Part shown: piece after piece, positions 1 through 64,000 of the stretch | Layout: every line of letters begins with the position of its first letter | Position numbering within the stretch: position 1 is the stretch's first letter | NCBI GenBank assembly: GCA_035264195.1 | Contig: DATFQQ010000217.1 | Location: 2,028-66,027, forward strand | From: Candidatus Sulfotelmatobacter sp. | GTDB lineage: Bacteria > Acidobacteriota > Terriglobia > Terriglobales > Acidobacteriaceae | Reading direction: 5' to 3' | Length of the DNA: 64,000 nt | Made by a program: the position numbers and the translations under genes | The notes under the pieces: generated by a model | Told to the model about the DNA's origin: nothing | What the model saw: only the letters and a program-made list of their open reading frames with translations | Database searches by the model: none

Positions 1-207
1 AACCAAGACCAGACCGGCAAAGAAAATCAGCGGAAGGATAAGGAAAGCGAGAATTCCAATGTACGGATTACTGGCATGACCGCGAATCTGAAGAGGCAGG
101 ACAAACAGCCAGGAGATCAGTGCCGTCGCGAGCAACCCGAGACCCAGGAGACTTAGCCAATGTTGCGTCAGGAGGAACCAGGACGGCCTGTTACTTGCGA
201 CACTCAT
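1..207 (-). CDS. membrane protein, N-terminal fragment (gene runs off the window start)
   Basis: Read by hand; not in the ORF track. Reverse-strand ATG at 205-207. The translation MSVASNRPSWFLLTQHWLSLLGLGLLATALISWLFVLPLQIRGHASNPYIGILAFLILPLIFFAGLVLV stays open to position 1 and contains two hydrophobic helices. Function unknown. Confidence 0.4.
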   Translation of the reverse strand, partial: MSVASNRPSWFLLTQHWLSLLGLGLLATALISWLFVLPLQIRGHASNPYIGILAFLILPLIFFAGLVLV

Positions 208-417
208 GCGTAACCGCTGCACTCACGCGCAGGGTTAGGCTAGGGTAGACGGGACAATCACAGAGATGGACTGGCAAAAGTACTAATTGTGGAGGTATTC
301 GTTCTTGCTCAGGTGCACCCCAATCGAGAGGACGCCGCATGTACCTTGGTCTCGACCGAGTGTTGGCGAGCCAGGCGATTGAGTAAACCTTTTCTCATTT
401 CACCGTCACGCGAGATA

Positions 418-1911
418 ATGGCTGGGATGCGATGTCTCTTTCGGGTTGCGGTGGCTGGAGGCTTGCTCTTTGCCGCCATTGCATTACCAGCTCAATCGAG
501 TCGGGATCAAGTCAACGCGGTCACAGCAGCTTTGCGATCAGGCAAGTTTGTTGACGCGTTGCAGCTGCTGCAGCCGCTGGTACGCCAATTTCCGTCAAAC
601 TCTCAATTATTGACCCTGCAAGGCTTGGCGTATTCGGGAGATGGCCACAAGCAAGAGGCGCTCGTGTCTTTTCAAAGTGCATTGAAGAGTTCCCCAGACT
701 ACTTGCCGGCCCTGGAAGGGGCTGCGCAGATCGAGTATGAAAAGAACGGTCCGGAAGCCGCCGCGCTTCTACGGCGGGTTTTAAAAATTGCTCCGGAAGA
801 TCCAACGGCGAATGCAATGCTTGCCTCTTTGGCTTACAAAAGCCACAACTGTGCTGAGGCTGTATCTCATTTTGAAAAGAGTGGAGCGGCACTGCAGTCA
901 GAACCGGCTGCACTTCGGCAGTATGGAACGTGCCTGGCAAGACTGAAACGCTACGATCCGGCGATAGGAGTCTTTCAGAAGTTAATTGAACTGCAGGGCA
1001 ACGACCGGGAAGACCGACTCCGATTAGCCTCGTTGCAGATGTCTATCGGTAAACCTGGAGATGCGATTGAGATTCTTGAGCCCGCGCTGCAGGATCATCC
1101 CGATGCGGCCGTGCTGTCGTTGGCTGCGGCGGCGTATGAGGAGCAGAAAGACACTCCGCAAGCAGTGAAGTTACTGCATCAGGCTATTGTGGAGAACCCG
1201 CGGGATACCGGTCTCTATGTGCAGTTTGCGGATCTCTCGTTTGTGCATCAGTCGTTTCAGGTTGGTGTGGATATGATGAGCGCTGGCTTGAAACTGCAAC
1301 CCAATGCGGCTCCGCTGTACTTGGCGCGTGGGGTTCTGTACGTGCAATTGGCTGACTACGATCACGCCGAAGCTGATTTCGAGAAGGCTGAGGAATTGGA
1401 TCCGCAGCTTTCGGTAAGCGGTGCGGCCCGGGGAATGGTCGCCCAACAGAAGGACGATTTGGACAAGGCATTGGCTGTCGTTCGGGCCAAGCTGAGCAAG
1501 AAACCCGACGATGCGCTGCTGCTCTATGTACAGGCCGACATTCTTGTGCAGAAGAATCCTGATGTAGACAGTCCCGAGTTTAATCAGGCCATTGCTTCCG
1601 CTCAACGAGCCGTTAAGCTGCAGCCTGGACTGGTGGCAGCGCGCGACACCCTGGCGAAGTTATATCTGCAGGCCGACAAAGATCAGCTTGCAGTGGAACA
1701 GTCTCGGGAGTCGCTCCGGTACGACCCAAATGATCAAGTTGGGCTGTATCACTTGATTGTGGGATTGAGAAAGACCGGACAAAAAGAGGAGTTGCCCGCT
1801 CTATTGAAAAGACTCGCGGAATTGCGCCAGAAAGCTACTCGCGAGGAAGGCGAGCACAATCGTTACAAATTGATTGAGCAGACGGATGCGAGCGTGCCTG
1901 GCAAAGACTGA
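418..1911 (+). CDS. secreted tetratricopeptide-repeat (TPR) protein, paralog A
   Basis: ORF 289..1911. The internal ATG at 418 gives the Sec-type signal MAGMRCLFRVAVAGGLLFAAIALPAQS. The rest is helical TPR-like repeats. It is collinear over its full length with the ORF at 7534..8991. Confidence 0.85.
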   Translation: MAGMRCLFRVAVAGGLLFAAIALPAQSSRDQVNAVTAALRSGKFVDALQLLQPLVRQFPSNSQLLTLQGLAYSGDGHKQEALVSFQSALKSSPDYLPALEGAAQIEYEKNGPEAAALLRRVLKIAPEDPTANAMLASLAYKSHNCAEAVSHFEKSGAALQSEPAALRQYGTCLARLKRYDPAIGVFQKLIELQGNDREDRLRLASLQMSIGKPGDAIEILEPALQDHPDAAVLSLAAAAYEEQKDTPQAVKLLHQAIVENPRDTGLYVQFADLSFVHQSFQVGVDMMSAGLKLQPNAAPLYLARGVLYVQLADYDHAEADFEKAEELDPQLSVSGAARGMVAQQKDDLDKALAVVRAKLSKKPDDALLLYVQADILVQKNPDVDSPEFNQAIASAQRAVKLQPGLVAARDTLAKLYLQADKDQLAVEQSRESLRYDPNDQVGLYHLIVGLRKTGQKEELPALLKRLAELRQKATREEGEHNRYKLIEQTDASVPGKD

Positions 1912-1966
1912 ACTGTAATGTCGACGCAAAGTACAGAATCTACTTTCATTCAACACATTATTTCTT

Positions 1967-3742
1967 ATGAACAATACTTCACGCCGTTCCTTCATAAAGG
2001 GCACATTGGGTATGTTCGTGGCAGGTCATGGCATGGTCTCTTTAGCGCAGCAGGAAGGCATTGCATCGCGCGGAGTAAAAGCCCAGGCTCGTCCAGCAAG
2101 TTCGGGGCGGCCATTTAACGCGCATTTCGTGGACGTCGCCAAGGCAGCCGGATTGAATCAACCCACAATTTATGGAGGCGTGGAATCCAAGAAGTACATT
2201 TTGGAAGCGAACGGCTGCGGTTGCGCCTTTATCGACTACGACAATGACGGGTGGATCGACATCTTCCTGCTTTGTGGAACGCGACTTGAGGGCGCTCCGC
2301 CAGAAGCTACCAATCGCCTTTACAAAAACAACCGCGACGGGACGTTTACAGATGTGACAGAACGCGCAGGCCTGCACGCTACTGGCTGGGCGAACGGCGT
2401 ATGCATTGGCGATTACAACAACGATGGGTTCGAGGACATCTTCGTCACGTATTTCGGCCGGAATCGCCTCTACCGGAACAACGGCGACGGTACGTTCACG
2501 GATGTTACCAAGGCTGCTGGGCTGCTGAATTCGGAGACTCGCTGGGGAGCCGGGTGCAGCTTTGTCGACTACAACCGGGATGGGCATCTCGATCTTTTTG
2601 TCTCCAACTACATTCGATTCGACCTGGAAAAGGCGCCGGTGCCCGGCGAGGCTTCGACCTGCAACTGGAAGGGAGTCCCGGTCAACTGTGGTCCTCGCGG
2701 CTTACCCACGGGCCGGCACTTTCTATATCGAAACAATGGCGACGGGACATTCACCGATGTCAGCAAGGAAGCCGGCATTGCCGGCGCCACAGAAAGTTAC
2801 GGAATGACCGTGGTCGCAGCGGACTTTGACGAAGATGGATGGACCGATATCCTGGTGGCATGCGACTCGACGCCCAGTCTGCTTTTCATGAATAACCACG
2901 ATGGCACTTTCCGCGAAGAGGGCGTGGTGCGTGGTGTGGCATTGAGCGACGATGGCATGGAGCAAGCGGGAATGGGCGTGGGCATCGGAGACTACGATCT
3001 TGACGGTCATCTTGATCTGTTCAAGACGCACTTCATGGGCGACACATGCGGCATCTACCGCAATGACGGCAAGGGCAACTTCGATGATCGAACCAGAGCT
3101 GCCAAGATCGGCGTAGAGACTCGGTTTGTGAGTTGGGGCACCGGCGTGGCTGACTTCGATAACGATGGCTATCCGGATATTTTCATCGTAACCGGAAGTG
3201 TGTATCCGGAGGTTGAGCGCAAGTTGCCCGACTATCCGTATAAGACACCACGCATTTTGTTCCGAAATCTCGGAAACGGGACTTTTGAAGAGCTCGGGGT
3301 GGAGGTGGGGCCGGGAATCACGGAACCGCACTCCGGACGAGGGTGCGCTTTCGGAGACTTCGACAACGATGGCGACGTGGACATATTAGTCGTGAACATG
3401 AACGAACCGCCTTTGTTGTTGCGAAACGATCTCACTGGTAAGCAGGACTGGATCAAGATCAGACTGGAAGGTGTGAAATCAAACCGAAGCGCGATCGGCG
3501 CGCGCGTGCTGGTCCACTACGGCAACAAGGTGCAGGCACAAGCCAGGGTGAGCCAATCTAGTTACTACTCCTCAAATGATCCCCGCCTGCACTTTGGACT
3601 CGGAGACTGCAAGGTCGTGGATGTTGACGTTTACTGGCCCAATGGTCTGCATGAACGTTATAAAGGAATTTCTGCAAATCAAGTCCTTACTTTGCGCGAG
3701 GGAGCCAGTGCGCCAACCGGCAAAGGCATAACTCGCGACTGA
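1967..3742 (+). CDS. CRTAC1-family (FG-GAP/VCBS beta-propeller + ASPIC/UnbV C-terminal domain) protein, Tat-exported
   Basis: Twin-arginine signal MNNTSRRSFIKGTL. Seven DxDxDG-type Ca-binding loops (DYDNDGWIDIF, DYNNDGFEDIF, DYNRDGHLDLF, DFDEDGWTDIL, DYDLDGHLDLF, DFDNDGYPDIF, DFDNDGDVDIL). Six [10 protein letters not shown]-like strands. UnbV/ASPIC-like tail (RSAIGARVLV...NDPRLHFGLG). Confidence 0.9.
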   Translation: MNNTSRRSFIKGTLGMFVAGHGMVSLAQQEGIASRGVKAQARPASSGRPFNAHFVDVAKAAGLNQPTIYGGVESKKYILEANGCGCAFIDYDNDGWIDIFLLCGTRLEGAPPEATNRLYKNNRDGTFTDVTERAGLHATGWANGVCIGDYNNDGFEDIFVTYFGRNRLYRNNGDGTFTDVTKAAGLLNSETRWGAGCSFVDYNRDGHLDLFVSNYIRFDLEKAPVPGEASTCNWKGVPVNCGPRGLPTGRHFLYRNNGDGTFTDVSKEAGIAGATESYGMTVVAADFDEDGWTDILVACDSTPSLLFMNNHDGTFREEGVVRGVALSDDGMEQAGMGVGIGDYDLDGHLDLFKTHFMGDTCGIYRNDGKGNFDDRTRAAKIGVETRFVSWGTGVADFDNDGYPDIFIVTGSVYPEVERKLPDYPYKTPRILFRNLGNGTFEELGVEVGPGITEPHSGRGCAFGDFDNDGDVDILVVNMNEPPLLLRNDLTGKQDWIKIRLEGVKSNRSAIGARVLVHYGNKVQAQARVSQSSYYSSNDPRLHFGLGDCKVVDVDVYWPNGLHERYKGISANQVLTLREGASAPTGKGITRD

Positions 3743-3835
3743 GACTGCGGCCTGTCTTAACGATCAGTAAAGGCAGGGTGTTGTGTTCCGGTGCGTCGCC
3801 CTCCCCCGGTTAAGGGCCCATCCGAGAAAAAGCTC

Positions 3836-3863
3836 TTGACATCGAGCGGGCATACTATATACA
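3836..3863 (+). promoter_or_regulatory. sigma70-like promoter TTGACA-N16-TATACA upstream of TBDR gene
   Basis: TTGACA at 3836-3841 and TATACA at 3858-3863. The same hexamers and spacing occur at 37373-37400 upstream of the second TBDR. Confidence 0.5.
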
Positions 3864-3876
3864 TATTATCCGTTCC

Positions 3877-3890
3877 AGTAAACGTTTTCT
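3877..3890. promoter_or_regulatory. LacI-type palindromic operator AGTAAACGTTTTCT
   Basis: Inverted repeat centred on CG at 3883-3884, about 20 nt downstream of the -10 element and 65 nt upstream of the TBDR start. One of nine related sites in the window. Confidence 0.6.
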
Positions 3891-3954
3891 CGCTGGAGCG
3901 AGTCCCTGACGTCCGGCCTTTTTAATTAAGACGCGCAATATTTGGGAGGCACCC

Positions 3955-6900
3955 ATGCCAGGATGCATGTTGTCCCGCCGATCTGTTGGAGTACTTTCCG
4001 CGATTCTGTTGTTCGCAGCTACTGCCTTTGCACAATTCACCGCCAGCATTCAAGGCGTTATTCAAGATCAGAGTGGTGCCGGAGTCGGCAAAGCTACCGT
4101 GCAATTGTCGAACGTTGCGACGGGTGTGACGACCCTGACTACCTCAGACACGGATGGGAACTATCGCTTCGTCAGCCTCGCACCCGGCAAGTACAAAGTC
4201 ACTGCCGAGGCAGCCGGGTTTGCCAAGTCCGAGGCAGATGTCACCCTGCTCACCGAACAGAACCTGAACCTGCCGATAGCTCTAAAGGTCGGCTCGGTGA
4301 GTGAGTCGGTGGTGGTGAGCACTGAAGCTCCAGTGGTTGACACCGCGGATAGCCGTACCCACCTGACCATCGAGAATCAGGCAGTCGCGCAGTTGCCGAT
4401 CATTGGCCGGAACCTGGTCACGCTGGTTACGATGGCGCCGGGGGTTTCAGGTCTCGGAACCAGCACCTCGGGCAGCCCTGCTTCAGGCGTCGACAACTAC
4501 TCGACCGAAGAGCAGGTGGACGCGAGTGCAAACGGTCAAGGCCAGAACAACAATCAGTACGTCGTAGATGGCCTTGATGTGACGAGCGGAATCCGGCAGG
4601 GTGTTCTGAATCTGACTCCGCAACCGGAATCGATTCAGGAAACCAGCATTCAGGTGAATACATTCTCTACGGAGCACAGTCGCGCTGCGGGCCTGCAGAC
4701 TATATTCACAACGAGATCGGGGACGGATTCGTTTCACGGCTCTGCGTCGGATTGGTTCAATTACCAGGGGATGTACGCGAACCAGCACTTCGTCAGTTCG
4801 GCAGAAAGCAAGTACAAACCTTTCCACTCGAATAATATGGATTTCGCGATCGGCGGACCGATTATTCCGCACCACAACAGCTTTTTCTATTTTGCCGTGG
4901 AGCCGCTACGGTCATCGGCGAGCGCGGGCGGGCTAGTTACGTTTGCCGCTCCGGAATTTATCTCGTGGGCGCAAGCTCATCATGCGGGCACGGTGGGAAC
5001 ACACGTGCTCAGCACGTATCTTCCTACTGGCGTCGGGAATGTCAGTGCCGAAACGGCTGATGCTTACTTCGGGCAAGATGCGAGTGGCAACCCGATTTGC
5101 GGCACCGCTGCAGTGGACAACATTCCCTGCAACCTGCCGATGCAGGACACGGGTTCATTTGGCGCCACTCAAATCCGTAACGGCACACAATATTTTGCCC
5201 GAATCGATCAAGGTTTCAAGAGGGATCGAGTCTATGTCAGTTTGTTCCGGACGCTCTTGCAGACGGGTGCCGCATCTCCTATGCCACAGTTCTCAGCCTT
5301 GAACAATACGTGGCAAGTGGCGGGGCAGGCGTCGTGGACGCACACTTTCTCAGCGAATACGTTGAACGAGTTCACGGCCGGACAAAGCAGGGTCGAGGGC
5401 GTATTGGGCAGTGGCGCTAAAGATTACACAATACCATCGATCTCGGTGAATGGAATCAACGCTGACGGAGGCCAAGCCTACGGCGTAGGATTCGCCCAAG
5501 GTGACTTCATCCAGCATAACTATCACTGGCGTGATGTGCTCACCCACGTTAAAGGTACGCACACCTTAAAGTTCGGGTATGAAGGCTGGTATGGCGATGA
5601 CGTTGAGCCGTTCCAGGGCCCGTGGTCACAGCCAAAGTTTGCCTTCGACAACTTGCTCAAGCTAGCTCAGGATGCCCCTACCAACGAGAACGGGATTATG
5701 TACAACCCGGCCACCGGCCAACAGCAATTGTGGAATTGGGACGCGGCGGCGAGGACCTTCGGGCTCTTTGTGGAAGACACATGGAAAGCAAGGAGGAATC
5801 TGACGGTAACGTTGGGTTTGCGCTATGACGACAGCGGCAATCCCTGGTCAAAGAGCGATTCAACCGTGTTCGGAAACTTCTATCTGGGAACGGGCACCAC
5901 GACGGAGCAGCAAATCGCGAATGGATATGCCAAAGGCACGCACAATGCTCTGCTCCATTCTGTGAACAACCTGTTTAGTCCGCGTATTGGGGTTGCATGG
6001 GATCCTACAGGCAACGGAGACTGGGTAGTCCGCGGAGGTTTTGGTATCTACAACAATTGGCTGACTTCGGCCAATGTGCAGGAGGAATTCCGTGGAAGTC
6101 CGCCGGGCCTGGTGCTGCCTACATTTTTCGCGGGCGGTACGGCAACAGCAGATGCCCCGATCTTTGTCCTCGGCAACAGCGGCAAACCGCCTTTTGGTTT
6201 TACCTTCCCGACCTTCCAGGGTGGATTGAATGCTCAAGGAGGAGTCGTAGGAGCGAGTTTCGGAATCGGCGGCATCAATCCGTTGCTGAAATCGCCAACA
6301 GCCGATATCTGGTCGATTAGTGTCCAACGCAAGATCAGCCGGGTCTTTGCGGCGAGTGTTGGATACAGCGGATCACACTCGTACAACATTGTTGGCAACG
6401 GCAATTCGATCGGCAACGTGTCGTACGGCGTGGACATCAACGTGCTGCCCGGAGACTTGATCACACACCAGAGCAAGGTCCCAACTCGTCTGAATCCGAG
6501 TTTCGGGGGCATTCTCTATGCCGATAACAATCGGTACGGGAATTACAATGGGGTCTTCTTCGATATTAAGGGCCGATTCTCGCGTGGGTTCCTCGATTTC
6601 TCTTACACGCGCTCCAGTTCGAAGGATGATGGATTGGCATATCCTACGCCGACGAATCCGGCGCAGTACTATGCACCGTCGACTTTCGATGTACCGAACC
6701 GCTTTTCTTTGAGCTTCAATTATTCGCTTAGAGGATTGAACGACGGCAAAGGAGCAGTCGGATACCTCACCAGCGGGTGGGGGGCGAGTGGTACGACCAT
6801 CTTCCAATCCGGCTATCCGCTGATGGCGCGAAATCTTAATTCCTACAATCCGATTTGCGCTGACACGTCGGCGACCGCTGCCCCATGCCCATCCCAGGCA

Positions 6901-7305
6901 AATCCCGCGGTAGGTTACGCACCGGGGAGCGGTGACTACAACGCCGACGGTAACAACCTTGATTATCCCGACGCGGTCAGCTACCGTCAGTTGACGGACA
7001 ACAAGGCATGGTTGACAGGGGCGATTCCCGCAAGCGATTTTGCCGTGCCCACATTTGGGCAAGGTGGGAATGAGAAGCCATACCAGTTCCGTGCACCAAA
7101 CTTCTTTGAGACAAACGTCAACTTCTACAAAGACACGCGCATCACGGAGCGCGTAGCCTTCCAATTCCGGTTTGAGCTCTTCAACATCTTTAACCGGGCA
7201 AACTACGCGAACGTGGATGACAACTTGCCGGATTCATCGTTCGGATTGGCAACAGCCTCGCATGAGCCGCGATTCTGGCAGCTTGGAGGCAGGATTTCTT
7301 TCTGA
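3955..7305 (+). CDS. TonB-dependent outer-membrane receptor with N-terminal carboxypeptidase-regulatory-like domain
   Basis: GGGAGG RBS 8 nt upstream. Signal peptide ending AFAQ. CarboxypepD_reg-like beta-sandwich (IQGVIQDQSGAGVGKATVQLSNVATG...DGNYRFVSLAPGKYKVTAEAAGF). Long beta-rich body. C-terminal barrel signature ...QLGGRISF ending in Phe. Confidence 0.9.
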   Translation: MPGCMLSRRSVGVLSAILLFAATAFAQFTASIQGVIQDQSGAGVGKATVQLSNVATGVTTLTTSDTDGNYRFVSLAPGKYKVTAEAAGFAKSEADVTLLTEQNLNLPIALKVGSVSESVVVSTEAPVVDTADSRTHLTIENQAVAQLPIIGRNLVTLVTMAPGVSGLGTSTSGSPASGVDNYSTEEQVDASANGQGQNNNQYVVDGLDVTSGIRQGVLNLTPQPESIQETSIQVNTFSTEHSRAAGLQTIFTTRSGTDSFHGSASDWFNYQGMYANQHFVSSAESKYKPFHSNNMDFAIGGPIIPHHNSFFYFAVEPLRSSASAGGLVTFAAPEFISWAQAHHAGTVGTHVLSTYLPTGVGNVSAETADAYFGQDASGNPICGTAAVDNIPCNLPMQDTGSFGATQIRNGTQYFARIDQGFKRDRVYVSLFRTLLQTGAASPMPQFSALNNTWQVAGQASWTHTFSANTLNEFTAGQSRVEGVLGSGAKDYTIPSISVNGINADGGQAYGVGFAQGDFIQHNYHWRDVLTHVKGTHTLKFGYEGWYGDDVEPFQGPWSQPKFAFDNLLKLAQDAPTNENGIMYNPATGQQQLWNWDAAARTFGLFVEDTWKARRNLTVTLGLRYDDSGNPWSKSDSTVFGNFYLGTGTTTEQQIANGYAKGTHNALLHSVNNLFSPRIGVAWDPTGNGDWVVRGGFGIYNNWLTSANVQEEFRGSPPGLVLPTFFAGGTATADAPIFVLGNSGKPPFGFTFPTFQGGLNAQGGVVGASFGIGGINPLLKSPTADIWSISVQRKISRVFAASVGYSGSHSYNIVGNGNSIGNVSYGVDINVLPGDLITHQSKVPTRLNPSFGGILYADNNRYGNYNGVFFDIKGRFSRGFLDFSYTRSSSKDDGLAYPTPTNPAQYYAPSTFDVPNRFSLSFNYSLRGLNDGKGAVGYLTSGWGASGTTIFQSGYPLMARNLNSYNPICADTSATAAPCPSQANPAVGYAPGSGDYNADGNNLDYPDAVSYRQLTDNKAWLTGAIPASDFAVPTFGQGGNEKPYQFRAPNFFETNVNFYKDTRITERVAFQFRFELFNIFNRANYANVDDNLPDSSFGLATASHEPRFWQLGGRISF

Positions 7306-7331
7306 CACAGGGACAACATCAACCAACCAAC

Positions 7332-7367
7332 CCGGCCGCCTCGCCAGAAGCGGCCGGCCCTCTTTTG
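7332..7367 (+). terminator. intrinsic terminator-like hairpin
   Basis: CCGGCCGC (7332-7339) pairs with GCGGCCGG (7350-7357) and is followed by CCCTCTTTTGT. It lies 27 nt after the TBDR stop. Confidence 0.55.
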
Positions 7368-7533
7368 TACGCCGTTGTGAATGCCGCGTTTGATCTCGGT
7401 GACTGGGCCTACGAGTTGGATTGCTTCGATTAGTATGTACGTGGCGCGTTCGAATGTTGTGGAGCATTGGACGCCAACTACAATCTTGGGCCCATACCAT
7501 TCAAAGCGATTTCAATGGTTGCGAAGCTGGCGG

Positions 7534-8991
7534 ATGTTTCTCTGCATCGTCAGTCTGTTGCTTCCTTCTGCCTTCGGCCAGAGTCCGAAAGGCAGAGTCG
7601 ACGAGATTGCGACTGCGCTCCAATCCAAGAACTTTGATCGGGCTCTTGAACTTTTGCACACATCCCTACAGGAGATGCCATCGAACGGCGAACTCTGGGC
7701 GATGCAGGGAGCAGCGTATGCCGGGCAAGGAGATCCGAAACGAGCAGTCGCCTCTTTCCGACGAGCGCTAGAGCTCTCGCCAGACAACATTCCTGCTCTT
7801 CATGGTGCGATCCAAATCGAATACGACAACGGTGATGCGGCTGCGATCCCTCTATTGCAGCATTTGCTGAAGCTCCGGCCCGAAGAATCAATGAGTCATG
7901 CCATGCTGGCCGTCTTGGAATACCAACAGGGGAAATGCTCTTCTGCCATCGTTCATTTCGAGAAGGCTGGTTCGTTGTTCGATCAACAACTGCCCGCCCT
8001 TCATGCCTATGCGACCTGTTTGGTGAGACTTCGCCGGCTGGAAGCCGCAGCGGATGTTTTGCAGCGAGCCCTATCGCTTAACCCAGACGATCAGCGCGAG
8101 CGACAGCTTTTGGCTTGCCTGCAACTCATGATCAAGAAGCCTGAGGACGCACTTACGACTCTAACGCCGCTGCTTGCGGGCGATCATGTGGACTCTGGAA
8201 CGTTGGAACTTGCGTCCGGAGCATATGAGGATACTCACAATACGGAGAAGGCGGTGGATGCCCTGCGGCAGGCGATTTTGCTTGATCCGCAGAATGTGCA
8301 GTTGTATGTGGATTTTGCTGCGTTGTCAGCCGCGCACCAATCGTTTCAAGTTGGAATCAATGTGGTGAACGACGGGATCGGGCTACAGCCAAAAGCGGCT
8401 GCGCTATATTTTGCCCGCGGAATGTTGTATGTGCAGTTGTCCGATTATGAGAAGGCACAAGCCGACTTCGAACGCGCATACGAGCTGGATCCAACTCAAT
8501 CGTTGACCACCGCCGCCCAAGGCCTGTCAGCAGTCCAGCAAAATGATCTGGACGGCGCGCTCACAACCGTTCAGCAAAAGCTGGCGAGCCGGCCGAAGGA
8601 TCCGATATTGCTTTATCTGCAAGCCGATGTTCTTGTGCAGAAGGGAGCAGAGCCCGGCAGCCCAGAATTTCAAACCGCGATGCGTTCAGCCAAGACCGCA
8701 GTTGCGCTGCGCCCAACCCTCGGACCGGCTCGGGCGGTGCTCGCCAAACTTTACATTCAAGCAGGGGACTATCCTGAGGCCGCTGTCCAATGCCGAAAAG
8801 CATTAGAGATTGACCCTAAAGATCAAACCTCGCTTTATCATCTCATTCAGGCGCTGCGAAAGGGCGATAAGCAGAATGAGATTCCTGACCTGCTGAAACG
8901 CCTTGCTGTTCTTCGCCAGGAAGCCAGTAAAGAAGAAAGGGAACAATACCGCTACAAGCTGGTGGAAGGCGACACTCAGTCTCGGCAATGA
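7534..8991 (+). CDS. secreted TPR protein, paralog B of 418..1911
   Basis: ORF 7381..8991. ATG at 7534 gives the signal MFLCIVSLLLPSAFGQ. It aligns without gaps, by eye, to the 418..1911 product (for example QSFQVGINVVNDGIGLQPKAAALYFARGMLYVQLSDYEKAQADFERAYELDP versus QSFQVGVDMMSAGLKLQPNAAPLYLARGVLYVQLADYDHAEADFEKAEELDP). Confidence 0.85.
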   Translation: MFLCIVSLLLPSAFGQSPKGRVDEIATALQSKNFDRALELLHTSLQEMPSNGELWAMQGAAYAGQGDPKRAVASFRRALELSPDNIPALHGAIQIEYDNGDAAAIPLLQHLLKLRPEESMSHAMLAVLEYQQGKCSSAIVHFEKAGSLFDQQLPALHAYATCLVRLRRLEAAADVLQRALSLNPDDQRERQLLACLQLMIKKPEDALTTLTPLLAGDHVDSGTLELASGAYEDTHNTEKAVDALRQAILLDPQNVQLYVDFAALSAAHQSFQVGINVVNDGIGLQPKAAALYFARGMLYVQLSDYEKAQADFERAYELDPTQSLTTAAQGLSAVQQNDLDGALTTVQQKLASRPKDPILLYLQADVLVQKGAEPGSPEFQTAMRSAKTAVALRPTLGPARAVLAKLYIQAGDYPEAAVQCRKALEIDPKDQTSLYHLIQALRKGDKQNEIPDLLKRLAVLRQEASKEEREQYRYKLVEGDTQSRQ

Positions 8992-9088
8992 GTGTTGCCG
9001 ATTCCCTAACAGGCTGCGGAAAAAGTCCATCAGCCAGCCAACTACGACCACTGGGGCTAAAAGCCCGTAGTGAGTTCAAGTCAGTTAC

Positions 9089-9106
9089 GCGGCCCTGAAG
9101 GGCCGC
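9089..9106. terminator. GC-rich hairpin between convergent genes
   Basis: GCGGCCC-TGAA-GGGCCGC, a 7-bp stem. It is preceded by a smaller hairpin GGGCT-AAA-AGCCC at 9054-9066. There is no strong U-tract on either strand. Confidence 0.4.
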
Positions 9107-9165
9107 TCTTCCACGCTACTCCCAGCGTTCTCGACTTTTTTCGCAACCTGCCAAGGAGTCGCGAC

Positions 9166-11031
9166 TTACGACTTTAGCAACAAGTAGGTGCTGTAGTTCT
9201 CCTTATCGATGTTCATGAACGGCCGCATGGTTACACCGCTGCCATCCGCGGCATTGGCCAGCCAATCACCTTTCGCGTTGTTGGCTGGCCTTGCCTGTAA
9301 CAGGGCGTTTCGCTCGACGGTTGGTTGCGAATCGGCGACGGCAAACAAGACAACTGGACCATTCAATAAGGCGACGAGATTCGGGTGGTTGGCGTCGACA
9401 GTCTCAAGACGTAGAGGCATTGGCAGCTCCAGTTCGATCCGATCGCCGTCGCTCCATGTGCGCTTGATCGCCGCGAACGTTCCTGGTTGCACCGACTCGG
9501 AAGCACGTTTGCCGTTGACCGACAGCACTGCGTCGGCAGTCCATCCGGGAATGCGGACATGAATCGTGAAGTCAGACGGTTTCGTCGCTGACACTTGCAT
9601 CTTGACCGTGTTCGCAAGCGGATAATTTGTCTCTTGCGTCAAGCCATAGTGGCCGCCTCCGTCCGTCCACTGGACTTTGGAGGGCGTGAACAGGTTCACG
9701 CACACTCCGTCCGCCGAGCGGAGATAAGTGCTGATGTGGTAGTCGGCCGCCAACTGGGGGAATGTTCCTGAACAGCACGGCCATTTTTGTCCGTACCAGA
9801 CCTTTTTTCCGGTGTTGGCATAGTCGGAATAGTAGAACGAGGTGCCATCGGCTTGAATCGGCCAAGCTCCCAAAATTGTGTTGTAGAGGATGCGCTCCAT
9901 GCTGTCGCCGTATTTCGAATCCTTCGTGACGCGCAACAGATAGCGTGTGATCTTGAAGTGGCCGTAAGCGCCACACGGAGTTTCGAAGCTGGCGTGGGAG
10001 TCAGTCAGGCTGTTTCCGAGTTGTCCGGTTCCGGGCTCGCCGAAGCTCTCGTTGGGACCCCATCCGCCGGTCGCGAAGCTCTGCGTTGTTTGCAGCATTT
10101 CGAAGCCATTCTTGGCTGCGCGCAGGTGCTTCTCGCTTCCCAGAGTAATGTATGCCTGCATGGCGGAGCTGAAAGCATTCACATGGCTATAAGCGTGCTC
10201 GAAGGGCAACACGTTGTTGCCCTGAGACAGCGGGTTGAAGTAGGTATCGTCTTCCAGATATTTCTTGGCCATCTCACGATAAAACACGTTGCCAGTGCGT
10301 TGATACGCGAGGAAGAGATTCTCGGGTAGTGTGTAGGTCTCATCCCACGTGTACGCAGTGTCTTTGTGCGGACGGGATCTCTGCTCCTGGCGCGAGAGAG
10401 CTTTTTCGGGCAGATACGGGATGATTGCGTGCGTGAGTTTGTCGTGAATCTGCATCGCCAATGGATCGCGCGCATATTCGTGGGCATCGATCAGGCCGCA
10501 GGATAGTTTGTCGTAGGTGTAGGCGGGGAGCCGGTAGTCCACGAAGAACTTGGCTTTCGGGTCGAGGGTCTCGCCATAGCCTTTTACCAGGCGGTTGATC
10601 TTCGCGCGAGTCTCCTCAGAACCAGTGACGGCGTACGCTCGTGCCAGTCCGGATACGTATTGCCCGAAACTGTGGCCGGGAATGAAGCCGTGAAAATCGT
10701 TATGTTCAAGACTGAATCCGCCAATGTCGTACCAGCCGCCCATATCTGCGCCGGGCGCGGGCAGTCCAGCCATCTGGCGAAAGACTTTCAGCATGCTGTC
10801 ATCGTCCAGATGAAGGAAGCGAGCATGATTTTCTTCGAACTGGCGCTTCATCGGACCATCGAGCAACTGGACGTCGGAGTAGGGAAAGGTCGCCAACGCC
10901 GGGGTAATTACGACCGAGCCCTTAAGTTCCCGGGAAGAAGCCCAAGCGGGAAGGGAAGTGACAGCGTATGCCGAAGCGGTGATCGCCCCTGCGGACACAA
11001 GAAAACTACGACGCGTAACGGAAGAACTCAT
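9166..11031 (-). CDS. DUF1680/GH127-family glycoside hydrolase (putative beta-L-arabinofuranosidase-like), Tat-exported
   Basis: Twin-arginine signal MSSSVTRRSFLVSAG. GGAGG RBS. Family-typical E..C (FETPCGAY) and Cys-Cys (KWPCCSGTF) motifs. Collinear with the other two GH127-like ORFs. Confidence 0.8.
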   Translation of the reverse strand: MSSSVTRRSFLVSAGAITASAYAVTSLPAWASSRELKGSVVITPALATFPYSDVQLLDGPMKRQFEENHARFLHLDDDSMLKVFRQMAGLPAPGADMGGWYDIGGFSLEHNDFHGFIPGHSFGQYVSGLARAYAVTGSEETRAKINRLVKGYGETLDPKAKFFVDYRLPAYTYDKLSCGLIDAHEYARDPLAMQIHDKLTHAIIPYLPEKALSRQEQRSRPHKDTAYTWDETYTLPENLFLAYQRTGNVFYREMAKKYLEDDTYFNPLSQGNNVLPFEHAYSHVNAFSSAMQAYITLGSEKHLRAAKNGFEMLQTTQSFATGGWGPNESFGEPGTGQLGNSLTDSHASFETPCGAYGHFKITRYLLRVTKDSKYGDSMERILYNTILGAWPIQADGTSFYYSDYANTGKKVWYGQKWPCCSGTFPQLAADYHISTYLRSADGVCVNLFTPSKVQWTDGGGHYGLTQETNYPLANTVKMQVSATKPSDFTIHVRIPGWTADAVLSVNGKRASESVQPGTFAAIKRTWSDGDRIELELPMPLRLETVDANHPNLVALLNGPVVLFAVADSQPTVERNALLQARPANNAKGDWLANAADGSGVTMRPFMNIDKENYSTYLLLKS

Positions 11032-11048
11032 GCGAATCCTCCAGTTCT

Positions 11049-11062
11049 GGGAAACGTTTTCT
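11049..11062. promoter_or_regulatory. LacI-type operator GGGAAACGTTTTCT
   Basis: Centred on CG at 11055-11056. It lies 3 nt downstream of the minus-strand -10 element and 18 nt upstream of the GH127-like start codon. Confidence 0.6.
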
Positions 11063-11064
11063 CA

Positions 11065-11093
11065 ATTTTGGTGGAGCGATCCAGCTTTGTCAA
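11065..11093 (-). promoter_or_regulatory. sigma70-like promoter TTGACA-N17-CAAAAT (minus strand)
   Basis: Reverse complement of 11088-11093 is TTGACA. Reverse complement of 11065-11070 is CAAAAT. The spacer is 17 nt. Confidence 0.45.
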
Positions 11094-11132
11094 TTACCCG
11101 GATCACATTTATGCACAGCAGCGGTGATGCTA

Positions 11133-12095
11133 CTAATGCGCGAGAGCACCCTTGAGTGCGTCTTCAATTTCCTGCAGTTCGGCGGATTGAAGCCGGAACT
11201 GTCCCGCACCGACAATTCCAGCGACCTGCTGTGGGCTGCGGAACCCGACGATCGCACCCGTGACGGCCGGGTGATGCAGAGTCCACGCGATCGCTACTTC
11301 GCCCGGCGTGCGTCCATGTCGCTTACCGATCGCGCGCAGAATTTCGACCGCTTGCAAGTTTTGCGACAAAGCAGGTTCTTTGAAGCCCGGCAGATTGCGC
11401 CGCCAATCCTCGGGCAGGAAGTTGGCGACTCGTTCTCGAGTCATCGATCCGGTGAGCAGTCCGGCGTACATCGGCGAATAGACGATCACTCCGATGTTCT
11501 GGGCGAGGCAGAAGGGAAGAATATCGTGCTCGATGTCTCGCCTCACTACGGCGTACGGGGGCTGTAACGATGTGATTGGAGCGATGGCCTGGGCGCGTTT
11601 CATCTGCGCTACGCTGAAGTTTGAAACGCCGATATATCGAACCTTGCCTTCCTGCTTCAATTTGGCCAGTTCTGACCAACCTTCTTCAATGTCTTCGTCC
11701 GGCTCTGGCCAGTGGATCTGATACAGATCGATAACGTCGGTTTTCAACCGGCGCAGGCTGGCCTCGCACTCGCCACGGATTGAGGCTGCTTTGAGCGATG
11801 CTCCGATCTTTCCTTTCTCGTCCCAAACGCGCTCGCATTTGGTGAAGATGTACGGTCGAGGTGTGCGTCCCTCGAGAGCGCGAGCGACCATTTCCTCGGA
11901 GTGGCCCAGACCATAGAGAGCGGCGGTGTCGATCCAATTCATTCCGTGGTCCAGAGCAGTGTGGATCGCAGGAATCGAGTCGCTGTCGTTCTGCGGACCC
12001 ATGCTTCCGTCCCAACCGCCACCGCCAATCGCCCACGCGCCAATCCCTATGGGAGTGATGTAAAGGCCGCTATTGCCAAGTTGACGCTTTTCCAT
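11133..12095 (-). CDS. aldo/keto reductase
   Basis: MEKRQLGNSGLYITPIGIGAWAIGG...WIDTAALYGLGHSEEMVARAL...LYQIHWPE is the classic AKR (Tas/YhdN-like) layout. Confidence 0.9.
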   Translation of the reverse strand: MEKRQLGNSGLYITPIGIGAWAIGGGGWDGSMGPQNDSDSIPAIHTALDHGMNWIDTAALYGLGHSEEMVARALEGRTPRPYIFTKCERVWDEKGKIGASLKAASIRGECEASLRRLKTDVIDLYQIHWPEPDEDIEEGWSELAKLKQEGKVRYIGVSNFSVAQMKRAQAIAPITSLQPPYAVVRRDIEHDILPFCLAQNIGVIVYSPMYAGLLTGSMTRERVANFLPEDWRRNLPGFKEPALSQNLQAVEILRAIGKRHGRTPGEVAIAWTLHHPAVTGAIVGFRSPQQVAGIVGAGQFRLQSAELQEIEDALKGALAH

Positions 12096-12155
12096 TCCCG
12101 TGTCCTCGTTTCGCTCCGACCAACAAGCTACACGATTTGCCCGTCGGGCGGCCAG

Positions 12156-12169
12156 TGTAATCGCTTACT
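12156..12169. promoter_or_regulatory. LacI-type operator TGTAATCGCTTACT
   Basis: Fits the AAnCGnTT core, centred on CG at 12162-12163. It is about 65 nt upstream of the AKR start, in the divergent AKR/GH51 intergenic region. Confidence 0.45.
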
Positions 12170-12331
12170 TCAAACGAGTTCAATCGTGCGCCGACCGCTA
12201 AAGCAGACGCTGAGGTAATGTCGTTTAGAGTTGAACCTGTGGCCCATCGTCGGGGAGAGAATGATGTTAGCGCTTATGTTTCATGCGGGTGGGAATCCAT
12301 AAGCCTCGCGGTCGTATTGAGCGAAAAATCC

Positions 12332-12360
12332 TTGACAAGGATTTGCCATCAGAATATAAC
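12332..12360 (+). promoter_or_regulatory. sigma70-like promoter TTGACA-N17-TATAAC
   Basis: TTGACA at 12332-12337, a 17-nt spacer, and TATAAC at 12355-12360. It lies upstream of the GH51/GH127 gene pair. Confidence 0.55.
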
Positions 12361-12374
12361 CCGTTTTGTTATAA

Positions 12375-12388
12375 AGAAAGCGTTTACT
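12375..12388. promoter_or_regulatory. LacI-type operator AGAAAGCGTTTACT
   Basis: Centred on CG at 12381-12382, 15 nt downstream of the TATAAC -10 element. Confidence 0.55.
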
Positions 12389-12518
12389 GGAGTGGCCACC
12401 GTCCGGGCTATCTCATCTTTTTTAAAGCACTCGGGAGAATCAGTCTTCGTCCGCGAGTCGAAACTCGATCCTTGTCACCACCTTTCCTTAGTCGGAGGAC
12501 TTCGCAACAGCGCGGCTT

Positions 12519-14165
12519 ATGAATCAATTTTCCAGTACCAGGCGACATTTTCTAAAACAGTCTTTAATTGCCGGCATGGCATGTTCAGCAAACGCGCTGA
12601 TAAGCGGGCCTATGGCGTTCGCGAAGAGCGCTCTTGGGCAGGGTGCAGCTTCGGCAAAGTCTGCGCAGATTTATGTCGACACGCGACGAACGATTTCTCC
12701 AATCGACAAGAATCTTTTCGGATCTTTCCTGGAGCACCTTGGCCGAGCCATCTACGGTGGAATCTACGATCCCGGCTCGAAGCTGGCAGACTCGAATGGC
12801 TTTCGCAAGGATGTGTTCAGCGAAATCCGGCAATTAGGCGTTCCGATCATTCGCTATCCAGGTGGGAACTTTGTCTCTGGCTACAACTGGCTTGACGGCG
12901 TTGGACCGGCGCAGAGTCGTCCGCGAGTGCTGGATAAAGCATGGAATACCATCGAATCCAACCAGTTCGGAACAAATGAATTCCTCGCGTGGTGCAAAGC
13001 TGCCGCTACGAAGCCGTTGATGGGACTGAATCTGGGAACGGGAACTCCCGAGGAAGCCGCCGCTCTGGTGGAGTACTGCAATGTAGATAAAGGAACCCGC
13101 TGGAGTGATCTACGCAGGCAGCACGGCGTAGCCGAACCGTGGAAGGTCCAACACTGGTGTCTGGGAAATGAAATGGACGGTCCCTGGCAGATTGGCCACA
13201 TGACTGCCACGGAGTATGGCATGAAGGCGCAGGATGCAGCGCGTCAGATGCGGAACGTCGATCCAGACCTCAAGTTGATTGCTTGTGGATCCAGCGGTCC
13301 TCTCATGCCCACTTACCTCGAGTGGGATCGGGAAGTGCTCGAGCAGTGCTACGACTATGTCGATGGCCTGTCACTGCACCGCTATTTCGGAAACTGGGAG
13401 CGAGATAGCGGAAATAAGACGGAGAACTATCTGGCCTTGAATTTGAGCATGGAACGTCAGATTGCAGAGACGCTTGCTGTGTGCGATCTGGTTCGCGGTC
13501 ATAAACGATCTCCGAAAAAACTCTGGCTGTCTTTCGATGAGTGGAACGTCTGGTATCGAACTACCGGGGGCGACGACGTTGATGGAAATCGGAAAGAAGC
13601 TCCGCACTTGCTGGAGGAGGTCTACAACCTGGAAGACGCGCTTCTGGTCGGAGGGCTGATTAATTCGCTGCTGCGAAACGCGGATCGAGTGAAACTGGCT
13701 TGCCTGGCGCAGTTGGTCAATGTGATTGCTCCGATCATGACCAATGCCGGCGGATTATTTCAGCAGACGATCTACTACCCATACAGCTGGGGAATTCAAT
13801 ACGCTCGAGGTGCTGTTCTGGATGTCTTAGTCGAATCGTCCACGTACGAGGTTGAGGGGCTCGATCAAGTCGGATACATCGATGTCGCCGGATCGCTGAA
13901 TCGCGATGACGGAAAATTGTCTCTGTTCATTCTGAATCGTGATTTGTCGAAGTCGCACGACGTCGAGATTGTCTGGGAGGACGCTGCGCCCGGACGAGTC
14001 ATTGCTGGATCGTTGTTAACCGGGAATGACCTGAAAGCGTCGAACAGTTTTGGAGCGCCAAAGAAGGTTGCACCGCAGAGCTTCACTGTTCCCGCGGCAA
14101 CCGGTGGACGAACAAAGTTCGAAGTTCCAGCGCGGTCATACACAGTGGTTCAGTGGTCCCTATAA
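12519..14165 (+). CDS. GH51 alpha-L-arabinofuranosidase, Tat-exported
   Basis: Twin-arginine signal STRRHFLKQSL. GH51 hallmarks are present: YPGGNFVSGYNW, the acid/base region WCLGNEMDGPWQ, and the nucleophile region WLSFDEWNVWY. Confidence 0.9.
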   Translation: MNQFSSTRRHFLKQSLIAGMACSANALISGPMAFAKSALGQGAASAKSAQIYVDTRRTISPIDKNLFGSFLEHLGRAIYGGIYDPGSKLADSNGFRKDVFSEIRQLGVPIIRYPGGNFVSGYNWLDGVGPAQSRPRVLDKAWNTIESNQFGTNEFLAWCKAAATKPLMGLNLGTGTPEEAAALVEYCNVDKGTRWSDLRRQHGVAEPWKVQHWCLGNEMDGPWQIGHMTATEYGMKAQDAARQMRNVDPDLKLIACGSSGPLMPTYLEWDREVLEQCYDYVDGLSLHRYFGNWERDSGNKTENYLALNLSMERQIAETLAVCDLVRGHKRSPKKLWLSFDEWNVWYRTTGGDDVDGNRKEAPHLLEEVYNLEDALLVGGLINSLLRNADRVKLACLAQLVNVIAPIMTNAGGLFQQTIYYPYSWGIQYARGAVLDVLVESSTYEVEGLDQVGYIDVAGSLNRDDGKLSLFILNRDLSKSHDVEIVWEDAAPGRVIAGSLLTGNDLKASNSFGAPKKVAPQSFTVPAATGGRTKFEVPARSYTVVQWSL

Positions 14166-14177
14166 AGGAGAGCCTCC

Positions 14178-16244
14178 ATGGCTGATAAAAGGCAAGTCTC
14201 CCGAAGGCAGTTCGTAACATCTGCGGCATCAGTGGCCGCTGCGGCTTCTATACCACTTCGCGCCCTGGGGCGAATTCCGGCGTCGGGAACGCCTGTTCAA
14301 AGCAACGCAAAGTTGACCGACTCACCAGGATGGAAGGATCAGGGCGTCGAGAATCTCGCAAAGTCTCCCCATGCCAAGCTGAGGGATATTCCTGTCCGAG
14401 CCGTAACGATCAACGGTGGATTCTGGGGCCCGCGTCGCGAGATCAACGTAACGAAGAGTATTCCAACGATGCACGACCTGCTGGAAGCCAATGGGCGCAT
14501 GGATAATTTCCGCCGCGTGGTGGGAAAGAGTCAGGCTGCGCAGAAGGGTCCCGTGTTCTCGGATTCTGACGTTTATAAATGGACTGAAGCGGTAGGGTTC
14601 GTGCTGCAGTCAGGCGATCGTCCGGAACTCCGCGCCACCACAGAGAAAATGATCGATGAGGTGGTCGCCGTTCAGGAACCGAGTGGATATCTGAATACCT
14701 ATTATCAGGACGACCGCAAATCACTGCGGATGCTCACTCAGACTCAGACCACCGGGCATGAACTTTACAACATCGGGCATATGCTTCAGGGCGCGATCGC
14801 TTACTATCGCGCTACTGGAGATCGGAAGCTACTCGATGCGGGTATTCGTTTCGTCGACGATTTCTTAATGCCGAATTATGGACCGGCTCCTAAGAAGCCA
14901 ATCGTTTCCGGCCACCCGGAAATCGAAATGGGTCTGATCGAGCTTTATCGGATCACCGGTGACAAACGCCAACTTGATCTTGCTGGGTACATTCTGGGGG
15001 GAGACTCTCGCCTCGATTTGCCGGAGCGGCGGACGATCTACATGTTCAGCGGAACGCCATTTACTGAGCGGACGAAAATGCAAGGCCATGCGGTGCGGGC
15101 GATGTATGCGTGCTGCGGCGCGACCGATTACTACATGGAGACCGGTGACCCGAAGTACTGGCAGACGCTAAATACTCTCTGGAATGACATGACCAGTACG
15201 AAGATGTACATCACCGGCGGAGTCGGTTCGCGGTCTGATGGAGAAGCATTTGGGGACGCGTACGAGTTACCGAACTTCCGTGCCTACGGCGAAAGCTGTG
15301 CTGCCATCGGCAACATGATGTGGAATTGGCGCATGCTGGCGGTTACGGGCGATGCGAAGTTTACGGATGTGATTGAGCGCGCTCTCTACAACGGAATCAA
15401 TTCCGGCATGTCTCTGGACGGCACTCTGTATTGTTATCGAAATCCCTTAGCGTTTGATCCGTCGACAGGCGACAAGATACGTAATCCCTGGTACGACGTG
15501 ACTTGCTGCCCACCGAATCTGGAGCGCACGTTCGGATCGCTTCCTGGTTATTTCTACTCCACGAGTGCCGACGGAATTTATGTGCACCTCTACGACGACT
15601 CCGAGCTTAACTGGCACCTTGAGAATGGAGTGGGGCTCAAAGTGACGCAGAAGACGAACTATCCGTGGGATGGCGCGGTGGACATTGCGGTTGAGCCTGC
15701 GTCATCTTCCGAGTTCACTTTTTATGTGCGGATTCCATCCTGGACTGATCGTGCGCAAGTTTCTGTTAACGGAAAGGAAGTCAGCGGTGCGACTCCAGGA
15801 CAGTATCTGCCGATCAAACGCATATGGTCGGCGGGGGATGTTGTTCAGCTCAAGCTGAATGTAGTGCCGCAGGTTGTGGAAGCGAACCCGCGCGTGGCCG
15901 ATGACACTGGCCGAGTTGCGGTCCAGAGGGGGCCACTCATCTATTGCCTGGAGGAAATCGATCAGCCAAGCGGTATTCCTCTCAGCGAAGTGGCAGTGAA
16001 TCCGGGCCGCCAACCGGCAGAACAATTTCAACCTGAGTTGAGAAAGGACCTACTCGGGGGGATGATTGTGCTGCATCACGACGGCGCAGTCTACGAGCGT
16101 GGTTCGGCGGAGAAACTGCTGTACTCGCAGTACAGAAAGGAATCCGACACGCGCAAGGTTCCGCTCACGTTCATTCCGTATTACGCGTGGGCCAACAGGC
16201 AGGCGACTTTTATGCAGGTCTGGAATTTGTTATTGCAGACCTAG
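14178..16244 (+). CDS. GH127 beta-L-arabinofuranosidase (HypBA1-like), Tat-exported
   Basis: Signal QVSRRQFVTSAAS. Canonical GH127 motifs are present: YGESCAAIGN (Glu-x-Cys) and DVTCCPPNLERT (Cys-Cys at 15504-15509). It starts 12 nt after the GH51 stop. Confidence 0.9.
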   Translation: MADKRQVSRRQFVTSAASVAAAASIPLRALGRIPASGTPVQSNAKLTDSPGWKDQGVENLAKSPHAKLRDIPVRAVTINGGFWGPRREINVTKSIPTMHDLLEANGRMDNFRRVVGKSQAAQKGPVFSDSDVYKWTEAVGFVLQSGDRPELRATTEKMIDEVVAVQEPSGYLNTYYQDDRKSLRMLTQTQTTGHELYNIGHMLQGAIAYYRATGDRKLLDAGIRFVDDFLMPNYGPAPKKPIVSGHPEIEMGLIELYRITGDKRQLDLAGYILGGDSRLDLPERRTIYMFSGTPFTERTKMQGHAVRAMYACCGATDYYMETGDPKYWQTLNTLWNDMTSTKMYITGGVGSRSDGEAFGDAYELPNFRAYGESCAAIGNMMWNWRMLAVTGDAKFTDVIERALYNGINSGMSLDGTLYCYRNPLAFDPSTGDKIRNPWYDVTCCPPNLERTFGSLPGYFYSTSADGIYVHLYDDSELNWHLENGVGLKVTQKTNYPWDGAVDIAVEPASSSEFTFYVRIPSWTDRAQVSVNGKEVSGATPGQYLPIKRIWSAGDVVQLKLNVVPQVVEANPRVADDTGRVAVQRGPLIYCLEEIDQPSGIPLSEVAVNPGRQPAEQFQPELRKDLLGGMIVLHHDGAVYERGSAEKLLYSQYRKESDTRKVPLTFIPYYAWANRQATFMQVWNLLLQT

Positions 16245-16255
16245 AGTAACGAGCT

Positions 16256-17986
16256 TCACCAGGAGAGACTGAGCAGGGACAGGCCTTGCCGGGGCAGGTC
16301 AAATTCTATTTTGAGAATCCCTTGTTTGATCGAGACCCGTTCGGGCGCGGTCAGCAGCTGAAGCTGTCCTGCTTTCTGCAGTTCGTCTCTTTGACCTGTG
16401 GACAGGGCCTCCGGCGATCCCAGAGATTGCCACACTGCAAACGCATTGCTGTGGTGGGAATCCACACGGTAGTGTTTGAGGAGTCCATGCTTCACTTCAG
16501 ACGGTAAGCTTTCGATCTCCAGGTCGATTGCCGTAGTTGGAGAAGAAATGTCGTCGTCATGGTAGTTCCACACCAGAACTTCAACTTCGTGTTCTTTGCG
16601 TGTAGCGATGGCGCTGACGTCGGGATTCTTACGGACTCCGCTCGTCACAACGTCGTCGCTGCGTAGTGCTCCGGAACTGCTTACGTCCACTCGCTCATTC
16701 CCGAGCAGATCTAACATCCGAAACGCGTTCAGCACCGGCTTATCGATGCCATTGGTGGCGAGTTCCCGGAACCCTGCAAAGGGTGGTTGATCCTCAAACT
16801 CAAAGGCCCAGGTAACTGCTCCCATGAAATTGATATGTTCCCGACGCGCGAGCTCGAGGATATGGTTCAGGACTTCGACTGTGTAAGCTCCATACAGGGG
16901 CCCATTGCGATAGAGGTTCTGCGGGTTTTGCTTCGCGGAGCAGGCGGCACAACCTTCCGGATCGGACTCGCCCAAAATAATAGGAGTGTGCTGCCATTCC
17001 GGAAATGACGCCACGATTCGAAATCCTTCCTGTATGGCGCCGAGTTGACGGCTGATTCCCATCTGCACGTGGTCGTCCAGCCATTTAGGCGATCCTTTGG
17101 GGTGAAAACTGATGAAGTCCAGACGCGCTGCATTCTTGCCGGTCGCGTAGTTTTTATCGTGCGCGCAGTGCTGTAGGAAAGCGCGCAGAAAGTCGGCAGC
17201 TTTCGCATTGCCGGGGCCAGTTGTGTCGGGTCCTCCGATTCGCGCTTCCGGGAGCGCACGAAGGACCGACTCCACTGTGTAGTCGTAAAGCTTGAAAAAC
17301 TCATCCCGCGTTCCTTGCCAGTAACCAATGTCAGGTTCGTTCCATACTTCCCACAGCCACGTCTTTACTTCGGCATCACCGTAGCGCTGGCGAAGATGTT
17401 GAGCAAACTGAAAGACGAGATCTGCCCACTTCTGATAGTCCTTGGGCGGATAGGCCCATCCGGTAAAGATCCCGCCGACTGAGTTACTAGGGAAGGTGTG
17501 ACGATATGGTTCCGGATGCACGGAGAGCGCTTCCGGCATGAAGCCAATTTCAATCAGAGGCTTCACTCCAGTCTGATGAAATGTGTCGAAGATGTGGTTG
17601 AGGATCGTCCAATTGTAGACAGGGTGTCCAGATGCATCCTCTGTGTAGACATTGGTCGAACCCCATTTCAGCGAAGCTGAGCCGTCTCCTGAAGTGAAGA
17701 GGTTGTGAACACGTACGTATGTCGGGGATGAGTCGAGAGCGGCCAGTTCGCCAAGCAACTTCTTTCCGTTTGGAGCGTAGGTATAGTTCGGCTCGTCGTA
17801 GCCAAAGTAGCTCCACACGTTGCGCCATGGAGTACCAGACCCGTTGAACTGAACACGGATGTCAACTCTGTCGCTTTGTTGTGCTGCGCACAGACACGTT
17901 GTGCCAAAGACTAGAAGAAGGGATGCTGCCGGAAACAGCAACGCTGTGGCGAGATGTCGACGGCACCTTGAGATCCAGTTGTTCAT
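16256..17986 (-). CDS. GH39-like glycoside hydrolase (beta-xylosidase family), secreted
   Basis: ORF 16256..18142, trimmed to the ATG at 17986 to avoid overlap with the upstream gene and to give the signal MNNWISRCRRHLATALLFPAASLLLVFGTTCLCAAQ. WLWEVWNEPDIGYW is the GH39/clan GH-A acid/base NEP motif. Confidence 0.75.
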   Translation of the reverse strand: MNNWISRCRRHLATALLFPAASLLLVFGTTCLCAAQQSDRVDIRVQFNGSGTPWRNVWSYFGYDEPNYTYAPNGKKLLGELAALDSSPTYVRVHNLFTSGDGSASLKWGSTNVYTEDASGHPVYNWTILNHIFDTFHQTGVKPLIEIGFMPEALSVHPEPYRHTFPSNSVGGIFTGWAYPPKDYQKWADLVFQFAQHLRQRYGDAEVKTWLWEVWNEPDIGYWQGTRDEFFKLYDYTVESVLRALPEARIGGPDTTGPGNAKAADFLRAFLQHCAHDKNYATGKNAARLDFISFHPKGSPKWLDDHVQMGISRQLGAIQEGFRIVASFPEWQHTPIILGESDPEGCAACSAKQNPQNLYRNGPLYGAYTVEVLNHILELARREHINFMGAVTWAFEFEDQPPFAGFRELATNGIDKPVLNAFRMLDLLGNERVDVSSSGALRSDDVVTSGVRKNPDVSAIATRKEHEVEVLVWNYHDDDISSPTTAIDLEIESLPSEVKHGLLKHYRVDSHHSNAFAVWQSLGSPEALSTGQRDELQKAGQLQLLTAPERVSIKQGILKIEFDLPRQGLSLLSLSW

Positions 17987-18024
17987 CACGGATAGAGTTG
18001 TCTCCACTCTTGCGATCCGGCGTT

Positions 18025-19152
18025 CTAGCGTGTGGAGAATTTGAAAACCGTTACGGTGTGATAGCGCTGGCCCGGCTTTAACTCCGCGGTAGGAAAGTCC
18101 GGATGGTTCGGCGAGTCCGGGAAGTGCTGCGTCTCGAGACATAGTCCCGCATGCAACTCATAAGCTCTTCCGCCCTTGCCCTTGATCGAACCATCGAGAA
18201 AGTTTCCACTGTAAAACTGGATGCCGGGCTGATCCGTTAGCACTTTCATTACGCGCCCCGTCGAAGGGTCGTACAATTCTGCGGCTTCTGCCAACTGTCC
18301 TTCAGGATGGTCAAGCACCCAGTTGTGATCGTAGCCGTGGCCGAGATGAAGTTGCTCATCGTTTTCGTTGATGCGGGATCCGATCGCCTTCGCTTGGCGA
18401 AAATCGAAAGGCGTGGACTGGACGGCTTTCAGTTCTCCGGTCGGGATCAGTCCCGCATCGACTGGAGTGAAGCGGGAGGCATGAAGTGTGAGTTCATGAT
18501 TCAGGATGTCGCCCTGCTCAGCGAGATTGAAGTAGGAATGATTGGTCAAATTAATGACCGTGGGTTTGTCTGTCGTAGCAGAGTATTCGATGCGTAGATT
18601 GCCACCGCTGAGAGTGTATCGAACATGCGCGCTGAGATTTCCGGGAAAACCCTCCTCGCCGTCTTTACTGAAATAACTCAGCTCCACGCCGTTGCTGATG
18701 GGTTTCGCGTTCCACACGACGTTGTTGAAACCATGGGGTCCGCCATGAAGGGTATTCTCACCGTTGTTTTTTGGAAGAGAATAGTTCTTACCTCCCAAGG
18801 TAAACGTGCCGTGCGCAATACGATTTGCGTAACGGCCGATCAGCGCCCCAAAGAACGCATCCGAAGGACCGTTGAAGTTGCTCACATAACCGTCGACATC
18901 GTCAAATCCCAGAACGACATCTGCTACTTTACCGCTGCGATCCGGGGTTTTGAACGAGACCAGCACTCCGCCGTAGGTTGCGATGCGGGCTTCATGAGTT
19001 CCGTTACTCAACGTGAAGATTTCCACCGGCGTTCCATCTGGCGTCTTGCCGAATGGTTGCCGCGTGACCTTGGTTGCGGCTCTAACCAGCGGAGCGAAAA
19101 GAATGATGCCCAGAATTAATGCGAACAGTCGTGCAGCGGGCAGCTTGAGCAT
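18025..19152 (-). CDS. aldose 1-epimerase (galactose mutarotase family) with Sec signal peptide
   Basis: Signal MLKLPAARLFALILGIILFAPLVRA. Mutarotase motifs are present: IGRYANRI, LHGGPHGFNNVVW, TNHSYFNL. Confidence 0.85.
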   Translation of the reverse strand: MLKLPAARLFALILGIILFAPLVRAATKVTRQPFGKTPDGTPVEIFTLSNGTHEARIATYGGVLVSFKTPDRSGKVADVVLGFDDVDGYVSNFNGPSDAFFGALIGRYANRIAHGTFTLGGKNYSLPKNNGENTLHGGPHGFNNVVWNAKPISNGVELSYFSKDGEEGFPGNLSAHVRYTLSGGNLRIEYSATTDKPTVINLTNHSYFNLAEQGDILNHELTLHASRFTPVDAGLIPTGELKAVQSTPFDFRQAKAIGSRINENDEQLHLGHGYDHNWVLDHPEGQLAEAAELYDPSTGRVMKVLTDQPGIQFYSGNFLDGSIKGKGGRAYELHAGLCLETQHFPDSPNHPDFPTAELKPGQRYHTVTVFKFSTR

Positions 19153-19156
19153 AGGG

Positions 19157-20746
19157 TCATTTACCTCCGCTTGGAGAGTTGTGCACCGACTCTGCTACCG
19201 CGATCAGAGCGGGCAAGACATTTCCGAGAGCATTTCCATTCCGTTGTCCCAACGTGAAATAGAGCTCTTTATATAGAGGGTAGAGTTTTCCATACGTCCG
19301 GGATTCGGATTCGTTGGGCATGAAAGTTCGATTTGGTGGACAGATTCTGTCTTGTGCTTCTTCAACGGTCTTGAACGTTCCAGCGGCCAGAAAAGCGAAA
19401 ATGGCCGAGCCGAGGCTGACCACGCTCTTACTTGGCACCAGAACTGGACGTCCAAGCACGTTCGCATACACCTGGTTCAGAACGTCGTTCTTTTGCGGGA
19501 TGCCACCAGCATTGATGACCCGCTTAATTTGCACTCCATGATCGGCCATCCGATCAAGGATTACTCTGGTGTGGAACGCGGTCCCTTCGATTGCCGCGAA
19601 GAGTTCGTCTTGAGCAGTGCTTTGCAGATTCCACCCCAGCGTAACTCCACGCAAATTGGGATTCACGAGGACAGTGCGGTCTCCGTTATCCCAGGTCATG
19701 CGTAACAACCCGGTTTGTCCTGCGCGATATCTCTTGAGCCCACTCGTCAATGTGCCGACGTCCGTTCCTGCGCGCACCGCGATCGAACTAAAGATGTCTC
19801 CCACGGCGGAGAGGCCGGCTTCAATTCCGGTGCGCAGTGGATGTACGCTGCCGTGGACAACTCCGCACACTCCTGGAACTAAATTCACTGACGGAGTAAT
19901 ACCAATGATGCAGGTCGACGTTCCGATCACATTGACCATGTCATCGGTTCGGCAACCTGCGCCGATCGCATCCCAATGAGCGTCGAAGGCGCCGACCGGA
20001 ATCGGGATTCCTGCAGAAAGGCCGAGTTGTTCCGCCCAATGAGCGGAGAGTTTGCCAGCAATCTGATCAGAAGTGGCGTACTGACCATCGAGTTTAGCCC
20101 GGATCCCTTGAAAGAGAGGATCTACTTTGACGAGAAAGCTCTCGGGAGGGAGACCTCCGAGTTGCGCATTCCAGAGCCACTTGTGGCCCATGGCGCAGAT
20201 GCTTCGCTTCACCTGCTTTGCATCAGTTATGCCGCTCAGGGTCGCGGCTACCATGTCGCAATGCTCAAAGGCTGAGACAAAGTCTGAGCGTTTGTCCGGG
20301 TTGTGGCGAAGCCAATGCAGGAGCTTGGAAAATCCCCACTCGGATGAATAGATTCCACCGCACCAATCAATCGCTTGCAGCTTCTCTCGGTGGGCTATTT
20401 CCGTGATCTCGGCAGCTTCACCCTTGGCGCGATGGTCGCACCACAGGTAATACTCACCGAGGGGCTGCAGATTCTGCCCCACGGGAATGACCGATGAGCC
20501 GGTGGTATCGAGCGCGATAGCCAGTACTTGATCGCCGCGAACGCCGCTCTTCTTCAGGACGTCACGGGTCGCCAGAGCGAGCGACTGCATATGGTCCTGA
20601 TGCGATTGAGTGGCATACTCAGGATCCTCGCGCTTTCTGTGCAGTGGATATTCCGCAGTTGCAGACTCGATCAATCCCCGGTCGCTGTCGACGAGGGAAA
20701 CACGAACGCTTAGAGTTCCAAAATCTACTCCAGCAACGATCGCCAT
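19157..20746 (-). CDS. araB: ribulokinase (FGGY family)
   Basis: Collinear by eye with E. coli AraB: MAIVAGVDFGTLSVRV, GGIYSSEWGFSKLLH, GAFDAHWDAIGAG, VIGTSTC, GGIPQKN. No signal peptide. Confidence 0.85.
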   Translation of the reverse strand: MAIVAGVDFGTLSVRVSLVDSDRGLIESATAEYPLHRKREDPEYATQSHQDHMQSLALATRDVLKKSGVRGDQVLAIALDTTGSSVIPVGQNLQPLGEYYLWCDHRAKGEAAEITEIAHREKLQAIDWCGGIYSSEWGFSKLLHWLRHNPDKRSDFVSAFEHCDMVAATLSGITDAKQVKRSICAMGHKWLWNAQLGGLPPESFLVKVDPLFQGIRAKLDGQYATSDQIAGKLSAHWAEQLGLSAGIPIPVGAFDAHWDAIGAGCRTDDMVNVIGTSTCIIGITPSVNLVPGVCGVVHGSVHPLRTGIEAGLSAVGDIFSSIAVRAGTDVGTLTSGLKRYRAGQTGLLRMTWDNGDRTVLVNPNLRGVTLGWNLQSTAQDELFAAIEGTAFHTRVILDRMADHGVQIKRVINAGGIPQKNDVLNQVYANVLGRPVLVPSKSVVSLGSAIFAFLAAGTFKTVEEAQDRICPPNRTFMPNESESRTYGKLYPLYKELYFTLGQRNGNALGNVLPALIAVAESVHNSPSGGK

Positions 20747-20847
20747 CAGCAGGCTCCGTGGGTACAGTTGGTGAAAAAGCGTGCAAAGTCCCGGGTCGCT
20801 ATATATTTCGAGTCATTTCTCATCAAGGGATCCGCAAGGGCACTGTG

Positions 20848-20861
20848 AGTAATCGTTTTCC
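20848..20861. promoter_or_regulatory. LacI-type operator AGTAATCGTTTTCC
   Basis: Centred on CG at 20854-20855, 11 nt downstream of the minus-strand -10 candidate and about 100 nt upstream of the araB start. Confidence 0.55.
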
Positions 20862-20871
20862 TGAAGCACCT

Positions 20872-20900
20872 ACATTAGTCCGCCGCCTTGTGAAATGCAA
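20872..20900 (-). promoter_or_regulatory. sigma70-like promoter TTGCAT-N17-TAATGT (minus strand)
   Basis: Reverse complement of 20895-20900 is TTGCAT. Reverse complement of 20872-20877 is TAATGT. The spacer is 17 nt. It would drive the araB-mutarotase-GH39 operon. Confidence 0.45.
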
Positions 20901-20972
20901 CCATTTCAAAGCACATGCCGAAGGCGTCTGAGAGCTGATATTTCAGTCAACGGCTGGTCTAGTGAGAACAAG

Positions 20973-22043
20973 TCAGCGGGCGGGTGTGCCGGGAATCCTC
21001 CGCGGGGGGATGCGGTTGGCTTTCGATTGCGTGGCTGCGCCATTTCCACTAGCAGCAAGAGCGGTAGACCGGCGGAGCACCAGATTCGTCATCAACTCGT
21101 ACTTATGGTGCTCGTCGGATCGAGGTTCGTCGACTTCGTTCAACAATGCTTTGAATGCGATCTTTGCCAGTTCATGCTGCGACATTTGCACGGTCGTTAA
21201 TGGTGGGATCGTGAACTCAGCCAGGTGAATGTCGTCGAATCCAACCACGGACAACTCGTCGGGAACTTTGACGTTCAGCTCATACGCTTCACGCATCACG
21301 CCGATGGCCGTCATATCGTTTGAACAGAGAACAGCGGTTGGTGGCTGATCGAGAGCATGAAGTTCCCGGAAGGCTTTCATTCCGCCTTCCATCTTGTGAT
21401 CCCCGACGGCGATCAGGTCCGCGGAAAGTCCAATTTCCGTCATCGCAGTCTTGAATGCATCACGGCGGGCAGCAGCGGACTTCAGGTGTTGTGGTCCCGA
21501 GATAAACGCAATTCGCGCATGGCGCAAGGCCGCCAGGTGCTGCACGGCCTGCCGGATTCCGTTCAGGTAGTTGATTCGGATATTGGCGATTCCAGGGACA
21601 TCGGGACCGACGTCTACGAACACGAGAGGGACCTTCCTATCCCGAAGGTGCTCAATGAGAGACTCCTCCATACCGAAGGTTAAGATCGCCACGCCATCGA
21701 CCCGGCGTTCAATCATTCTTCTAACAGAGGATTCCATCCGCTTCGGGTCGTGCACGGTGGACGTCAGCAGGATCTCGTAATTGTTTTCGACGGCTAGATT
21801 CTCGAAGGTTTGAACAATCTCGGGGAAGAAGGGGTTCGTGATTTCGGAAACGATCAATCCAAAGATGCGGCTTCGGCCCAGGACAAGGGCACGAGCTTGG
21901 GTATTGGGATAGTAGCCGAGTTCGTCCACAACTCTCCAGACACGCTTTGCGAGTTGCGGATCCACCGTCGGGACACGGTTTATTGCCCTGGATACAGTTG
22001 CGGTGGAGACTTTGGCCCTCCGGGCGATCTCACGAATGTCCAT
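20973..22043 (-). CDS. LacI-family transcriptional regulator
   Basis: N-terminal HTH MDIREIARRAKVSTATVSRAINRVPTV followed by a periplasmic-binding-protein-like sugar-binding core. Confidence 0.9.
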   Translation of the reverse strand: MDIREIARRAKVSTATVSRAINRVPTVDPQLAKRVWRVVDELGYYPNTQARALVLGRSRIFGLIVSEITNPFFPEIVQTFENLAVENNYEILLTSTVHDPKRMESSVRRMIERRVDGVAILTFGMEESLIEHLRDRKVPLVFVDVGPDVPGIANIRINYLNGIRQAVQHLAALRHARIAFISGPQHLKSAAARRDAFKTAMTEIGLSADLIAVGDHKMEGGMKAFRELHALDQPPTAVLCSNDMTAIGVMREAYELNVKVPDELSVVGFDDIHLAEFTIPPLTTVQMSQHELAKIAFKALLNEVDEPRSDEHHKYELMTNLVLRRSTALAASGNGAATQSKANRIPPRRIPGTPAR

Positions 22044-22099
22044 GGGGTTACGGGGAAGGACTTACGCGCGATCATATTACCACAGGTTTTGTTCACTGC

Positions 22100-22113
22100 G
22101 GAAAACGTTTTCC
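22100..22113. promoter_or_regulatory. LacI-type operator, perfect palindrome GGAAAACGTTTTCC
   Basis: A perfect 14-bp inverted repeat, 57 nt upstream of the LacI-family gene start and 21 nt after the stop of the 933-aa gene. It suggests autoregulation. Confidence 0.65.
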
Positions 22114-22133
22114 ATGCATCCCGCCCCGGCGCG

Positions 22134-24935
22134 TCACTGACCTGCGGCGAGTTGTAGCCAGGTCGTTCCAGTACCGAGCGGGACTCCATAGGAGCCTCTC
22201 TCGGAATTCAACCGAGACTTCGGGAGATAAGTACCCACACCACTAAGCTTTGCCGGTTGCTCGATTCGTAACCTAGCCTCGCGTGTGGACTCGTTTGATC
22301 TGGAGAGTCCGACACGCACAATGCCCGTATTGGGATCCAACTCGAGAGCATCGAAAGTGCCTGCCTCCAAAGTCAGCCACAAACCAAGTGGGGCCACAAA
22401 AATTCGCTGGCGCGACGAGTCGCGTGGTGTGACCGACACCGCTCCGTCCCGCATTTTCACGTTTCCGCCAAACGCTACCCATCCGTATTCGGGATGATTT
22501 ACGAGATACGTGGCCGTATTCCAGGCGTGGCCAAAGAAATTTGGACCGTAATCTCCGGTGTAAGGATCGGGCTTTAGCATGTCGGGGAAGGAGTGGAAGG
22601 CGGCCGCTGCGAATCCTTCTTCGTCAATGTCGGTGAGGGCTCCCATCGTTCCGCCGTACCCAACTCGCAGGAGATAGAAGTCGTCGGGATGCTCGCGGAA
22701 CTCCGAGAGCAGCGGAATTGCGTTGAGGCCTGAACCATAGTGGTGAAGTTGGCGCTCGAGCCGGCGATCTTTCGCGGCAAAGATGAAGTCCCAGTAGCGC
22801 CGCGCGCTGCCGTTGTAGCCCCAATGCGGGATTGCCGGATCATAGCCGAGGATCGCGTTCAGGGTTACCTCAGCCTTATCGTTGTAGCCGAAATATTTCG
22901 TCCACGCATATACCTCTTCTTGCCCAGTGGAATCCCATGGCATCTCGCTTCCGAAGGGATACGCCTCGCTCTTCCAGCGATCAGCGCGGGATCGCATTTT
23001 GCTTTCGAGCGCATCCGCCTGCTCCTTCATGTTTTCGCGCTTCAGGTCTTCCTGGATCGCGACAAAGATCGAGCCTTCCATCTGTCCGAATACAGAAAGG
23101 TCCTCGGCGTACTTGGTCATCGCCATCGATGTCTCATATGCCTGATTGAGGTACCAATCCCAACTATGATTCGTGACCAGCCCTTGATGGTTACGAGCCA
23201 GGCGATAGAGGACCCAATACGCTGCGGCTACATGTGGGTAATCGTACGAACGGTCAACGGCTTCCGACGCTTGCTTGTTCCAACTAGTCCAGGACTTCCA
23301 ATCGAAGTTGCTGTTGTAATAGTTGGGGGGCATCTGGTCGGGCTGATAGTAAAAAAGGCTCTTGCGGACTCCGTAGCCGTGTGGACCCTCCTTCGACTGC
23401 AATACTCCCCAAAGGACGTTGTCTACGAACTGCTGGATCTTGATCAATTCATCCTTGTCCGGTTGGACGAACTCTTTCATCAACGCGGCCAGCCAGGATC
23501 CCGCACCGCCTTCATCGCTCAGACCAGCAATCCAGACTCGACTATCTTGCAACACCACCTGATTGACTTCTCGATCGTACGTGATCGCGGAAGGCGCACG
23601 ATGGAATGGATCATTCGAGTCAGTGATCCATTGGCGGGTTGTGAGAAAGCGACCCATGTCATCGACAGCTTGCGTCGAGGGCTTGATCACGAAGTATTGA
23701 ATGACTTGTTTTGTGCCGTCAGTGTACGTGACCGTCAGGCGAGAGCGTCCCCAGGTTTTCCCGCGGAGTGTGTAAGCTTTCTGTCCATCCCGCGTGGGTG
23801 AATCTTCGTGAATCTCGATCGCTGACGCTGGTTCGACCTTCAGCGAGGAAACAGGCTCGCTGTACTTGAGGAACAAGCGGCCTTCGATGTCCTCGGGAAG
23901 CACATATCCAGGAATTCCAACCGCAACGGGCCTGTGATTTTCCGCTAGAGTTGATTCGATGTGGCGAATGGAGTCAGACAGTACGAACTGGAGTCCATAT
24001 GTTTTCGATTCACCCGGCTTTAGCGTGACGCTGGTTGGAGGGTTCCACGGCTGAGCGTTGCGCCATTCATTTTCAGCGTAGGCCTGACTGTGCACCATCC
24101 ATTCGTAGAAGCCTTCGAACGTGATGCCTCGGGGAGTGGGATCGGTGAAGACAGGCTTAGCTCCCCACGGTGGTCCTTTGTGATCGAGGATTGGGTTATA
24201 CGCTTCGAACGGGGTCTTGCCTTCTGGAATCACAAGCAGTGCTGGACCGTGACCATTCAGCCTTGTGACCTGGAGGTAGCCAGCGTCTTCACCGATGTAG
24301 GGATCATAAAACGAGCAGATCGCGTGGGCTTGTTCCAGAGTTCTGTCGTTGAGAACGTTGTTGAAGATCATCGGGATCCCGAGCGCCCCGATCTGCACCA
24401 GCTTTTCGGATTTGTTCTTGAGCAGGAAGCGCAGGGTGAGTTTTCCATTTTCAACGCTCCAAGTCCTCGTAATCTGAAGCGGAATGTCTGCTGGTAGTGT
24501 TGGTGCCAGATCTGAACTGGCCAGCACGCTTCCTGAAGATGGCAACTCGCGAACTGGGGTTCGTGCCGCCGCACTCGAATAGTGGGCCCAATCTCCCGAA
24601 CCCTGTGTCCGCAGACGCAGCGTGAGATCACCTAAGTGAAAGTATCCGTTTTGTGAGCGGGCAACCAGCAAATCTCCAGGAGTAAAGTCGAAGCCGTCGG
24701 CGCCTTTGGGCTTTAGGACAGCGACCGTTTGCGATGACCGCACCAGGCTAAGGGTGAAATCAGGAGTTTCATAGTTAGCGATCCCTTGCTCCAGCATCGG
24801 CCCCGGCACAGGAGGTTTCTTCTCCTCCGGCTTTTGAGCCGAAGCAGTTGCAACCACGGCTGGCAGAGCAAATATAAGGACGGAGAACAAAATATTTTGC
24901 AACGATCGGCTACGCCTCACCTGATCATTCCTCAT
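22134..24935 (-). CDS. large exported protein of unknown function (933 aa), candidate novel glycan-active enzyme
   Basis: Long uninterrupted ORF with protein-like composition. Sec signal SLQNILFSVLIFALPAVVATASAQ followed by a Pro/Lys-rich linker. I recognise no catalytic motif. It starts 11 nt after the upstream dehydrogenase stop. Confidence 0.8.
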   Translation of the reverse strand: MRNDQVRRSRSLQNILFSVLIFALPAVVATASAQKPEEKKPPVPGPMLEQGIANYETPDFTLSLVRSSQTVAVLKPKGADGFDFTPGDLLVARSQNGYFHLGDLTLRLRTQGSGDWAHYSSAAARTPVRELPSSGSVLASSDLAPTLPADIPLQITRTWSVENGKLTLRFLLKNKSEKLVQIGALGIPMIFNNVLNDRTLEQAHAICSFYDPYIGEDAGYLQVTRLNGHGPALLVIPEGKTPFEAYNPILDHKGPPWGAKPVFTDPTPRGITFEGFYEWMVHSQAYAENEWRNAQPWNPPTSVTLKPGESKTYGLQFVLSDSIRHIESTLAENHRPVAVGIPGYVLPEDIEGRLFLKYSEPVSSLKVEPASAIEIHEDSPTRDGQKAYTLRGKTWGRSRLTVTYTDGTKQVIQYFVIKPSTQAVDDMGRFLTTRQWITDSNDPFHRAPSAITYDREVNQVVLQDSRVWIAGLSDEGGAGSWLAALMKEFVQPDKDELIKIQQFVDNVLWGVLQSKEGPHGYGVRKSLFYYQPDQMPPNYYNSNFDWKSWTSWNKQASEAVDRSYDYPHVAAAYWVLYRLARNHQGLVTNHSWDWYLNQAYETSMAMTKYAEDLSVFGQMEGSIFVAIQEDLKRENMKEQADALESKMRSRADRWKSEAYPFGSEMPWDSTGQEEVYAWTKYFGYNDKAEVTLNAILGYDPAIPHWGYNGSARRYWDFIFAAKDRRLERQLHHYGSGLNAIPLLSEFREHPDDFYLLRVGYGGTMGALTDIDEEGFAAAAFHSFPDMLKPDPYTGDYGPNFFGHAWNTATYLVNHPEYGWVAFGGNVKMRDGAVSVTPRDSSRQRIFVAPLGLWLTLEAGTFDALELDPNTGIVRVGLSRSNESTREARLRIEQPAKLSGVGTYLPKSRLNSERGSYGVPLGTGTTWLQLAAGQ

Positions 24936-24946
24936 TTCTTGCAGAA

Positions 24947-25825
24947 TTATTGGTTCGAGCGCGATGAAAACTTGCTGACGGCGGAGAAATCTTCATCGCC
25001 ATAGCCTTCATCAACGGCGGTCTCAAAAATCGAACGCGCCGCCGTAACCGTCGTCAGCGCGACGTCTCTCGCGGATGCCTCTTGCAGAGCGTAGGACAAG
25101 TCTTTAGCCATCCAACGCAATGCGAAATTAGGGGCGAAATCGTTGTTAACCACGCGATCGGCCACGCGCTTGACGATACCGCTTCCTGGTGCACCGCTAG
25201 TCAAGATCGATAGGGCTTTCACGCGGTCCAGATCGCTGGCTTCTATGAAGCGCAACGCCTCAGCCAGTGATGCGGCCTGTACACCGCAAACAAAATTGTT
25301 CACGAGTTTCATCAGCGCCCCGCTGCCATTCGGGCCGAGGTGAATCGTCTCTCGTCCCATCACGGAAAAGACCGGTTGTGCTGCCACGACGTCAGCGGCA
25401 GATCCGCCCACAAGAAACGTCAATTCGCCGGAGGCGGCATGGGGCCTGGTGCCGGTCACGGGAGCATCCAGAAACCGGCAGCGATGCCGAGCTGCATTTG
25501 AAGCAAGTTCGTGAATCCAGCCAGCGCTGAGGGTGCTGCATTCGATCAGAAGGGAATTTACTGTTGTTCCGGCAAGTGCGCCCTGCTCCCCGAGCCAAAT
25601 GCTATGAGAGGCTTCATCGTTGGCGACCATGCTGATGATGATTTCCGAACGCGCCGCGGCCTCTCGTGGCGTAGTGACGGCTGTTGCGCCTTGTTTGACG
25701 AGAGGAGCGCATTTCTCCCGGTTGCGGTTGTAGACAGTTAAAGGGAAACCGGCGGAAACCAAGCGCCCGGCCATGCCAGACCCCATGATGCCCAGTCCGA
25801 GGATTGCAACAGATGGTTTCGACAT
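24947..25825 (-). CDS. NAD(P)-dependent beta-hydroxyacid dehydrogenase (3-hydroxyisobutyrate/6-phosphogluconate dehydrogenase-like)
   Basis: ORF 24947..25975, trimmed to the ATG at 25825, giving MSKPSVAILGLGIMGSGMAGRL (a GxGxxG Rossmann start). Confidence 0.85.
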   Translation of the reverse strand: MSKPSVAILGLGIMGSGMAGRLVSAGFPLTVYNRNREKCAPLVKQGATAVTTPREAAARSEIIISMVANDEASHSIWLGEQGALAGTTVNSLLIECSTLSAGWIHELASNAARHRCRFLDAPVTGTRPHAASGELTFLVGGSAADVVAAQPVFSVMGRETIHLGPNGSGALMKLVNNFVCGVQAASLAEALRFIEASDLDRVKALSILTSGAPGSGIVKRVADRVVNNDFAPNFALRWMAKDLSYALQEASARDVALTTVTAARSIFETAVDEGYGDEDFSAVSKFSSRSNQ

Positions 25826-25830
25826 GTTTC

Positions 25831-26832
25831 TTATCCAAGTGGTACTACGTTCATGATTGCAGGCGTTGCTCTGTCGATGCACACAGGATTTCGTAGAGGC
25901 CTGCCATAGCCCTCGACAGCGACCTGCATCATGTCGCCGTCCGCTAGACGAATGTTGTCGCTGAAGCTCAGGCAATCCGTTCCAAAGAAGTGCACATGCA
26001 CGTCACCTCTTCTACGGTGCGCCTGGTACTTGAAATGGTGATGCTCGATGTTCGCGAGGCTGTGACACATTTCGGAGTCACCGCTGCGGAAAGTTTTGGT
26101 CCAGAGGGCCTTCCCGTCACGCTCGATTGTCACAACAACTGGTACCGATTCAAACTCCGGGTCGAGCACTAACTCCGGCCCGAGTGCACAAGAGCGAAGT
26201 TTGGAGCCGGCCAAATTAAGGTAATTCTTCTTTTCGAATTGATGATCTGAAAATTCATTTCCTGCGGCGAGGCCAAGACGGTAAGGCTGACTGTTCGGCC
26301 CGATCAGATACACGCCTGCGATCTCGCCCTCTTCTCCGCCATCTTCGGCGTAGCAGGGGATGTCGAGCGGTTCGCCGTGAGCGCGCAAGATGCAGCCGCT
26401 TCCTTTATAAAACCACTCTGGAGGGGTACCGATATGGCCCGCCACGGGGCGACCGCCTTCCACGCCCCAGCGAAACATCTTCATGCTGTCGGTGAGGCTT
26501 TCTTCTTTTGTGGCGTGCATCGACTGCCGGTTCCGGGCGCTGCCAAGATGGGTGAGTCCAGTTCCTGAAATGAGGCATCGGGCGGGTTCCTCCGGTTGAT
26601 CGATTGCCGGAAGCAACTTCCATTCCGACTCGCCGCGATAGATCGGGTCGTAGTCGATCGCGTCGTGCCTCGCACGTTGTCGCGCGATGTCACTCAACTT
26701 TTCTCCAGCCTCGATCGCGATGTGTGCCAGTTCATAAATCGAGCGGCAGGAATCCAACAGGCGAACTCCGGGCTCTTCGACTAGAGCAACTCGCCGATCC
26801 TGGTCCTTTTTGATTTGAATCAGTCGTGTCAT
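25831..26832 (-). CDS. fumarylacetoacetate-hydrolase-superfamily protein (GguC/AraD1-like)
   Basis: ORF 25831..26934, trimmed to the ATG at 26832 (MTRLIQIKKDQDRRVALVEE...). The family call comes from overall resemblance to GguC-type FAH-fold proteins and has not been checked by search. Confidence 0.6.
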   Translation of the reverse strand: MTRLIQIKKDQDRRVALVEEPGVRLLDSCRSIYELAHIAIEAGEKLSDIARQRARHDAIDYDPIYRGESEWKLLPAIDQPEEPARCLISGTGLTHLGSARNRQSMHATKEESLTDSMKMFRWGVEGGRPVAGHIGTPPEWFYKGSGCILRAHGEPLDIPCYAEDGGEEGEIAGVYLIGPNSQPYRLGLAAGNEFSDHQFEKKNYLNLAGSKLRSCALGPELVLDPEFESVPVVVTIERDGKALWTKTFRSGDSEMCHSLANIEHHHFKYQAHRRRGDVHVHFFGTDCLSFSDNIRLADGDMMQVAVEGYGRPLRNPVCIDRATPAIMNVVPLG

Positions 26833-26845
26833 TCCGTTGCCGGCA

Positions 26846-28018
26846 TTACTCGATGATCTCGAATTGCTTGAGCCCAGATTCATTGATCGTGAGTCCGAGG
26901 CCGGGCGTGTGGTCATCGAGATCGATGCTTCCATTTACAGCTTTCGGCTCGCCGTCGAAGATGTACCAGAACAGCTCGTTTCCGACTTCAACGTCGACCA
27001 CAGGGAAATACTCCGCCATCGGCGAATTAAAGCTGGACATCACCAGATGGTAGTTGTGCATTTGTCCTGCATGCGGAACCACAGGGACGGAGTAAGCCTC
27101 GGCGAGTGCGGCGATCTTCCTCGCCTGCGTCAAGCCGCCCACGCGGTTGGTATCAAATTGGATGTAGTCCAGGGCATGTGCTGCCAGCAGTTCTCTGAAG
27201 CCGTAGACAGTGAACTCGTGTTCGCCGCCGGCAATCGGGATTCGTCCGTAAGACTTCAGTTCGGCGTAACCATGGATATCGTCTGGTACCACTGGCTCTT
27301 CAAGCCAGCGAAGATGGAACGGTTCAAGTAGCGGTAGCATTCGCTTGGCGTAATCGAGGGTCCATCCCATGTAAGCATCTGCCATTACATCGATTTCATC
27401 GCCCACTGTTTCCCGCACTGTCTGTACCAGTGCAATATTCTTCTGCATGCCCAGAGCGCCATCGGCGGGCCCCCAACCAAAGCGCAGCTTCATCGCTTGA
27501 TAGCCCTCACTCTTGTAGCGACTGGCCTCTGCTGCCAATTCCTTAAGTTCCACGCTATAAAGACGGGACGCGTAAACGGGAATGCGCGCTTTCGTCCTGC
27601 CGCCAAGCAGCCGAAAGACGGGCTGTTTGGCCGATTTTCCAATTAGGTCCCAGAGCGCGAGATCCACGGCGCTGATCGCAACCATGCCGATTCCCTTACG
27701 CCCGAAAGCCATGGTTTTGCGATACATGAGTTGCCAAAGACGTTCAACGTCCCAGGGAGCCTGGCCGATCAGGAGCGGCTTGAGATGCAAGTCGACGACG
27801 TGCTTCGTAACTTGTGGGGAAAGAGCCGCATTGCCGACGCCGACATGTCCGTCGTCGGTGAAAATCTCGACGATCAGCCAATCGTGGAACTTGAACGTTG
27901 GCATCGAGGCATCGGGCAGTTCGAGAAGGTCCATCGGATTCGTGCAGAAGTGCGGCGGGAGCGGGACGGTTTTTCCGCGCCAACGAACGACTCGAGTTCG
28001 AACTTCGTTAACTCTCAA
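26846..28018 (-). CDS. enolase-superfamily sugar-acid dehydratase (L-rhamnonate/L-fuconate dehydratase-like)
   Basis: Resembles E. coli RhmD by eye: ISAVDLALWDLIGKSAKQPVFRLLGG, MADAYMGW, LRWLEEP, IAGGEHE (metal ligands), VPHAG. The TTG start overlaps the MFS stop by 4 nt. Confidence 0.8.
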   Translation of the reverse strand: MRVNEVRTRVVRWRGKTVPLPPHFCTNPMDLLELPDASMPTFKFHDWLIVEIFTDDGHVGVGNAALSPQVTKHVVDLHLKPLLIGQAPWDVERLWQLMYRKTMAFGRKGIGMVAISAVDLALWDLIGKSAKQPVFRLLGGRTKARIPVYASRLYSVELKELAAEASRYKSEGYQAMKLRFGWGPADGALGMQKNIALVQTVRETVGDEIDVMADAYMGWTLDYAKRMLPLLEPFHLRWLEEPVVPDDIHGYAELKSYGRIPIAGGEHEFTVYGFRELLAAHALDYIQFDTNRVGGLTQARKIAALAEAYSVPVVPHAGQMHNYHLVMSSFNSPMAEYFPVVDVEVGNELFWYIFDGEPKAVNGSIDLDDHTPGLGLTINESGLKQFEIIE

Positions 28019-29250
28019 TGCGCAGCCTCGTAGTCGAGCGACTTCAAGTTCAGGGGATCAACTGCAGGAACGCAGACGAGAATGATCAGAAATGCAATCA
28101 CATGAAGCATTCCGGCGAGAGCGAACACTGTGCCGTAACCCATTCCATGATCCAGCAAGTAACCGACCAGTTCCCCAAAAGCGATTCCTCCCATCGCACC
28201 ACCGAATCCAACCAAACCCGCGACGGAGCCCACGACCTCCTGCGGAAACAGGTCGGCCGGCAAGACCATCACGAGAGTGGACCAGGACTGCTGCCCGAAA
28301 TACGCAACGCAGAAGAGCGCGATTGCCCAGGAAACGTCGACGTGCGGAATCAAAATGACGAAAGGCATTAGCGCAGCGCTGAGCCCGAGTGCAGTTTTTC
28401 GTGCTGCGCCGAGCGAAAACTGACGACCTACCAGGTAGCTGGAGAAACTCCCTCCTAACAAACAGCCGATGCCAGCAGCCGCGCTTGGCATCCATGCAAA
28501 AGCGCCTACCGCCTTAACATCAAAGCCGCGCGCGTCGTACAAATACTTCGGGAGCCAGAAAAGGTAGAAGAACCACGCTGCGTCGCTCAGGAATTTGGCT
28601 GTGATCAATCCCCAGGTCTCACGAATGGTGAACAAGTAAGTCCACGGCAAAGCTTGTGTTTTGGCGTTGGGCTGCCCAAAAGAAGGATGGTCGACCGCAG
28701 GCTTTTGAGGGAAATGTAATAATGTCCAGCCGATCGTCCAAAGCAAGCCAAAACTACCTGTCACTACGAAGATCCATCTCCAATTTGCGTAGAGGATGAT
28801 TGCCGCGATCAGAGGCGGAGCAATTACTGCTCCCACGGAAGTGCCGGCATTGATGATTCCCATCGCCGTGGCGCGTTCTCCCGCGCGAAAGAATTCCGCG
28901 ACTGCGCGTGTTGCAGCAGGGAAGCCACCACCCTCGCCCATCCCAAGCAGAAAACGGCTAACCATCAAGAGAGCGAAACTAGTAGCCAGAGCATGGCTCG
29001 CACAAGCGAGCGACCAGAACAGCATGATTACAGTGAAGCCGCGACGTGTGCCCAACAGGTCAACCAACTTGCCTCCACCCGCATACATTAGCGCGTAAGC
29101 AAACAAGAATGCAGACTGGAGGGCAGAGAACTGAGCGTTGCTCAGCGGTATGTCCCGACTGATCGAGTGAACGGCGACAGGCAAGGTCTGGCGATCGAGA
29201 TAGCTTATGGCGATGGCGAGGCTGATCAGGATCGCGAGTTGCCACCGCAC
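28015..29250 (-). CDS. MFS transporter (anionic sugar / sugar-acid type)
   Basis: About 12 hydrophobic segments. Typical MFS loop GKLVDLLGTRRG. First gene of the minus-strand operon. Confidence 0.85.
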   Translation of the reverse strand: MRWQLAILISLAIAISYLDRQTLPVAVHSISRDIPLSNAQFSALQSAFLFAYALMYAGGGKLVDLLGTRRGFTVIMLFWSLACASHALATSFALLMVSRFLLGMGEGGGFPAATRAVAEFFRAGERATAMGIINAGTSVGAVIAPPLIAAIILYANWRWIFVVTGSFGLLWTIGWTLLHFPQKPAVDHPSFGQPNAKTQALPWTYLFTIRETWGLITAKFLSDAAWFFYLFWLPKYLYDARGFDVKAVGAFAWMPSAAAGIGCLLGGSFSSYLVGRQFSLGAARKTALGLSAALMPFVILIPHVDVSWAIALFCVAYFGQQSWSTLVMVLPADLFPQEVVGSVAGLVGFGGAMGGIAFGELVGYLLDHGMGYGTVFALAGMLHVIAFLIILVCVPAVDPLNLKSLDYEAAH

Positions 29251-29312
29251 TGTCTCGTCCGCCCTTTCTCCGAAAATCTAAATCGAAATCGAGGCATTAT
29301 AGCGCTTATTCG

Positions 29313-29326
29313 GGTAAGCGTTTACT
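29313..29326. promoter_or_regulatory. LacI-type operator GGTAAGCGTTTACT
   Basis: Centred on CG at 29319-29320, in the 148-bp divergent region between the MFS operon and the GH31 gene. A minus-strand TATAAT lies at 29296-29301 and a plus-strand TACAAT at 29345-29350. Confidence 0.55.
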
Positions 29327-29398
29327 CGCCTGCCCGCCTTCCGCTACAATCCGATGCATTTCCAGGAATTCGACCCCAATGAACGAGAGCTGCTGTAA

Positions 29399-31624
29399 AT
29401 GACCTCCCAATGGAACCGTCGAGACGTACTTCGAGGACTATCAGCAATGTCCGCTGCTGCATGCGTTCCGCTGAGCAAGGCTGCAGCTACAGACCAAGTA
29501 AATCCTCAGATTGAAATCCTAGTTACATCCGTGAGTGAACATACTCTGAGGCTGAGCCTTGTTCCGACAGTCAGCGCCGCCTCGAAGGCGATTCCAGCCA
29601 ATGGAGCGCTCATCAAAGAGTCTTGGGGTACTCCGATTCGAGCAAGTCAGAACGGAGGGCATGACATTGGAGTTGGTAAGTTCCGGCTCAAGATTTTATG
29701 GAGTCCGATTAACATCGCGATTGCCGACGCGCACGACAAGCTGATTCAACAATTTGAGTGGGACGCGAATACCGGGGCGCTTTCGTTTCTGACGGGAACA
29801 GGCCCTCTCCTCGGCTTGGGCGAAGGCGGACCGCAATTCGATCGACGCGGGTCGATCGATGCGATGCGCAGTGGGCAAGGTGGATACAAGCTCGCGACCC
29901 ATGGCGGGCGGGTTCCCATCCCATGGATCATCAGCACATCAGGGTGGGCAATCTTCGTCCATCAGCCATTCGGTACGTTCGACTTCACCGGGCCCCAAAG
30001 CAAATTTCTGCCGAAAAGTCACGATGCTGCACTTCCGCTCGATCTTTTTCTGGTCGCTTCTACTGAGCCAGCCACGCTCATGAGTGAGTATGCAAGGCTC
30101 ACCGGGCTCCCGGAGATGCCGCCGCTGTGGAGTTTTGGTTATCAGCAGTCGCACCGCACGTTGGCCAGCCGTGAAGAAGTCATTGCCGAAGCGAAGCTAT
30201 TCCGCGAAAAGAAGCTGCCATGCGATGCCATGATCTATTTAGGTACTGGATTCTGCCCTTCCGGATGGAATACAGAAAACGGGGCGTTCGACTGGAATCC
30301 ACGCGTTTTTCCCGATCCCAAAGAAGTGCTGGATGAGTTACATAAGGAGCACTTTCGTGCCGCAGTCCATGTTGTCATTCTCTCCGATTCGCTCCGCGGT
30401 ACCGTGCACGACAAATGTGAGTTGCTGCGGTTTGATGAGTCCCAGGCGAGCTGTTACTGGGATGCACATCGAAAAGACTTCGCGATGGGAATCGATGGGT
30501 GGTGGCCCGACGAAGGAGATCCGCTCGACATGGCGTCACGTTTAGTTCGCAATCGTATGTACTGGGAAGGACCGCAAATTGATCGTCCGAATGAGCGCCC
30601 CTACGCCCTGCATCGGAACGGATACGCCGGCATGCAGCGATACGCATCGTTCTTGTGGTCAGGCGACGTCTATTCCACGTGGGAGACTTTGAAGACTCAC
30701 ATTCCCATCGCTCTGAACACTGCTCTCAGCGGGATTCCATATTGGGGAACCGACATCGGAGGCTTTGTTCCCACGCCAGAATTCACGGCAGAGCTTTACG
30801 TTCGATGGTTCCAGTTCGGAGCATTCTGCCCACTTTTTCGTTGTCATGGTCGTACATGGAAACTCAGGCTGCCATGGGGATGGAACACGGGAGATCCGGG
30901 GCCGGTGGAGATCAGGAGCTACGACGGCGCCGCGATCCCTGACGCGAGCCAGCTTCACGACACCCGCGTCGAACCTATTTGCAGGAAATATCTCGAACTT
31001 CGCTACCGGATGTTGCCCTATCTGTACAGCACTGTGCGCGAAAGCGCCCTCACCGGAATGCCAATCATGCGAGCACTGTGGCTGCACTTTCCAGACGATC
31101 CGAAATCGGTCGAATGCCAGGATCAATACATGTGGGGCAAGAACCTGTTAGTGGCTCCGGTTGTCGAAAAGGGAGCGACCACGCGCCGCGTCTACCTTCC
31201 GCCAGGGAGTTGGTACGATTTCTGGACCGGCGAGCGCATTGACGGTGGCCATGAGATCAGCCGTCCGGTCGATTTGGAGACGATGCCTCTATACGTTCGC
31301 GCAGGATCGGTTCTGCCACTTGGTCCAGTCAGACAGTTCGTCGATGAGAAAGTTGACGGCCCACTGACGATTTCAATCTATCCCGGGGCAGACGCTTCGT
31401 TCCTGCTTTATGAAGACGATGGCATTTCATTCAACTATCGCAAAGGTGAGTGGATGGGCATTCAGATGACCTGGAACGATTCGAGCAAAATGTTGAATTT
31501 GGGGCTTGCCTCGGGCTCGCGGTTGATGCCTCCAGCGAAACGAACGATTGAGCTCCAGATGGGTGAAATCAAGAAGACGCTGAATTTTGATGGGAAGCCT
31601 GTTTCGATGTCGTCTGGACAATAA
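29399..31624 (+). CDS. GH31 alpha-glycosidase (alpha-xylosidase/alpha-glucosidase type)
   Basis: Signal-like N-terminus NRRDVLRGLSAMSAAACVPL. GH31 motifs are present: GIDGWWPDEGDP (nucleophile region), FLWSGDVYSTWETL, YWGTDIGGF. Confidence 0.9.
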   Translation: MTSQWNRRDVLRGLSAMSAAACVPLSKAAATDQVNPQIEILVTSVSEHTLRLSLVPTVSAASKAIPANGALIKESWGTPIRASQNGGHDIGVGKFRLKILWSPINIAIADAHDKLIQQFEWDANTGALSFLTGTGPLLGLGEGGPQFDRRGSIDAMRSGQGGYKLATHGGRVPIPWIISTSGWAIFVHQPFGTFDFTGPQSKFLPKSHDAALPLDLFLVASTEPATLMSEYARLTGLPEMPPLWSFGYQQSHRTLASREEVIAEAKLFREKKLPCDAMIYLGTGFCPSGWNTENGAFDWNPRVFPDPKEVLDELHKEHFRAAVHVVILSDSLRGTVHDKCELLRFDESQASCYWDAHRKDFAMGIDGWWPDEGDPLDMASRLVRNRMYWEGPQIDRPNERPYALHRNGYAGMQRYASFLWSGDVYSTWETLKTHIPIALNTALSGIPYWGTDIGGFVPTPEFTAELYVRWFQFGAFCPLFRCHGRTWKLRLPWGWNTGDPGPVEIRSYDGAAIPDASQLHDTRVEPICRKYLELRYRMLPYLYSTVRESALTGMPIMRALWLHFPDDPKSVECQDQYMWGKNLLVAPVVEKGATTRRVYLPPGSWYDFWTGERIDGGHEISRPVDLETMPLYVRAGSVLPLGPVRQFVDEKVDGPLTISIYPGADASFLLYEDDGISFNYRKGEWMGIQMTWNDSSKMLNLGLASGSRLMPPAKRTIELQMGEIKKTLNFDGKPVSMSSGQ

Positions 31625-31695
31625 GCGTGCGTTGCGGTTTCGGTGTCGGGGCCATGAGCGATATACTTCGTCACACAGTGCCTTTACCTTTCCTC

Positions 31696-32634
31696 ATGCG
31701 CGAACGGTCCCACGTTCTTAAACTTGTTATCGCTGTTACCTGCATTGCTCCTTTGATCGCCCACGGCCAGGTTGCGTCGAAAGCGACTTCCACTGGCGGT
31801 GGGGAAACAGCAGAACGCGGCATCGCCCTGGCATCCAAGGGACTGTGCAAGGAAGCGCTGCCGCTTCTCAAGAAGTCGGCACAGACTACCGACAAGAATC
31901 TGAGGTACGACGTGCTGATGGCGACGGCCCGGTGCGCGATGAGTCTCGATCAAACGGATACCGCGGTGAGGACTTTGCTCGAACTGAACCGTCTGTTTCC
32001 ACGGGATCCAGAAGTCCTTTTCAACACGACTCACTACTATTCAGACTTAGCATCAAGAGCGTCGCAAGAGCTGGCAGCGTCGGCGCCGACCTCGGCACAA
32101 GCGGAGCAACTTGAGGCAGAGTCTCTCGAGTCTCAAGGTGACCTGGATAAAGCTTCGACGGAATATCGAAAGATCCTTGAGCAATATCCTCAGCGCCGCG
32201 GAATTCATTATCGCCTGGGACGCCTTCTACTCTCCAAGAATCCTCCCGACGTAGAGAACGCAAAGAAAGAACTGAACGCGGAACTGAAGGCGGATCCAAA
32301 TAATGCCGCCGCGGAGTTCGTGCTCGGTGAGACCGCGCGCCAGGCGGGAGAGTGGGACGAGGCTGTTGGACATTTCTCCAGAGCATCTAAGATTGATGCA
32401 GGTTTTCAGGAAGCGTATCTCGCGATGGGAATGTCACTGAATTCTGCCGGACGATTTGGTGATGCGGTTGCGCCGCTCGAGACGTATGTGAAGATGCAGC
32501 CCGGAGATCCGGCGGGACACTATCAGCTCGGAACTGCGTACGCCCGCACCGGACACAAACAAGAGGCCCAGCGCGAAATGGCTCTCCAACAGCAGACCGC
32601 AGCTAAGAGCCCCGGCGCACCTCCGCAACCCTGA
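31696..32634 (+). CDS. secreted TPR protein
   Basis: ORF 31627..32634. ATG at 31696 gives [27 protein letters not shown]-like repeats follow. Its stop overlaps the next start (TGATG at 32632-32636). Confidence 0.8.
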
Positions 32635-34376
32635 TGAAATCCATGGTCCGGGGCCTGCCAAGATTTTTCCAACGTACTCTCTCTCGTCGTTCCTTCTTGC
32701 AATTGTTAGGTTCCGCCGGAGGGTTCGCTCTTGTTCCATCACTCCGTCCTGAATCCCTTCTGCCGAGCGCTGTACCTTCAGCGCCGTTCGAAGAAGTCCT
32801 CTCGTCCGCATCGGGAGTCACATGGGCCCACGTCAGCGGGCGCTCACCTATGGCCCACTTGCCGGAAACGGTGGGCGCAGGCTGCGCATTCTTTGACTAC
32901 GACAACGACGGCTGGATGGATATCTACCTGGTGAACAGCGGGCCGTGTGACTTCTATCAGCCATCGCCACCGCTACGCAACGCTCTCTACCGCAACAACC
33001 GCGACGGCACTTTCACCGACGTGACCCAACATGCAGGCGTACAGGGTAACGCGTATGGAATGGGCGTTGGAGTGGGTGATTATGACCGTGATGGTTTTCC
33101 GGACTTGTATGTCACGCAGTATCCCACCAGCATTCTGTACCATAACAACGGAGATGGAACTTTCACTGACGTCACTGCGAAGGCAGGCGTTGCCGCGCCA
33201 GGCTGGGCTACCAGCGCAGTATGGTTCGATTACGACAACGATGGCCGGCTCGACTTATTCGTAGGCCGCTTTGTCGATTACAGCAAAGAAAAGCTGAAAT
33301 TCTGCGGTGACTTGATCACCAAAGAACGGCACTATTGCATTCCCAGCATCTATGACCCGATGCCGTGTTGGCTCTTTCACAACAACGGAGATGGAACATT
33401 CACAGACGTGAGCAAAGAGTCTGGGATCGCGCAGGTTCGCGCCAAGGCTTGGGGCGTCGTTGCCGCCGACCTGAACAACGATGGCCGCATGGATCTGTAT
33501 GTCACGAACGATACGGTTCCGAATTTTCTCTTCGCCAATCGAGGCAAGGGAAAGTTCGAAGAGATCGGAATGGTAGCCGGTGTAGGTGTGAGCACATTCG
33601 GCAAGCCGCGGTCTGGAATGGGAGTAGACGCAGCCGACTACGATCAGGATGGCTGGATCGATCTGTTTGAGGCCAATGTCGATCAAGAAATGTATTCGCT
33701 CTACCACAACGATAAGGACGAGATCTTCACCGATGTTTCGAACCCGAACGGCATCGGCTTGGCCACGCGGTTGATGAGCGGGTGGGGATTGAAGTTTATC
33801 GACTACGACAATGACGGTGAAGTCGACTTGCTTTTGTGTAACGGGCATCCCGACGACTTAGTTGAAAAACGAACCGATCTTGTGAAGTTTCGGGAACCTA
33901 TGCTGCTTTTTCGGAATACCGGCAAGGGATTTGAAAACGTCAGCCAACAGAGTGGTCCTCTTTTTACGAGACCACTCGCCGCTCGAGGTTTGGCGCTAGG
34001 AGATTTCGACAACGATGGCGCGGTCGATCTGCTTATTTCTCAGAACAACGGTCCGCCTGTTCTTCTGCGAAACGTTGCTGGACGCGAGAATCACTGGCTT
34101 GGTCTTCGCTTGATCGGAACGAAGGCCAACATTGATGCAGTCGGTGCCAAGATCACCTATCAATCGGGCGATTGGCAGCGACACAAATACAAAGTCGGCG
34201 GAGGTAGTTATCTCTCGTCGCATGATTCTCGGGTCGTCTTGGGACTCGGTAAACACTCCAAGATCGATTGGCTGGAGGTTGACTGGCCACATCCAAGTGG
34301 CAAGAAGGAACGTGTTTCGGATCTTCCAATCGACCGGTACATCACGATCGTGGAAGGAGAAGGGAAGTGGAAGTAA
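32634..34376 (+). CDS. CRTAC1-family beta-propeller protein, Tat-exported
   Basis: Signal [14 protein letters not shown]. Same DxDxDG and [10 protein letters not shown] repeat architecture and UnbV/ASPIC tail ([11 protein letters not shown]...[10 protein letters not shown]) as 1967..3742. Confidence 0.9.
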
Positions 34377-34383
34377 GCTCCTA

Positions 34384-35568
34384 ATGGCTTTTGGAGAAGT
34401 TGCGATGAAGGTCGCATCCACAAATCGGCTGAGACTTCTGACGGTCCTATGTGTTTTGTGTCTCCCCTGCCAAACTCAAACCTCACTGCAAAGGCCACTT
34501 GGTTCTGGATCTGACCGCACACAGCAGCCAACTTACCCGAGCCAGCCTCAAGTGACGCAGGCAAGAGAAGAGCTGCAGAAGGGAACGGCTCTTACTCGAC
34601 AAGGTCGATTCAATGAAGCGATTCCGCATCTGTTGGCGGCTCAGAAGATCCTGCAAAACGAGTATGCCCTGCAGTTCAATCTCAGCCTCTGTTACGTGGG
34701 CGTGGGCGACTACAGCAGAGCAATCTCCGCATTGGATGGATTGCGCCGTCGTGGACACGATAATGCCAACGTGGAAAACTTGCTTGCACAGGCATACGTC
34801 GGAAACGGGCAGGATGCGGAAGCCCTCGCTGCTGTCGAACGCGCTGCATCGATTTCACCACAGGATGAGAAGCTGTTCACGTTCGTCGCCGATGCTTGCA
34901 TGGATCGCCAGGATTTTGAATTCGGTCTCAAAGTAATCGACTTGGGACTGGCAAAGTTTCCGCAATCGGCGCGGCTTCACTACGCGCGCGCAATGCTTTT
35001 GTCAGAGTTGGATCAGTTGGATCGGGCAAAAGAGGATTTTGCGCGGGCGAGCAAGCTTGGGCAGGGAAGTGAAGTCGGATATCTCGCGGCAGCCCAGCAA
35101 AAGATGTTTGAGGGCAGCATCAACGACGCGATTCAAATTGCCCGCGAAGGAATGAATAATGGAATCGAGGACTCAGCTCTACTCGAGATTCTGGGGAAAG
35201 CATTACTGCGTTCCGGAGTGATGCCGGGCCAAACAGAATTCAACGAGGCCCAGAGTGCATTGGAGAAATCGGTATCAGAACATCCAAACGATGCTGGCGC
35301 GCAAATCGCACTGGCCCAAGTCTATCTTCAGGCAGGTCGTTTCGACGATGCCATTGCACATCTGGACGTGGCGCAGCGGATGAGGCCCAACCAGCCTTCG
35401 ATCTATGCGAGCCTGGCGAAGGCTTATCAGCGGAAAGGCGACTCGCAGAGAGCCCAGGAAGCGCTTCAGAAACTTGAAGCTCTGAATCAGACGCAAGCCG
35501 AGCGAATTCGATCGGCACCAGGAGAGCGCAAGATGAGCTATGGAGGGAGTTCACCGGCTCCGCAGTGA
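34384..35568 (+). CDS. secreted TPR protein
   Basis: ORF 34132..35568, trimmed to the ATG at 34384 (or 34405), just after the CRTAC1 stop. Signal NRLRLLTVLCVLCLPCQTQ. TPR repeats follow. Confidence 0.8.
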   Translation: MAFGEVAMKVASTNRLRLLTVLCVLCLPCQTQTSLQRPLGSGSDRTQQPTYPSQPQVTQAREELQKGTALTRQGRFNEAIPHLLAAQKILQNEYALQFNLSLCYVGVGDYSRAISALDGLRRRGHDNANVENLLAQAYVGNGQDAEALAAVERAASISPQDEKLFTFVADACMDRQDFEFGLKVIDLGLAKFPQSARLHYARAMLLSELDQLDRAKEDFARASKLGQGSEVGYLAAAQQKMFEGSINDAIQIAREGMNNGIEDSALLEILGKALLRSGVMPGQTEFNEAQSALEKSVSEHPNDAGAQIALAQVYLQAGRFDDAIAHLDVAQRMRPNQPSIYASLAKAYQRKGDSQRAQEALQKLEALNQTQAERIRSAPGERKMSYGGSSPAPQ

Positions 35569-35571
35569 CTG

Positions 35572-37305
35572 TTAGCGGACCGTTGAAACTCTTGGGAACG
35601 GCCGGTCGATAATCCCGGTTCCTTCTTTGATCGCAACAATCTGGTCAGACTTGATGTGCTCAAGTTTCGTGTTCGCTCCGCTGGGCCAGATTATCTCAAG
35701 CAAATCAATCGATGAATGTTGGCCCAACCCGAAATGCAAGCGGGGATCCTGGGCCGATTGATAGCTCATCCCGCCCTTGCGCTGATCGTAGAGCACAAGA
35801 TCGCCGACAGTGACTTTGACTCGTGCTCCTACGCCGTCGCGATTCGACTTTGTTCCGATCAGGAAAATCTCCAGCCAATGGTTCTTATTGCCGCCATCAT
35901 TACGGAGCAGTTGTGGCGCCTGACCGCAGTTGTTGACGAGAATATCGAGATCGCCGTCGTTGTCGAAGTCTCCGACAGCCGCTCCTCGGCTGACCCGAGG
36001 TAGTTGAAAATCCGGGCCCAGATCGTCGCTGACGTTTTCGAAGATCCCGCGCCCCGCGTTACGGAACATCAGTTTGGGCTCGGCATACTTGACGTCCGCG
36101 TGATACCGCTCGACGTTATCGAGCACGTGGCCATTCGCCATGAATAGATCACGCCAGCCGTCATTGTCGTAATCCATAAAGCGTGCGCCGAACGTGCTGA
36201 TGTGATAAGTCGCATAGGAAAGCTTGGATCGGAATGTCGCATCTTCGAAGGTACCGTCGCCAAGGTTCTGATAGATGCGAGCCAGTTGCATATCGAGGTG
36301 CGCCACAATCAAATCCATGCGACCACTGCCTGTAGTATCAGCAGCATCTGTACCCATGCCTGCCTCGAACTGCCCGTCTGCGCTCACAGACACTCCCGCC
36401 GTGTAGCCCACTTCCCGGAATGTTCCGTCGTGATTGTTGTGGAAGAGGTAATTGGGCATGTGGTCGTTGGCGATGAAGATGTCTTGCCACCCGTCGTTGT
36501 CGTAGTCGAAGGTCACCACGCCGAGTCCGTTTCCACCCTTGAGTCCAAGTCCGGAAGTTTTGCTGACGTCGGTGAAAGTGCCGTCTCCATTGTTGTGGTA
36601 CAGAGTTGGTGGCTGACCGTGAAAATCGTCCGGATGACAGTAGCTGCGCATGCCCGGGCCACGATCCCCACAATAGAAATTGTGCTCCGGGGACCAGTCG
36701 ACGTAGTTGGCGATGATGAGATCGAGTTTGCCGTCGTTATCGTAGTCAAACCAGGCGGCGCTCGAAGCCCACAAGCCGGTGTTCTGCACACCTGCTCGCG
36801 CGGTCACGTCGGTAAAGGTGCCGTCTCCGTTGTTGTGGTAGAGAATGCATCGGCCGTACCCCAAGACCAGTAGGTCGGGGAACCCATCGTTGTCATAGTC
36901 TCCAACTGCCACTCCCATGCCGAAAAGTCCTTCGGCCCACACTCCAGCCTTCACCGTTACATCGGTGAAGGTGCCGTCTCCGTTGTTGCGATAAAGCGCG
37001 CTTCGAACCGGCTGTTGGGGGGTATAAACGCGGGTTGCGGCCCCGTTCACCAGGTAGAGATCGAGCAGACCGTTCTGGTCATAGTCAATCCACCCGCAGC
37101 CGGATCCCATGGTTTCAATCAGGTATTTCTCTGGGGATGCGGCATTGTCGTGATGAAAGGTGATGCCTGCAGACGAGGCGATGTCGGTGAACGTGACGCC
37201 CCTCTCGATCTTGGAATTGAACCAGGGCTGCGGAACAGCGACCACGAGCGAGGCGAATCCCATCTGTTTCAACAACTTACGTCGAGAAACCTTGGCCGTG
37301 TTCAC
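35572..37305 (-). CDS. CRTAC1-family beta-propeller protein, Tat-exported
   Basis: Signal MNTAKVSRRKLLKQMGFASLVVAV. Same repeat architecture and UnbV/ASPIC tail (RDGVGARVKV...QDPRLHFGLG) as the other two. Its stop is 3 nt from the convergent TPR stop. Confidence 0.9.
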   Translation of the reverse strand: MNTAKVSRRKLLKQMGFASLVVAVPQPWFNSKIERGVTFTDIASSAGITFHHDNAASPEKYLIETMGSGCGWIDYDQNGLLDLYLVNGAATRVYTPQQPVRSALYRNNGDGTFTDVTVKAGVWAEGLFGMGVAVGDYDNDGFPDLLVLGYGRCILYHNNGDGTFTDVTARAGVQNTGLWASSAAWFDYDNDGKLDLIIANYVDWSPEHNFYCGDRGPGMRSYCHPDDFHGQPPTLYHNNGDGTFTDVSKTSGLGLKGGNGLGVVTFDYDNDGWQDIFIANDHMPNYLFHNNHDGTFREVGYTAGVSVSADGQFEAGMGTDAADTTGSGRMDLIVAHLDMQLARIYQNLGDGTFEDATFRSKLSYATYHISTFGARFMDYDNDGWRDLFMANGHVLDNVERYHADVKYAEPKLMFRNAGRGIFENVSDDLGPDFQLPRVSRGAAVGDFDNDGDLDILVNNCGQAPQLLRNDGGNKNHWLEIFLIGTKSNRDGVGARVKVTVGDLVLYDQRKGGMSYQSAQDPRLHFGLGQHSSIDLLEIIWPSGANTKLEHIKSDQIVAIKEGTGIIDRPFPRVSTVR

Positions 37306-37372
37306 GAGTGCCTTCCAACGGGGCTGCTAAAGAGGGGTAACACATCTTGGAATGAGGGGCAAAATTTCATGG

Positions 37373-37400
37373 TTGACAACGGGACGGAATAAAGTATACA
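37373..37400 (+). promoter_or_regulatory. sigma70-like promoter TTGACA-N16-TATACA upstream of second TBDR
   Basis: TTGACA at 37373-37378 and TATACA at 37395-37400. Hexamers and spacing are identical to 3836-3863. Confidence 0.5.
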
Positions 37401-37414
37401 AAATCCCGCACTAG

Positions 37415-37428
37415 GGAAAACGTTTTCT
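37415..37428. promoter_or_regulatory. LacI-type operator GGAAAACGTTTTCT
   Basis: Centred on CG at 37421-37422, 21 nt after the -10 element, in the divergent CRTAC1/TBDR intergenic region. Confidence 0.6.
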
Positions 37429-37490
37429 GGCCGCCTCTGTTGGCGTATGCCGAGTCGGCTTGCAATTTCGCGACGTTGCAAGGAGGAGCT

Positions 37491-40400
37491 ATGACCTACC
37501 GTTTCGAAAAGACCTTTACCGTTACCGTCTGTCTGGAGATGGCTCTCGTTGCATTTCTGACTATGGTAGCGCCAAAGCTTTATGCGCAGCACGGCTCCGA
37601 GGGAACCGTCGCGGTTACGGTCTTGGACGCGAGTGGAAGCGTCGTTCCCGGCGCAGAGCTGGAATTGCAAGACCTAACCACGAACGACATCCGCAAGGCC
37701 GAAACCCAGGAAAATGGCACCTACGCGTTTGTCAACCTCGATCTGGGGAAGTACAAGCTTACGGTGAGTAAGACAGGCTTCAAGAGCAAGATATTCTCCG
37801 ACGTTTTAGTGCAAGCCGCAAAAACGACCGACATTAAGGCTCCACTTACGATTGGAGCAGTAGCCGAAACAGTGGAAGTCACGGCCGGTTCGGCACCTCT
37901 GGTTGAAACCACCACGAACGCTATAAGCACGACTGTGGATTTGAAGCAGATCGAGCAGTTGCCGATCCAAGGTCGAGATTTGACGCAACTGGCGAATATA
38001 GTCCCGGGATACACGGGAACTTGGGATGGCCTGCCATCCATTGCGCAAGGCAACAACATAGACGGCGTGATCGGGAGTACAAGCCGTATGAAGTTCGGTG
38101 GAAATGCAGAACCCAACGTGATGCCGCGTTTGGAAAACATCCAGGAGATGACGGTACAGACCGAGCAGTTGAATTTGGACCAGGGCTTTGGTCAGTCCAA
38201 CATGCAGATTAACTTCGTCACCCGCCGCGGCGGAAACGCGTTTCACGGCCGCGTATACGAAGACTTCCGCAACGCGGCGCTGAACGCAAACAGCTGGCTC
38301 AACGACAACGCAGGCTTAAGCAAGAACCCACTCATCCTCAACGAATTTGGCGGAAGCGTGGGCGGACCGATCATCAAGGACAAATTGTTCTTCTTTGGTA
38401 CTTTCGCCATGGGCAAACAACCCGGCTCGATTAATGCGCACAACTACGTCTTCACTCAGGCAGCGCAGAGCGGATTGTTTTCGTACAGTGGTGGCACACT
38501 AAATCTTTTTGCCTTGGCGGCCGCCTGTAATGCAGATCCTATTAACTGCTCCAAAGGGCAGACCTTGCCCACCGCGGTGTTGTCGGATGGAAGCGGCAAC
38601 ACTGCCCCGAACGGCTCAAATTCCCCCGCTGAGGTGTTAGCCTCAATCAACGCCTCGGTCAAATACGGAGCCCTCACACCCAATGCCAACGGTGACGCGA
38701 ACATTCAGCAACTGAACTGGCTGGTAAATGCGCCGATCACCCACTACTGGCCGACCGTTCGCGTGGACTACGATGCGACTGCAAAGTTGCGATTCAATTT
38801 CGCCTGGAATATGACGAAAGACAACTTCGTCAACCAGAACACTCCGGATTTCCCCGGGCCAGCTTGGGCCAAGACAGGAGCCGGAAACAGGGACAAGAAT
38901 TACACCGCCGCGTTCGGGTTTGATTGGACTCTTTCTCCGACAATGGTCAACGAATTTCGCGGCGGCTTTCTCTATAACTCGAACGTTGGAGCTTACAACG
39001 CTCCGCCGTTGCAGCAGAACCAGCCTCAGCTTGGATGGAATTACACCTCCGTGGGGTATCCCTATGGTGCTGAGCAGTCAGGCACTGTCTTCTACACCGG
39101 GATCAACACATACTATCCAGTGTTCAATGCGTCAGACACGGTGACGTGGCAGCACCGCGCCCACACTATGAACTTCGGCTTCTCCTGGTGGCGCGAGCAG
39201 GATCACTACTACAATCCGGTGCTGGGATATCCAGTCGTCAACTTCGGGTTGGCAGGTGGCGATCCCGCTCAAAATGCCTTTCCACTTTCCGCATTTGGCG
39301 GGGACTCTGGGGCCCAAGCTGCCGCTCAGCAGCTTTATGCCATCTTGACCGGGCGGATCCAGGGCGTGAATGGGAGTTACTCGTTTAGCCCTTCGCAAAA
39401 TCAATATGTGCCGGCAATTGGCCGCTATAACCTCAACGAGTTGGAGAAGGCCTGGGGAGTATTTTTTCAGGATTCCTTCCGCGTCCGGCCAAACCTGACG
39501 GTCAATTATGGGCTGCGCTGGGACTTCACAAGCGCTGATAAGGATCTGAGCAAGCTGTATCACTCCGCCAGCGCGTCGTCGGTCTGGGGTCCTTCAGGCG
39601 TCAACAACCTGTTCAATCCTGGTTCGCTGAAGGGTAACATGGATCCGCAAATCGCCCAGATCAGCCAAGCGTACAACGACTGGAACGTGTCTCCGCAGCC
39701 GGCACTGGGAATTGCATGGAACCCTAAGTTCGAGAGTGGCTTTCTGAGTAAGCTGACGGGAGTTGACAAGACGGTCATTCGTGCGGGCTACTCCCTACGC
39801 AAGTTTACTGAGCCGCAGCAATATGTATGGAATCAGGCATCCGATTTCGCGTCGTTCTACTATCAAAGCTTTTTCCTGAACGCCAATACCGCCGCAGGGG
39901 CGGGAAGTTTCGCTCCGGGAAGCCTGACCATCGCCAACTTTGACTCCAGTCTGACGGGAGCCGCGGCAGTGAATGCTTTTGGTACTCCGTATGGACTTTC
40001 ACCCAAGAGTTTCCTTAAGACTGAATCAGCGTCAGACTTTACGTTCTTGGGAGGGCCGGGGCTGAATGGAATCCCATACAACATTCAGCAGCCCTATACC
40101 CAGTCATGGAACCTGGGCATTCAGCGAGCGCTGGGCGATACCCGAGCCCTGGAGATTCGGTACGTTGGGAGTCGCACCTTGCGGCAGTGGATTCAGACTG
40201 ATCCCAATGAGGTCAACATCTTCGAAAATGGATTTCTGACGCAGTTCAAACAGGCGCAGGCGAATCTCAACGCCAACAACGCGAGTGGGAACCCAAGTTA
40301 CGCGGGGAACTTTGCCAACCATGGCCTGCCGGGCCAGGGTGCACTTCCCATCTTTGCCGCCGCTTTCGTGGGAGGAAGCGAGTTCGCGCCGGCGTGCGCC

Positions 40401-41528
40401 GATGGAAGTGCCGCCGACTATTGCAATGGCCAATTCATCAGTCAATTGCAGAACGGCGCTGCTGGCGGGATGGCGGAGACGTTAGCAAATATTCAAGGCG
40501 CGGCCCCGTATTTCTGCAATCTGGTGGGATCGTCTTTCGCTCCCTGTGCCAACAACATCGGCTTTACCGGAGCGGGAGCTGGATACCCGATCAATTTCTT
40601 CCAGGCGAACCCGTACGCAGCTCAGACGGGCTTCACCAATGCAGTAAGCACCACGCTCTCGCAAGCCGAGGGATATTCGAATTACAACGCGCTCCAGGTG
40701 GATTTTCGTCAGCGCTCATGGCACGGGCTTCAGTTCGATGCCAACTACACGTGGAGCCATACCCTCGGCATCGCCAGTCAAAACAATTGGGTGGCGTCGT
40801 CAAATATCTTTACCTTGCGGAATATGCACTTGACTTACGGTCCTGCGCTCTTCGATCTACGCCATGTGGTCAACATCAATGGCACTTATGACCTGCCCTT
40901 TGGCAAAGGAAAAATGTTTGCCAATCGCGGTGGTGTCGTAAATCAGATCGTTGGCGGTTGGACGGTAGGGACGATCTTTACATTCCAGAGTGGAACGCCA
41001 TTTCTTCTGGGGTCCAATGTGCAATACAACCCCAATCTCACGTTTAACGATTACGGAGACGCCGGCGTTGTCCTGAACGGTGTCAGTCGCTCCCAACTGC
41101 AAAGCGCAGTAGGCAAATATTCCATTGCCGGAACCCCCTCTGTAGCATTCATCAATCCGAAGTACCTGTCTCCGGGCGGTGGGGCAAATTCCACGTACAT
41201 CACGCAGAACACGACTCCGGGCACCATTGGCCAAAGAGTCTGGCTCTACGGACCGCACGCCACCTATGACGACATATCCATCTCCAAGAACTTCCCAATT
41301 ACCGAAAGAGTACGTTTCCTCTTTCAGACGGAGTTGCTAAACGCCTTCAACCATCCGGTGTTTGGACCTGGGGCAGGCAATGGCGGGACGTACGGGAATT
41401 TTCAGAATGGGTTCAGCTCAAATGTGAACTCCAGTGGCTTTGGAATTGGGACTGGACCTCTCAATCCCAATTTCTTGCCAACAGGTGGTGCTCGCCTGAT
41501 CGAACTCCGGGGCAACATCGAGTTCTGA
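37491..41528 (+). CDS. TonB-dependent outer-membrane receptor with carboxypeptidase-regulatory-like domain (1345 aa)
   Basis: ORF 37440..41528. The ATG at 37491 is preceded by AAGGAGG. Signal ...MVAPKLYAQ. CarboxypepD_reg-like domain (VAVTVLDASGSVVPGAELELQDLTTN...NGTYAFVNLDLGKYKLTVSKTGF). C-terminal ...ELRGNIEF. Confidence 0.9.
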   Translation: MTYRFEKTFTVTVCLEMALVAFLTMVAPKLYAQHGSEGTVAVTVLDASGSVVPGAELELQDLTTNDIRKAETQENGTYAFVNLDLGKYKLTVSKTGFKSKIFSDVLVQAAKTTDIKAPLTIGAVAETVEVTAGSAPLVETTTNAISTTVDLKQIEQLPIQGRDLTQLANIVPGYTGTWDGLPSIAQGNNIDGVIGSTSRMKFGGNAEPNVMPRLENIQEMTVQTEQLNLDQGFGQSNMQINFVTRRGGNAFHGRVYEDFRNAALNANSWLNDNAGLSKNPLILNEFGGSVGGPIIKDKLFFFGTFAMGKQPGSINAHNYVFTQAAQSGLFSYSGGTLNLFALAAACNADPINCSKGQTLPTAVLSDGSGNTAPNGSNSPAEVLASINASVKYGALTPNANGDANIQQLNWLVNAPITHYWPTVRVDYDATAKLRFNFAWNMTKDNFVNQNTPDFPGPAWAKTGAGNRDKNYTAAFGFDWTLSPTMVNEFRGGFLYNSNVGAYNAPPLQQNQPQLGWNYTSVGYPYGAEQSGTVFYTGINTYYPVFNASDTVTWQHRAHTMNFGFSWWREQDHYYNPVLGYPVVNFGLAGGDPAQNAFPLSAFGGDSGAQAAAQQLYAILTGRIQGVNGSYSFSPSQNQYVPAIGRYNLNELEKAWGVFFQDSFRVRPNLTVNYGLRWDFTSADKDLSKLYHSASASSVWGPSGVNNLFNPGSLKGNMDPQIAQISQAYNDWNVSPQPALGIAWNPKFESGFLSKLTGVDKTVIRAGYSLRKFTEPQQYVWNQASDFASFYYQSFFLNANTAAGAGSFAPGSLTIANFDSSLTGAAAVNAFGTPYGLSPKSFLKTESASDFTFLGGPGLNGIPYNIQQPYTQSWNLGIQRALGDTRALEIRYVGSRTLRQWIQTDPNEVNIFENGFLTQFKQAQANLNANNASGNPSYAGNFANHGLPGQGALPIFAAAFVGGSEFAPACADGSAADYCNGQFISQLQNGAAGGMAETLANIQGAAPYFCNLVGSSFAPCANNIGFTGAGAGYPINFFQANPYAAQTGFTNAVSTTLSQAEGYSNYNALQVDFRQRSWHGLQFDANYTWSHTLGIASQNNWVASSNIFTLRNMHLTYGPALFDLRHVVNINGTYDLPFGKGKMFANRGGVVNQIVGGWTVGTIFTFQSGTPFLLGSNVQYNPNLTFNDYGDAGVVLNGVSRSQLQSAVGKYSIAGTPSVAFINPKYLSPGGGANSTYITQNTTPGTIGQRVWLYGPHATYDDISISKNFPITERVRFLFQTELLNAFNHPVFGPGAGNGGTYGNFQNGFSSNVNSSGFGIGTGPLNPNFLPTGGARLIELRGNIEF

Positions 41529-41856
41529 CACGTCAGTGAATCAACTCACTTCGCAGATGCATTCCTGGGACCAGCGCATGATGCTTGGAATCGGGAATGC
41601 ATTCTTTTTCTTGTTTCCGACTGAGAAGTGCTGCTCAAGCATCCAGGCGCAGGGTCGGATGGCCCAGTGTGCACCACTTCTGGCAGTCATCTTGAGGCAC
41701 TTGTCGCTTTTGTCGAGTGTAGGACCTGTAAATTAACCCTAAACTAGCCGTTTCTTTCATGCCAAACGTTAAATACCTTTCTCGATCGCAAAGCAAAGGG
41801 ACACGAAAGAAAAAGCGGAATCACGAGGCAGGACCACAGCAGCTTTCAACCGCTCC

Positions 41857-44166
41857 ATGAACTCCAGCATCCGCTTCCTGATCGCCGCTTGCGTTCTTGC
41901 GCTGCTCGCGTCGCCTCGTTTACCCGCCCAAGGCACGCTCCAGGACTATCAGCGAGCGCAGCAATTTCTTCCTGGCAATCTTCGCCATATCGTCCACCTT
42001 GCGGAGGTCAATCCTCGCTGGATCGAGAAATCCAGCCGCTTCTGGTATCGCAAGTCTGCGCCCAGCGGTTCTGAATTCATTCTCGTGGACGCCGAGCATA
42101 ACACCAGTGGTCCGGCGTTCGATCACTCTCGTTTGGCAGATGCCCTCTCCCATGCCGCTAAGCAGGAATACCCGCCATCGGATTTGCCCTTCCGGGAGTT
42201 CGACTTCGTGGATGACGGCAAGGGAATTCGGTTTTCGATCGACGGTGCCGAGTGGACTTGTTCCATCGTCAACTATGACTGCAAGAAAAATTCCTCTGAA
42301 TCCAAACGCCCGAATGAAGAACTCTCCCCAAACAAGCGGTGGGCTGCTTTTGTAAGAGACCACAACTTGTTCTTGAGGGATACTTCTACCGGCACCGAGT
42401 TGCAGCTTACGCAGGACGGAGTTGCGGGATGGGACTACGCCACTCCTCTGCCATCGTTGCGCCTGATGGTGGATCAGGGCACAGAAGATGTTAAGCAGCC
42501 CGCCGCGGTCTTCTGGGCGCCTGACTCTTCAAAGCTGGTCACGTATCGGATCGATTCCCGAAACTCGGGACGCTTCACCAGTCTGCAATTCGTTCCTCCA
42601 AATCAGTTGCGGCCCAAAGCATTCACTTACGTTTACCCTCTTCCAGGTGAGGTGTTGGCTAAGGCCGAGCCGATCATATTTGACATTCAATCTGGCCGTC
42701 GGATCGATGTGAAAGACGCCTCGATCGAATTGCCATTTCAAGATGGCCCAGGCTTCGAGTGGTTTCCTGACAGCAAGAGCTTTTACTACGACTACGACGA
42801 GCGCGGCTACAAGGCCAAAGAACTCCGCATTGTGGATGCTTCAACCGGTGAACAAAAACTTGTGATTCGCGAGCAGGCGGATACCTACGTGGATCCCGGC
42901 GAGACGTTCTATCGATTTGTGAAGGGAACAGGTGAGGTTCTGTGGGGTTCAGAGCGAGATGGTTGGGATCACCTCTACCTTTACGGCAAAACCGGGCAAC
43001 TCGAAAACCAGCTCACGCAGGGCGACTGGGTGGTCCGGCAGATTGAGCATGTAGACGAAGCAAATCGACGTGTGTATTTCTCTGCCAGTGGGCGCGAAAA
43101 GGGCGAGGATCCTTATCAAGCGCATCTTTACAGAGTTGGGTTTGATGGTAAGGGGCTGCAGTTGCTCACGGCCGAGAATGCGAACCACTCCATCGACTTC
43201 TCGCCCGACGGTTCGTACTTCATCGATGGATATTCTCGTCCTGATTTGCCCGACAAAATCGTCCTTCGCCGCGCCAAGGACGGTTCAGAGGTTCGCATGC
43301 TGGAAGAGTCAGATCCCAGCCCGTTAACCAAAATGGGATGGAAAGCGCCCGAACCTTTCCGGGGAAAAGCCTCCGATGGTACGACCGATTTATACGGGCT
43401 CGTCTGGCGTCCGTCGAACCTCGATACGTCGAAAAAATATCCGATCGTCGAGTTTGTCTATACAGGGCCACAATCGTTCTTTGTCCCAAAGACGTTTAGC
43501 ACTTTCTGGCTGCAGTCGATGTCCGAGCTGGGATTTGTCGTCGTGATGGTTGACGGCCGGGGCACAGCTGGGCGCTCACGAGCTTTTCACCAGTTCTCCT
43601 ATAGAAATCTGGGAGGCGCATTCGAAGATCACGTTGCCATGATCAAGCAGATGGCGGCCAAGTATCCATACATGGATATTGAACGCGTGGGAATCTTCGG
43701 AACCTCGGCGGGCGGTTATGGCGCAGCACATGCCATGCTCGCGTTCCCAGACTTCTACAAAGTCGGTGTCACTACTTCAGGGGATCACGACGCGCGTCTC
43801 GATAAGGCTTGGTGGAACGAACTGTACCAGGGATATCCGGTGCAAGATGACTACGTGCAGCAGTCCAATGTCACGATGGCCAGTCGTTTGAAAGGACATC
43901 TGCTCATCGAGCACGGCGATATCGACGATAACGTTCATCCGGTCGAGACAATGCGGTTGGTTGATGCTCTGATGAAGGCCAATAAAGATTTCGACATGCT
44001 GTTTGTGCCCAATATGTTTCACGGAGAGAGTGGGGAACACGCTCCTTACCTAGTCCGTCGGCGGTGGGATTACTTCGTAAAGTATTTGCTTGGCGTTACA
44101 CCGCCGGCCAACTTCGAAGTCAAAGAAGACCGGGAAGGGCGTAATCCTCGAAGGCGTCGTCGTTAG
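41857..44166 (+). CDS. S9 family serine peptidase, dipeptidyl-peptidase IV type (prolyl-specific)
   Basis: Sec signal MNSSIRFLIAACVLALLASPRLPAQG. DPP-IV-like N-terminal propeller. C-terminal alpha/beta hydrolase domain with nucleophile elbow GIFGTSAGGYG, then GDHD and EHGDIDDNVH. Confidence 0.9.
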   Translation: MNSSIRFLIAACVLALLASPRLPAQGTLQDYQRAQQFLPGNLRHIVHLAEVNPRWIEKSSRFWYRKSAPSGSEFILVDAEHNTSGPAFDHSRLADALSHAAKQEYPPSDLPFREFDFVDDGKGIRFSIDGAEWTCSIVNYDCKKNSSESKRPNEELSPNKRWAAFVRDHNLFLRDTSTGTELQLTQDGVAGWDYATPLPSLRLMVDQGTEDVKQPAAVFWAPDSSKLVTYRIDSRNSGRFTSLQFVPPNQLRPKAFTYVYPLPGEVLAKAEPIIFDIQSGRRIDVKDASIELPFQDGPGFEWFPDSKSFYYDYDERGYKAKELRIVDASTGEQKLVIREQADTYVDPGETFYRFVKGTGEVLWGSERDGWDHLYLYGKTGQLENQLTQGDWVVRQIEHVDEANRRVYFSASGREKGEDPYQAHLYRVGFDGKGLQLLTAENANHSIDFSPDGSYFIDGYSRPDLPDKIVLRRAKDGSEVRMLEESDPSPLTKMGWKAPEPFRGKASDGTTDLYGLVWRPSNLDTSKKYPIVEFVYTGPQSFFVPKTFSTFWLQSMSELGFVVVMVDGRGTAGRSRAFHQFSYRNLGGAFEDHVAMIKQMAAKYPYMDIERVGIFGTSAGGYGAAHAMLAFPDFYKVGVTTSGDHDARLDKAWWNELYQGYPVQDDYVQQSNVTMASRLKGHLLIEHGDIDDNVHPVETMRLVDALMKANKDFDMLFVPNMFHGESGEHAPYLVRRRWDYFVKYLLGVTPPANFEVKEDREGRNPRRRRR

Positions 44167-44206
44167 TTGTTGTCTGTGGTGGCCTGAAACTTAGAGAGAG
44201 TCTCGG

Positions 44207-46558
44207 ATGGACCGAAGAACATTTCTGCACGGCATGGCGGTTAGCGCCGCTGGTCTGGAGCTGCTGGACCATCAGTTAGTTTCCACAGCCGAGGCCCGAC
44301 CGCATCCATCCCCGAGTGGAGTCCCAACTCCCGTTGTCTCGGTCGACGGTTACACGGTCATTTCCGAATTCAAAGCCAAGGACATCCATTGGAAAGTCTA
44401 TGAGGATCTGCGCACCCGCGATGGAGCGATGGTCTTCTTGTCTTCGGCCGGGAGCACCGTATCTTTGCCGAAGAGCGCCGAAGCCTCTTTTGCGGAAGGA
44501 ACACCCTATTTGGGCCTCGCACTGAAAGACATCGGAGTATCATCCGCTGACCTGCTGGCTGACCGACTCCTCACGAACGGCGATCCCGATCCGGAAGCGG
44601 TTAGGACAGCCGCGCCGCCGATGGCCTCGGCGGAGAAGAATCCACGAAGCTGGACGACTTTCGTGGGAACGAAAGAAGCCTACGACGTCACTCCTGTTTA
44701 CCGCGGCGGCGGCACGCGCACCTATCATCCCGGTCAGTACTCCGCAGGATTCCGCGAAGCGATCAAATCAGGACAGATTTACGACGGGCTCGTTGGCGGA
44801 TGGATGCCCGCGGTCCGCAAAGTAATTACTGGCTCTGGAAACGGTTATTGGGAGGTCATCCTCTTCGGTGATGTACGCCCGAACAAGAACAAGTACATTG
44901 TGCACACGTGGCATCGAACCGCGCGTATCGAGAATGGGCAGATCGCTGAAGTTATTTACGGAAACAGTTATCCCGCGTATCCTCCTGCGCGCCGGGATCC
45001 CAAGCCCGAGGAGTTTTATCGCGCATTGTTAGAATTCGCTGACTACTGGCAAGGCCGTGTTGACGATTTCGCTCCCACTTCGTTGCCTGACAAAGATTGG
45101 ATCGACCTTTCGAAACACTCTTTTGCCAAAGAGTTGATGACGCGTCCTGCCGGCCTTTATCCGAAGTACGGCGCGGTCGATCGGGATTATGCCGGATCAG
45201 AGTACGACGCCTTCCAGGACATATTCACCAGCGCTATCTATACCAATATGGAGTGGGGCAGGTTGGAGACAGCGCGCCTGTTCATCGATAACTATTTTTC
45301 GGAATATGTCGACGACAAGGGAATGATCGACATGCGGGGCCCGGAGACTGCGCAGTTTGGTCTAACGCTGTCTCTTCTGGCACGTTATTTCAACTACACG
45401 CGTGACAGCCAATTACTCCTCAAGTACAAAAGCAAAATCGAAGCAACGGCGAGAATGCTGGCCGAGATGCACAACGAGAGTCTTCGATTGCCTGAGCAGA
45501 ATCCAGGCTACGGTCTGATCCGCGGGTGGAGCGAATCCGACTCGTGCTTGCATGAAGATCCGTCATTGTATTGGCAGGCTTATTACGCGAACAGCGCATT
45601 TGCCGCGCGCGGATTCAAAGACATTGCGAAGACTTGGACGCAGTTAGCTCATTCAACTTCAACACCGGCCATGCAATCTCTGGCCGATCAATGGGTCAGC
45701 CGCAGCAAGAGGTTGCAGGATCAGACGGTCAAGAGTGTCACCAGGTACATACAAAGGGATAAAACGCCTCCGTATATAGGAATCTTCCCGGGAACCACCC
45801 TTACATTCCGTGAGTCTCTCGAGAAAGAGCGGCCGAGTCCGCAGCAGTGGCCGCATCGGCCGTACGCGGAACTGCTCCAGGCGGACATCTTGCCGCGTGA
45901 TGTCGCAAACCTCGTCATCGACTGCATGCGAGCATACGGAGCCACTACACTCGGGGTCGTCGCAAACGTCTGGCGTTTCACTCCTGAGGGACGCGAGATT
46001 CTGGGCTTCATCTCATATGGATATGCACAAGCGCTCCTGCGCCTCGACCGCATTGAAGAGTTCTTGTTATTTCTATACGCTCATCGCTATCACGCTCATA
46101 CGCGCGGGAGTTGGACAGCAGGTGAGGTGACCGGTATCACCGGCGATTCGGGAACCTACTGCGTTCCGGCTCAGCAGACGATTCCGCTGCTAGTTCGCTG
46201 GATGTTGGTGTTGGAAGACTCTGACCAAGACATTTTGTATCTTGCAAAGGGGTTGCCGCGAGATTGGGTTGGTTCTGGAAAGCCTATCCAGGTTCAGAAC
46301 GTCCCTACACGCTGGGGAAGAGTTAGTTTTGATCTGCTCACCAAGAATGACAACAAATCTGTCGTTGCGAACGTAGACCTGACCGGAGCCACCTTGCCAA
46401 GCGAATTGCATTTCAAGGTTCGACTCCCATCCCGAATGGCGCTTCAACATGTAACCGTAAACGGCAAATCCGCAGCCTTGGCAGGTCTTCATCGCGATAC
46501 AGTGGTGATTGCAACAGAGAACAAGAAACAGTTTGAAATTATCGGACAGATGGCGTGA
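44207..46558 (+). CDS. Tat-exported protein of unknown function (783 aa), candidate novel glycan-active enzyme
   Basis: Twin-arginine signal MDRRTFLHGMAVSAAGL. Long clean ORF. The C-terminal two thirds are rich in helical-repeat-like sequence. I recognise no family motif. Confidence 0.8.
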   Translation: MDRRTFLHGMAVSAAGLELLDHQLVSTAEARPHPSPSGVPTPVVSVDGYTVISEFKAKDIHWKVYEDLRTRDGAMVFLSSAGSTVSLPKSAEASFAEGTPYLGLALKDIGVSSADLLADRLLTNGDPDPEAVRTAAPPMASAEKNPRSWTTFVGTKEAYDVTPVYRGGGTRTYHPGQYSAGFREAIKSGQIYDGLVGGWMPAVRKVITGSGNGYWEVILFGDVRPNKNKYIVHTWHRTARIENGQIAEVIYGNSYPAYPPARRDPKPEEFYRALLEFADYWQGRVDDFAPTSLPDKDWIDLSKHSFAKELMTRPAGLYPKYGAVDRDYAGSEYDAFQDIFTSAIYTNMEWGRLETARLFIDNYFSEYVDDKGMIDMRGPETAQFGLTLSLLARYFNYTRDSQLLLKYKSKIEATARMLAEMHNESLRLPEQNPGYGLIRGWSESDSCLHEDPSLYWQAYYANSAFAARGFKDIAKTWTQLAHSTSTPAMQSLADQWVSRSKRLQDQTVKSVTRYIQRDKTPPYIGIFPGTTLTFRESLEKERPSPQQWPHRPYAELLQADILPRDVANLVIDCMRAYGATTLGVVANVWRFTPEGREILGFISYGYAQALLRLDRIEEFLLFLYAHRYHAHTRGSWTAGEVTGITGDSGTYCVPAQQTIPLLVRWMLVLEDSDQDILYLAKGLPRDWVGSGKPIQVQNVPTRWGRVSFDLLTKNDNKSVVANVDLTGATLPSELHFKVRLPSRMALQHVTVNGKSAALAGLHRDTVVIATENKKQFEIIGQMA

Positions 46559-46601
46559 ATTAGGGCTGTATTGTGTACATGTAAAGAAGGGGTGGTCGAC
46601 G

Positions 46602-47741
46602 ATGAAATCCAGATTCTTGATCGTCTTTTTATTGACAATAGCATGCAGCGCGATGGCTGCCGATTCCACGTTAGCCGCGACTCCGCCAATGGGCTGGAAC
46701 AGCTGGAACCACTTTGCCTGCAAAGTGGCGGCCGACGATGTTCGCGCAGCCGCCGATGCTATCGCCAGTAACGGGATGAAGGACGCCGGCTATGTTTACG
46801 TCAATATCGACGACTGCTGGCAGGGAGATCGCGACGTGCAGGGCAGGATTCGACCCAACGCAAGGTTTCCCGACATGAAAGGCTTGGTGGACTACATTCA
46901 CAGCAAAGGATTGAAAGCTGGTATTTACTCTTCGCCGGGACCGAAAACGTGCGCCAAATACGAAGGCAGCTATCAGCACGAAGAGCTAGACGCGCAGCAA
47001 TACGCCGAGTGGGGATTCGACTACCTTAAATACGACTGGTGCAGCGCAGAGAGGGTCTATCAGCACAGTGACATGATCGCGGTGTACAAGAAAATGCATG
47101 ACGCGCTCGTCCGTACTGGACGGCCGATCGTTTTCAGTTTGTGTCAGTACGGCTATGAACGAGTGTGGCGCTGGGGGGCATCAGTCGGGGGCAACTTATG
47201 GCGCACGACAGAAGACATCAACGATCACTACGACCGGATGTCGGTCATTGGATTCGACCAGAATGGGTTAGAGTCATTCGCTGGAGCGGGACACTGGAAT
47301 GACCCCGACATGCTTGAAGTGGGAAACGGCGGGATGAATCACGACGAATATATTACCCACATGAGTCTTTGGGTCTTGCTCGCTGCGCCGCTGTTGGCAG
47401 GGAATGATCTGTCAAAAATGAGCCAGGAGACATTGGACATCCTCACCAATAAGGAGGTGGTTGCGGTCGATCAGGATTTGAAAGGGCAGCAAGGACGCCG
47501 CGTCGCACAAGAAGGTCCGCTGGAGGTGTGGGCGAAACCTCTCGCTGACGGCTCGGTTGCGGTTGGCCTGTTCAATCGTGGCGAATCAGTGAATCCAATT
47601 ACGGTCAATTTGAAAGATATCGGATTTCGGAAGCAAGTCCAGGTTCGTGACCTGTGGCAGCACAAGAGCTTGGGATCTTTTGAGGGAAGTTTTACGGCGC
47701 AAGTTCCGCGTCACGGTGCCGTTCTCGTGAAGGTGCAGTAG
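46602..47741 (+). CDS. GH27 alpha-galactosidase, secreted
   Basis: ORF 46509..47741, trimmed to the ATG at 46602 (signal MKSRFLIVFLLTIACSAMA). GH27 motifs are present: PPMGWNSWNHF, VNIDDCWQ, YLKYDWC (nucleophile Asp), WNDPDMLEVGN. Confidence 0.9.
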   Translation: MKSRFLIVFLLTIACSAMAADSTLAATPPMGWNSWNHFACKVAADDVRAAADAIASNGMKDAGYVYVNIDDCWQGDRDVQGRIRPNARFPDMKGLVDYIHSKGLKAGIYSSPGPKTCAKYEGSYQHEELDAQQYAEWGFDYLKYDWCSAERVYQHSDMIAVYKKMHDALVRTGRPIVFSLCQYGYERVWRWGASVGGNLWRTTEDINDHYDRMSVIGFDQNGLESFAGAGHWNDPDMLEVGNGGMNHDEYITHMSLWVLLAAPLLAGNDLSKMSQETLDILTNKEVVAVDQDLKGQQGRRVAQEGPLEVWAKPLADGSVAVGLFNRGESVNPITVNLKDIGFRKQVQVRDLWQHKSLGSFEGSFTAQVPRHGAVLVKVQ

Positions 47742-47771
47742 GGAAGTGAGATTCGGGGCGAGACTAGATAT

Positions 47772-48500
47772 TTATGATTTGGAACGTCGACCCGCGTTTT
47801 CCGGCTCGATCTGAGATTCCTTGCGCTTTTGTTCGAGCACTTCCTTGAGAGAGTCGCCCGCGTGCAGGATGTGGACGCGCAGAAGTTCGCAGGCCGCGGT
47901 AACGTCGCGCTGACGACAAAATTCAAGGATCTGGTGATGCTCTTCATTCGCGCGCTGCACACCATGGGTCAAGTACAACTGCAGCCGCGTATAGCGTTCG
48001 CCGCTGTTGTTGACGTTGCGGATGATGGCCATGAAGCGGGGTTGATTGGCTCGAGAATAAAGAATGGAATGAAATTGCCAGTTCAGGCGTCCCCAGGCTG
48101 AAAGATGTTCAGGCCGGCGGAGTTCGCTGACGTACTTTCGTAGCACTGCATCCGCTTCAGAGAAGTCCTCTTCAGTCAGATGAGGTATCGACAACTTCAG
48201 GACTTCTGGCTCGAGCAGGGCACGGATTGAGAACAGTTCTCCGATATCACTCGGCGATAGTGCCGGAACGATCGCACCACGGTTGGGAACGATGGCAATG
48301 AGACCTTCAGCGTCGAGCTGGCGAAGCGCCTCACGGACCGGGATGCGGCTCACCTGATATTGGGTAGCAATCGCGTCCTGGCGGAGTTGAGCTCCTTCGG
48401 GGATTTCGCCCCGGATGATTTGCTCCCGCAGCTTGTCGGCTACCGCAGAGGGCAGCGACTGGCGAGGAATGCCGGAGTAGGATTGGTTCTCGAGGTCCAT
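47772..48500 (-). CDS. GntR-family transcriptional regulator (FadR/FCD subfamily)
   Basis: Winged HTH LREQIIRGEIPEGAQLRQDAIATQYQVSRIPVREALRQLDAEGLI, followed by a helical FCD-like C-terminal domain. Confidence 0.9.
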   Translation of the reverse strand: MDLENQSYSGIPRQSLPSAVADKLREQIIRGEIPEGAQLRQDAIATQYQVSRIPVREALRQLDAEGLIAIVPNRGAIVPALSPSDIGELFSIRALLEPEVLKLSIPHLTEEDFSEADAVLRKYVSELRRPEHLSAWGRLNWQFHSILYSRANQPRFMAIIRNVNNSGERYTRLQLYLTHGVQRANEEHHQILEFCRQRDVTAACELLRVHILHAGDSLKEVLEQKRKESQIEPENAGRRSKS

Positions 48501-48658
48501 TCGGCGATCTGGCTACGACTCCGAATTGCGCGAATCGAGTATATCGCAGGTTGTATCCAGGAAGATGTTTTGGGGGTATCGGAACGCTTAACAAATGTCC
48601 TTTTTTCATGCGCTTGGAAACCATTTCCGGCGCGGCATAACGGGGATGGGAGAAAGGT

Positions 48659-48691
48659 TTGACGATTGCATATTGTATCCATAATATGGAT
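48659..48691 (+). promoter_or_regulatory. promoter TTGACG-N17-TAATAT overlapped by 15-bp palindrome ATCCATA-A-TATGGAT (candidate GntR operator)
   Basis: TTGACG at 48659-48664 and TAATAT at 48682-48687. The perfect 7-1-7 inverted repeat at 48677-48691 overlaps the -10 element. TTGTATCCA occurs twice, at 48551-48559 and 48673-48681. Confidence 0.55.
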
Positions 48692-48734
48692 CAGAGGTTT
48701 TGTTGAGAGAGTAGTTCGTTAGGCAAATTTTTGG

Positions 48735-49688
48735 ATGATACGCAACGAGTGGCAAAGAGTTAAGGTGATCGACTCCCATACCGGAGGGGAGCCGACCCGT
48801 CTCGTGATCAGCGGTGGTCCTGACCTGGGTAACGGTGATTTGGCAACGAGGTTAGAGCGCTTTCGCCGGGACTACGATACCTTCAGGTCCGCTGTGGTCA
48901 ACGAGCCCAGAGGATCCGATGTGGTGGTCGGCGGACTGCTGTGCAAACCCTTAGATCCGGAATGCGCCTCTGGCGTCATCTTCTTTAATAATGTCGGCTA
49001 CCTCGGGATGTGTGGCCACGGAACTATCGGGCTGGTCGCAACGCTCTGCCATATGAACAGGATTGCTCCAGGCAAACATAAGATCGAGACACCAGTCGGT
49101 GTCGTATCGGCGGTGCTACACGAGAGCGGTGACGTGACAGTAAATAATGTCGCCAGCTACCGCAGCGCGGAGAACGTGAAAGTAACGGTTCCGAATTATG
49201 GGGATGTCTATGGTGACGTCGCTTGGGGTGGAAACTGGTTTTTTCTGGTGCGCCATCATGAGAGGGAACTTAGCCTCAAGAACGTCGATGAACTAACGGC
49301 TTTCACCTGGGCCATTCGCGTGGCGTTACGAGAAAACCGGATTACTGGTGACCACGGGAAAGAAATCGACCATGTGGAGTTATTCGCCGCATCCCAAAAA
49401 ACAGGGGTCGACAGCAAGAATTTCGTACTTTGTCCTGGCAAGGCTTATGACCGCTCTCCTTGCGGAACTGGCACCAGCGCAAAGTTGGCTTGCCTCTATG
49501 CAGACGGGAAAATCAAAGAAGGACAGACTTGGCGGCAAGAGAGCATTGTTGGCAGCGTTTTTGAAGGAAGCATAAGGGTGGAAGGCGGCAAGGTATATCC
49601 GAGCATCAAGGGCTCTGCTTTCGTGAATGCGGAAGCAGATCTGTTGCTGAACCCGAAAGATCCGCTCTGCATGGGCATTCGCGTCTGA
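48735..49688 (+). CDS. 4-hydroxyproline 2-epimerase (proline racemase family)
   Basis: VIDSHTGGEPTRLV. Both catalytic Cys motifs are present (GYLGMCGHGTIG and DRSPCGTGTSA), which indicates an epimerase/racemase rather than a dehydratase member of the family. Confidence 0.85.
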   Translation: MIRNEWQRVKVIDSHTGGEPTRLVISGGPDLGNGDLATRLERFRRDYDTFRSAVVNEPRGSDVVVGGLLCKPLDPECASGVIFFNNVGYLGMCGHGTIGLVATLCHMNRIAPGKHKIETPVGVVSAVLHESGDVTVNNVASYRSAENVKVTVPNYGDVYGDVAWGGNWFFLVRHHERELSLKNVDELTAFTWAIRVALRENRITGDHGKEIDHVELFAASQKTGVDSKNFVLCPGKAYDRSPCGTGTSAKLACLYADGKIKEGQTWRQESIVGSVFEGSIRVEGGKVYPSIKGSAFVNAEADLLLNPKDPLCMGIRV

Positions 49689-49695
49689 CTTGGAT

Positions 49696-50826
49696 ATGAG
49701 CAAACCTGCATACGACATCGTGATCGTGGGCGCTGGAATAGTCGGTGCGGCGTGCGCCGACGCTTTCACCGAGCGCGGTCTGAGAGTTGTCGTTGTCGAT
49801 CGTGATGTTGTTGGCAGCGGAGCAACGGCCGCCGGTATGGGCCACATTGTCGTCATGGACGACTCCGATGCTCAGTTTGCTTTGACGAATTACTCGCAGC
49901 GATTGTGGCAGCAACTGAAACCGGAACTTCCAAACAACGTCGAGTACGAGCAACCCGGAACGATTTGGGTGGCTGCCGATGACGAAGAGATGGCCGAGGT
50001 CTTTCGCAAGCGCGACTACTACCAAAAACGTGGAGTTGCGGTTGACGTTTTAGATCATCAGCAGCTCCAAGAAGTCGAGCCGAACCTGCGGGAGGGACTC
50101 GCGGGAGGATTGCTGGTTACTAGCGATGGCGTTCTATACCCACCGTGTGCCGCACGATTTCTCATGACACGCGCACAACAACGCGGAGCCAAGCTCAGGC
50201 TGGGCGCTTCCGTAACTCAGATTGCGGAGCAAAAAGTCCGGCTTAGCGACCATCAGGAAATCTCAGCTGGAATTATTGTGAATGCTGCTGGCGCGAGCGC
50301 TGCCGACCTTACGCCGGCCATCGCCATCAAGAAGCGCAAGGGTCATCTCGTGATTACCGACCGCTATCCTGGTTTTCTGCGTCATCAACTCGTCGAGCTT
50401 GGATATCTGAAGAGTGCGCACTCGGTGTCGAGCGATTCAGTAGCATTCAACGTGCAGCCTCGCAGTACCGGCCAAATCTTGATTGGGTCGTCACGGCAAT
50501 ATGGGGCCGAGCACAAGGAAGTAGACCATTCGATGCTGGCAAAGATGATCCGTCGAGCTGAAGAGTACATGCCCGCGCTCGGGATGATGTCAGCGGTGCG
50601 CGTGTGGACCGGTTTTCGCGCAGCCACACCTGACAAGTTGCCGCTTGTCGGTCCCTGTCCGGGATATCGATCTTTGTGGCTGGCAACGGGGCATGAAGGC
50701 TTGGGAATTACGACTTCGCTCGGAACCGCACGACTCCTGGTAGATCAGGTGACCGGGTCCAAAACGGAGATTGCAGCCGAACCATATTTGCCGTCGCGTG
50801 CTGTCACTGAATATGCACATGCCTAA
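49696..50826 (+). CDS. FAD-dependent oxidoreductase, D-hydroxyproline dehydrogenase beta-subunit-like
   Basis: ATG at 49696. Dinucleotide-binding start YDIVIVGAGIVGAACA. DAO-family length. Confidence 0.8.
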   Translation: MSKPAYDIVIVGAGIVGAACADAFTERGLRVVVVDRDVVGSGATAAGMGHIVVMDDSDAQFALTNYSQRLWQQLKPELPNNVEYEQPGTIWVAADDEEMAEVFRKRDYYQKRGVAVDVLDHQQLQEVEPNLREGLAGGLLVTSDGVLYPPCAARFLMTRAQQRGAKLRLGASVTQIAEQKVRLSDHQEISAGIIVNAAGASAADLTPAIAIKKRKGHLVITDRYPGFLRHQLVELGYLKSAHSVSSDSVAFNVQPRSTGQILIGSSRQYGAEHKEVDHSMLAKMIRRAEEYMPALGMMSAVRVWTGFRAATPDKLPLVGPCPGYRSLWLATGHEGLGITTSLGTARLLVDQVTGSKTEIAAEPYLPSRAVTEYAHA

Positions 50827-51064
50827 TGAGTTCACAGTCACGGTAAATGGAACACCCGTTTCGGTGTCGCAAGGTGCAACGGTTGCCGTTGCCCTCATGA
50901 TGGCAGGACGGCCATGCAGGAAGTCGACGACGGGAGAGCCGCGTGGACCGTTATGTGGTATGGGGATCTGCTTCGAATGCCGCGCGGTCGTCAATGGCAT
51001 TCCACATTCTCGCAGCTGTCAACTGTTATGCGAACCCGGCATGGAAGTAAGAACGGATGAATAG
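50819..51064 (+). CDS. small (2Fe-2S)-binding subunit, D-hydroxyproline dehydrogenase gamma-like
   Basis: ORF 50771..51064. The ATG at 50819 (or 50813) overlaps the upstream stop. Cys cluster CRKS...CGMGICFECR, typical of HcnA/opine-oxidase-type small subunits. Confidence 0.7.
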   Translation: MPNEFTVTVNGTPVSVSQGATVAVALMMAGRPCRKSTTGEPRGPLCGMGICFECRAVVNGIPHSRSCQLLCEPGMEVRTDE

Positions 51065-52364
51065 TTACTCTCAGCAACGGTTCGATGTCCTCATCGTCGG
51101 TGGAGGTCCCGCTGGCATGGCGGCAGCCGTATCCGCAGCTAAGAGCGGCGTGCGGGTCGGTATCGTCGACGAGAACCCGAGTCTAGGAGGTCAAATCTGG
51201 CGTGGCGAGACGTCAAGCGGTTCGCACTCCGTGGAAGCCTCCAGTTGGCTGAATCAAGTAAAGACTTCTAGCGTGACACACCTCCAGGGAAAAAGAGTCT
51301 TCCATCAACCCGAACCCGGGGTTCTTTTGGCAGAAGGCCTTGACGATGTGGCTGAACTGAGCTACCGCACGCTAGTGTTGGCGACCGGCGCTCGAGAAAG
51401 GTTCCTGCCTTTTCCGGGCTGGACGCTGCCGAACGTAACTGGCGCCGGTGGGTTGCAAGCGCTCGTGAAGTCGGGTCTGCCAATTAAGGGCAAACGCGTC
51501 GTTGTAGCCGGGACCGGTCCGCTCCTGCTTGCTGTTGCCGCCTATCTTCGCAAGCATGGCGCAGAGATCCCAATGATTTGCGAACAAGCATCATGGAGCA
51601 GGCTGGCGAAATTCGGCCTAACCCTTTTGAGTCAGCCCGGCAAGGTCGCCCAAAGTCTGCACCTGAAGAAAGACATTGCCGGCATTTCGTTCGTTGCGAA
51701 TAGTTGGCCGCTTGCGGCTCACGGAAAAAATGCACTGGAAGCCGTGACGATCTCGCGTAGTGGCAAGTCTGAGGTTGTTAAGTGCGACTATCTCGCCTGC
51801 GGATTCCATCTGGTGCCCAATGTCGAACTGCCTGTTTTGATGGGATGTCAAACTCGCTGTGGCTATGTGCAGGTCAACGACCTTCAGCAAACCACAGTCA
51901 AAGATATCTTCTGTGCTGGTGAGCCGACTGGCGTTGGCGGAGTAGAGATAGCCCTCATGGAAGGGCAGATCGCCGGGCTAGCCGCTACGGGGCAGGTGTG
52001 CGAAGCGAAGACTCTCTTTCGTAAACGGGATAAGCTTCGCCGCTTTGCGCACGCATTGGACGAATCATTTTGCCTGCGTTCCGAACTTAGAAGTCTGCCC
52101 GCGTCCGACACTCTCGTGTGCCGATGTGAAGACGTTCCATACTCTCACCTGCGCGAGCACACCTGCTGGCGTTCCGCCAAACTGCACACGCGGTGCGGAA
52201 TGGGACCTTGTCAGGGAAGAATTTGTGGACCCGCCACGCAGTTCCTTTTCAAGTGGAATCCGGATTCGGTTCGGCCCCCGGTATTTCCAGCACGTGTTGA
52301 AAATCTGGCAGTCACCCCAGCATCCCAGCAGTCGATCCCAGCGGTTACAGGAGGGCTTCAATGA
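51057..52364 (+). CDS. FAD/NAD(P)-binding oxidoreductase, D-hydroxyproline dehydrogenase alpha-subunit-like
   Basis: FDVLIVGGGPAGMAAA plus a second dinucleotide fold RVVVAGTGPLLLAVAA. C-terminal Cys-rich tail CRCEDV...CGMGPCQGRIC. The start overlaps the upstream stop. Confidence 0.8.
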   Translation: MNSYSQQRFDVLIVGGGPAGMAAAVSAAKSGVRVGIVDENPSLGGQIWRGETSSGSHSVEASSWLNQVKTSSVTHLQGKRVFHQPEPGVLLAEGLDDVAELSYRTLVLATGARERFLPFPGWTLPNVTGAGGLQALVKSGLPIKGKRVVVAGTGPLLLAVAAYLRKHGAEIPMICEQASWSRLAKFGLTLLSQPGKVAQSLHLKKDIAGISFVANSWPLAAHGKNALEAVTISRSGKSEVVKCDYLACGFHLVPNVELPVLMGCQTRCGYVQVNDLQQTTVKDIFCAGEPTGVGGVEIALMEGQIAGLAATGQVCEAKTLFRKRDKLRRFAHALDESFCLRSELRSLPASDTLVCRCEDVPYSHLREHTCWRSAKLHTRCGMGPCQGRICGPATQFLFKWNPDSVRPPVFPARVENLAVTPASQQSIPAVTGGLQ

Positions 52365-53284
52365 ACTGGAAAGGCGTTACGCCGGCAATTACCACCCCTT
52401 TCAACGGGAATCTTACCGTCGATCACGGATTCCTGGCAGAACACTGCCGCTGGCTGCTGGATAACGGATGCGCCGGTGTAGTCGCGTTGGGGTCGCTCGG
52501 TGAGGGCGCAACTCTTACGTTCGACGAGAAAACAGAAATTCTTCGCACGCTCGGGAAGGCCACTCATGGAAAAGGTACTCTTGTGGCTTCGATTTCCTCG
52601 TTGACTACTTCAGAGTCTGTGGAACTTGCGAAAGCCGCGACCGATCTGGGATGTTCGGGGCTCATGGTTTTGCCGCCGTATGTCTACCTCGGAGATTGGC
52701 GTGAAATGAAAGCCCATGTCGCTGCGGTATTTCGCGCGACACCGCTTTCCTGCATGCTGTACAACAACCCGGTGGCGTACGGAACCGATTTCGTGCCTGA
52801 GCAGATTCAGGAACTGGCCTTGGAATTCGAAAACTTCAAAGCTGTGAAAGAATCCAGTACGGATGCGCGTCGTGTCTCAGCAATCCGTGCCCTCGTTGAC
52901 CAGCGACTTGAAATCTCCGTTGGAGTGGACGACGCCGTTCTCGAGGCAATCGGGGTCGGAGCGACCGGATGGGTTGCCGGCCTGGCAAATGCTCTCCCGC
53001 GCGAATCTGTAGATCTGTTCAACTACGGAATTCAAGGGGAAAGCGCCAGGGCATTTGAGTTATACCGCTGGTTCCTACCATTGCTCAGAATGGATACCGT
53101 CCCAAAATTTGTTCAACTGATCAAGCTGGTACAAGCCGAAGTTGGGATGGGAAATACTCGTGTCAGGCCTCCGCGGCTTGAGATTGTGGGAGCCGAACTC
53201 GATCAGACCAATGCAATCATCCGCGACGCATTGCGAACTCGCCCAGAGTTGGTGAGTTCGTATGCAGTTCCAGTCAGGAAGTGA
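52361..53284 (+). CDS. dihydrodipicolinate-synthase-family lyase, likely delta1-pyrroline-4-hydroxy-2-carboxylate deaminase
   Basis: DHDPS/NAL-family N-terminus GVTPAITTPF and the FKAVKESS Schiff-base Lys region. ATGA overlap with the upstream gene. The specific function is inferred from operon context. Confidence 0.75.
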   Translation: MNWKGVTPAITTPFNGNLTVDHGFLAEHCRWLLDNGCAGVVALGSLGEGATLTFDEKTEILRTLGKATHGKGTLVASISSLTTSESVELAKAATDLGCSGLMVLPPYVYLGDWREMKAHVAAVFRATPLSCMLYNNPVAYGTDFVPEQIQELALEFENFKAVKESSTDARRVSAIRALVDQRLEISVGVDDAVLEAIGVGATGWVAGLANALPRESVDLFNYGIQGESARAFELYRWFLPLLRMDTVPKFVQLIKLVQAEVGMGNTRVRPPRLEIVGAELDQTNAIIRDALRTRPELVSSYAVPVRK

Positions 53285-53288
53285 ACTT

Positions 53289-54881
53289 ATGTTAAGTGTA
53301 ATGGAAAAACTTTCGGGGCACTCGCTCATCGGTTTCCAAGAGGGCAGGGGGACCGGTGTTCCTCTGTACGCGCGAGATCCCACGACCGGTCAGCAGTTGC
53401 AGCCAGGTTTCATTCCCGCGACTGCGGAGGAAGTCGATCGCGCGGTCCAACTCGCGGCAGATGCTTTCAAAATCTACAGTCGGACATCCGGACGTGAACG
53501 CGGTGCATTCCTGCGGAAAATCGCGGCGAGCATCGAAGCCATTGCCGCTGACATTATAGAAAGGGCCGCTCAGGAGACCGCGCTTCCAGTCGCTCGTCTG
53601 CAAGGCGAGACCGCCCGTACCTGTAATCAACTTCGATTGTTCGCTCAGGTTGCGGAAGAGGGATCGTGGGTCAACGCTCGAATCGATCATGCCGAGCCTG
53701 ACCGCAAGCCAGCGCCGAAACCAGATATTCGCTCGCTGATGCGGCCGCTCGGTCCGGTGGTCGTGTTTGGCGCAAGCAATTTCCCACTCGCCTTTTCGGT
53801 CGCCGGTGGAGATACCGCATCGGCGTTGGCCGGTGGAAACACCGTGATCGTCAAGGCGCACGCGGCTCACCCAGGCACCGGTGAATTGGTGGGTCGTGCC
53901 TTGCAAGAGAGTGCTCGTGAATGTGGCATGCCAGAAGGGGTCTTCTCACTGCTGTTCGGGCACGGCTCAGAGATTGGAACGGCGCTCATGAAGCACCCAC
54001 TGGTGCGCGCCGGTGGCTTCACAGGCTCTCGCACGGCGGGCCGAATCCTGATGGACATCGCTGCCTCTCGCCCGGAGCCGATGCCTTTCTATGCAGAGAT
54101 GAGCAGCACGAATCCGGTCTTCATTCTGCCGGGAGCCTTGCGCGAGCGTGGCGCGAGTATTGCGTCCGGGCTGCACACGTCGTTCACCCTGGGGGCTGGA
54201 CAATTCTGCACCAAGCCCGGGATGGTTTTTCTTGAGAAGAGTCCAGAGGCCGACCGATTTGCCCGCAAGCTAAGCGAATTGGTCACAGGATCGTCAGGCT
54301 TCCACCTTCTCACCGAAGCGATCCACTCGTCATATGGCTCCTCGATCGCCAAGCGGAAAGCCGATCCCATTGTAACCACGCTGGTGGAAAGACAAGGTCC
54401 TGAGGCGAAAGGTTTCTGCGCCGATCCCATGGTGTTCGAGACCGATGCCGATTCATTTCTTGGCTCCGAACTGGACGCCGAGATCTTCGGCCCAACCACG
54501 CTGTTGGTGCGCCATTCGAGCCGCGAGCAGATTATTAAGATCGCAAATTCTCTTGAAGGCCATCTGACTGCAACAATTCATGGGACGGAGCAAGACCTTC
54601 GCGACTTTTCCGATCTCGTTGCCATTCTCGAAACGAAGGTGGGACGGTTGATCTTCAACGGTTTCCCCACAGGAGTCGAAGTCACACACGCCATGGTCCA
54701 CGGCGGTCCGTATCCTTCGACATCCGATGGGCGCTCAACTTCAGTCGGAACTCAGGCGATCTTTCGCTTCGCACGGTTAGTCTGCTACCAGGGATTTCCC
54801 GACGCCGCTCTGCCTGATGAACTGAAAGAGGCCAACCCATTGGGGATCTGGCGAATGGTCGACGGAAATTTCCGCAACTAG
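53289..54881 (+). CDS. aldehyde dehydrogenase, alpha-ketoglutarate-semialdehyde dehydrogenase-like
   Basis: ORF 53262..54881, trimmed to the ATG at 53289. ALDH motifs are present: FYAEMSSTNPVF and the catalytic Cys in GAGQFCTKPG. Confidence 0.85.
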   Translation: MLSVMEKLSGHSLIGFQEGRGTGVPLYARDPTTGQQLQPGFIPATAEEVDRAVQLAADAFKIYSRTSGRERGAFLRKIAASIEAIAADIIERAAQETALPVARLQGETARTCNQLRLFAQVAEEGSWVNARIDHAEPDRKPAPKPDIRSLMRPLGPVVVFGASNFPLAFSVAGGDTASALAGGNTVIVKAHAAHPGTGELVGRALQESARECGMPEGVFSLLFGHGSEIGTALMKHPLVRAGGFTGSRTAGRILMDIAASRPEPMPFYAEMSSTNPVFILPGALRERGASIASGLHTSFTLGAGQFCTKPGMVFLEKSPEADRFARKLSELVTGSSGFHLLTEAIHSSYGSSIAKRKADPIVTTLVERQGPEAKGFCADPMVFETDADSFLGSELDAEIFGPTTLLVRHSSREQIIKIANSLEGHLTATIHGTEQDLRDFSDLVAILETKVGRLIFNGFPTGVEVTHAMVHGGPYPSTSDGRSTSVGTQAIFRFARLVCYQGFPDAALPDELKEANPLGIWRMVDGNFRN

Positions 54882-54893
54882 TTTAAGAAAGCA

Positions 54894-54915
54894 AGCCCGG
54901 CTGAAGAGCCGGGCT
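54894..54915 (+). terminator. terminator-like hairpin AGCCCGGCT-GAAG-AGCCGGGCT
   Basis: A perfect 9-bp stem starting 13 nt after the ALDH stop. The downstream T-tract is weak (GTTCA). Confidence 0.45.
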
Positions 54916-54925
54916 GTTCAGCGAA

Positions 54926-54939
54926 AGTAAACGTTTGCC
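54926..54939. promoter_or_regulatory. LacI-type operator AGTAAACGTTTGCC
   Basis: Centred on CG at 54932-54933. It ends only 12 nt before the GH127-like start codon and begins 11 nt after the hairpin. Confidence 0.5.
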
Positions 54940-54951
54940 AAGGTGTCATAA

Positions 54952-57390
54952 ATGCCAAATGTCACTCCGCGATACCCTCATGCACGTCTTCTAAGAAGAG
55001 TTCTTCTGGTGGGCTCATTGATCTGCGCCCCGCTGCCAGTGTCGTCCGTGGCGCAGAACCAGAGTTTCGCCGCGGAGCAAGGCAATAAGACGATCAAATT
55101 GCATCCGCTCCCGCTGAACCATCTCAGGCTCACGGGGGGACCGCTCAAAGCCGCTCAAGACGCCGACGCGAAATACTTGCTCGAACTTCAGCCAGATCGC
55201 ATGCTTGCTTTTCTTCGCCAACGCGCCGGGCTGAAAGCCAAGGCGGAAGGCTATGGCGGCTGGGATGGTCCAGGGCGCAATCTCACAGGACACATTGCAG
55301 GCCACTACCTCTCCGCAGTTAGCCTGATGTGGGCTGCGACTGGAGACGCTCGCTTCAAAGAGCGCTCCGACTACATCGTCGAACAGTTGAAAGAGATTCA
55401 GGATGCTCAAGGCGATGGCTATATCGGCGCTTTGGAAGACAACCAGGGTGTTGACGGTAAACAGCGCTTCGTTGACTTAAGCAATGGCGTCATCAAATCC
55501 GGGGGGTTCGATCTGAACGGCCTCTGGTCTCCTTGGTATGTCGAGCATAAACTTTTTGCTGGCCTGAGGGACGCCTATCGATACACAGGCAATCAAACTG
55601 CGTTGCAGGTGGAAATCAAGTTTGCAGGGTGGGTTGAGAAAATTCTGTCTCGACTAAGCGACGATCAATTGCAACGCATGTTGGGCACCGAATTCGGAGG
55701 AATGAACGAAGTCCTTGCCGAACTGTACGCCGATACCGGTGACGAGCGGTGGCTAATTCTCACTGACAAATTCCATCAGAAGGCAATTCTCGATCCTCTC
55801 TCGCAAGATCACGACGTAATAGCGCACACGCATGGCAACACCCAAATCCCCAAGGTGTATGGGGCGCTCATGCGCTACGTCTATACGGGCAATCAGGCTG
55901 ATGAAGAAACAGCCAAGTTTTTCTGGAATCAAGTCGTCGATCACTACAGCTTCGCCACGGGAGGCGACGGCAAGAACGAATACTTTGGCGCTCCCGACAA
56001 GCTGAACGATATGGTCGACGGCCGCACGGCTGAGACGTGCAATGTGTACAACATGCTGAAGATGACGCGCACGCTCTTCTCCGTCGAGCCCGATATTCGC
56101 TATGCCGATTTCCATGAGCGCGCATTGTTTAACCACATTCTTTCTTCGCAGGATCCACGCGATGGAACTGTCACCTACATGCTTCCCGTTGGCCGCGGAG
56201 TTCAACACGAATATCAACGCATGTTCGAGGACTTTACCTGCTGCGTCGGTTCCAGCATGGAAAGCCACGCGCTGCACGGTGCCGGAATCTATTACTACAA
56301 GAACTCCGAGGAGTTCTGGATTAGCCTCTACGCACCTTCCACCGCTCGCTGGGACTCGGCTGGCGTTGAACTGGAGACGGCGACCGACTTTCCGATCGGC
56401 TCATCTGCTTCGGTGAAAATCCAAACTAAAATTCCAAAGACATTCACGCTCGCTCTGCGGCGGCCGTATTGGGCCGGCGACGGGTTCAGCGTGAAAGTAA
56501 ACGGCCGTCCGTTGAAGGATCTCCCTGCTGCGGATTCGTACGTCAAGATCAACCGCGTCTGGAAGCAAGGTGATAAGGTGGATCTCGTTCTCCCGAAAGT
56601 CCTACATGAAGACCCATTGCCAGACAATCCCAGCCGAATGGCGTTAATGTGGGGACCACTCGTTCTGGCTGGCGATCTTGGACCGGACATTCCCCAGCGC
56701 GAAGGCGACGAAGAAACTCCGAAGGGACCAACCGCGCCTCCACTCGTCGCTGATAAACCACTCGAGCAGTGGCTCAAGCCAGAGTCCGAGAAGCCAGGCT
56801 GGTTCAAGACGGCCGGAGTTGGACTAACCAATGACATCGAATTCGCTCCTCTTTACGAACTGCCACGCCGGAGATATGCAGTCTACTGGGATGTATTTAC
56901 TCCCGAAGAATGGAGCAAGCGATCAGCCGAGTACAAGGCTGAGCAGGAAAAGCAGCAGAAACTCCAGGCTGCGACGATCGCTTTTGCCCAGCCCGGCGAA
57001 ATGCAATCAGAGCGCGACTTCAACGAACAAGGAGAAGAGTCTAAGCCACTGGTCTGGAGAGGACATCATGGCCGCGGCGGAAAAGGTTGGTTCTCGTTCG
57101 ATCTGCCGGTAGACAACGCGCACCCGGTTGCGCTCTGGGTGACCTACGGCGGCGAGTCGTGGCGAAAGAGCAGTTTCGACATCTTTGTCGACGGCCAAAA
57201 AATCGCTGATCGTGACGAGCCTACACGCAGCCCTGATCAGGAATTGCAGTTAACTGATGTCCGCTACGCGATTCCGCCCGAGTTGCTCACCGGTAAGAAC
57301 AAGATAACCGTACGATTCGCGGCGACGAATGGAAATGATATCCGCGGAGTATTTGGACTGCGCACCATACGCGCCGACGAGGCACGCTGA
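54952..57390 (+). CDS. DUF1680/GH127-family glycoside hydrolase with extra C-terminal domain, secreted
   Basis: Sec-type signal LLRRVLLVGSLICAPLPVSSVAQ. Family motifs AETCNVYNM (Glu-x-Cys) and FTCCVGSSMESH (Cys-Cys). About 150 to 200 aa longer than the other two paralogs at the C-terminus. Confidence 0.8.
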   Translation: MPNVTPRYPHARLLRRVLLVGSLICAPLPVSSVAQNQSFAAEQGNKTIKLHPLPLNHLRLTGGPLKAAQDADAKYLLELQPDRMLAFLRQRAGLKAKAEGYGGWDGPGRNLTGHIAGHYLSAVSLMWAATGDARFKERSDYIVEQLKEIQDAQGDGYIGALEDNQGVDGKQRFVDLSNGVIKSGGFDLNGLWSPWYVEHKLFAGLRDAYRYTGNQTALQVEIKFAGWVEKILSRLSDDQLQRMLGTEFGGMNEVLAELYADTGDERWLILTDKFHQKAILDPLSQDHDVIAHTHGNTQIPKVYGALMRYVYTGNQADEETAKFFWNQVVDHYSFATGGDGKNEYFGAPDKLNDMVDGRTAETCNVYNMLKMTRTLFSVEPDIRYADFHERALFNHILSSQDPRDGTVTYMLPVGRGVQHEYQRMFEDFTCCVGSSMESHALHGAGIYYYKNSEEFWISLYAPSTARWDSAGVELETATDFPIGSSASVKIQTKIPKTFTLALRRPYWAGDGFSVKVNGRPLKDLPAADSYVKINRVWKQGDKVDLVLPKVLHEDPLPDNPSRMALMWGPLVLAGDLGPDIPQREGDEETPKGPTAPPLVADKPLEQWLKPESEKPGWFKTAGVGLTNDIEFAPLYELPRRRYAVYWDVFTPEEWSKRSAEYKAEQEKQQKLQAATIAFAQPGEMQSERDFNEQGEESKPLVWRGHHGRGGKGWFSFDLPVDNAHPVALWVTYGGESWRKSSFDIFVDGQKIADRDEPTRSPDQELQLTDVRYAIPPELLTGKNKITVRFAATNGNDIRGVFGLRTIRADEAR

Positions 57391-57456
57391 GTACGGAGGT
57401 GGTCGGCACGAGCAGATGCCTCGGCGCTTTTCGCGCCTCGGAATGACAAGGGAAAA

Positions 57457-58218
57457 TTAGAACAGAATGGCCAAAAGCTGGTCACTCATCTGCCCGACTT
57501 TCTTTCGGCATGTGCTGTGCTTGCGGAAAGAATGAAAGAAGTTGCCGCGTCGACAACATACTCGTTTCGGTACGTTGACCTGCATACTCGATCGCGTAGA
57601 TTCCAGGCTCTCGCACTTCCAAGAAATCGAAAGTGTCGAGTATGCGTAACGCAACCACTTGCCCCATGGCCGAACCTGACCCGTAAACGCCTCTCGCCAA
57701 TCACCCTCGGCTGACAGTCGCACCACGTTGCGACCATCAAGGAGCAAGATCGAGCCCGATTCAGAATTGATAGTGACTCGTGACAACGGATCTTCGGGGG
57801 AGAGGACGATCCTATCGCTCTGGCTAGAGGCATCGGTTCTGGAGAGCAGATGCCTTTTCCGTCGGACTGCCGGAGTGACACGTAAATATTCCGGCCATTC
57901 CTCCTGTAACAAGTGACTTGCCGAGTAGAGGTCGGGTGCAAATTCCAGATTGAACCCCGCTTTACCAACTTGCGCTGACGGAAGTGCATCGTCGAGCTGG
58001 ACGGCAATTCGAAAGCCTTCACTCTCCGGACGGACATCCACGCGATCCTTCAAGCCGCGATCGGTAGGCCTCGCGACAATAAATTCGATGACGCACGAGT
58101 CTTTTTTCCCTGTGGGAGTGTTTTGGCGTACATTGGCGCATCCATGGAGCGTAAGCGCTTGGTAGGCTGAACTGAGAGTTGTTAAATCATGAGTCTTTAC
58201 CCTACGTCGCGTAACGTC
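57457..58218 (-). pseudogene. possible decayed gene remnant (frameshifted, no ATG/GTG start)
   Basis: The minus-strand frame is open from about 58218 but contains no ATG or GTG, only a TTG at 58053. The sequence is protein-like as far as ...LSAEGDWREAFTG, then reads as junk. Protein-like sequence resumes in another frame (57482..57700: VVALRILDTFDFLEVREPGIYAIEYAGQ), consistent with a 1-nt indel near 57660-57700. Confidence 0.3.
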
Positions 58219-58509
58219 GACAACTTTTCACACTTAACGAAGCCGCAGGAACGATCGGGACTGAGGCAGCAAATTGAGAGTTTTTTCAAATCGGCTGCCG
58301 CACAATCCACCCAACCGCATTTATGCTCCCGTTGTGGCGCAGAGTTGAGGTACATCGATACGACCTTCTCGCTGCTGGGAACAAGTTCCGCATGGAATAT
58401 AAAAGTTCCCACGTGCGGTTGCACCGTAGAAAACGGTGCTAGCGCTGGCAGCAAGCAGACGGAGCGGGTCCCGTTGGATGGGGACACGAAGAAAGCAAGT
58501 GCCGCTTAA
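58189..58509 (+). CDS. hypothetical small protein with CxxC...CxC zinc-ribbon-like motif
   Basis: 106-aa ORF. CSRCGAELRYIDTTFSLLGTSSAWNIKVPTCGC carries four Cys arranged like a zinc ribbon. The RBS is weak. I recognise no family. Confidence 0.3.
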   Translation: MSLYPTSRNVDNFSHLTKPQERSGLRQQIESFFKSAAAQSTQPHLCSRCGAELRYIDTTFSLLGTSSAWNIKVPTCGCTVENGASAGSKQTERVPLDGDTKKASAA

Positions 58510-58533
58510 AGTACGCAGCGTCACTGTTCTACG

Positions 58534-59658
58534 TCAGGCCACCTGGCGAGATGGCGGACCTGCATGAATGACTCCAGGTTTGCCGTGCGCCGGACGATGG
58601 ATGTCCTGACGATCGCTAGGTCCCTTGCGAACCGGGACGCCCCGAACCGGCACAGTCCTTCTGGTGCGGATCGATTCGTAAATCGCTTCAATAATACGAA
58701 CATCCGCGAGTCCTTCGAAGCCGTCCGGCTCCGGGTCCCTATTTTTGAGGATGCAGTCTGAGAAATACGTCAGCTCTGCGGCAAACTGATCCCGCTTACC
58801 GAAGACTCTTGTTTTCCTCTTTTCAGCGATTGTTGTCTCGAGTTTGATCCCTTCTGCGTACTGATAAGCTGGGTCGACACGAAGTGCTCCCTTGCTGCCG
58901 GTAAGCGTATATCGACTCACGTCGTGGCCGCCGAAGCTGGAGGTAAAAGTCGCTAGGCGCTCTCCGGGAAAGCGCATGGCCACGGATACCATTTCTTCGG
59001 TCTGAGTAAACCGGGTATCACCTTTTTTCGACTCGGCTAATGCGGTAACTTCGACTGGCTCCGACCGGAAAAGATACCGTGCCGCATTGATACAGTACAC
59101 GCCCATATCGTAAAGAGGACCGCCACCATGGGTGACAGGTTCTTTCACGCGAACATTGCTCTCAATAACTTGCTGGGCGAATTCCGAGGTGAAAAAGCGA
59201 GGATTTCCGATTCTGCCGGAGTTTGCCAGTTTGATCGCCTCCAAATTACCTGCCTCGAAGTGAAGCCGATAAGCAATCATCAGCTTTGTATAGTTTTGCT
59301 CAGACGCATTAATCATGGCCAGGCAGTCTTCAGCTGTCGGCGCCATCGGTTTCTCGCACAGCACATGGACTCCGGCAGCCGCAGCACGCACCGCATATTC
59401 GCGGTGCAGGTGATTTGGCAATGTAATAAATACCGCGTCAACGTTAGAGAGTGCACGACTGAAGTCGTTGTAAGAATACAGATGTTCAAGCTTGTACTTC
59501 TTGCCCAGTGTCCCAAGTTTCTCAGGATCGTCGGACACCAGTGCCAGTAACTCCGAATTGCGTGCATTTTCAAAGGCGGGCAGCACGGCGACCTGTGCGA
59601 TATGACCTAAGCCCACCACTGCATAGCGAACTCGACTTCTGGATGTGCGCTGATTCAT
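58534..59658 (-). CDS. Gfo/Idh/MocA-family NAD(P)-dependent sugar oxidoreductase
   Basis: VRYAVVGLGHIAQVAVLPAF Rossmann start and the EKPMA motif. Glucose-fructose-oxidoreductase-like length. Confidence 0.9.
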   Translation of the reverse strand: MNQRTSRSRVRYAVVGLGHIAQVAVLPAFENARNSELLALVSDDPEKLGTLGKKYKLEHLYSYNDFSRALSNVDAVFITLPNHLHREYAVRAAAAGVHVLCEKPMAPTAEDCLAMINASEQNYTKLMIAYRLHFEAGNLEAIKLANSGRIGNPRFFTSEFAQQVIESNVRVKEPVTHGGGPLYDMGVYCINAARYLFRSEPVEVTALAESKKGDTRFTQTEEMVSVAMRFPGERLATFTSSFGGHDVSRYTLTGSKGALRVDPAYQYAEGIKLETTIAEKRKTRVFGKRDQFAAELTYFSDCILKNRDPEPDGFEGLADVRIIEAIYESIRTRRTVPVRGVPVRKGPSDRQDIHRPAHGKPGVIHAGPPSRQVA

Positions 59659-59696
59659 ATCTTCCTCTAAGCGGTTGAAGTCACAAGGAAAAAGCG

Positions 59697-59933
59697 TTAG
59701 GCGGCGCGGTCTGCCACATTAGACTTGCCCGCAGCCTTGGCACAGTGTGCGCAGCAAAAGATCTGATCGCCGACCTCGATTCCGTGGCCGATAATGCGAC
59801 ATGAGCAATGACTGCAGGATGGCGCGACAGCAGCGATGGCGCACTCAAAACTGTCAAAGGTGCGACGCCTACCGCCGATGATGACGTCAAAGCACTTGTC
59901 GTATTGGTTTCCGCAGATTTCGCAAGTTGCCAT
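59697..59933 (-). CDS. small cysteine-rich putative metal-binding protein (78 aa, 10 Cys)
   Basis: MATCEICGNQYDKCFDVIIGGRRRTFDSFECAIAAVAPSCSHCSCRIIGHGIEVGDQIFCCAHCAKAAG. GAGGG RBS 9 nt upstream. The ordered Cys pairs are CxxC, CxxC, CxC, CCxxC. Confidence 0.65.
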   Translation of the reverse strand: MATCEICGNQYDKCFDVIIGGRRRTFDSFECAIAAVAPSCSHCSCRIIGHGIEVGDQIFCCAHCAKAAGKSNVADRAA

Positions 59934-60078
59934 GAACGTACCCTCAAACTGTGGTGTTTTGGCAGGGTTAGGTGCCTTAGACTTGCCGAAAGTTGCAGCC
60001 TATGAGAAGAGAAAGCAATCAAATTCAACTGAGCACTAAACCACGAGTAGTGACTCCGCCAGGTGGTCCTCCTCAGCG

Positions 60079-61461
60079 TTAGTGAGAGGGTGTATTGAAA
60101 TCAGCCGTTCCAACTCTGACAATGGTGCCCGTCCGCTGTGGTTTGCCTTCGTTGGTCTCCTCTTTAGCCTCTGTCGCTGGCAGGGGCGTAGGCTTCTCGG
60201 TCCAGACCCCGTACACGCGTCCCCCATATGCCGCGAGCCCGCTGTAATCGCCAAAGAACACTCCTCCGGCTTCGAATGGGTCCTCCGTCCATGCGTAATT
60301 CTTGAATGACGATCCGCCATCGGTGGAACGCGCCAGCACTACGCTCTGCTTACGGTTCTGCGGGTCCTGCCTTCGATCGTAGAAAACCACGTTGACGGAA
60401 CTATCGGTGGGATCCACCGCAAGCCATTGAAAGAACTGCTCAGCGGCATTGTGAGCCGGATCGTTGTTCACGCGAACTGGTGCGGTCCAGTGCTTGCCTC
60501 GATCGCTCGAACTCGAAAGAAAAACATCCAGATCGCCGTTCCGATAATCGCTCCAAGTCACATACAGACGGTCGCTCTTGGGATCGATGGCGATCTGCGG
60601 AAATCCGTTGGCCCGATCGAGGGTATTGATGGCGAACATGATAGGAGCTGTGTGGAGGATCGAGCGGGCATGAGAAAAGCTCTTACCGCCATCTCGCGAC
60701 GAGGTAAACATGATGTCATTGTCCTGGCTCCAAGTAGCGTAGAGCGTGCCATCGGAGCCGACCGTGCCGTCGAATCCTTCAGCGGCGCCGTTGTCATCGC
60801 GAGGTAATCCAGGGTGGGCGTCGATCTCGATCGGCTGGGACCACGTTTTGCCGTCATCCGTTGAGCGCGAAAGTAGCATCTGCGAGTCGGTCAACCGCCA
60901 GCGCGTCCACCCCACGTAGAGATTCCCCGCGAATTTACTCTTGCTGTTGTCAGCTACGATGTATGGCTTATCCTCAAAGGGAATTCCTGCAGCTGTGGGC
61001 TGCTCGGCAACTGGATAGTGTTCTGCCTCCCAAGTCTTCCCACCGTCAAGCGAGCGCCTTACGAAAATGCCATTGCGCGTTGCGCCATGCGCCCAATAGT
61101 TAAAGGTGCCAAGCTTGTCGAATGCGATGTAACAGACGAAGGCATGACCCTGGTTGTCGAAAACAGTCGAAACGTCGCCCGAAACCCTGTAGTTTTTCGG
61201 ATCCACGCCTTCTGCTGACTGCCAGTTATGACCGGCATCTTCCGAGTAAGACGCATGAACATTGTCTTGAAAAACCGCGACCACCTGTTTCGGGTTCGAC
61301 GGATTCACGGCGATGGCCGGCTCAGTGAAATACCCGGGCTGCTGAACGAGCGTGAAAACCTCCGCTTGAGGAGCCTTCGGGAGATCCTGCGCATGAACAG
61401 GTGCCGAAACCACAACAATGGCGGCTAGAGCACGGAAAATTAACCTTCGTAATGATTCCAT
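60079..61461 (-). CDS. BNR/Asp-box repeat beta-propeller protein (sialidase-fold glycosidase-like), secreted
   Basis: Sec signal MESLRRLIFRALAAIVVVSAPVHAQ. Six Asp-boxes: SEDAGHNW, SLDGGKTW, STDDGKTW, SRDGGKSF, SSDRGKHW, STDGGSSF. No FRIP motif seen. Confidence 0.8.
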   Translation of the reverse strand: MESLRRLIFRALAAIVVVSAPVHAQDLPKAPQAEVFTLVQQPGYFTEPAIAVNPSNPKQVVAVFQDNVHASYSEDAGHNWQSAEGVDPKNYRVSGDVSTVFDNQGHAFVCYIAFDKLGTFNYWAHGATRNGIFVRRSLDGGKTWEAEHYPVAEQPTAAGIPFEDKPYIVADNSKSKFAGNLYVGWTRWRLTDSQMLLSRSTDDGKTWSQPIEIDAHPGLPRDDNGAAEGFDGTVGSDGTLYATWSQDNDIMFTSSRDGGKSFSHARSILHTAPIMFAINTLDRANGFPQIAIDPKSDRLYVTWSDYRNGDLDVFLSSSSDRGKHWTAPVRVNNDPAHNAAEQFFQWLAVDPTDSSVNVVFYDRRQDPQNRKQSVVLARSTDGGSSFKNYAWTEDPFEAGGVFFGDYSGLAAYGGRVYGVWTEKPTPLPATEAKEETNEGKPQRTGTIVRVGTADFNTPSH

Positions 61462-61504
61462 TTATAGTCCTCGGGTCGCTTCACGGCAGAATCAATCTCC
61501 GAAC

Positions 61505-62473
61505 TTAACTTGCGCAAAGAGCCGCGCCTCCGGCGATACCAGCGTCGGCCCCGTAATGCGCCATTCGCAACGGGATCTCATTTGCTTTTGGATTGACGCA
61601 CCACTCCGGTAGCTTAAGCTGAATCTGCTCAAAAAACGGCTTCAGCATCGCCGCAACGCCTCCACCGATAACGATCACATCGGGATCGAGCAAATCCACA
61701 ATACTTCCCAGCCATGGGGTCAGAAGTTCGACCGTCTCCGTGAGGACCTCTTGTGCCATTGGATCCCCGACAGCATATGCCCGCGCGACAGTTTGGCTCG
61801 TGACCGACGCAACGTCGCCACTAGCGAGGCCGAGCATTGCGGAATCGCGCGACCGATCCGCAGTGAGCTTGGTCCGCGCCCGTGCCCCAATCGCTGTGCC
61901 ACTCGCTAGCACCTCGATGCATCCGCGCTTACCACAGCCACAGACCGGCCCTCGATAGTCGATGCTTACGTGACCTCCCTCGCCAGCTGAGCCTGTCTTG
62001 CCGTGATAAATCGCGCCGTCGAAGACTATGCCAGTTCCGATTCCGGTACCGATCGTGGCGTAAAACACGTAGCGAAAACCGCGCGCCACGCCCCACCGGG
62101 TTTCGGCGAGTGCTGCGGCATTGGCGTCGTTGTCTACCTTGACCGGGATTCGATAGAGCGCCCTGACTCTTTCCGCGAGCGGAAAGTTCCGCCAGCAGGG
62201 AACGTTCGGTGGATTCAGAACCACTCCGGTGCGCGGATCGAGCGGCCCCGGCGCACAGATTCCGATACCCTGTATTGCGTTCCCCGCATCGGTTGCGATT
62301 ACTGACCGGATTGCCTTATCAACCGCGTCGAAACCGGCTTCCGCTGTTCCATTCGCGGCCATCGGTGTCCGCGTCTGGGAAAGAATCTTGCCGTAGTCGT
62401 CGACAACCCCAACGGCAACCTTGGTTCCTCCGATGTCGACACCGAGATATGGGCCTCTTTCTTTCTCTGTCAT
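61505..62473 (-). CDS. ROK-family sugar kinase (glucokinase-like)
   Basis: LGVDIGGTKVAVGVVD ATP-binding start and the ROK zinc motif CGCGKRGCIE. The start overlaps the GH38 stop by 4 nt. Confidence 0.9.
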   Translation of the reverse strand: MTEKERGPYLGVDIGGTKVAVGVVDDYGKILSQTRTPMAANGTAEAGFDAVDKAIRSVIATDAGNAIQGIGICAPGPLDPRTGVVLNPPNVPCWRNFPLAERVRALYRIPVKVDNDANAAALAETRWGVARGFRYVFYATIGTGIGTGIVFDGAIYHGKTGSAGEGGHVSIDYRGPVCGCGKRGCIEVLASGTAIGARARTKLTADRSRDSAMLGLASGDVASVTSQTVARAYAVGDPMAQEVLTETVELLTPWLGSIVDLLDPDVIVIGGGVAAMLKPFFEQIQLKLPEWCVNPKANEIPLRMAHYGADAGIAGGAALCAS

Positions 62474-64000
62474 TGTTGGGCCGACTCGGCGAGGGCTGGC
62501 ATCTTAGCGAACTTGATTTCTACCGTCTTAATCTCATACGGCTTTATTGGAACCGTGAGTTCCGAGTCTGTGACCGGCAAGTCTCCGATCGGCTTTTCCA
62601 TCAGATTCGTTTCACGTGCCGACTCAGCCCCCGGAGGAAGATGAAAAGTTACGTTCCCCTCTTTCCCCGCCCATTCGTAGAACCGCAGGATCAGCGCCTT
62701 TTCGTCCTCTGCTTTCTTCATTGCGCTCACGATAACGTTGTCCGATTTGACCTGCACAAACGAATGCTCGGCCGGAAGACTGCCCTGATGCTTCCCAAAG
62801 GGGAGGGCGATCAGTTTGTAATTCAATTCGTATCCCTGTCGAATCGTGAGCGCATCCTTCCATCCGCCACCGTGAGGATAGAGCGAGTACGTAAACTCGT
62901 GGTGGCCTTCGTCTGCATGTGGATCGGGCCATTCAGGAGAGCGTAAGAGTGACAGTCGCAAGACATTTCCTTTCGCGTCGTATCCGTACTTACTGTCGTT
63001 CAGCAGGCTGAGTCCGTGCTTCCCGTCAGAAATGTCAGCCCAACGCTGAGCCGGCACTTCAAACTGTGCCTGCTCCGCCGGAGTACTCCGTGTAGTTGGA
63101 CGTTCCACCGATCCAAATGGTATTTCGTAGGTTGCTTCGTTGCTGTGAGCGCTGACCGGAAAGGCGACCTTCAGCAGGATGTGCTTTTCGTGCCATTCGG
63201 TTTGCATTTTGACATCAACACGTGGAGTGCCAGCGTAGAGAGTAATGTCGCGAGTGAATGTCGAGTTCTGAAAATGGTTGTTAATCCGGATCACCGCCCG
63301 TAGTGGGCCGCTCTCCACCAGTTTTACCTCATCTGCCTTATCGAGATCCCAATGCTGCTTCTCGAAGTCGGCGTCGATGTTCCATGCATCCCACTGTTTC
63401 GGCTTATCGACGAATGTCTGCAGGAGATTGCCGCAGGTTGCGGACGTTGGTCCTCCTGTATCGGTTGCTGCAGGCGCCAGAGACTCCGTACCGCTGCGCT
63501 TGTCGAACAAACTGGTCATGCATCCGGTGTGCGGATCAATGTTTACCCGGACAAATTCGTTTTCGAGTGTATCCAGCGAAGCCTTCAACATGGAATGCAC
63601 TGGGGTGGCCTTTGCCGCGGCTCGAACGAAGTAGGTCTGATATCCGAGAGACGGAGTGCTTGCCAAGAGCAGAAAGTGCGCTCGATGCGTCCCTGCATCC
63701 ATGGAAAGTAATTGGGTTTCGGCTGGCTTCCCATTAGAGTCGACAACCTCAACCTGGCTCGCGGCCGCAGGCAGTTGTGCCTCAAGTTCCGTCACGCCAA
63801 TCCGCGGCCATGACAGGGCATTGAAAAGAATGATCGGTGCGCCGTCCCGCTGCGTGTCGATGTGAGCCGCAAGTTCGTTCAGTGACCCTTGTGTAATCTC
63901 ATTCGCGGCGCGGTCCACATCCTCCAGGTTCCGTTTTGCATCAAGATAATTCACCGCAATCCCCGAGCCCGGCATAATGTCGTGGAAGTGGTCAAAAAGA
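62470..64000 (-). CDS. GH38 alpha-mannosidase, C-terminal two thirds (gene continues past the window end)
   Basis: The frame stays open upstream of the listed Met to position 64000 (LFDHFHDIMPGSGI, a GH38 FHD-type motif). Typical GH38 middle and C-terminal beta-domains follow. Confidence 0.85.
   Translation of the reverse strand, partial: LFDHFHDIMPGSGIAVNYLDAKRNLEDVDRAANEITQGSLNELAAHIDTQRDGAPIILFNALSWPRIGVTELEAQLPAAASQVEVVDSNGKPAETQLLSMDAGTHRAHFLLLASTPSLGYQTYFVRAAAKATPVHSMLKASLDTLENEFVRVNIDPHTGCMTSLFDKRSGTESLAPAATDTGGPTSATCGNLLQTFVDKPKQWDAWNIDADFEKQHWDLDKADEVKLVESGPLRAVIRINNHFQNSTFTRDITLYAGTPRVDVKMQTEWHEKHILLKVAFPVSAHSNEATYEIPFGSVERPTTRSTPAEQAQFEVPAQRWADISDGKHGLSLLNDSKYGYDAKGNVLRLSLLRSPEWPDPHADEGHHEFTYSLYPHGGGWKDALTIRQGYELNYKLIALPFGKHQGSLPAEHSFVQVKSDNVIVSAMKKAEDEKALILRFYEWAGKEGNVTFHLPPGAESARETNLMEKPIGDLPVTDSELTVPIKPYEIKTVEIKFAKMPALAESAQQ

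Follow-up and report, generated by a model that had tools for sequence, protein, structure and literature searches.

The window analysed here, a 64,000-nucleotide stretch of DNA from the soil acidobacterium Candidatus Sulfotelmatobacter (Terriglobia), contains near its 5' end four adjacent genes (Module 1) for two TPR proteins, a CRTAC1-family propeller and a large TonB-dependent receptor (TBDR). This raises the question of the role of the TPR and propeller proteins beside an outer-membrane transporter. A previous sequence-only reading had proposed that they are substrate-binding or chaperoning partners of such unusually long TBDRs, forming an acidobacterial counterpart of the SusC/SusD uptake core.

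The gene order, domains, export signals and boundaries given in that reading were borne out by the open reading frames and by domain searches. All four genes lie on the (+) strand: TPR1a (418-1911, in an ORF open from 289), the propeller gene CRT1 (1967-3742), TBDR1 (3955-7305) and TPR1b (7534-8991, in an ORF open from 7381). Taking M44 (base 418) of TPR1a and M52 (base 7534) of TPR1b as starts yields Sec-type leaders. TPR1a, encoded 5' of the propeller gene, is then a 497-aa exported protein made entirely of TPR repeats and devoid of a lipobox, and TPR1b, encoded 3' of TBDR1, is a 485-aa exported multi-TPR protein. The two share 48% identity from end to end, in agreement with their presumed paralogy. 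The four-gene order is retained at about 60% TPR identity although the flanks differ. Of the orthologous loci, only about half (L001, L002, L006, L011 and L045) have a counterpart of TPR1b 3' of the TBDR gene. Upstream, on the (-) strand, the window edge cuts a multihaem cytochrome c gene of the NapC/NirT type after its first 69 codons (1-207; two hydrophobic segments in the translation). This gene diverges from TPR1a and is a context gene outside the four-gene module; in contigs with identical TPR1a and CRT1, the full gene encodes 454-478 aa, matches PF03264 (Cytochrom_NNT) and contains five CXXCH motifs. Downstream, a GC-rich hairpin (9089-9106; dG -15.9 kcal/mol, z = -2.88) separates TPR1b from the convergent GH127a gene.

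TBDR1, 1116 aa long, is an outer-membrane barrel protein and belongs to the acidobacterial 'TonB-dependent receptor' class. Domain searches confirmed the CarboxypepD_reg domain attributed to it (an N-terminal Ig-like domain, E 7.8e-19) and identified OMP_b-brl_4 (E 7e-100). The protein also shows an AFA|Q leader, a TonB-box-like ESVVVST segment and a C-terminal Phe that is present in 120/120 homologues. Its assignment as a TonB-dependent transporter is nevertheless incomplete, because Pfam detects no Plug domain and no PDB relative was found. As previously noted from the sequence, SusD, TonB, ExbB/D and anti-sigma domains are absent from the window, as judged from ORFs of at least 200 aa and from one large gap.

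The sequence-only reading had further assigned TBDR1 its own promoter and a LacI-type operator shared with the glycosidase genes, and both held up. The operator, GTAAACGTTTTC (3878-3889, (+) strand), lies 77 nt 5' of the TBDR1 start codon; it is kept 5' of the TBDR gene in 10/12 orthologous loci, with an AAACGT core invariant in the alignment. The promoter-like region (3836-3865, (+) strand) comprises TTGACA at 3836-3841, kept in 8/10 orthologous upstream regions, and 14-18 nt downstream an AT-rich -10-like TATATACATA; it does not pass a strict consensus promoter scan. Within the window, the pattern G[TA]AAACGTTT[TA]C gives 17 matches against 3.9 expected, a number reached by 0/100 shuffles. 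Sites precede TBDR1 (3878), TBDR2, GH127a, GH127c, GH51, GH31/MFS, FGGY and the LacI-family gene itself (20973-22043, (-) strand; operator at 22101). The product of the latter, for which GWAAACGTTTWC is a putative site, is likely the cognate repressor of the regulon.

Directly 3' of the TBDR1 stop codon, a terminator-like hairpin (7332-7357; dG -20.1 kcal/mol, z = -2.95; 3/200 shuffles fold equally well) is followed by CUCUUUUGU, the whole element spanning 7332-7367 on the (+) strand. Module 1 is thus a gene cluster and not a single operon, probably composed of three transcription units. Its canonical operator precedes TBDR1, and the TPR1a-CRT1 pair has none; only a degenerate operator-like site, GTAAACCTTTTC (383-394, (+) strand), whose centre is CC and not CG, is found 24 nt 5' of the TPR1a start. 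L005 and L045 have comparable degenerate sites between their TPR and CRT genes. In Module 2 (29399-41528), the TPR-propeller pair is inside the LacI regulon: a GH31-TPR2a-CRT2a-TPR2b run appears to form one operon downstream of the operator at 29314, and the operator at 37416 is common to the divergent CRT2b ((-) strand) and TBDR2 ((+) strand).

The nearest known arrangement is that of the CUT loci, the TBDR-containing carbohydrate utilisation loci of Xanthomonas and Caulobacter such as suxR-suxC-suxA-suxB (Blanvillain et al. 2007, PMC1790865). All four elements of the CUT definition (PMC1790865) are present in the window, which, like these loci, combines a TBDR with glycoside hydrolases, an MFS carrier for the inner membrane and a regulator that responds to sugar, has a palindromic operator 5' of the TBDR gene and lacks SusD. 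TBDR1 is, however, much larger than the CUT receptors, being SusC-sized with an N-terminal Ig-like extension, and the phylum is Acidobacteriota. Moreover, CUT loci as defined have no conserved TPR/CRTAC1-like accessory genes; the additional element here is a TPR-CRTAC1 pair that recurs beside acidobacterial TBDR genes. The substrate is most likely a beta-L-arabinofuranosyl-rich plant glycan or glycopeptide of the extensin, AGP or arabinan type, as the earlier reading had guessed. This fits a GH127 gene located beside the module, within the locus, in 11/12 orthologous loci, and a window gene content that includes GH51, three GH127 genes, L-arabinose catabolism (AraD1/GguC) and hydroxyproline catabolism. 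GH127a itself, of the beta-L-arabinofuranosidase family (9166-11031, (-) strand, operator at 11050), carries a Tat leader, as do GH127b, GH51 and GH31.

With roughly even confidence, we therefore read Module 1 as the outer-membrane end of a CUT-type uptake locus that is fed by a TBDR, is controlled by a LacI-family regulator and carries an added periplasmic TPR-CRTAC1 accessory pair. TBDR1, as a stand-alone unit with promoter, operator and terminator, would import oligomers across the outer membrane; the Tat-exported GH127, GH51 and GH31 enzymes would trim them in the periplasm; the MFS sugar transporter (28015-29250, (-) strand; its operator at 29314 also serves the GH31 operon) would move the sugars into the cell; and the LacI repressor would release the whole regulon. 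TPR1a and CRT1 would form a two-protein periplasmic unit, of a kind repeatedly placed beside TBDR genes in Acidobacteriota, serving the TBDR pathway from inside the periplasm. The pair could receive or hold imported substrate, or act as a scaffold at the transporter's periplasmic face, on its N-terminal extension or plug side.

That TPR and propeller proteins form a unit is clear from their genes. In a survey of propeller neighbourhoods, in which related species are included and loci are not fully independent, 32/48 loci with full flanks, and 10/14 lineages, have a TPR gene within 300 bp of the propeller gene. The commonest arrangement (35/50 cases) places the adjacent TPR gene upstream on the same strand, with a median of 70 nt between the TPR stop codon and the RR codons of the propeller gene. 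The two families co-diverge (Mantel r = 0.60, and 0.57 without the close orthogroup; 0/1000 permutations reach either value). In 14 of the best 150 cluster representatives, TPR and propeller are fused into one protein, with either domain coming first, and Pfam confirmed a sample of these fusions; no TBDR-like region was found in the 35 mid-length representatives listed. The tight unit is thus TPR-CRTAC1, operonic, co-diverging and often fused, and the link to the TBDR is looser.

This looser link could conceivably mean nothing. In Solibacter, both belong to the paralogue families described as expanded (PMC3174227), and the propeller family is a very large one, with 14,785 cluster representatives at E<=1e-30, so that two abundant families might be co-localised only through shared regulation or genome-island dynamics. 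The separate transcription units of Module 1 would agree with this, as would the negative TBDR-centred sample described below. Against it, in 80 species-level genomes, 32/47 complete TBDRs have a propeller or TPR gene no more than 500 bp away where 9.9 are expected, about a three-fold excess that 0/2000 simulations of random placement attain. A TBDR is found within 10 kb of the propeller in 37/48 loci and in 14/14 lineages, leaving 11/48 loci without one, and TBDR coverage near propeller genes is 11-20% against a background of 2.6%, an excess of about 4-7-fold. Together with the gene order kept despite altered flanks and with the Module 2 pair inside the LacI regulon, these data make the absence of any functional link very unlikely. 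Linkage of the three families beyond chance in Acidobacteriota, as the sequence-only reading would require, was therefore found, but it did not hold in the reverse direction. In a sample centred on TBDRs of a sister subfamily, an adjacent partner is present in 0/80 loci, and a propeller gene lies within 8 kb in only 5/27 loci with full flanks, which suggests that many TBDRs do without the pair or are served by it in trans. In addition, CRT and TBDR co-diverge only weakly once the close orthogroup is left out (Mantel r = 0.28). These results, and the missing canonical operator of the Module 1 pair, speak against TPR and CRTAC1 proteins as general partners of long TBDRs.

Where the pair would act bears on whether it could capture glycans at the cell surface and hand them to the TBDR, as SusD and surface glycan-binding proteins do in Bacteroidota PULs. 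The resemblance to these systems is real in several respects: a large transporter with the kind of Ig-like N-terminal extension (PF13715) that SusC also has, a helical TPR-type gene directly downstream, co-regulated CAZymes, and a periplasmic hydrolysis that fits 'selfish' uptake. SusD is itself a TPR-like helical protein, it is missing from the locus, and the same-strand TBDR-to-TPR order (TBDR1-TPR1b, and 9 cases in the placement sample) mirrors susC-susD. However, in contrast to PULs, the locus has neither a SusD-family protein nor a SusC/RagA signature (no NCBIfam match), its helical partner is a canonical TPR solenoid, and its regulator is of the LacI type and not HTCS, SusR or ECF/anti-sigma. 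Moreover, a conserved lipobox was found neither among 115 TPR homologues, 101 of which have a hydrophobic Sec-type leader, nor among 108 propeller homologues. The propeller bears a Tat motif (SRRSFIK in CRT1) in 108/108 full-length homologues, confirming the export route proposed for it, and shares this route with the periplasmic glycoside hydrolases of the locus. From these signal peptides, TPR and propeller are most simply periplasmic, onward secretion being possible.

The propeller itself argues in the same direction. CRT1, a 591-aa protein, matches FG-GAP_3 in six stretches (E 6.8e-58) and UnbV_ASPIC at its C-terminus (E 2.1e-19); its seven evenly spaced DxDxDGxxD calcium loops indicate seven blades, as the sequence-only reading had described. 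Its AF2 model (pLDDT 80, pTM 0.86) finds murine CRTAC1 as best Foldseek match (9etn, TM 0.69/0.74; sequence match E 5.7e-21, 21% identity), the fold being matched over the whole chain. Like vertebrate CRTAC1 (ASPIC) and actinomycete UnbV/enediyne 'E4' proteins, CRT1 combines a seven-bladed FG-GAP calcium-loop propeller with an UnbV_ASPIC beta-sandwich; unlike vertebrate CRTAC1, it has no EGF-like tail detectable by Pfam, is Tat-exported to a bacterial envelope, is TPR-paired in a family that is also TPR-fused, and is TBDR-adjacent. After CRTAC1, the fold matches include the fungal lectins AAL2 and PVL (PDB 4tqm, 2bwr), seven-bladed FG-GAP-like propellers with calcium sites, which prove that terminal sugars can be ligands of such propellers. 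These matches are weak (TM 0.33-0.51), and both lectins lack UnbV_ASPIC and belong to another biological context. The propeller is also the slowest-evolving component (mean distance across modules 0.48, against 0.71 for the TBDR and 0.78 for the TPR protein; 76-88% identity across the best 120 90%-identity clusters), and it occurs beside quite different GH families and multihaem cytochromes, which argues against a role in glycan specificity. Given also the 0/80 reverse sample, SusD-like surface capture appears very unlikely. In the favoured periplasmic reading, the pair would not be a surface-exposed lid; the variable TPR protein may be the adaptor and the conserved propeller a generic working part.

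A parts list of propeller plus TPR protein recalls the BAM accessory lipoproteins BamB (propeller) and BamD (TPR), which act on outer-membrane barrels from the periplasm, and the pair might then be devoted to helping the large TBDR barrel to fold or assemble. Compatible with this are the periplasmic signals, the enrichment beside TBDR genes and a weak resemblance, below threshold, between the TPR protein and envelope TPR factors such as BepA. Homology to BamB or BamD is nevertheless undetectable above cut-offs, TPR1a and CRT1 are not lipoproteins, and they are locus-specific paralogues rather than a single essential set. Most TBDRs of the class have no cis-encoded pair, cytochrome fusions and TBDR-free occurrence are unlike a chaperone, and we know of no precedent for one chaperone per transporter. 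A folding role is accordingly highly improbable.

Finally, the company that the family keeps elsewhere points to roles apart from glycan import. In other lineages, multihaem cytochrome c-TPR fusion genes lie directly 5' of propeller genes, one protein (P0479) is a fusion of a 9-CXXCH cytochrome to a propeller, and PMC12758564 describes CRTAC1-family genes set in the midst of hydrazine-synthase-like haem proteins. Taken with the slow evolution of the propeller, its enzyme-like Tat route, aldos-2-ulose dehydratase (a sugar-acting propeller enzyme) among the fold matches, and the NapC/NirT gene divergent from TPR1a, this might suggest that CRT1 is a periplasmic enzyme or redox-linked protein acting on imported compounds, with the TPR protein as partner or electron conduit and TBDR adjacency reflecting a shared pathway rather than contact. 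Such a role seems rather unlikely here. Domain searches recognised no catalytic domain or motif in CRT1; no His is invariant among the three propeller paralogues of the window, and hence no metal or cofactor site is obvious beyond the calcium loops. The proteins of Modules 1 and 2 contain no CXXCH motif, and the NapC/NirT neighbour is not conserved in orthologous loci and is unrelated to the cytochrome-TPR proteins. Vertebrate CRTAC1, the best structural match, is known as a matrix and binding protein and not as an enzyme.

On the plus strand, ORF calling recovers the four co-directional genes of Module 1, and Pfam searches and translations agree with the domains, leaders and coordinates that a sequence-only reading had assigned to them. 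TPR1a (418-1911) and TPR1b (7534-8991) both show a multi-TPR architecture in Pfam and, when translated from the start codons chosen in that reading, a Sec-type leader. They are 48% identical end to end, as expected of the paralogues they were said to be, and belong to a tight group of ~495-aa proteins. A single docking motif was looked for in this family and rejected, since conservation spreads along the whole solenoid and is uninformative. CRT1 (1967-3742), the CRTAC1-like propeller protein, begins with the twin-arginine leader SRRSFIK and matches FG-GAP_3 over six stretches (E = 6.8e-58) and UnbV_ASPIC (PF07593, E = 2.1e-19, residues 509-575). Its seven regularly spaced DxDxDGxxD loops correspond to the seven-bladed FG-GAP Ca-loop propeller with an ASPIC/UnbV tail described earlier. 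TBDR1 (3955-7305), the putative TonB-dependent receptor, has an AFA|Q leader, a CarboxypepD_reg domain (PF13620, E = 7.8e-19), an OMP_b-brl_4 match (PF25183, E = 7e-100, residues 252-1109) and a terminal Phe. A second set of such genes, TPR2a, CRT2a, TPR2b, CRT2b and TBDR2, lies at 31.6-41.5 kb; its propellers share 39-48% identity with CRT1, and TBDR2 shares only ~27% with TBDR1. In NCBIfam, no curated family was found for the propeller and the TBDRs, and the TPR proteins gave sub-threshold generic matches only.

TBDR1 is treated here as a TonB-dependent transporter (TBDT) with a putative plug. Its relatives are named TonB-dependent receptors, about half of them match PF00593, and a C-terminal Phe is present in 120/120 homologues. 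The segment ESVVVST, which follows the N-terminal Ig-like domain, resembles by eye the TonB boxes of SusC-type proteins and is a candidate for this element. Within residues 113-280, the Pfam Plug family was not detected even at E ≤ 10; inspection by eye finds the plug-like motifs LPIIGRN...APGV and YVVDGLDV. Searches of PDB sequences with TBDR1 alone, and with a profile of its homologues, did not retrieve TBDT relatives, the match of TBDR1 being limited to the N-terminal Ig-like domain (NOMO2). The AF2 model, built from a shallow alignment, has a pLDDT of 37, too low for a structural reading of plug or barrel. The NCBIfam SusC/RagA match (TIGR04056-type) is absent from both TBDR1 and TBDR2 at E ≤ 1e-5, and Bacteroidota SusC has in common with TBDR1 only the N-terminal extension domain PF13715.

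The order TPR-propeller-TBDR-TPR is kept in MAGs where TPR identity is only ~61-63% and the flanks differ. Scanning the three propellers of the window against one genome per species gave 80 loci (49-84% identity), mostly from Acidobacteriota, besides two from Verrucomicrobiia and one MAG each of 'Chlamydiota' and Lichenicola. When these loci were annotated with profiles of the window proteins, 48 had at least 8 kb on both sides. Among these 48, a TPR gene lies within 300 bp of the propeller gene in 32, and a TBDR is found within 3 kb of the propeller in 22 and within 10 kb in 37. TPR coverage drops from 29% in the first 2 kb from the propeller to ~4% farther out; TBDR coverage amounts to 11-20% out to 8 kb. 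Collapsing the loci at 70% propeller identity left 20 lineages, of which 14 have full flanks; an adjacent TPR gene occurs in 10/14 and a TBDR within 10 kb in 14/14. Of the complete TBDR genes in these loci, 32/47 stand at most 500 bp from a propeller or TPR gene, against 9.9 expected by random placement (0/2000 simulations), and we hold mere co-location of the pair (TPR protein plus propeller) and the TBDR to be unlikely. Since adjacency exceeds chance, the genomic association of TPR, CRTAC1-like and TBDR genes is real; it is conserved, and is found inside a LacI-controlled, SusD-less glycan locus.

The association was also approached from the receptor side, by a metagenome scan seeded with a two-sequence alignment for a TBDR of this class without a neighbouring propeller gene. 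In the resulting 80 TBDR-centred loci (39-90% identity), a propeller or TPR gene lies within 500 bp of the TBDR in 0/80. Only 10/80 have a propeller anywhere in the flanks (5/27 where each flank measures 6 kb or more), and in every case it forms a TPR→propeller pair that lies 2.3-5.4 kb upstream. Background coverage in this sample is 2.6% for TBDR, 2.2% for TPR and 2.2% for propeller genes, and relative to this baseline the forward TBDR coverage is enriched ~4-7-fold. The absence of an adjacent partner from all 80 loci shows that large TBDRs of this kind do not in general require a cis-encoded pair, and the earlier proposal of partners of unusually long TBDRs is not supported in general form. 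A role of the pair in assembling the receptor barrel, which could go with the proximity seen in the forward loci, appears very improbable beside these reverse loci. It should be noted that in two Terracidiphilus comparison loci (L002/L003:4512-9781, minus strand) an extra TBDR→TPR pair without propeller is divergent from the orthologous four-gene module, which shows that the Module 1 TPR family can accompany a TBDR alone.

The TBDR had been proposed to carry its own promoter together with a LacI-type operator common to the glycosidase genes, and this proposal is upheld by an operator scan of the window and of orthologous loci. In the window, the palindrome G[TA]AAACGTTT[TA]C has 17 matches at ≤2 mismatches against 3.9 expected, and 0/100 shuffles reach 17; 9/11 distinct sites are intergenic. 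The motif GWAAACGTTTWC is likely an operator of the LacI family, a candidate regulator gene of which lies at 20973-22043 (Pfam). Sites are located just upstream of TBDR1 (3878), at a position common to TBDR2 and CRT2b (37416), between GH31 and MFS (29314), and upstream of GH127a, GH51, FGGY, GH127c and LacI itself. A degenerate CC-centred copy precedes TPR1a (383). In 10 of 12 orthologous loci, an operator (≤1 mismatch) precedes the TBDR by 4-104 nt, in some cases as tandem copies; every other match is intergenic, before GH, MFS, AKR or LacI genes. For the TPR-propeller pair, only one locus shows a canonical site and three show degenerate ones. Across ten aligned TBDR upstream regions the AAACGT operator core is invariant and (C/A)TTGACA is conserved in eight, and the window has an AT-rich -10-like stretch upstream of TBDR1. 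A hairpin (dG -20.1 kcal/mol, z = -2.95) followed by CUCUUUUGU lies directly 3' of the TBDR1 stop codon. No significant hairpin was found between the propeller gene and the TBDR1 promoter (z = -0.97), and Rfam detected no RNA element in window positions 1-12500. Because of the operator placement, the TBDR promoter and the hairpin after TBDR1, Module 1 is most simply read as three transcription units, [TPR1a-CRT1], [TBDR1] and [TPR1b], and TBDR1 alone of the module would be firmly within the LacI regulon. In Module 2, the GH31-TPR2a-CRT2a-TPR2b run is downstream of operator 29314, which would put that pair inside the regulon. Upstream of TBDR1 the operator is a single copy, whereas tandem copies ~19-26 nt apart precede the orthologous TBDR in some MAGs (L008:11870-11907, L011:12085-12115, L012:11866-11903) and may provide tighter or cooperative repression.

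From its gene content, the window is predicted to be a dense plant-glycan and glycoprotein utilisation region. Pfam identifies three GH127 genes, GH51, GH39, GH31, GH27 and GH38C; they are accompanied by DUF5695, aldose epimerase, FGGY kinase, AraD1/GguC, MR_MLE dehydratase, MFS carrier and LacI genes, by a DPP-IV-type peptidase and by a GntR-linked run like that of hydroxyproline catabolism (Pro_racemase, DAO, DHDPS-like, aldehyde dehydrogenase). GH127 is present in 11/12 orthologous copies of the Module 1 locus. Most exported enzymes (GH127a, GH127b, GH51, GH31 and a 783-aa protein without family) have Tat leaders, which would place hydrolysis in the periplasm, so that substrates would first have to cross the outer membrane. 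A carbohydrate utilisation locus of the CUT type comprises a TBDR, degradative enzymes, an inner-membrane transporter and a sugar regulator (Blanvillain et al. 2007, PMC1790865). All four are found in the window locus, the transporter being an MFS_1/Sugar_tr carrier (28015-29250, minus strand, Pfam) that has operator 29314 in common with GH31, and the LacI-operator link being predicted from sequence. The CUT locus is the closest known system, to which the TPR-CRTAC1 pair adds a new accessory element.

Two catabolic runs of the window deserve a description. At 47772-54881, a GntR gene precedes genes of the Pro_racemase family, for DAO, a pyridine-nucleotide oxidoreductase, a DHDPS-like protein and an aldehyde dehydrogenase, which together look like a complete pathway from hydroxyproline to 2-oxoglutarate. 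That this run adjoins the DPP-IV-type peptidase and GH127 genes suggests that the sugar and peptide parts of hydroxyproline-rich glycoproteins are both used. At 24947-29250 (minus strand), genes for an NAD-binding dehydrogenase, AraD1/GguC (NF040903, E = 3e-129), an MR_MLE-family dehydratase and the MFS carrier point in one direction, consistent with a non-phosphorylative (oxidative) L-arabinose route beside the FGGY-kinase route. The locus is thus of interest as a regulated, phylogenetically conserved case of a large TBDR tied to beta-L-arabinofuranosidases and hydroxyproline catabolism, a tie that means the breakdown and reuse of glycoproteins from plant cell walls. Few soil bacteria are as abundant as the Acidobacteriota, but their uptake of plant polymers is poorly understood. 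They encode many very large TBDRs and are not known to have SusD.

Pfam finds no SusD/RagB family in any window ORF of at least 200 aa, nor any TonB/ExbBD or anti-sigma domain in these ORFs or in the large gap, in line with the absence of such genes noted earlier. In Bacteroidota PULs, a SusD-family lipoprotein adjoins the TBDT and partners are surface-exposed lipoproteins; here, a canonical TPR solenoid is found downstream of TBDR1, and the TPR and propeller families lack a conserved lipobox. Indeed, a Tat motif is present in 108/108 full-length propeller homologues and a lipobox in 0/120, and 101/115 members of the TPR family have a hydrophobic Sec-type leader, a conserved lipobox Cys being absent and loose matches occurring in nine of the 115. 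With such leaders, the TPR protein and CRT1 are most simply regarded as soluble periplasmic proteins, like the Tat-exported glycosidases. Of the earlier proposal that they are partners of the TBDR in the manner of SusD, the genomic association with the TBDR gene stands, real and conserved; capture at the surface is not supported by leaders without lipobox, and such a SusD-like role seems improbable. The most likely reading, to which we give about an even chance, is that the pair serves the TBDR pathway as an accessory in the periplasm.

Within the pair, the coupling is tight. In 35/50 cases the neighbouring TPR gene precedes the propeller gene on one strand, with a median of 70 nt between its stop codon and the RR codons of the propeller. 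Divergences of adjacent propellers and TPR proteins are correlated (Mantel r = 0.60, and 0.57 without the close orthogroup; 0/1000 permutations reach either), whereas the propeller-TBDR correlation falls to 0.28 outside the orthogroup (7/1000). The propeller family comprises 79,310, 45,011 and 14,785 cluster representatives at 50% identity (E ≤ 1e-3, 1e-10 and 1e-30, respectively). Among the best 150 representatives, six have an N-terminal and eight a C-terminal TPR region, and one (P0479) has nine CXXCH motifs ahead of the propeller; Pfam confirms the fusion architectures of P0416, P0424, P0426, P0442, P0500 and P0479. A TBDR-like region was found in 0/35 tabulated representatives of medium length (700-1,400 aa). 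The strongest evidence for joint physical action of TPR protein and propeller comes from their Rosetta-stone fusions, which occur in either domain order. The evidence places the pair as a putative self-contained periplasmic unit, often but not obligatorily next to TBDRs. Four giant representatives, P0361 (4828 aa), P0362 (3928 aa), P0450 (7066 aa) and P0428 (6020 aa), each match the propeller query at 29-42 separate places; presumably they are repeat proteins of the FG-GAP/VCBS type, of great length and with a relationship to the CRTAC1 module.

The AF2 model of CRT1 (pLDDT 80, pTM 0.86) matches murine CRTAC1 (9etn_A) in Foldseek (E = 1.6e-31, TM 0.69/0.74, 583 columns), and phmmer with the CRT1 sequence matched 9etn only (E = 5.7e-21). 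Fold matches to the fungal GlcNAc lectins AAL2/PVL (TM 0.33-0.51), aldos-2-ulose dehydratase and integrin alpha subunits are far weaker. Vertebrate CRTAC1 has a C-terminal EGF-like Ca-binding domain, whereas CRT1, in which Pfam finds no EGF family, is a bacterial short form. The propeller is the slowest-evolving component (mean pairwise distance 0.48, vs 0.78 for TPR and 0.71 for TBDR), with 76-88% identity across the 120 best 90%-identity clusters. A NosZ-like metal-centre propeller was considered and rejected because none of the His residues is shared by all paralogues. At the mature N-terminus of CRT1, residues 29-52 (window 2051-2122; QQGIASRxVKPQARPAPSGRPF) are predicted to be disordered, with pLDDT <50 up to residue 38; highly conserved in the orthogroup and not in paralogues, they are a candidate linear motif, which might bind, for instance, in a TPR groove.

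Profiling of 92 unannotated neighbour ORFs of more distant propeller loci revealed recurrent glycoside hydrolases (alpha-amylase family 6, GH63-like 6, GDE_C 3, trehalase 2, GH130 2, GH38 2) and, in 10 ORFs, multihaem cytochrome c families. The cytochrome ORFs have 5-7 CXXCH motifs and directly adjoin propeller, TPR or TBDR genes. Five overlap TPR-classified ORFs immediately upstream of the propeller gene, and 5/7 tested combine an N-terminal multihaem domain with a C-terminal TPR region. Such C554/C7/c3/MtrC-like cytochrome-TPR proteins stand beside a CRTAC1-like propeller or TBDR at L074:7784-9979, L078:7676-9871, L062:17474-19741, L075:10598-12976 (minus strand), L080:1952-4120, L044:8337-9938, L054:976-2685 (minus strand) and L082:1322-3043 (minus strand), in several Acidobacteriota and one Verrucomicrobiia MAG. 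CRTAC1-family genes have also been described embedded among genes of hydrazine-synthase-like haem proteins (PMC12758564). These contexts raise the possibility that the propeller or the pair has an enzymatic or redox role. No CXXCH motif is found in the proteins of Modules 1 and 2, and the Tat signal was rejected as evidence of a cofactor-bearing enzyme, most exported glycosidases of the window being Tat-exported as well. We rank this role second, as possible but doubtful. Diverse glycosidase partners, haem contexts and the conservation of the propeller argue that it would be a generic working part rather than a glycan-specificity element.

In the literature searched, no description of a TPR-CRTAC1-TBDR association was found, nor any paper tying ASPIC/UnbV or CRTAC1 to TBDRs. 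CRTAC1 is a human cartilage and neural protein. It is conceivable, as a tentative proposal, that TPR-CRTAC1 pairs are an unrecognised periplasmic machine wired to outer-membrane TonB-dependent importers and, in some lineages, also to multihaem cytochromes. They might then represent a third architecture of TBDT uptake, beside SusCD and plain CUT loci; or else the CRTAC1-like propeller might be an enzyme or redox protein of a new periplasmic class, with organic matter as its substrate after import. Each option, if true, would give a first function to a family of at least 14,785 sequence clusters and to the bacterial relatives of human CRTAC1. The pair is a concrete testable unit, and the uncharacterised family it comes from is very large (45,011 representatives at E ≤ 1e-10). 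Acting with the TBDR, it would be a new module that assists the import of nutrients across the outer membrane; as an enzyme or redox module, it would provide the first function for bacterial CRTAC1 homologues.

Further features of the window and of related loci should be mentioned. Window positions 1-207 (minus strand) encode the N-terminus of a NapC/NirT-type cytochrome, divergent from TPR1a and cut by the window edge. The full gene is present on contigs with identical TPR1a and CRT1 (L087:1257-2621 and L086:5590-7026, both minus strand), with GH77 and GH13 alpha-glucan genes beyond it. The product (454-478 aa, five CXXCH plus CGSSCH, two N-terminal hydrophobic segments) is probably a membrane-anchored cytochrome of the quinol-dehydrogenase type, encoded here within a glycan locus; it was rejected as a conserved part of Module 1, as it is absent from orthologous loci and unrelated to the cytochrome-TPR proteins. 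In one orthologous Module 1 locus, two GH127 genes flank an ORF of 920 aa that has nine CXXCH motifs (L012:3505-6267, minus strand). Downstream of TBDR2, between the DPP-IV peptidase and GH27 genes, the 783-aa Tat-signal protein (MDRRTFL...; 44207-46558, plus strand) has no match in Pfam or NCBIfam and may represent a new pathway enzyme. The 1.1 kb at 57390-58534, flanked by GH127c and a GFO/IDH/MocA oxidoreductase gene, has only short overlapping ORFs on both strands and no convincing gene; it could be non-coding or the remains of a gene. Finally, a 78-aa Cys-rich ORF at 59697-59933 (minus strand), MATCEICGNQYDKCFDV...CSHCSCRI...FCCAHCAKAAG, resembles a metal-binding protein of small size.

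Follow-up and report, generated by a model that had tools for sequence, protein, structure and literature searches.

A large predicted LacI-family regulon for arabinose-containing plant glycans in an uncultured Acidobacteriaceae bacterium

Introduction

The 64-kb stretch of DNA analysed here (hereafter the window) belongs to an uncultured soil Acidobacteriaceae/Terriglobia bacterium. According to Pfam it holds a sole LacI-family gene (20973-22043), and a short palindrome recurs in front of genes on either side of it. The question raised by this locus is whether these palindromes are the operators of the LacI-family protein and, if so, which genes it would control. As argued below, the ten palindromes of the window are very probably its operators, a prediction drawn from sequence comparison.

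A 14-bp palindrome confined to intergenic DNA

The original prediction listed nine copies of a 14-bp palindrome. Their coordinates and sequences are correct in all nine cases (including the perfect palindrome at 22100-22113) and all nine are real, but the list missed a tenth copy at 382-395, which was recovered in a scan with a palindromic PWM trained on the nine window sites only. The ten sites, none assigned to a strand, are:

382-395, candidate operator AGTAAACCTTTTCT, centre CC, 17.1-17.2 bits in the PWM scan
3877-3890, predicted operator of TBDR1-TPR_b (3955-8991, plus strand), 13 nt past the -10 of TTGACA-16-TATACA (3836-3863)
11049-11062, predicted operator of GH127-like 1 (11031-9166, minus strand), 2 nt past the -10 of TTGACA-17-CAAAAT (11093-11065)
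12156-12169, predicted operator of the aldo/keto reductase (12095-11133, minus strand), the weakest site at 15.4 bits
12375-12388, predicted operator of GH51-GH127_2 (12519-16244, plus strand), 14 nt past the -10 of TTGACA-17-TATAAC (12332-12360)
20848-20861, predicted operator of araB-mutarotase-GH39 (20746-16256, minus strand), 10 nt past the -10 of TTGCAT-17-TAATGT (20900-20872)
22100-22113, predicted autoregulatory site GGAAAACGTTTTCC, perfect palindrome, 56 nt upstream of the LacI start
29313-29326, predicted operator common to two divergent promoters, of the MFS unit (minus strand) and the GH31 unit (plus strand)
37415-37428, predicted operator common to TBDR2 and ASPIC_d, between the divergent genes
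54926-54939, predicted operator of GH127_3 (54952-57390, plus strand; GH127 plus DUF6805), 12 nt upstream of the start

The pattern proposed for the nine sites, RGWAANCGNTTWCY, holds exactly for six of them, while the remaining three (11049, 12156 and 54926) deviate by one mismatch. Computation supports the motif as real: against the six exact matches in the window, the expectation from 100 dinucleotide shuffles is 0.04 +/- 0.20, and no single shuffle gave six. The bare core AANCGNTT alone is not enriched in the window (26 observed versus 19.4 expected), and the signal is that of the full 14-mer, not of the 8-bp core. PWM scores in the window are bimodal, with the ten sites at 15.4-23.3 bits and the next match at 7.8 bits. 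At a threshold of at least 14 bits the real PWM finds 10 matches, against a mean of 0.59 and a maximum of 6 for 150 column-permuted palindromic PWMs.

Over the ten sites the consensus is RG[T/A/C]AA[A/T]CG[T/A]TT[A/T/G]CY, an even palindrome centred between C and G. The centre is CG in nine of the ten, the exception being CC at 382. As originally described, the first nine sites are CG-centred and intergenic, and all ten lie outside long ORFs, although intergenic DNA makes up only about 6% of the window. Site 382 sits within a mechanically called ORF (289-1911), the probable true start of which is ATG 418 (MAGMRCLF..., signal-peptide-like). No sequence information was found outside the 14 bp, and the 14-mer makes up the entire motif.

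As AT-rich palindromes are commoner in intergenic DNA, the 14-mers might instead be coincidental, or left over from a dispersed repeat or a mobile element, and play no part in regulation; the lack of enrichment of the 8-bp core would agree with this. The excess of exact matches and the bimodal scores contradict it, as does the absence of information beyond 14 bp, which means that the sites are not part of a longer repeat. In addition, the positions are kept before orthologous genes across at least 80 genomes while the flanks diverge. This explanation is effectively refuted and retains a negligible probability.

The LacI-family regulator

The candidate regulator is encoded within the array of sites:

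20973-22043, minus strand, LacI-family regulator of 356 aa, with a Pfam PF00356 HTH and a type-I periplasmic-binding-protein sugar domain

The LacI-type HTH (PF00356) covers residues 3-47 (E 6e-14, 52 bits versus a cutoff of 27) and is followed by an effector domain matching PF13377 and PF00532. The protein aligns over its full length with the structures of RbsR, CcpA and PurR, the closest solved ones (E 5e-52 to 1e-44), all three of which bind CG-centred AAnCGnTT palindromes. Its recognition helix, VSTATVSRAIN, is almost identical to that of CcpA. The hinge YPNTQARALV aligns with those of RbsR (ARSL) and CcpA (ARGL) and is kept in 79 orthologs; in the LacI family the hinge-helix leucine inserts at the central CpG. 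Across the 79 orthologs, the DNA-binding domain (residues 1-55) is at least 95% conserved at all but a few positions. A C-terminal heptad tetramerisation helix was not found by eye. The CG-centred even palindrome, the CcpA-like recognition helix and the hinge leucine of the only LacI-family protein in the window bear out the original reading of the sites as LacI-type operators.

Named equivalogs (RbsR, CcpA, PurR, CytR and GalR/S) were considered for this protein and rejected: its scores fall below every NCBIfam cutoff, which places it outside all of them. The best was RbsR with 221 bits against a cutoff of 531, followed by PurR (208/501) and CcpA (183/442).

The Firmicute cre consensus is TGWAANCGNTNWCA, from which RGWAANCGNTTWCY differs essentially only in the outermost base. 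With the nearly identical recognition helix, this resemblance points to another reading, according to which a global CcpA-type catabolite regulator (the protein at 20973-22043 or a paralog) uses the sites as cre-like boxes, and they serve general carbon catabolite control instead of an arabinoside-specific regulon. The CcpA score, far under its cutoff, disagrees with it, and further evidence comes from the related genomes and the target genes.

Conservation in related genomes

The DNA scanned consisted of the 64-kb window and, from other genomes, loci centred on LacI or GH127. For comparison, 80 Acidobacteriaceae/Terriglobia loci were used that encode an ortholog of the LacI-family protein (76-88% identity), 1.49 Mb in total. 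The PWM built on the window gave 251 matches of at least 14 bits in these loci, whereas 150 permuted PWMs gave 12.8 on average; 242 of the 251 have a CG centre. About 233 of them precede or coincide with gene starts, and 18 fall deep within ORFs. The CC/GG-centred variant AGAAAAGGTTTTCT is kept upstream of TBDR2 orthologs in 7-8 loci, and a 14-mer identical to site 382 was found in one related locus (L102).

The link to the regulator gene is equally recurrent. Of the 80 loci, 78 have a site ahead of the LacI ortholog, and 69 have a second one, the counterpart of site 20848, 50-190 nt past the stop of the ortholog, with conserved promoter-like blocks upstream. In relatives this second site usually precedes an operon encoding araD (Aldolase_II), an SSF transporter, araA-like (Fucose_iso_C), araB, mutarotase and GH39, and the order LacI, site, araD, SSF, araA-like, araB is found in most related loci. 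Together with the conserved HTH, these positions favour the gene originally put forward as the predicted regulator. Sites also recur before orthologs of GH31/MFS, GH51, GH127, AKR and TBDR; they are confined to the upstream regions of co-functional genes and kept before the orthologs of these in related genomes.

The original prediction had also tied genes for TPR, CRTAC1 (ASPIC) and TBDR proteins, and the protein now assigned to DUF5695, to the same regulon. This link gains support from modules of the order TPR-ASPIC-ASPIC-site-site-TBDR, which adjoin the LacI ortholog in at least eight other genomes, and from DUF5695, which is present in 27 loci and in most of them closes the MFS operon, immediately ahead of LacI.

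Sites and promoters

The sites overlap promoters in two arrangements. At TBDR1, GH127L1, GH51, TBDR2 and araB the site lies downstream, and the preceding -10 has TTGACA or TTGCAT 16-17 nt ahead of it; the other sites overlap the -35/spacer region. The original proposal of a repressor position past the -10 in five cases is thus correct as to the five sites, but the spacing is 2-14 nt rather than 3-21. For MFS, GH31, ASPIC_d and LacI, the -10 follows the site at a distance of 11-20 nt. These spacings recur in orthologous regions, and in related loci generally the sites overlap the core promoter or begin 2-14 nt past the -10 hexamer. A strict sigma-70 scan of the window was not enriched over shuffles and found two of the promoters; the remaining ones were read by eye, because their last -10 position is C or A, and are backed by conservation.

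Among the downstream class, the architecture at GH127-like 1 recurs in four related loci (L002, L014, L021 and L038) and that at GH51-GH127_2 is kept in L002, L006, L011 and L014. Site 37415 lies 14 nt past the -10 of TTGACA-16-TATACA (37373-37400) with respect to TBDR2 (probable start ATG 37491, plus strand), and sites are found upstream of TBDR2 orthologs in the loci carrying them. On the other side, ASPIC_d (37305-35572, minus strand) has TATACT (37398-37393) placed 16 nt past the same site. Similarly, site 29313 is shared by the MFS-MR_MLE-AraD1/GguC-dehydrogenase-DUF5695 unit (29250-22134, minus strand), with a -10 TATAAT at 29301-29296, 11 nt from the site, and by the GH31-TPR-ASPIC-TPR unit (29399-35568, plus strand), with a promoter TTTACT-18-TACAAT at 29321-29350, the -35 of which therefore falls within the site. 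The spacing at the MFS promoter is conserved in 20 loci and that at the GH31 promoter in 27. Site 12156 begins 8 nt past a -35-like hexamer, TTGAAC, and hence falls in the spacer/-10 region; AKR orthologs have upstream sites in 8 loci. The likely start of the TPR_a-ASPIC_a unit, ATG 418, follows site 382 at a distance of 22 nt.

Site 54926 begins 10 nt downstream of a GC-rich hairpin (54894-54915) following the aldehyde dehydrogenase stop. No clear promoter can be seen there, and the site may therefore be a roadblock to transcription that reads through from the hydroxyproline operon. In ~13 of ~32 close orthologs (about 40%) the site is kept, downstream of the Aldedh stop and ahead of the GH127_3 ribosome-binding site, while the flanks diverge.

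The computations thus show a real motif restricted to intergenic DNA, positions conserved across genomes, a link to the regulator gene and overlap with promoters. From these we infer that the LacI-family protein physically binds these sites and acts from them as a repressor. One dimer would occupy each palindrome, both recognition helices (VSTATVSR) reading the G-x-A-A half-sites and the hinge-helix leucines inserting at the central CpG. Since the sites lie on the -35/spacer region or at most ~20 nt downstream of a sigma-70-type transcription start, the bound dimer would block RNA polymerase binding or promoter escape. Entry of a sugar effector into the periplasmic-binding-protein-type domain would then release the repressor.

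The geometry at the regulator's own promoter leaves some room for a dual mode, with repression from sites at or past the start and activation from sites that precede the -35, as at its own promoter and perhaps that of ASPIC_d. Site 22100 ends 20 nt upstream of the -10 TAATAT (extended -10 TGgTAATAT, 22082-22074). In orthologs the distance is 21-24 nt and a conserved TGnTAAGAT follows the upstream site (80 loci compared, site in 78). A gap of 20-24 nt to the extended -10 sets the site centre near -40 to -44, a position that also fits activation, and dual action was proposed by the same positional logic for the LacI-family AraQ (PMC5928203). In the window, however, the site spans -46 to -33 and still overlaps the -35 region, and LacI-family members are mostly pure repressors, which makes dual action improbable. 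Repression from all ten sites remains the preferred reading.

Target genes and extent of the regulon

Site assignment and Pfam/NCBIfam identities define one large block (no strand assigned):

418-41528, 11 predicted target units, 23 genes, contiguous

The units are TPR_a-ASPIC_a; TBDR1-TPR_b; GH127L1; AKR; GH51-GH127_2; araB-mutarotase-GH39; LacI; MFS-MR_MLE-AraD1/GguC-dehydrogenase-DUF5695; GH31-TPR_c-ASPIC_c-TPR_d; ASPIC_d; and TBDR2. Between 208 and 37439 there are nine intergenic regions of more than 90 bp facing a gene start; each of these carries a site, and together they account for nine of the ten. Intergenic regions at 41529-54881 and after 57391 have no site, their best PWM score being at most 7.7 bits. 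The 41.5-54.9 kb stretch (S9 peptidase, GH27, GntR and the hydroxyproline operon) is thus probably outside the regulon. The predicted regulon is not continuous over the 51 kb originally proposed.

The window most likely contains a predicted regulon of 12 transcription units and about 24 genes for the breakdown of arabinose-containing plant glycans. For the outer membrane, the predicted targets are two TonB-dependent transporters with TPR and Tat-exported ASPIC/UnbV partners. Predicted periplasmic arabinofuranosidases are GH51, three GH127, GH39 and GH31. Catabolism would be served by the MFS-led sugar-acid operon ending in DUF5695, mutarotase and ribulokinase (araB, 550 bits versus an equivalog cutoff of 428 in NCBIfam), and the regulator itself is also a predicted target. 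The effector is most likely L-arabinose or a small arabinoside. This is assigned because of the content of the regulon only, and L-arabinose by analogy only, since araA and araD are absent from the 64-kb window.

The global CcpA-type reading can now be weighed further. By size alone (more than 15 genes and at least 7 operons), the regulon agrees in part with the published definition of a global one (PMC4052901), and other loci show a few sites before AcrB-type and DeoR/SIS genes, where a link to arabinose is not obvious. On the other hand, the targets share one functional theme, and nearby loci of the window for sugars and amino acids (GH27, GH38, ROK, GFO and the hydroxyproline operon) have no site. 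Moreover, the regulator gene is syntenic with ara and arabinofuranosidase genes, and its upstream site, present in nearly all the loci, predicts autoregulation, which fits the local pattern: autoregulation was reported for more than three-quarters of local LacI regulators compared with less than half of global ones (PMC4052901). General catabolite control is hence an unlikely role, if marginally less so than dual action, and the sites are better read as operators of an ordinary, large local LacI-family regulon.

Comparison with known systems

The published LacI survey (Ravcheev et al. 2014, PMC4052901; RegPrecise) analysed 7 phyla, Acidobacteriota not among them, and no description of such a regulon in Acidobacteriota was found in the literature searched. 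The regulon predicted here extends a known LacI-family kind to this phylum. In that survey, CG-centred even palindromes of 16-22 nt are the norm, 72% of the regulators are autoregulated, most sites lie between -140 and -30, and 69% of the regulators control 1-2 operons. The present system resembles local LacI/GalR sugar regulons in its CG-centred even palindrome, its predicted autoregulated regulator encoded beside the targets, its sites, most of which lie 30-140 nt ahead of a start codon, and its glycosidases, transporters and catabolic enzymes of a single sugar theme. It differs in the shorter informative motif (14 bp), in its unusual predicted size (12 units and ~24 genes within 57 kb) and in including TonB-dependent transporters with TPR and ASPIC/UnbV partners.

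In Bifidobacterium, the LacI-family regulators AraQ (araBDA) and BauR1/BauR2 (beta-arabino-oligosaccharide, hypBA1/hypBA2) were described (Arzamasov et al. 2018, PMC5928203). Like the regulator predicted here, they are predicted repressors of arabinose catabolism (araBDA), with repression deduced by the same positional logic, and also control GH127/GH121 beta-L-arabinofuranosidases acting on hydroxyproline-rich glycoproteins. The likeness is one of targets and logic. In Bifidobacterium the functions are split among several regulators and uptake relies on ABC or MFS systems, whereas in the present Gram-negative cell a single regulator seems to govern both alpha- and beta-arabinofuranosidases as well as catabolism and import across the outer membrane.

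CcpA/cre, PurR/PUR box and the RbsR operator share with the present system the AAnCGnTT core, the recognition helix ATVSR and the hinge leucine, but the outermost motif base is R/Y here and T/A in cre. Finally, the predicted co-regulated clustering of TonB-dependent transporters, accessory non-catalytic proteins, periplasmic glycoside hydrolases and inner-membrane transporters is reminiscent of Bacteroidota polysaccharide utilisation loci. Unlike those SusC/SusD systems, the locus has no SusD homologue: its TBDRs are of the CarboxypepD_reg plus OMP_b-brl_4 type, their partners are TPR and Tat-signal ASPIC/UnbV FG-GAP proteins, and the regulator is LacI-type instead of a hybrid two-component system, SusR or an ECF sigma factor.

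Putative operator sites and gene content

The original prediction listed nine copies of a 14-bp LacI-type palindrome, all of which were found in the window exactly as listed. A position weight matrix (PWM) was built from these nine sites and symmetrised, and its scores over the window are cleanly bimodal, ten positions reaching 15.4-23.3 bits and the eleventh only 7.8 bits. The count is hence ten rather than nine (starts 382, 3877, 11049, 12156, 12375, 20848, 22100, 29313, 37415 and 54926), the additional site being 382-395 (AGTAAACCTTTTCT). Mechanical gene calling puts this site inside an ORF (289-1911); ATG 418, from which a signal-peptide-like sequence (MAGMRCLF...) is read, indicates that the site lies 22 nt upstream of the real gene.

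The pattern proposed for the sites, RGWAANCGNTTWCY, holds without mismatch for six of them, while 11049, 12156 and 54926 deviate at one position each; six exact matches compare with 0.04 expected from dinucleotide-preserving shuffles of the window. Its fit to the 8-bp LacI core AANCGNTT is true but is no evidence in itself, as the core alone is not enriched in the window (26 found versus 19.4 expected), so that the signal resides in the whole 14-mer. Column-permuted palindromic PWMs gave a mean of 0.59 matches of at least 14 bits in the window, versus ten with the real PWM. A motif longer than 14 bp was rejected: the flanks carry at most 0.2 bits per position over 239 distinct sites, and 18- and 20-bp PWMs separate the sites no better than the 14-bp PWM.

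All ten sites are located in intergenic DNA, which makes up about 6% of the window. Nine intergenic regions between 208 and 37439 exceed 90 bp and face a gene start; every one of them has a site, and together they contain nine of the ten. The intergenic regions at 41.5-54.9 kb and beyond 57.4 kb have no site (PWM maximum 7.7 bits). The regulon, which had been proposed to extend over 51 kb, is therefore not continuous, 41.5-54.9 kb being occupied by site-free genes. The gene labels given earlier were borne out by Pfam and NCBIfam.

Genes of the window
Transporters: two TonB-dependent transporters, TBDR1 and TBDR2 (CarboxypepD_reg plus OMP_b-brl_4 type)
Partner families: four TPR proteins and four FG-GAP/UnbV_ASPIC ("CRTAC1-like") proteins
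Glycoside hydrolases: GH51, three GH127, GH39, GH31
Catabolism: aldo/keto reductase (AKR), ribulokinase (exceeds the equivalog cutoff), aldose 1-epimerase
MFS operon: enolase-superfamily dehydratase, AraD1/GguC-family protein, HIBADH-like dehydrogenase, DUF5695 (933 aa)
20973-22043, - strand: the single LacI-family gene (356 aa; HTH PF00356 plus PBP domains)
41857-47741, without sites: S9 DPP-IV-like peptidase, unassigned 783-aa protein (unk783), GH27
47772-57390, after GH27: GntR/FCD regulator, complete 4-hydroxyproline operon (epimerase, DAO, Pyr_redox_2, DHDPS-family, aldehyde dehydrogenase) and, directly after it, GH127_3 (GH127 plus DUF6805), which bears the last of the nine sites first listed

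No araA, araD or SSF transporter gene was found in the whole 64-kb window, including the gap between LacI and araB (20747-20972); most relatives (L004, L008, L012 and others) have a Fucose_iso_C-type araA-like gene, araD and SSF at this place. On the - strand at 16256-19152, the called ORFs of mutarotase and GH39 share 118 nt (18025-18142); GH39 probably starts at a point downstream of its first in-frame start codon.

Promoter geometry

Near-consensus sigma-70 promoters were read by eye in the upstream regions.

Putative promoters and position of the operator
TBDR1: 3836-3863, TTGACA-16-TATACA; site begins 13 nt after the -10
GH127L1 (GH127-like 1): 11093-11065, TTGACA-17-CAAAAT; site 2 nt after the -10
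GH51: 12332-12360, TTGACA-17-TATAAC; site 14 nt after the -10
araB: 20900-20872, TTGCAT-17-TAATGT; site 10 nt after the -10
TBDR2: 37373-37400, TTGACA-16-TATACA; site 14 nt after the -10
MFS operon: site 11 nt before the -10 TATAAT
ASPIC_d (FG-GAP/UnbV_ASPIC gene): site 16 nt before the -10 TATACT
GH31: site 18 nt before the -10 TACAAT, with the -35 TTTACT within the operator
LacI: site 20 nt before the -10 TAATAT of an extended -10 element, TGgTAATAT

The earlier statement that five sites follow a -10 hexamer is essentially right, with a spacing of 2-14 nt instead of 3-21 nt. At 29313 and at 37415 the site lies between back-to-back promoters, so that one operator would serve two divergent promoters. 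The AT-rich AGTATACA in 37373-37400 can be read as a -10 in either direction, as TATACA for TBDR2 and as TATACT for ASPIC_d, which would create two overlapping divergent promoters with a single common operator.

An automated, strict sigma-70 and terminator scan showed no enrichment over shuffles and recovers only the promoters of GH127L1 and GH31, as it accepts nothing but T in the last position of the -10 hexamer. The promoter calls hence rest on inspection and on conservation across genomes: the same spacings are found in orthologous regions of other genomes, and a conserved TGnTAAGAT lies behind the autoregulatory site. For this lineage, the promoter model would be TTGACA-16/17-TATAnn together with extended -10 elements.

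Conservation of the sites in other genomes

A search with the regulator protein, restricted to one genome per species, led to 80 loci (76-88% identity), all from Acidobacteriaceae/Terriglobia MAGs, many of them labelled Ca. Sulfotelmatobacter. A protein identical to the regulator of the window is encoded on JGI soil metagenome contigs (Ga0126381, Ga0126376), whereas the closest MAGs reach 86-88% identity. The PWM built from the window only gave 251 matches of at least 14 bits in the 1.49 Mb of these loci, versus 12.8 +/- 12.7 for 150 permuted PWMs, and its scores are bimodal there too. About 233 of the matches stand at gene starts or upstream of them, against 18 deep inside ORFs.

A site precedes the LacI ortholog in 78 of the 80 loci, and a second one follows its stop codon by 50-190 nt in 69. 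Within the DNA-binding domain of the regulator (residues 1-55), only a few positions fall below 95% conservation among 79 orthologs, matching the invariance of the motif. The unit beyond the second site usually encodes araD (class II aldolase), an SSF transporter, an araA-like isomerase (Fucose_iso_C), araB, mutarotase and GH39, which ties the regulator to L-arabinose catabolism. Sites also recur before GH31/MFS (27 and 20 loci), GH51 (17), GH127 (15 and 13), TBDR2 (16), AKR (8) and DUF5695.

The TPR/CRTAC1/TBDR genes and the 933-aa protein had been linked to the regulon from the window; this link is strengthened by a module with the order TPR-ASPIC-ASPIC-site-site-TBDR, which adjoins the regulator in at least eight genomes (L005, 7, 10, 16, 22, 26, 34, 39), and by the sites before DUF5695. 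In these genomes the promoter-proximal TBDR site is the GG-centred variant AGAAAAGGTTTTCT, implying that the non-CG site 382 is a conserved variant and not noise. At L072, true orthologs of S9 and unk783 stand beside the regulator, likewise without a site. We are highly confident that the observation is confirmed and the regulon interpretation supported in silico.

GH127_3 and the hydroxyproline operon

A metagenome scan with the GH127_3 protein identified a high-scoring site 13-90 nt upstream of the gene in about 13 of about 32 orthologs with at least 78% identity, always between the aldehyde dehydrogenase stop codon and the GH127_3 ribosome-binding site, in surrounding DNA that is otherwise unconserved. 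The site is rare among more distant orthologs, and GH127_3 is a lineage-specific member of the regulon. No promoter is visible for GH127_3. A GC-rich, terminator-like hairpin of 9 pairs (7 GC) without a T-run on the + strand (54894-54915) lies just past the aldehyde dehydrogenase stop codon and 10 nt before the operator. This arrangement leads us to speculate that the operator might serve as a roadblock against transcription reading through from the hydroxyproline genes. The hydroxyproline operon itself, judging from adjacency, is probably controlled by the neighbouring GntR regulator. The divergent intergenic region between GntR and the hydroxyproline epimerase gene also contains a weak imperfect palindrome (TGGAAACCATTTCC, 48615-48628; 7.7 bits with the LacI PWM), which may be a GntR operator or a degenerate LacI-type site.

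The order PyrRedox-DHDPS-Aldedh followed by GH127_3, and often by DUF5695, occurs in at least 20 soil metagenome contigs (L082-L160). The synteny of GH127_3 with the hydroxyproline operon, together with the S9 prolyl peptidase and GH27, suggests degradation of hydroxyproline-rich glycoproteins (extensins, AGPs); with unk783 included, this part of the window resembles an island devoted to that task. For unk783 (44207-46558, + strand, 783 aa), neither Pfam nor NCBIfam nor the PDB gave a match; it recurs beside the S9 peptidase (71% identity in L072) and close to GH127_3 orthologs (L120-L130).

DUF5695 and predicted exported proteins

DUF5695 (22134-24935, - strand, 933 aa) has no PDB sequence match by single sequence or profile, and a literature search on it returned nothing relevant. 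Its AF2 model is poor (pLDDT 57) and shows a central helical region between two beta-sandwiches, one N-terminal and one C-terminal. The best PDB neighbour of this poor model is 5nok (Foldseek E 1e-16, TM 0.38-0.48), a PL27 L-Rha-alpha-1,4-GlcA lyase acting on gum-arabic AGP (PMC8377490). Given the model quality and the lack of sequence-level support, the predicted resemblance to the PL27 fold is suggestive and is retained as a lead only.

Twin-arginine (Tat)-like N-termini (e.g., RRSFIKG, RRSFLVS, RRHFLKQ, SRRQFVT, RRDVLRG, RRSFLQL, RRKLLKQ, DRRTFLHG) were found in the FG-GAP/UnbV_ASPIC proteins ASPIC_a (1967), ASPIC_c (32634) and ASPIC_d (37305, - strand), in GH127L1 (11031, - strand), GH51 (12519), GH127_2 (14178) and GH31 (29399), and in unk783 (44207). 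Judging from these motifs, the proteins would be periplasmic and exported folded, implying periplasmic processing following TBDR import. In Acidobacteria, the paralogous families listed as expanded include ASPIC/UnbV proteins and TonB-dependent receptors (PMC3174227); no function is assigned to ASPIC/UnbV proteins in the literature searched.

Regulator and proposed mechanism

The closest solved homologues of the regulator are E. coli RbsR, CcpA and PurR, which bind CG-centred AAnCGnTT palindromes via the recognition helix and a hinge-helix leucine. The regulator shares ATVSR with CcpA, has the hinge ARAL, and scores under every NCBIfam equivalog cutoff. Binding, effector and sign of regulation, as we infer them, would most likely follow the classical mechanism: one dimer per 14-bp palindrome would occlude RNA polymerase or block promoter escape until released by a sugar, L-arabinose being the best guess from regulon content. 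At the LacI promoter itself, the site has its centre near -40 to -44, a position that would suit activation too, as has been proposed for AraQ by the same positional logic (PMC5928203). DNA looping between 12156 and 12375 was rejected, since equivalent pairs are 149 to 256 bp apart among genomes; looping is also disfavoured by the absence, by eye, of a LacI-type tetramerisation heptad in the regulator.

Significance and comparison with known systems

Acidobacteriota rank with the most abundant bacteria of soil and are hard to culture; to our knowledge, almost no transcriptional regulons have been mapped for them. A full-text literature search for a LacI or arabinose regulon in Acidobacteria retrieved no paper. 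The regulon yields a concrete operator-regulator pair, a first in this poorly studied phylum, and allows guilt-by-regulation annotation of ASPIC/UnbV proteins, the TPR partners of TBDRs and DUF5695 in plant arabinoside/glycoprotein turnover in soil. The mechanism is textbook LacI-family repression and not new, useful to specialists and not surprising.

A broader reading is put forward tentatively, as a possibility that we consider rather doubtful: a single LacI-family repressor could run an acidobacterial counterpart of a polysaccharide-utilisation locus for plant hydroxyproline-rich glycoproteins/AGPs. CarboxypepD_reg-type TBDRs, assisted by TPR proteins and Tat-exported ASPIC/UnbV beta-propellers instead of SusD, would capture arabinosylated glycans or glycopeptides and bring them into the cell. 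DUF5695 would represent a new carbohydrate-active enzyme of PL27-like fold, and through the operator between the hydroxyproline operon and GH127_3 the signals of arabinose and hydroxyproline would be coupled. Were this true, the ASPIC/UnbV, TPR and TBDR families would gain their first physiological role.

LacI-family regulons typically have CG-centred even palindromes, most of them at -140 to -30, and 72% of the regulators are autoregulated, a general description that the acidobacterial regulon fits; the survey covers seven phyla, Acidobacteriota not among them (PMC4052901). While 69% of LacI regulators govern one or two operons (PMC4052901), the predicted regulon of the window comprises 12 transcription units and about 24 genes, and is hence much larger than a typical local LacI regulon yet thematically coherent. 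Functionally, the nearest systems are AraQ (araBDA) and BauR1/2 (GH127/GH121 beta-arabino-oligosaccharide genes) of Bifidobacterium (PMC5928203), whose roles both appear to be covered, together with outer-membrane import, by the one regulator of the window.

Follow-up and report, generated by a model that had tools for sequence, protein, structure and literature searches.

A conserved acidobacterial locus that may couple arabinofuranoside removal from hydroxyproline-rich glycoproteins to hydroxyproline catabolism

A 64,000-nucleotide stretch of DNA (the window) from a soil acidobacterium of the Terriglobia, near Candidatus Sulfotelmatobacter, carries genes for arabinose and galactose removal, a proline-type peptidase and a full hydroxyproline (Hyp) pathway. 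Together with a linkage that is kept in relatives, this gene content points to an undescribed system for feeding on hydroxyproline-rich glycoproteins (HRGPs). Because the linkage is conserved, the gene set is more than a chance assembly, and comparison gives good support to a functional link between beta-arabinofuranoside removal and Hyp catabolism. We consider it probable, if only modestly so, that the window holds a lineage-conserved locus for the use of Hyp-O-arabinosylated glycopeptides from hydroxyproline-rich cell-wall glycoproteins, such a glycopeptide being the best candidate substrate. Hyp degradation is enriched in soil-preferring Acidobacteriota (PMC11778308).

Gene content of the window

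Every open reading frame listed in the initial annotation was recovered at its stated position and with the family-level identity claimed, including the GH51 alpha-L-arabinofuranosidase, the ribulokinase and the GH27 alpha-galactosidase (Table 1). The best structures for GH27 are the plant alpha-galactosidases 6f4c (345 bits) and 1uas (324 bits), compared with 268 bits for the beta-L-arabinopyranosidase 3a21, and alpha-galactosidase is its most likely identity. Three genes had been assigned to GH127/DUF1680. PF07944 indeed matches all three (149, 324 and 375 bits), but as judged by these comparisons only one is a true GH127, scoring 417 bits to 6ex6, 411 to 4qjy and 312 to HypBA1 (3wkw). The second is a GH146 that reaches just 38 bits against HypBA1 and carries the Zn/catalytic motif E361, C363, C430 and C431, and the third is divergent (108 bits to 4qjy, 94 bits to 5opj).

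Table 1 Features of the window discussed in the text.
Feature	Position	Strand	Basis
Divergent DUF1680-superfamily protein, predicted Tat-exported	9166-11031	-	E350-x-x-C353, C419-C420
GH51 alpha-L-arabinofuranosidase, ArfA type, predicted Tat-exported	12519-14165	+	NCBIfam 652 bits (cut-off 625)
GH127 beta-L-arabinofuranosidase-family enzyme, predicted Tat-exported	14178-16244	+	Motif residues E372, C374, C443, C444
Ribulokinase AraB	19157-20746	-	NCBIfam 550 bits (cut-off 428)
LacI-family regulator, putatively of the arabinose/GH sub-cluster	20973-22043	-	Pfam
DUF5695 protein, 933 aa, predicted exported	22134-24935	-	Pfam 1320 bits
GguC/AraD1 (FAH-family) protein, enolase-superfamily sugar-acid dehydratase, sugar-acid MFS transporter	25831-29250	-	
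TonB-dependent-receptor-like outer-membrane protein (OMP), proposed uptake step	37440-41528	+	Pfam: CarboxypepD_reg, OMP_b-brl_4
S9B (DPP-IV-fold) serine peptidase, predicted exported, non-canonical N-terminus-binding site	41857-44166	+	DPPIV_N, Peptidase_S9 domains
783-aa protein (UNK783), predicted Tat-exported, undescribed family	44207-46558	+	Predicted beta-sandwich, (alpha/alpha)6 barrel, beta-sandwich
GH27, predicted exported	46602-47741	+	Melibiase_2, Melibiase_C domains; KYD and TED catalytic motifs
GntR/FCD-family regulator, divergent from Hyp operon	47772-48500	-	Pfam
Hyp-operon control region	48551-48691	+	Two exact TTGTATCCA boxes at 48551 and 48673
4-Hydroxyproline 2-epimerase	48735-49688	+	416 bits to PA1268 (2azp); both catalytic Cys, C93 and C243
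D-Hyp dehydrogenase, DAO-family subunit	49690-50826	+	Pfam DAO 229 bits
D-Hyp dehydrogenase, small 2Fe-2S subunit	50813-51064	+	Cys-rich translation
D-Hyp dehydrogenase, Pyr_redox_2 flavoprotein subunit	51057-52364	+	Pfam; operon position conserved
DHDPS-family enzyme, Pyr4H2C deaminase by context	52361-53284	+	Pfam DHDPS 168 bits
Aldehyde dehydrogenase (ALDH), alpha-ketoglutarate semialdehyde (KGSA) dehydrogenase by context	53262-54881	+	Pfam Aldedh
GC-rich 9-bp hairpin in 70-nt gap ahead of GH146	54894-54915		No T-run on + strand
GH146, BT0349 type	54952-57390	+	Matches BT0349 (5opj) along its full length (residues 53-785, 435 bits)
Gfo/Idh/MocA dehydrogenase, nearest to pentose 1-dehydrogenase	58534-59658	-	D-xylose 1-dehydrogenase Gfo6 model 225 bits, below cut-off 350

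The Hyp operon (48735-54881) is present as first described, with the 2Fe-2S subunit as an additional gene missing from that list; its orthologue in two relatives (L081, L083) matches PF13510 (Fer2_4). The epimerase scores just below the cut-off of its NCBIfam model (435 bits, cut-off 442), and the DAO subunit keeps its operon position in >50 loci. Roles of the last two enzymes are assigned by context: the DHDPS-family protein falls under every NCBIfam equivalog cut-off, and the top NCBIfam match of the ALDH, the KGSA dehydrogenase GucD, gives 130 bits, far under the cut-off of 770. The DHDPS family is the known family for the Pyr4H2C deaminase step (PMC4113996). In the control region ahead of the operon, a -35/-10-like site occupies 48659-48687 and a 7-1-7 palindrome 48677-48691; the core TTGACGATTGCATATTGTATCCATAA is kept in relatives. 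The hairpin between the ALDH and GH146 genes counts against the main reading.

Of the proposed DPP-IV-type peptidase, the fold and the catalytic triad stand (GTSAGG, DDNVH and FHGES at residues 615-620, 690-694 and 721-725), with 2d5l (217 bits) and BtDPP4 (210 bits) as best structures. Where DWVYEEE is expected, however, it reads GWDYATP plus an insert, and canonical DPP-IV is ruled out as its identity because the double-Glu motif is absent. The closest structures are Porphyromonas enzymes, which are tied to the breakdown of collagen peptides. DPP-IV-type enzymes are not known to cut ahead of Pro or Hyp, so Ser-Hyp4 runs would resist.

UNK783 gave zero sequence matches in Pfam, NCBIfam and PDB. 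Its homologues (1408 representatives) share invariant D115, D445 and E640, and its AF2 model (mean pLDDT 90) resembles GH94, GH78, GH116, GH95 and GH127 folds in Foldseek at TM 0.25-0.47. The predicted six-hairpin glycosidase fold therefore makes it a candidate new glycosidase. For the DUF5695 protein, a PDB search gave no match and a literature search no functional account; its AF2 model is poor (pLDDT 51), and its secondary structure runs from beta-rich through all-alpha to beta. The GguC/AraD1 protein scores above its cut-off, and together with its two neighbours it may form an oxidative route for pentoses, with KGSA as its end point too. Between 20.7 and 41.8 kb, about 20 kb of the 48-kb span, the genes have no clear HRGP link. 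The window is also rich in CAZymes (GH31, GH38, GH39) and has a BNR protein, with no evident HRGP link.

The claim that the enzymes match every bond type of these glycoproteins proved overstated: searches of the window found no homologue of GH121 beta-arabinobiosidase or GH43 HypAA, no canonical DPP-IV and no galactan-backbone (beta-galactan) enzymes for AGP. Dedicated HRGP utilisation, also proposed, is favoured by the conserved linkage and weakened by the lack in the window of a prolidase, a Hyp or peptide transporter and araA/araD, and by an operator-like motif that was found at the Hyp promoter only and shared with no other promoter.

Linkage in relatives

Co-localisation of the Hyp genes with the glycosidase and peptidase genes, whose loss was initially named as a refuting result, is retained in numerous genomes of Terriglobia and in soil contigs, with the genes rearranged in several ways. 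Orthologues of the GH146 were collected from 54 metagenomic loci, 19 of which extend for 7 kb or more to either side. In 12 of these 19, at least two Hyp-operon genes lie within 10 kb; by our estimate, a single 6-kb operon would be expected that close by chance in ~0.5 % of cases if the genome measures roughly 5 Mb, and the compared loci are not phylogenetically independent. Five or more gene orders, inversions included, carry the linkage, with identities of 64-93 %. Its tightest element is ALDH-GH146. DHDPS-ALDH-GH146 occurs without epimerase or dehydrogenase in L093, L116 and L121; L114 has the same pair, but its upstream sequence is unannotated, and L111 has DHDPS-GH146 only.

The commonest neighbour of GH146 orthologues is the GntR regulator (29/54 loci), followed by DUF5695 (24/54). 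Extra GH51s, GH27, S9B peptidases, an amino-acid permease and UNK783 also recur with GH146 and the Hyp operon. The window's distant GH51/AraB/LacI/DUF5695 group directly adjoins GH146 in L091 and L105, where GH146, an ASD1-type GH51, DUF5695, GH51 and AraB form one compact locus, with LacI too in L105 (83 %). There the GH51 orthologue (81-83 % identity) adjoins GH146 and DUF5695, and the AraB orthologue (86 %) adjoins GH51; in L026 AraB (73 %) lies near the Hyp operon. The MFS and enolase-superfamily orthologues (68-82 %) stand between GH146 and UNK783 in L124, L125 and L133.

Seen from the epimerase, the block OMP-S9B-UNK783-GH27-(GH51)-GntR-DPP-IV'-permease-Hyp operon is kept in six relatives (L001, L002, L005, L011, L081, L083), the first three of which start partway into it. 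In L081 and L083, GH27, GH51, UNK783 and the peptidase form one apparent transcription unit, and the outer-membrane gene keeps its place upstream of S9B in these two as well as in L093 and L121. Canonical DPP-IV is found in relatives, and an M1 peptidase and proline dehydrogenase also recur in their neighbourhoods. More distant genomes, with other gene orders, carry DPP-IV, GH51 and AraB (L026) or DPP-IV and GH146 (L049); in L024 (Pyrinomonadaceae) the GH146 gene and the stop of the ALDH gene overlap, and UNK783 lies directly 3' of the epimerase in L060 (Bryobacteraceae). Among 47 well-flanked epimerase loci, just 10 hold a glycosidase or peptidase of these families and the Hyp operon stands alone in 37, so the coupling is a lineage trait.

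Proposed route and alternative readings

From gene presence, catalytic motifs and conserved linkage, we infer the following substrates and regulation. The TonB-dependent-receptor-like protein would pass glycopeptide fragments through the outer membrane into the periplasm, the proposed site of the exported enzymes. Judged by eye from N-termini, all glycosidases and the peptidase have predicted export signals and the Hyp enzymes none. In the periplasm the GH51 arabinofuranosidase(s) would remove alpha-Araf caps, the GH127/GH146 enzymes beta-Araf, with GH146 taking the last Araf on Hyp, and GH27 alpha-Gal, while UNK783 and DUF5695 may act on further linkages. The bared Pro/Hyp-rich peptide could then be shortened by the S9B exopeptidase, to which relatives add canonical DPP-IV and an amino-acid permease. 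In the cytoplasm, the epimerase would act on Hyp first and the three-subunit D-Hyp dehydrogenase next; Pyr4H2C deaminase and then KGSA dehydrogenase would complete the conversion to 2-oxoglutarate. The divergent GntR regulator presumably controls the Hyp operon, with GH146 probably co-transcribed or reached by read-through. Freed L-arabinose would be imported and metabolised via ribulokinase, and possibly also by an oxidative route converging on the same KGSA dehydrogenase.

Arabinofuranosidases could instead lie beside Hyp genes because L-arabinose oxidation and Hyp catabolism both end at KGSA and share the ALDH, perhaps also a DHDPS-family enzyme, while serving independent substrates (pectic arabinan or arabinoxylan and free Hyp or peptides). 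We hold this to be unlikely, although it is compatible with glycopeptide use. It would account for the dehydratase, GguC/AraD1, sugar-acid MFS and pentose-dehydrogenase-like genes, for the MFS and dehydratase orthologues beside GH146, and for the tight ALDH-GH146 pairing that persists without epimerase or dehydrogenase; for L093 and L121 an arabinose-centred reading also fits. The L-KDA dehydratase of Azospirillum is likewise a DHDPS-family enzyme. However, S9B peptidases, DPP-IV, the permease, M1 peptidase, proline dehydrogenase and GH27 are left unexplained, the enolase and FAH proteins are of unassigned specificity, and ribulokinase, of the phosphorylative route, is also in the window.

The peptidase and Hyp operon might alternatively be a unit for general scavenging of Hyp peptides (collagen, gelatin or microbial), the glycosidases belonging to unrelated plant-polysaccharide clusters, which this account takes to be dense in these genomes. 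The Porphyromonas-like peptidase, the many solitary Hyp operons and the CAZyme density of the window fit such a unit, but we consider it very improbable, given that the GH146-Hyp linkage outlasts many rearrangements, that GH27, GH51 and UNK783 share an apparent transcription unit with the peptidase, and that UNK783 and GH146 directly follow or overlap Hyp genes in L060 and L024. A target of AGP side chains and not extensin (beta1,3-Araf, alpha-Gal-(1,3)-Araf and alpha-Araf on X-Hyp dipeptide repeats) strikes us as doubtful, less likely than shared oxidation but more so than general scavenging. Dipeptidyl peptidases would cope better with such repeats than with uninterrupted runs of Hyp, canonical DPP-IV occurs in relatives, and GH39 adjoins GH127 and GH51 in a window that also has GH27. 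As precedents, the GH146 Bll3HypBA1 shows beta1,3-specificity on AGP, and gum arabic is a substrate of a galactosyl-arabinofuranosidase from GH39 (PMC10850190, PMC8939339). In the window and the conserved block, however, beta-1,3-/beta-1,6-galactanase, beta-galactosidase and beta-glucuronidase families were not found, and the conserved neighbourhoods showed no GH39.

Relation to known systems

A literature search found no description of a combined glycosidase/peptidase/Hyp-catabolism locus of this kind. BT0349-type enzymes with a jelly-roll lid act on small substrates (PMC10850190). Among the structures compared, the nearest characterised homologue of the window's GH146 is BT0349, an arabinan-oligosaccharide enzyme, which counts against glycopeptide use; as precedent for it, XeHypBA1 and Bll4HypBA1, of the same family, cleave Araf-beta1-Hyp (PMC10850190).

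Gene content and glycosidase families

The window is gene-dense, with a G+C content of 53-57% and no compositional break. Scanning 38 of its ORFs against Pfam and NCBIfam recovered every gene listed by the initial annotation, and Rfam and tRNA scans gave no match. The GH51 α-L-arabinofuranosidase and the ribulokinase both held up above their NCBIfam cut-offs (ArfA equivalog, 652 bits against 625; FGGY kinase, 550 bits against 428). The GH27 gene most likely encodes an α-galactosidase: its best matches are plant α-galactosidases (345 and 324 bits, compared with 268 bits to the β-L-arabinopyranosidase 3a21), and its catalytic Asp motifs are kept.

Features of the window by position; strand and remarks are given where available
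Feature	Position	Strand	Remark
TPR, FG-GAP/ASPIC-UnbV, OMP, TPR module	289-8991		First copy
DUF1680-family gene	9166-11031		Predicted divergent member
GH51 gene	12519-14165	+	α-L-Arabinofuranosidase
GH127 gene	14178-16244		Predicted HypBA1 type
GH39 gene	16256-18142	-	Adjoins GH127 and GH51
AraB	19157-20746	-	Ribulokinase
DUF5695 gene	22134-24935	-	Exported 933-aa protein
HIBADH-like, GguC/AraD1 and enolase ORFs	24947-28018	-	Longest ORFs
TPR, FG-GAP/ASPIC-UnbV, OMP, TPR module	31627-41528		Second copy
OMP	37440-41528	+	TonB-receptor-like
S9B	41857-44166	+	Peptidase
UNK783	44207-46558	+	Tat-exported 783-aa protein
GH27 gene	46602-47741	+	Probable α-galactosidase
GntR	47772-48500	-	Regulator divergent from the Hyp operon
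Hyp operon	48735-54881	+	Epimerase to ALDH
Small Cys-rich ORF	50813-51064	+	83 codons; missed by the initial annotation; orthologue carries Fer2_4
GH146 gene	54952-57390		Predicted
198-aa ORF	57457-58053	-	Directly after GH146
Gfo/Idh/MocA gene	58534-59658
BNR/sialidase-like β-propeller, ROK kinase, GH38 C-terminal fragment	60079-63975		Downstream of GH146

Three genes had been described as GH127/DUF1680 members. All three carry PF07944, but only one is GH127 proper. In this protein Pfam finds the catalytic, middle and C domains of GH127, its matches to GH127 structures (6ex6, 417 bits; 4qjy, 411; HypBA1 3wkw, 312) far exceed that to the GH146 structure 5opj (70), and the Zn/catalytic Glu-x-Cys...Cys-Cys motif is intact (E372, C374, C443, C444); by sequence it is a full GH127 of the HypBA1 type. 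Aceric acid hydrolases also belong to GH127, and the protein scores 506 bits against the NCBIfam AcerHdlse model, below the cut-off of 950.

The gene following the Hyp (hydroxyproline) operon is a predicted GH146 member. It aligns to BT0349 (5opj) at 435 bits (residues 53-785 on 28-782) compared with 38 bits to HypBA1, carries DUF6805 at residues 670-805, and has a Zn Cys3-Glu site aligned with that of BT0349 (E361, C363, C430 and C431, in ETCN and FTCC motifs); the corresponding site in Bll3HypBA1 consists of E723, C725, C804 and C805 (PMC10850190). Its closest characterised relative is the arabinan enzyme BT0349, and it is the genomic context alone that points towards the Araf-β1-Hyp-specific subgroup of XeHypBA1 and Bll4HypBA1. 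An exact-sequence look-up of this GH146 returned no record. The remaining DUF1680 protein appears to be a divergent member about equally distant from GH127 (108 bits) and GH146 (94 bits); it is missing the C domain, and its motif (E350-x-x-C353 with C419-C420) has altered spacing.

No copy of the GH39 gene turned up in the conserved neighbourhoods. The HIBADH-like, GguC/AraD1 and enolase ORFs overlap by 89-145 bp, and family matches begin only at about residue 37 (GguC) and residue 55 (HIBADH-like); hence the true starts probably lie further downstream.

The hydroxyproline operon and its neighbourhood in relatives

Epimerase, DAAO-type, DHDPS and ALDH families occur together and in order, which bears out the claim of a complete trans-4-Hyp operon. 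The epimerase gives 416 bits against P. aeruginosa PA1268 and keeps both catalytic cysteines, C93 and C243; a Cys/Cys pair denotes an epimerase and Cys/Thr a 3-Hyp dehydratase (PMC4113996). Its NCBIfam score is 435 bits (cut-off 442), compared with 181 bits for the dehydratase model. Behind it follow genes for a DAO-family protein, the 83-codon ORF, a Pyr_redox_2 flavoprotein, a member of the DHDPS family and an aldehyde dehydrogenase, with 1-37-bp overlaps or a single base between genes. The DAO protein, the small Fe-S ORF and the Pyr_redox_2 protein probably form a D-Hyp dehydrogenase of three subunits. As every NCBIfam equivalog score falls under its cut-off, specificities are taken from context only: the DHDPS-family protein is assigned as Pyr4H2C deaminase and the ALDH as α-ketoglutarate semialdehyde (KGSA) dehydrogenase by family and conserved context.

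The operon and the gene for the GntR/FCD regulator are transcribed divergently, and the intergenic region holds a promoter-like site and two exact TTGTATCCA boxes. The palindrome ATCCATANTATGGAT has three matches against 1.0 expected and is exact at the Hyp promoter only; TTGTATCCA has 12 against 8.9 expected. Relatives keep a core of the intergenic motif but lack the palindrome's right half. A regulon search found no operator-like sites before the peptidase/GH27 unit, the GH146 gene or the arabinose cluster, and with the motif restricted to the Hyp promoter nothing points to a shared regulon. A terminator was considered for the 70-nt gap between ALDH and GH146 and rejected, given that the GC hairpin found there has its T-run off the coding strand; GH146 may therefore belong to the Hyp operon.

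The initial annotation had proposed conserved co-localisation as a check, and in relatives the Hyp operon does stay linked to GH146, GH27, S9B and UNK783 genes. An epimerase genome scan gave 80 loci, mostly from Terriglobia MAGs and the closest from Candidatus Sulfotelmatobacter (79% identity), whose neighbourhoods were read by tblastn with all window proteins, Pfam on unassigned ORFs and two annotated look-ups. Dozens of loci keep the order of the Hyp operon, and they span Acidobacteriota, Planctomycetota, Verrucomicrobiota and Burkholderiales. In the nearest clade the block reads OMP - S9B - UNK783 - GH27 - (second GH51) - GntR(-) - DPP-IV(-) - APC permease(-) - Hyp operon, and the window has lost the canonical DPP-IV, the APC permease and the extra GH51. 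Pfam detects no amino-acid transporter or dedicated Hyp uptake system in the window; in relatives an APC-family permease lies between GntR and the epimerase. Elsewhere, DPP-IV adjoins the operon and is followed by GntR, GH51 and AraB (L026), DPP-IV and GH146 lie by the operon (L049), GH146 overlaps the ALDH stop (L024, Pyrinomonadaceae), or the epimerase is followed directly by UNK783 (L060, Bryobacteraceae). Most Hyp operons stand alone: of the 47 epimerase loci with sufficient flanks, just 10 contain any of these families.

A metagenome scan with GH146 gave 80 orthologue loci (64-100% identity). Of these, 19 have 7 kb or more of sequence to either side, and in 12 of the 19 at least two Hyp-operon genes lie within 10 kb. 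The arrangements number at least five: GH146 downstream of the operon in the same orientation; an inverted operon, separated from GH146 by GntR; GH146-GH51'-GntR-operon-GH27; operon-GntR-permease-GH51'(-)-GH146-DUF5695(-); and GH146-(MFS-ENOL)-UNK783(-)-GntR(-), where GH51' is an additional gene of the relatives. We estimate that a single 6-kb operon in a 5-Mb genome would fall no more than 10 kb from a particular gene in ~0.5% of cases, a figure to be read with the loci not being independent of one another. Even so, the variety of arrangements favours selection over an explanation by inherited synteny alone.

Across 54 loci the commonest GH146 neighbours are GntR (29), DUF5695 (24), GH51 (11) and UNK783 (10). 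L091 and L105 share the order GH146, ASD1-type GH51, DUF5695, an orthologue of the window GH51 (81-83%) and AraB (86%), to which L105 adds LacI (83%); the ASD1-type GH51 (850-890 aa) is annotated in L091 and L095, and the matching position in L105 is without annotation. Hence the two sub-clusters that lie 30 kb apart in the window form one compact locus in relatives. A proline dehydrogenase (L124) and an M1 peptidase with an amidase (L154) also occur beside GH146.

Several further features were observed in these neighbourhoods. Close relatives alternate between the DAO + Fer2_4 + Pyr_redox_2 dehydrogenase of the window and a single DAO (L006, L008, L015, L017, L053 and L077, among L001-L080), and in the GH146-linked loci L091, L093, L106 and L121 the dehydrogenase, or even the epimerase, is missing. 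Just downstream of the Hyp operon, L011 (16135-18561, minus strand) and L006 (14796-17192, minus strand) encode 800-aa proteins with 70% mutual identity, no Pfam match and no copy in the window; the L011 protein, the only copy read for this, has an HEMGH zinc-metallopeptidase-like motif. The BNR, ROK and GH38-fragment genes are also found downstream of GH146 in L086 and L087, and L005, L035, L049 and L072 have BNR orthologues (56-70%) next to the Hyp operon; the BNR protein, with weak similarity in the PDB to GH33 sialidases only, may be part of the system. Neither Pfam nor NCBIfam matches the 198-aa ORF, which is 96-100% conserved in L084 and L088 and 53% conserved in L087. Positions 44207-63975 of the window are collinear with L086 (91%), in which no match to this ORF or to the Gfo/Idh/MocA gene was found. 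The GH146 proteins of L084 and L088 (soil metagenome contigs Ga0126380 and Ga0126381) are 100% identical to that of the window, as is UNK783 on P0001, a 49,991-bp JGI contig, so a population sampled in those metagenomes is either the source of the window or identical to it.

Peptidase, uncharacterised families and a possible route

The description of S9B as a DPP-IV-type prolyl peptidase stands for its fold and triad but not for its substrate anchor. Pfam finds DPPIV_N and Peptidase_S9 (200 and 136 bits), and the motifs GTSAGG (615), DDNVH (690) and FHGES (721) align with the triad motifs of human DPP4. The best structural matches are Porphyromonas 2d5l (217 bits), which we take to be a prolyl tripeptidyl peptidase, and Bacteroides DPP4 (210 bits). 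The double-Glu motif, which anchors the substrate N-terminus and is essential for dipeptidyl activity (PMC5807507), is missing: in the alignment with human DPP4, DWVYEEE is replaced by GWDYATP and a 13-residue insert, as also in a 78% orthologue. A second paralogue, present only in relatives (L081, L001), has DWVYEEEF. Without the double-Glu motif, S9B is not a canonical DPP-IV and is best described as an exopeptidase-like S9B protein.

UNK783, encoded between the peptidase and GH27 with a twin-arginine signal, matches no sequence model in Pfam or NCBIfam and no PDB sequence, and belongs to a family of 1408 representatives at 50% clustering; Pfam on 43 diverse relatives gave nothing bar one unrelated DUF4360 match. 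An AlphaFold model from a 44-sequence alignment (pLDDT 90, pTM 0.91) has an N-terminal β-sandwich, an (α/α)6 barrel and a C-terminal β-sandwich. Foldseek returned generic six-hairpin enzymes only, at TM 0.25-0.47 (GH94 phosphorylases, GH78, GH116, exo-β-D-arabinanase, GH95, GH15 and GH127), and D115, D445 and E640 are invariant. On this model, UNK783 is a candidate for a glycosidase family not yet described. Homology to GH121 (HypBA2) was rejected, with no significant PDB sequence match and only generic (α/α)6 hits in Foldseek, and so was a relation to DUF5695, for which profile-profile comparison gave no support. The retrieved DUF5695 homologues are all at least 75% identical and its structure model is poor (pLDDT 51). 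That UNK783 and DUF5695 found new GH families specialised on Hyp-linked glycans is a tentative proposal that we consider rather unlikely; acting as GH121 analogues that free arabino-oligosaccharides from Hyp is one possibility for their role.

Judged by eye, N-termini resembling Sec or Tat signals are present on every glycosidase, on the peptidase and on UNK783 and DUF5695, but on neither the Hyp enzymes nor AraB. Functional roles across the locus are inferred from homology and gene neighbourhood, and on that basis the OMP would take up glycopeptide fragments, which would be deglycosylated in the periplasm; the exopeptidase would then trim the bared peptide, and Hyp (or small peptides) and arabinose would be imported and catabolised in the cytoplasm. 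XeHypBA1 and Bll4HypBA1, both GH146, remove Araf-β1-Hyp from peptide, and the jelly-roll lid of BT0349-type enzymes restricts them to small substrates (PMC10850190); this limit is in keeping with a GH146 that acts on Ara-Hyp or on glycopeptides of short length. Further genes of the window code for a GguC/AraD1-family protein that scores above cut-off, a dehydratase of the enolase superfamily, an MFS transporter for sugar acids and a protein resembling pentose dehydrogenases, so that pentoses might also be oxidised by a route that ends at the same KGSA dehydrogenase.

The stronger claim, that the enzyme set matches every bond type of extensin/AGP, fails. DPP-IV-type enzymes are not known to cleave with Pro or Hyp at P1', so Ser-Hyp4 blocks would resist. 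GH121 and GH43 were not found: no window ORF of at least 150 aa has a GH43 domain, and UNK783 and DUF5695, two of the three ORFs without a characterised family, have no sequence match among PDB chains, a GH121 structure being available (PMC7263609). Prolidase, Hyp transporter, araA/araD and galactan-backbone enzymes are likewise absent from the window. GH51 and UNK783 may be functional analogues of GH121 and the GH43 HypAA.

Significance and comparison with known systems

Hydroxyproline-rich glycoproteins (HRGPs) are a sizeable, nitrogen-containing share of plant, moss and green-algal cell walls. To our knowledge, their mineralisation by soil bacteria is poorly known, and the characterised systems of Bifidobacterium and Xanthomonas cover the sugar part alone. 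A conserved locus of β-arabinofuranosidase, peptidase and Hyp-pathway genes offers a genetic model for complete HRGP turnover in Acidobacteria abundant in peat and forest soil, and suggests a source for enzymes cleaving Hyp-O-glycosidic bonds. If UNK783 and DUF5695 do found GH families for Hyp-linked glycans, which we consider rather unlikely, this would be the first described "glycoprotein utilisation locus", combining deglycosylation, exopeptidase trimming and modified-amino-acid catabolism, and both halves of Ara-Hyp would end at KGSA with one shared dehydrogenase. Two large uncharacterised families, DUF5695 and UNK783 (~1400 representatives), gain a concrete, testable functional context.

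HRGP arabinoside clusters of Bifidobacterium and Xanthomonas (PMC7263609, PMC6085000), Hyp operons (PMC4113996) and TonB-linked CAZyme loci are already known. Full-text literature searches found no description of a locus joining glycosidases, peptidases and Hyp catabolism; the nearest remarks concern Latescibacteria, for which extensin use was inferred in silico from GH127 alone (PMC4454575), and Xanthomonas, in which an adjacent prolyl-oligopeptidase gene, a pseudogene, was noted as a possible HRGP peptidase (PMC6085000). A 2025 survey found soil Acidobacteriota enriched in Hyp degradation (PMC11778308).

The Bifidobacterium longum hypBA cluster comprises HypBA2 (GH121), HypAA (GH43), HypBA1 (GH127) and an ABC transporter, complemented by Bll4HypBA1 (GH146). 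Common to it and, by prediction, to the window is the stepwise removal of α- and β-L-Araf from Hyp-linked chains with cysteine-nucleophile GH127/GH146 enzymes, and in Bifidobacterium the last Araf is taken off Hyp by a GH146 member (PMC7263609, PMC10850190). The window has no GH121 or GH43 homologue and has GH51 and two uncharacterised families instead; its enzymes are predicted to be periplasmic, behind a TonB-type OMP, whereas those of the Gram-positive Bifidobacterium are cell-surface or intracellular. The window locus is also joined to peptidases and Hyp catabolism, neither of which is in the Bifidobacterium cluster as published (PMC7263609, PMC10850190). The XeHypBA1/BA2/AA cluster belongs to the Gram-negative Xanthomonas euvesicatoria, whose GH146 XeHypBA1 acts on Araf-β-Hyp; its peptidase is a pseudogene and no Hyp catabolic genes are reported for it (PMC6085000), whereas the window has an intact peptidase gene and, as the core neighbour, the Hyp operon.

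Bacteroides thetaiotaomicron BT0349 equals the window GH146 in domain order, jelly-roll lid and Zn Cys3-Glu motif. Its substrates are arabinan oligosaccharides, and its gene lies in an RG-I/arabinan (pectin) PUL that includes SusC/SusD, whereas the window GH146 follows the Hyp operon with no SusD-like gene. Of a Bacteroidetes-type SusC/SusD pair, the window has the TonB-receptor-like OMP and no SusD-family match; TPR and FG-GAP/UnbV proteins flank the OMP instead, and may stand in for SusD-like binding proteins. The module to which they belong is present twice, with OMPs of CarboxypepD_reg and OMP_b-brl_4 domains, and in the relatives L081, L083 and L158 its second copy shows synteny with the Hyp locus.

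In enzyme families and order the window Hyp operon equals Pseudomonas lhp and Sinorhizobium hyp, sharing the Cys/Cys epimerase, a DAAO-type dehydrogenase with Fe-S and flavoprotein partners, a DHDPS-family deaminase and KGSA dehydrogenase (families per PMC4113996). Unlike these operons, that of the window is without a transporter. Sinorhizobium HypR is a GntR-family regulator, and the window operon also has one of GntR type. The lhp and hyp operons are described with transporters only, whereas in the window and its relatives the operon lies amid exported glycosidases and S9B peptidases.
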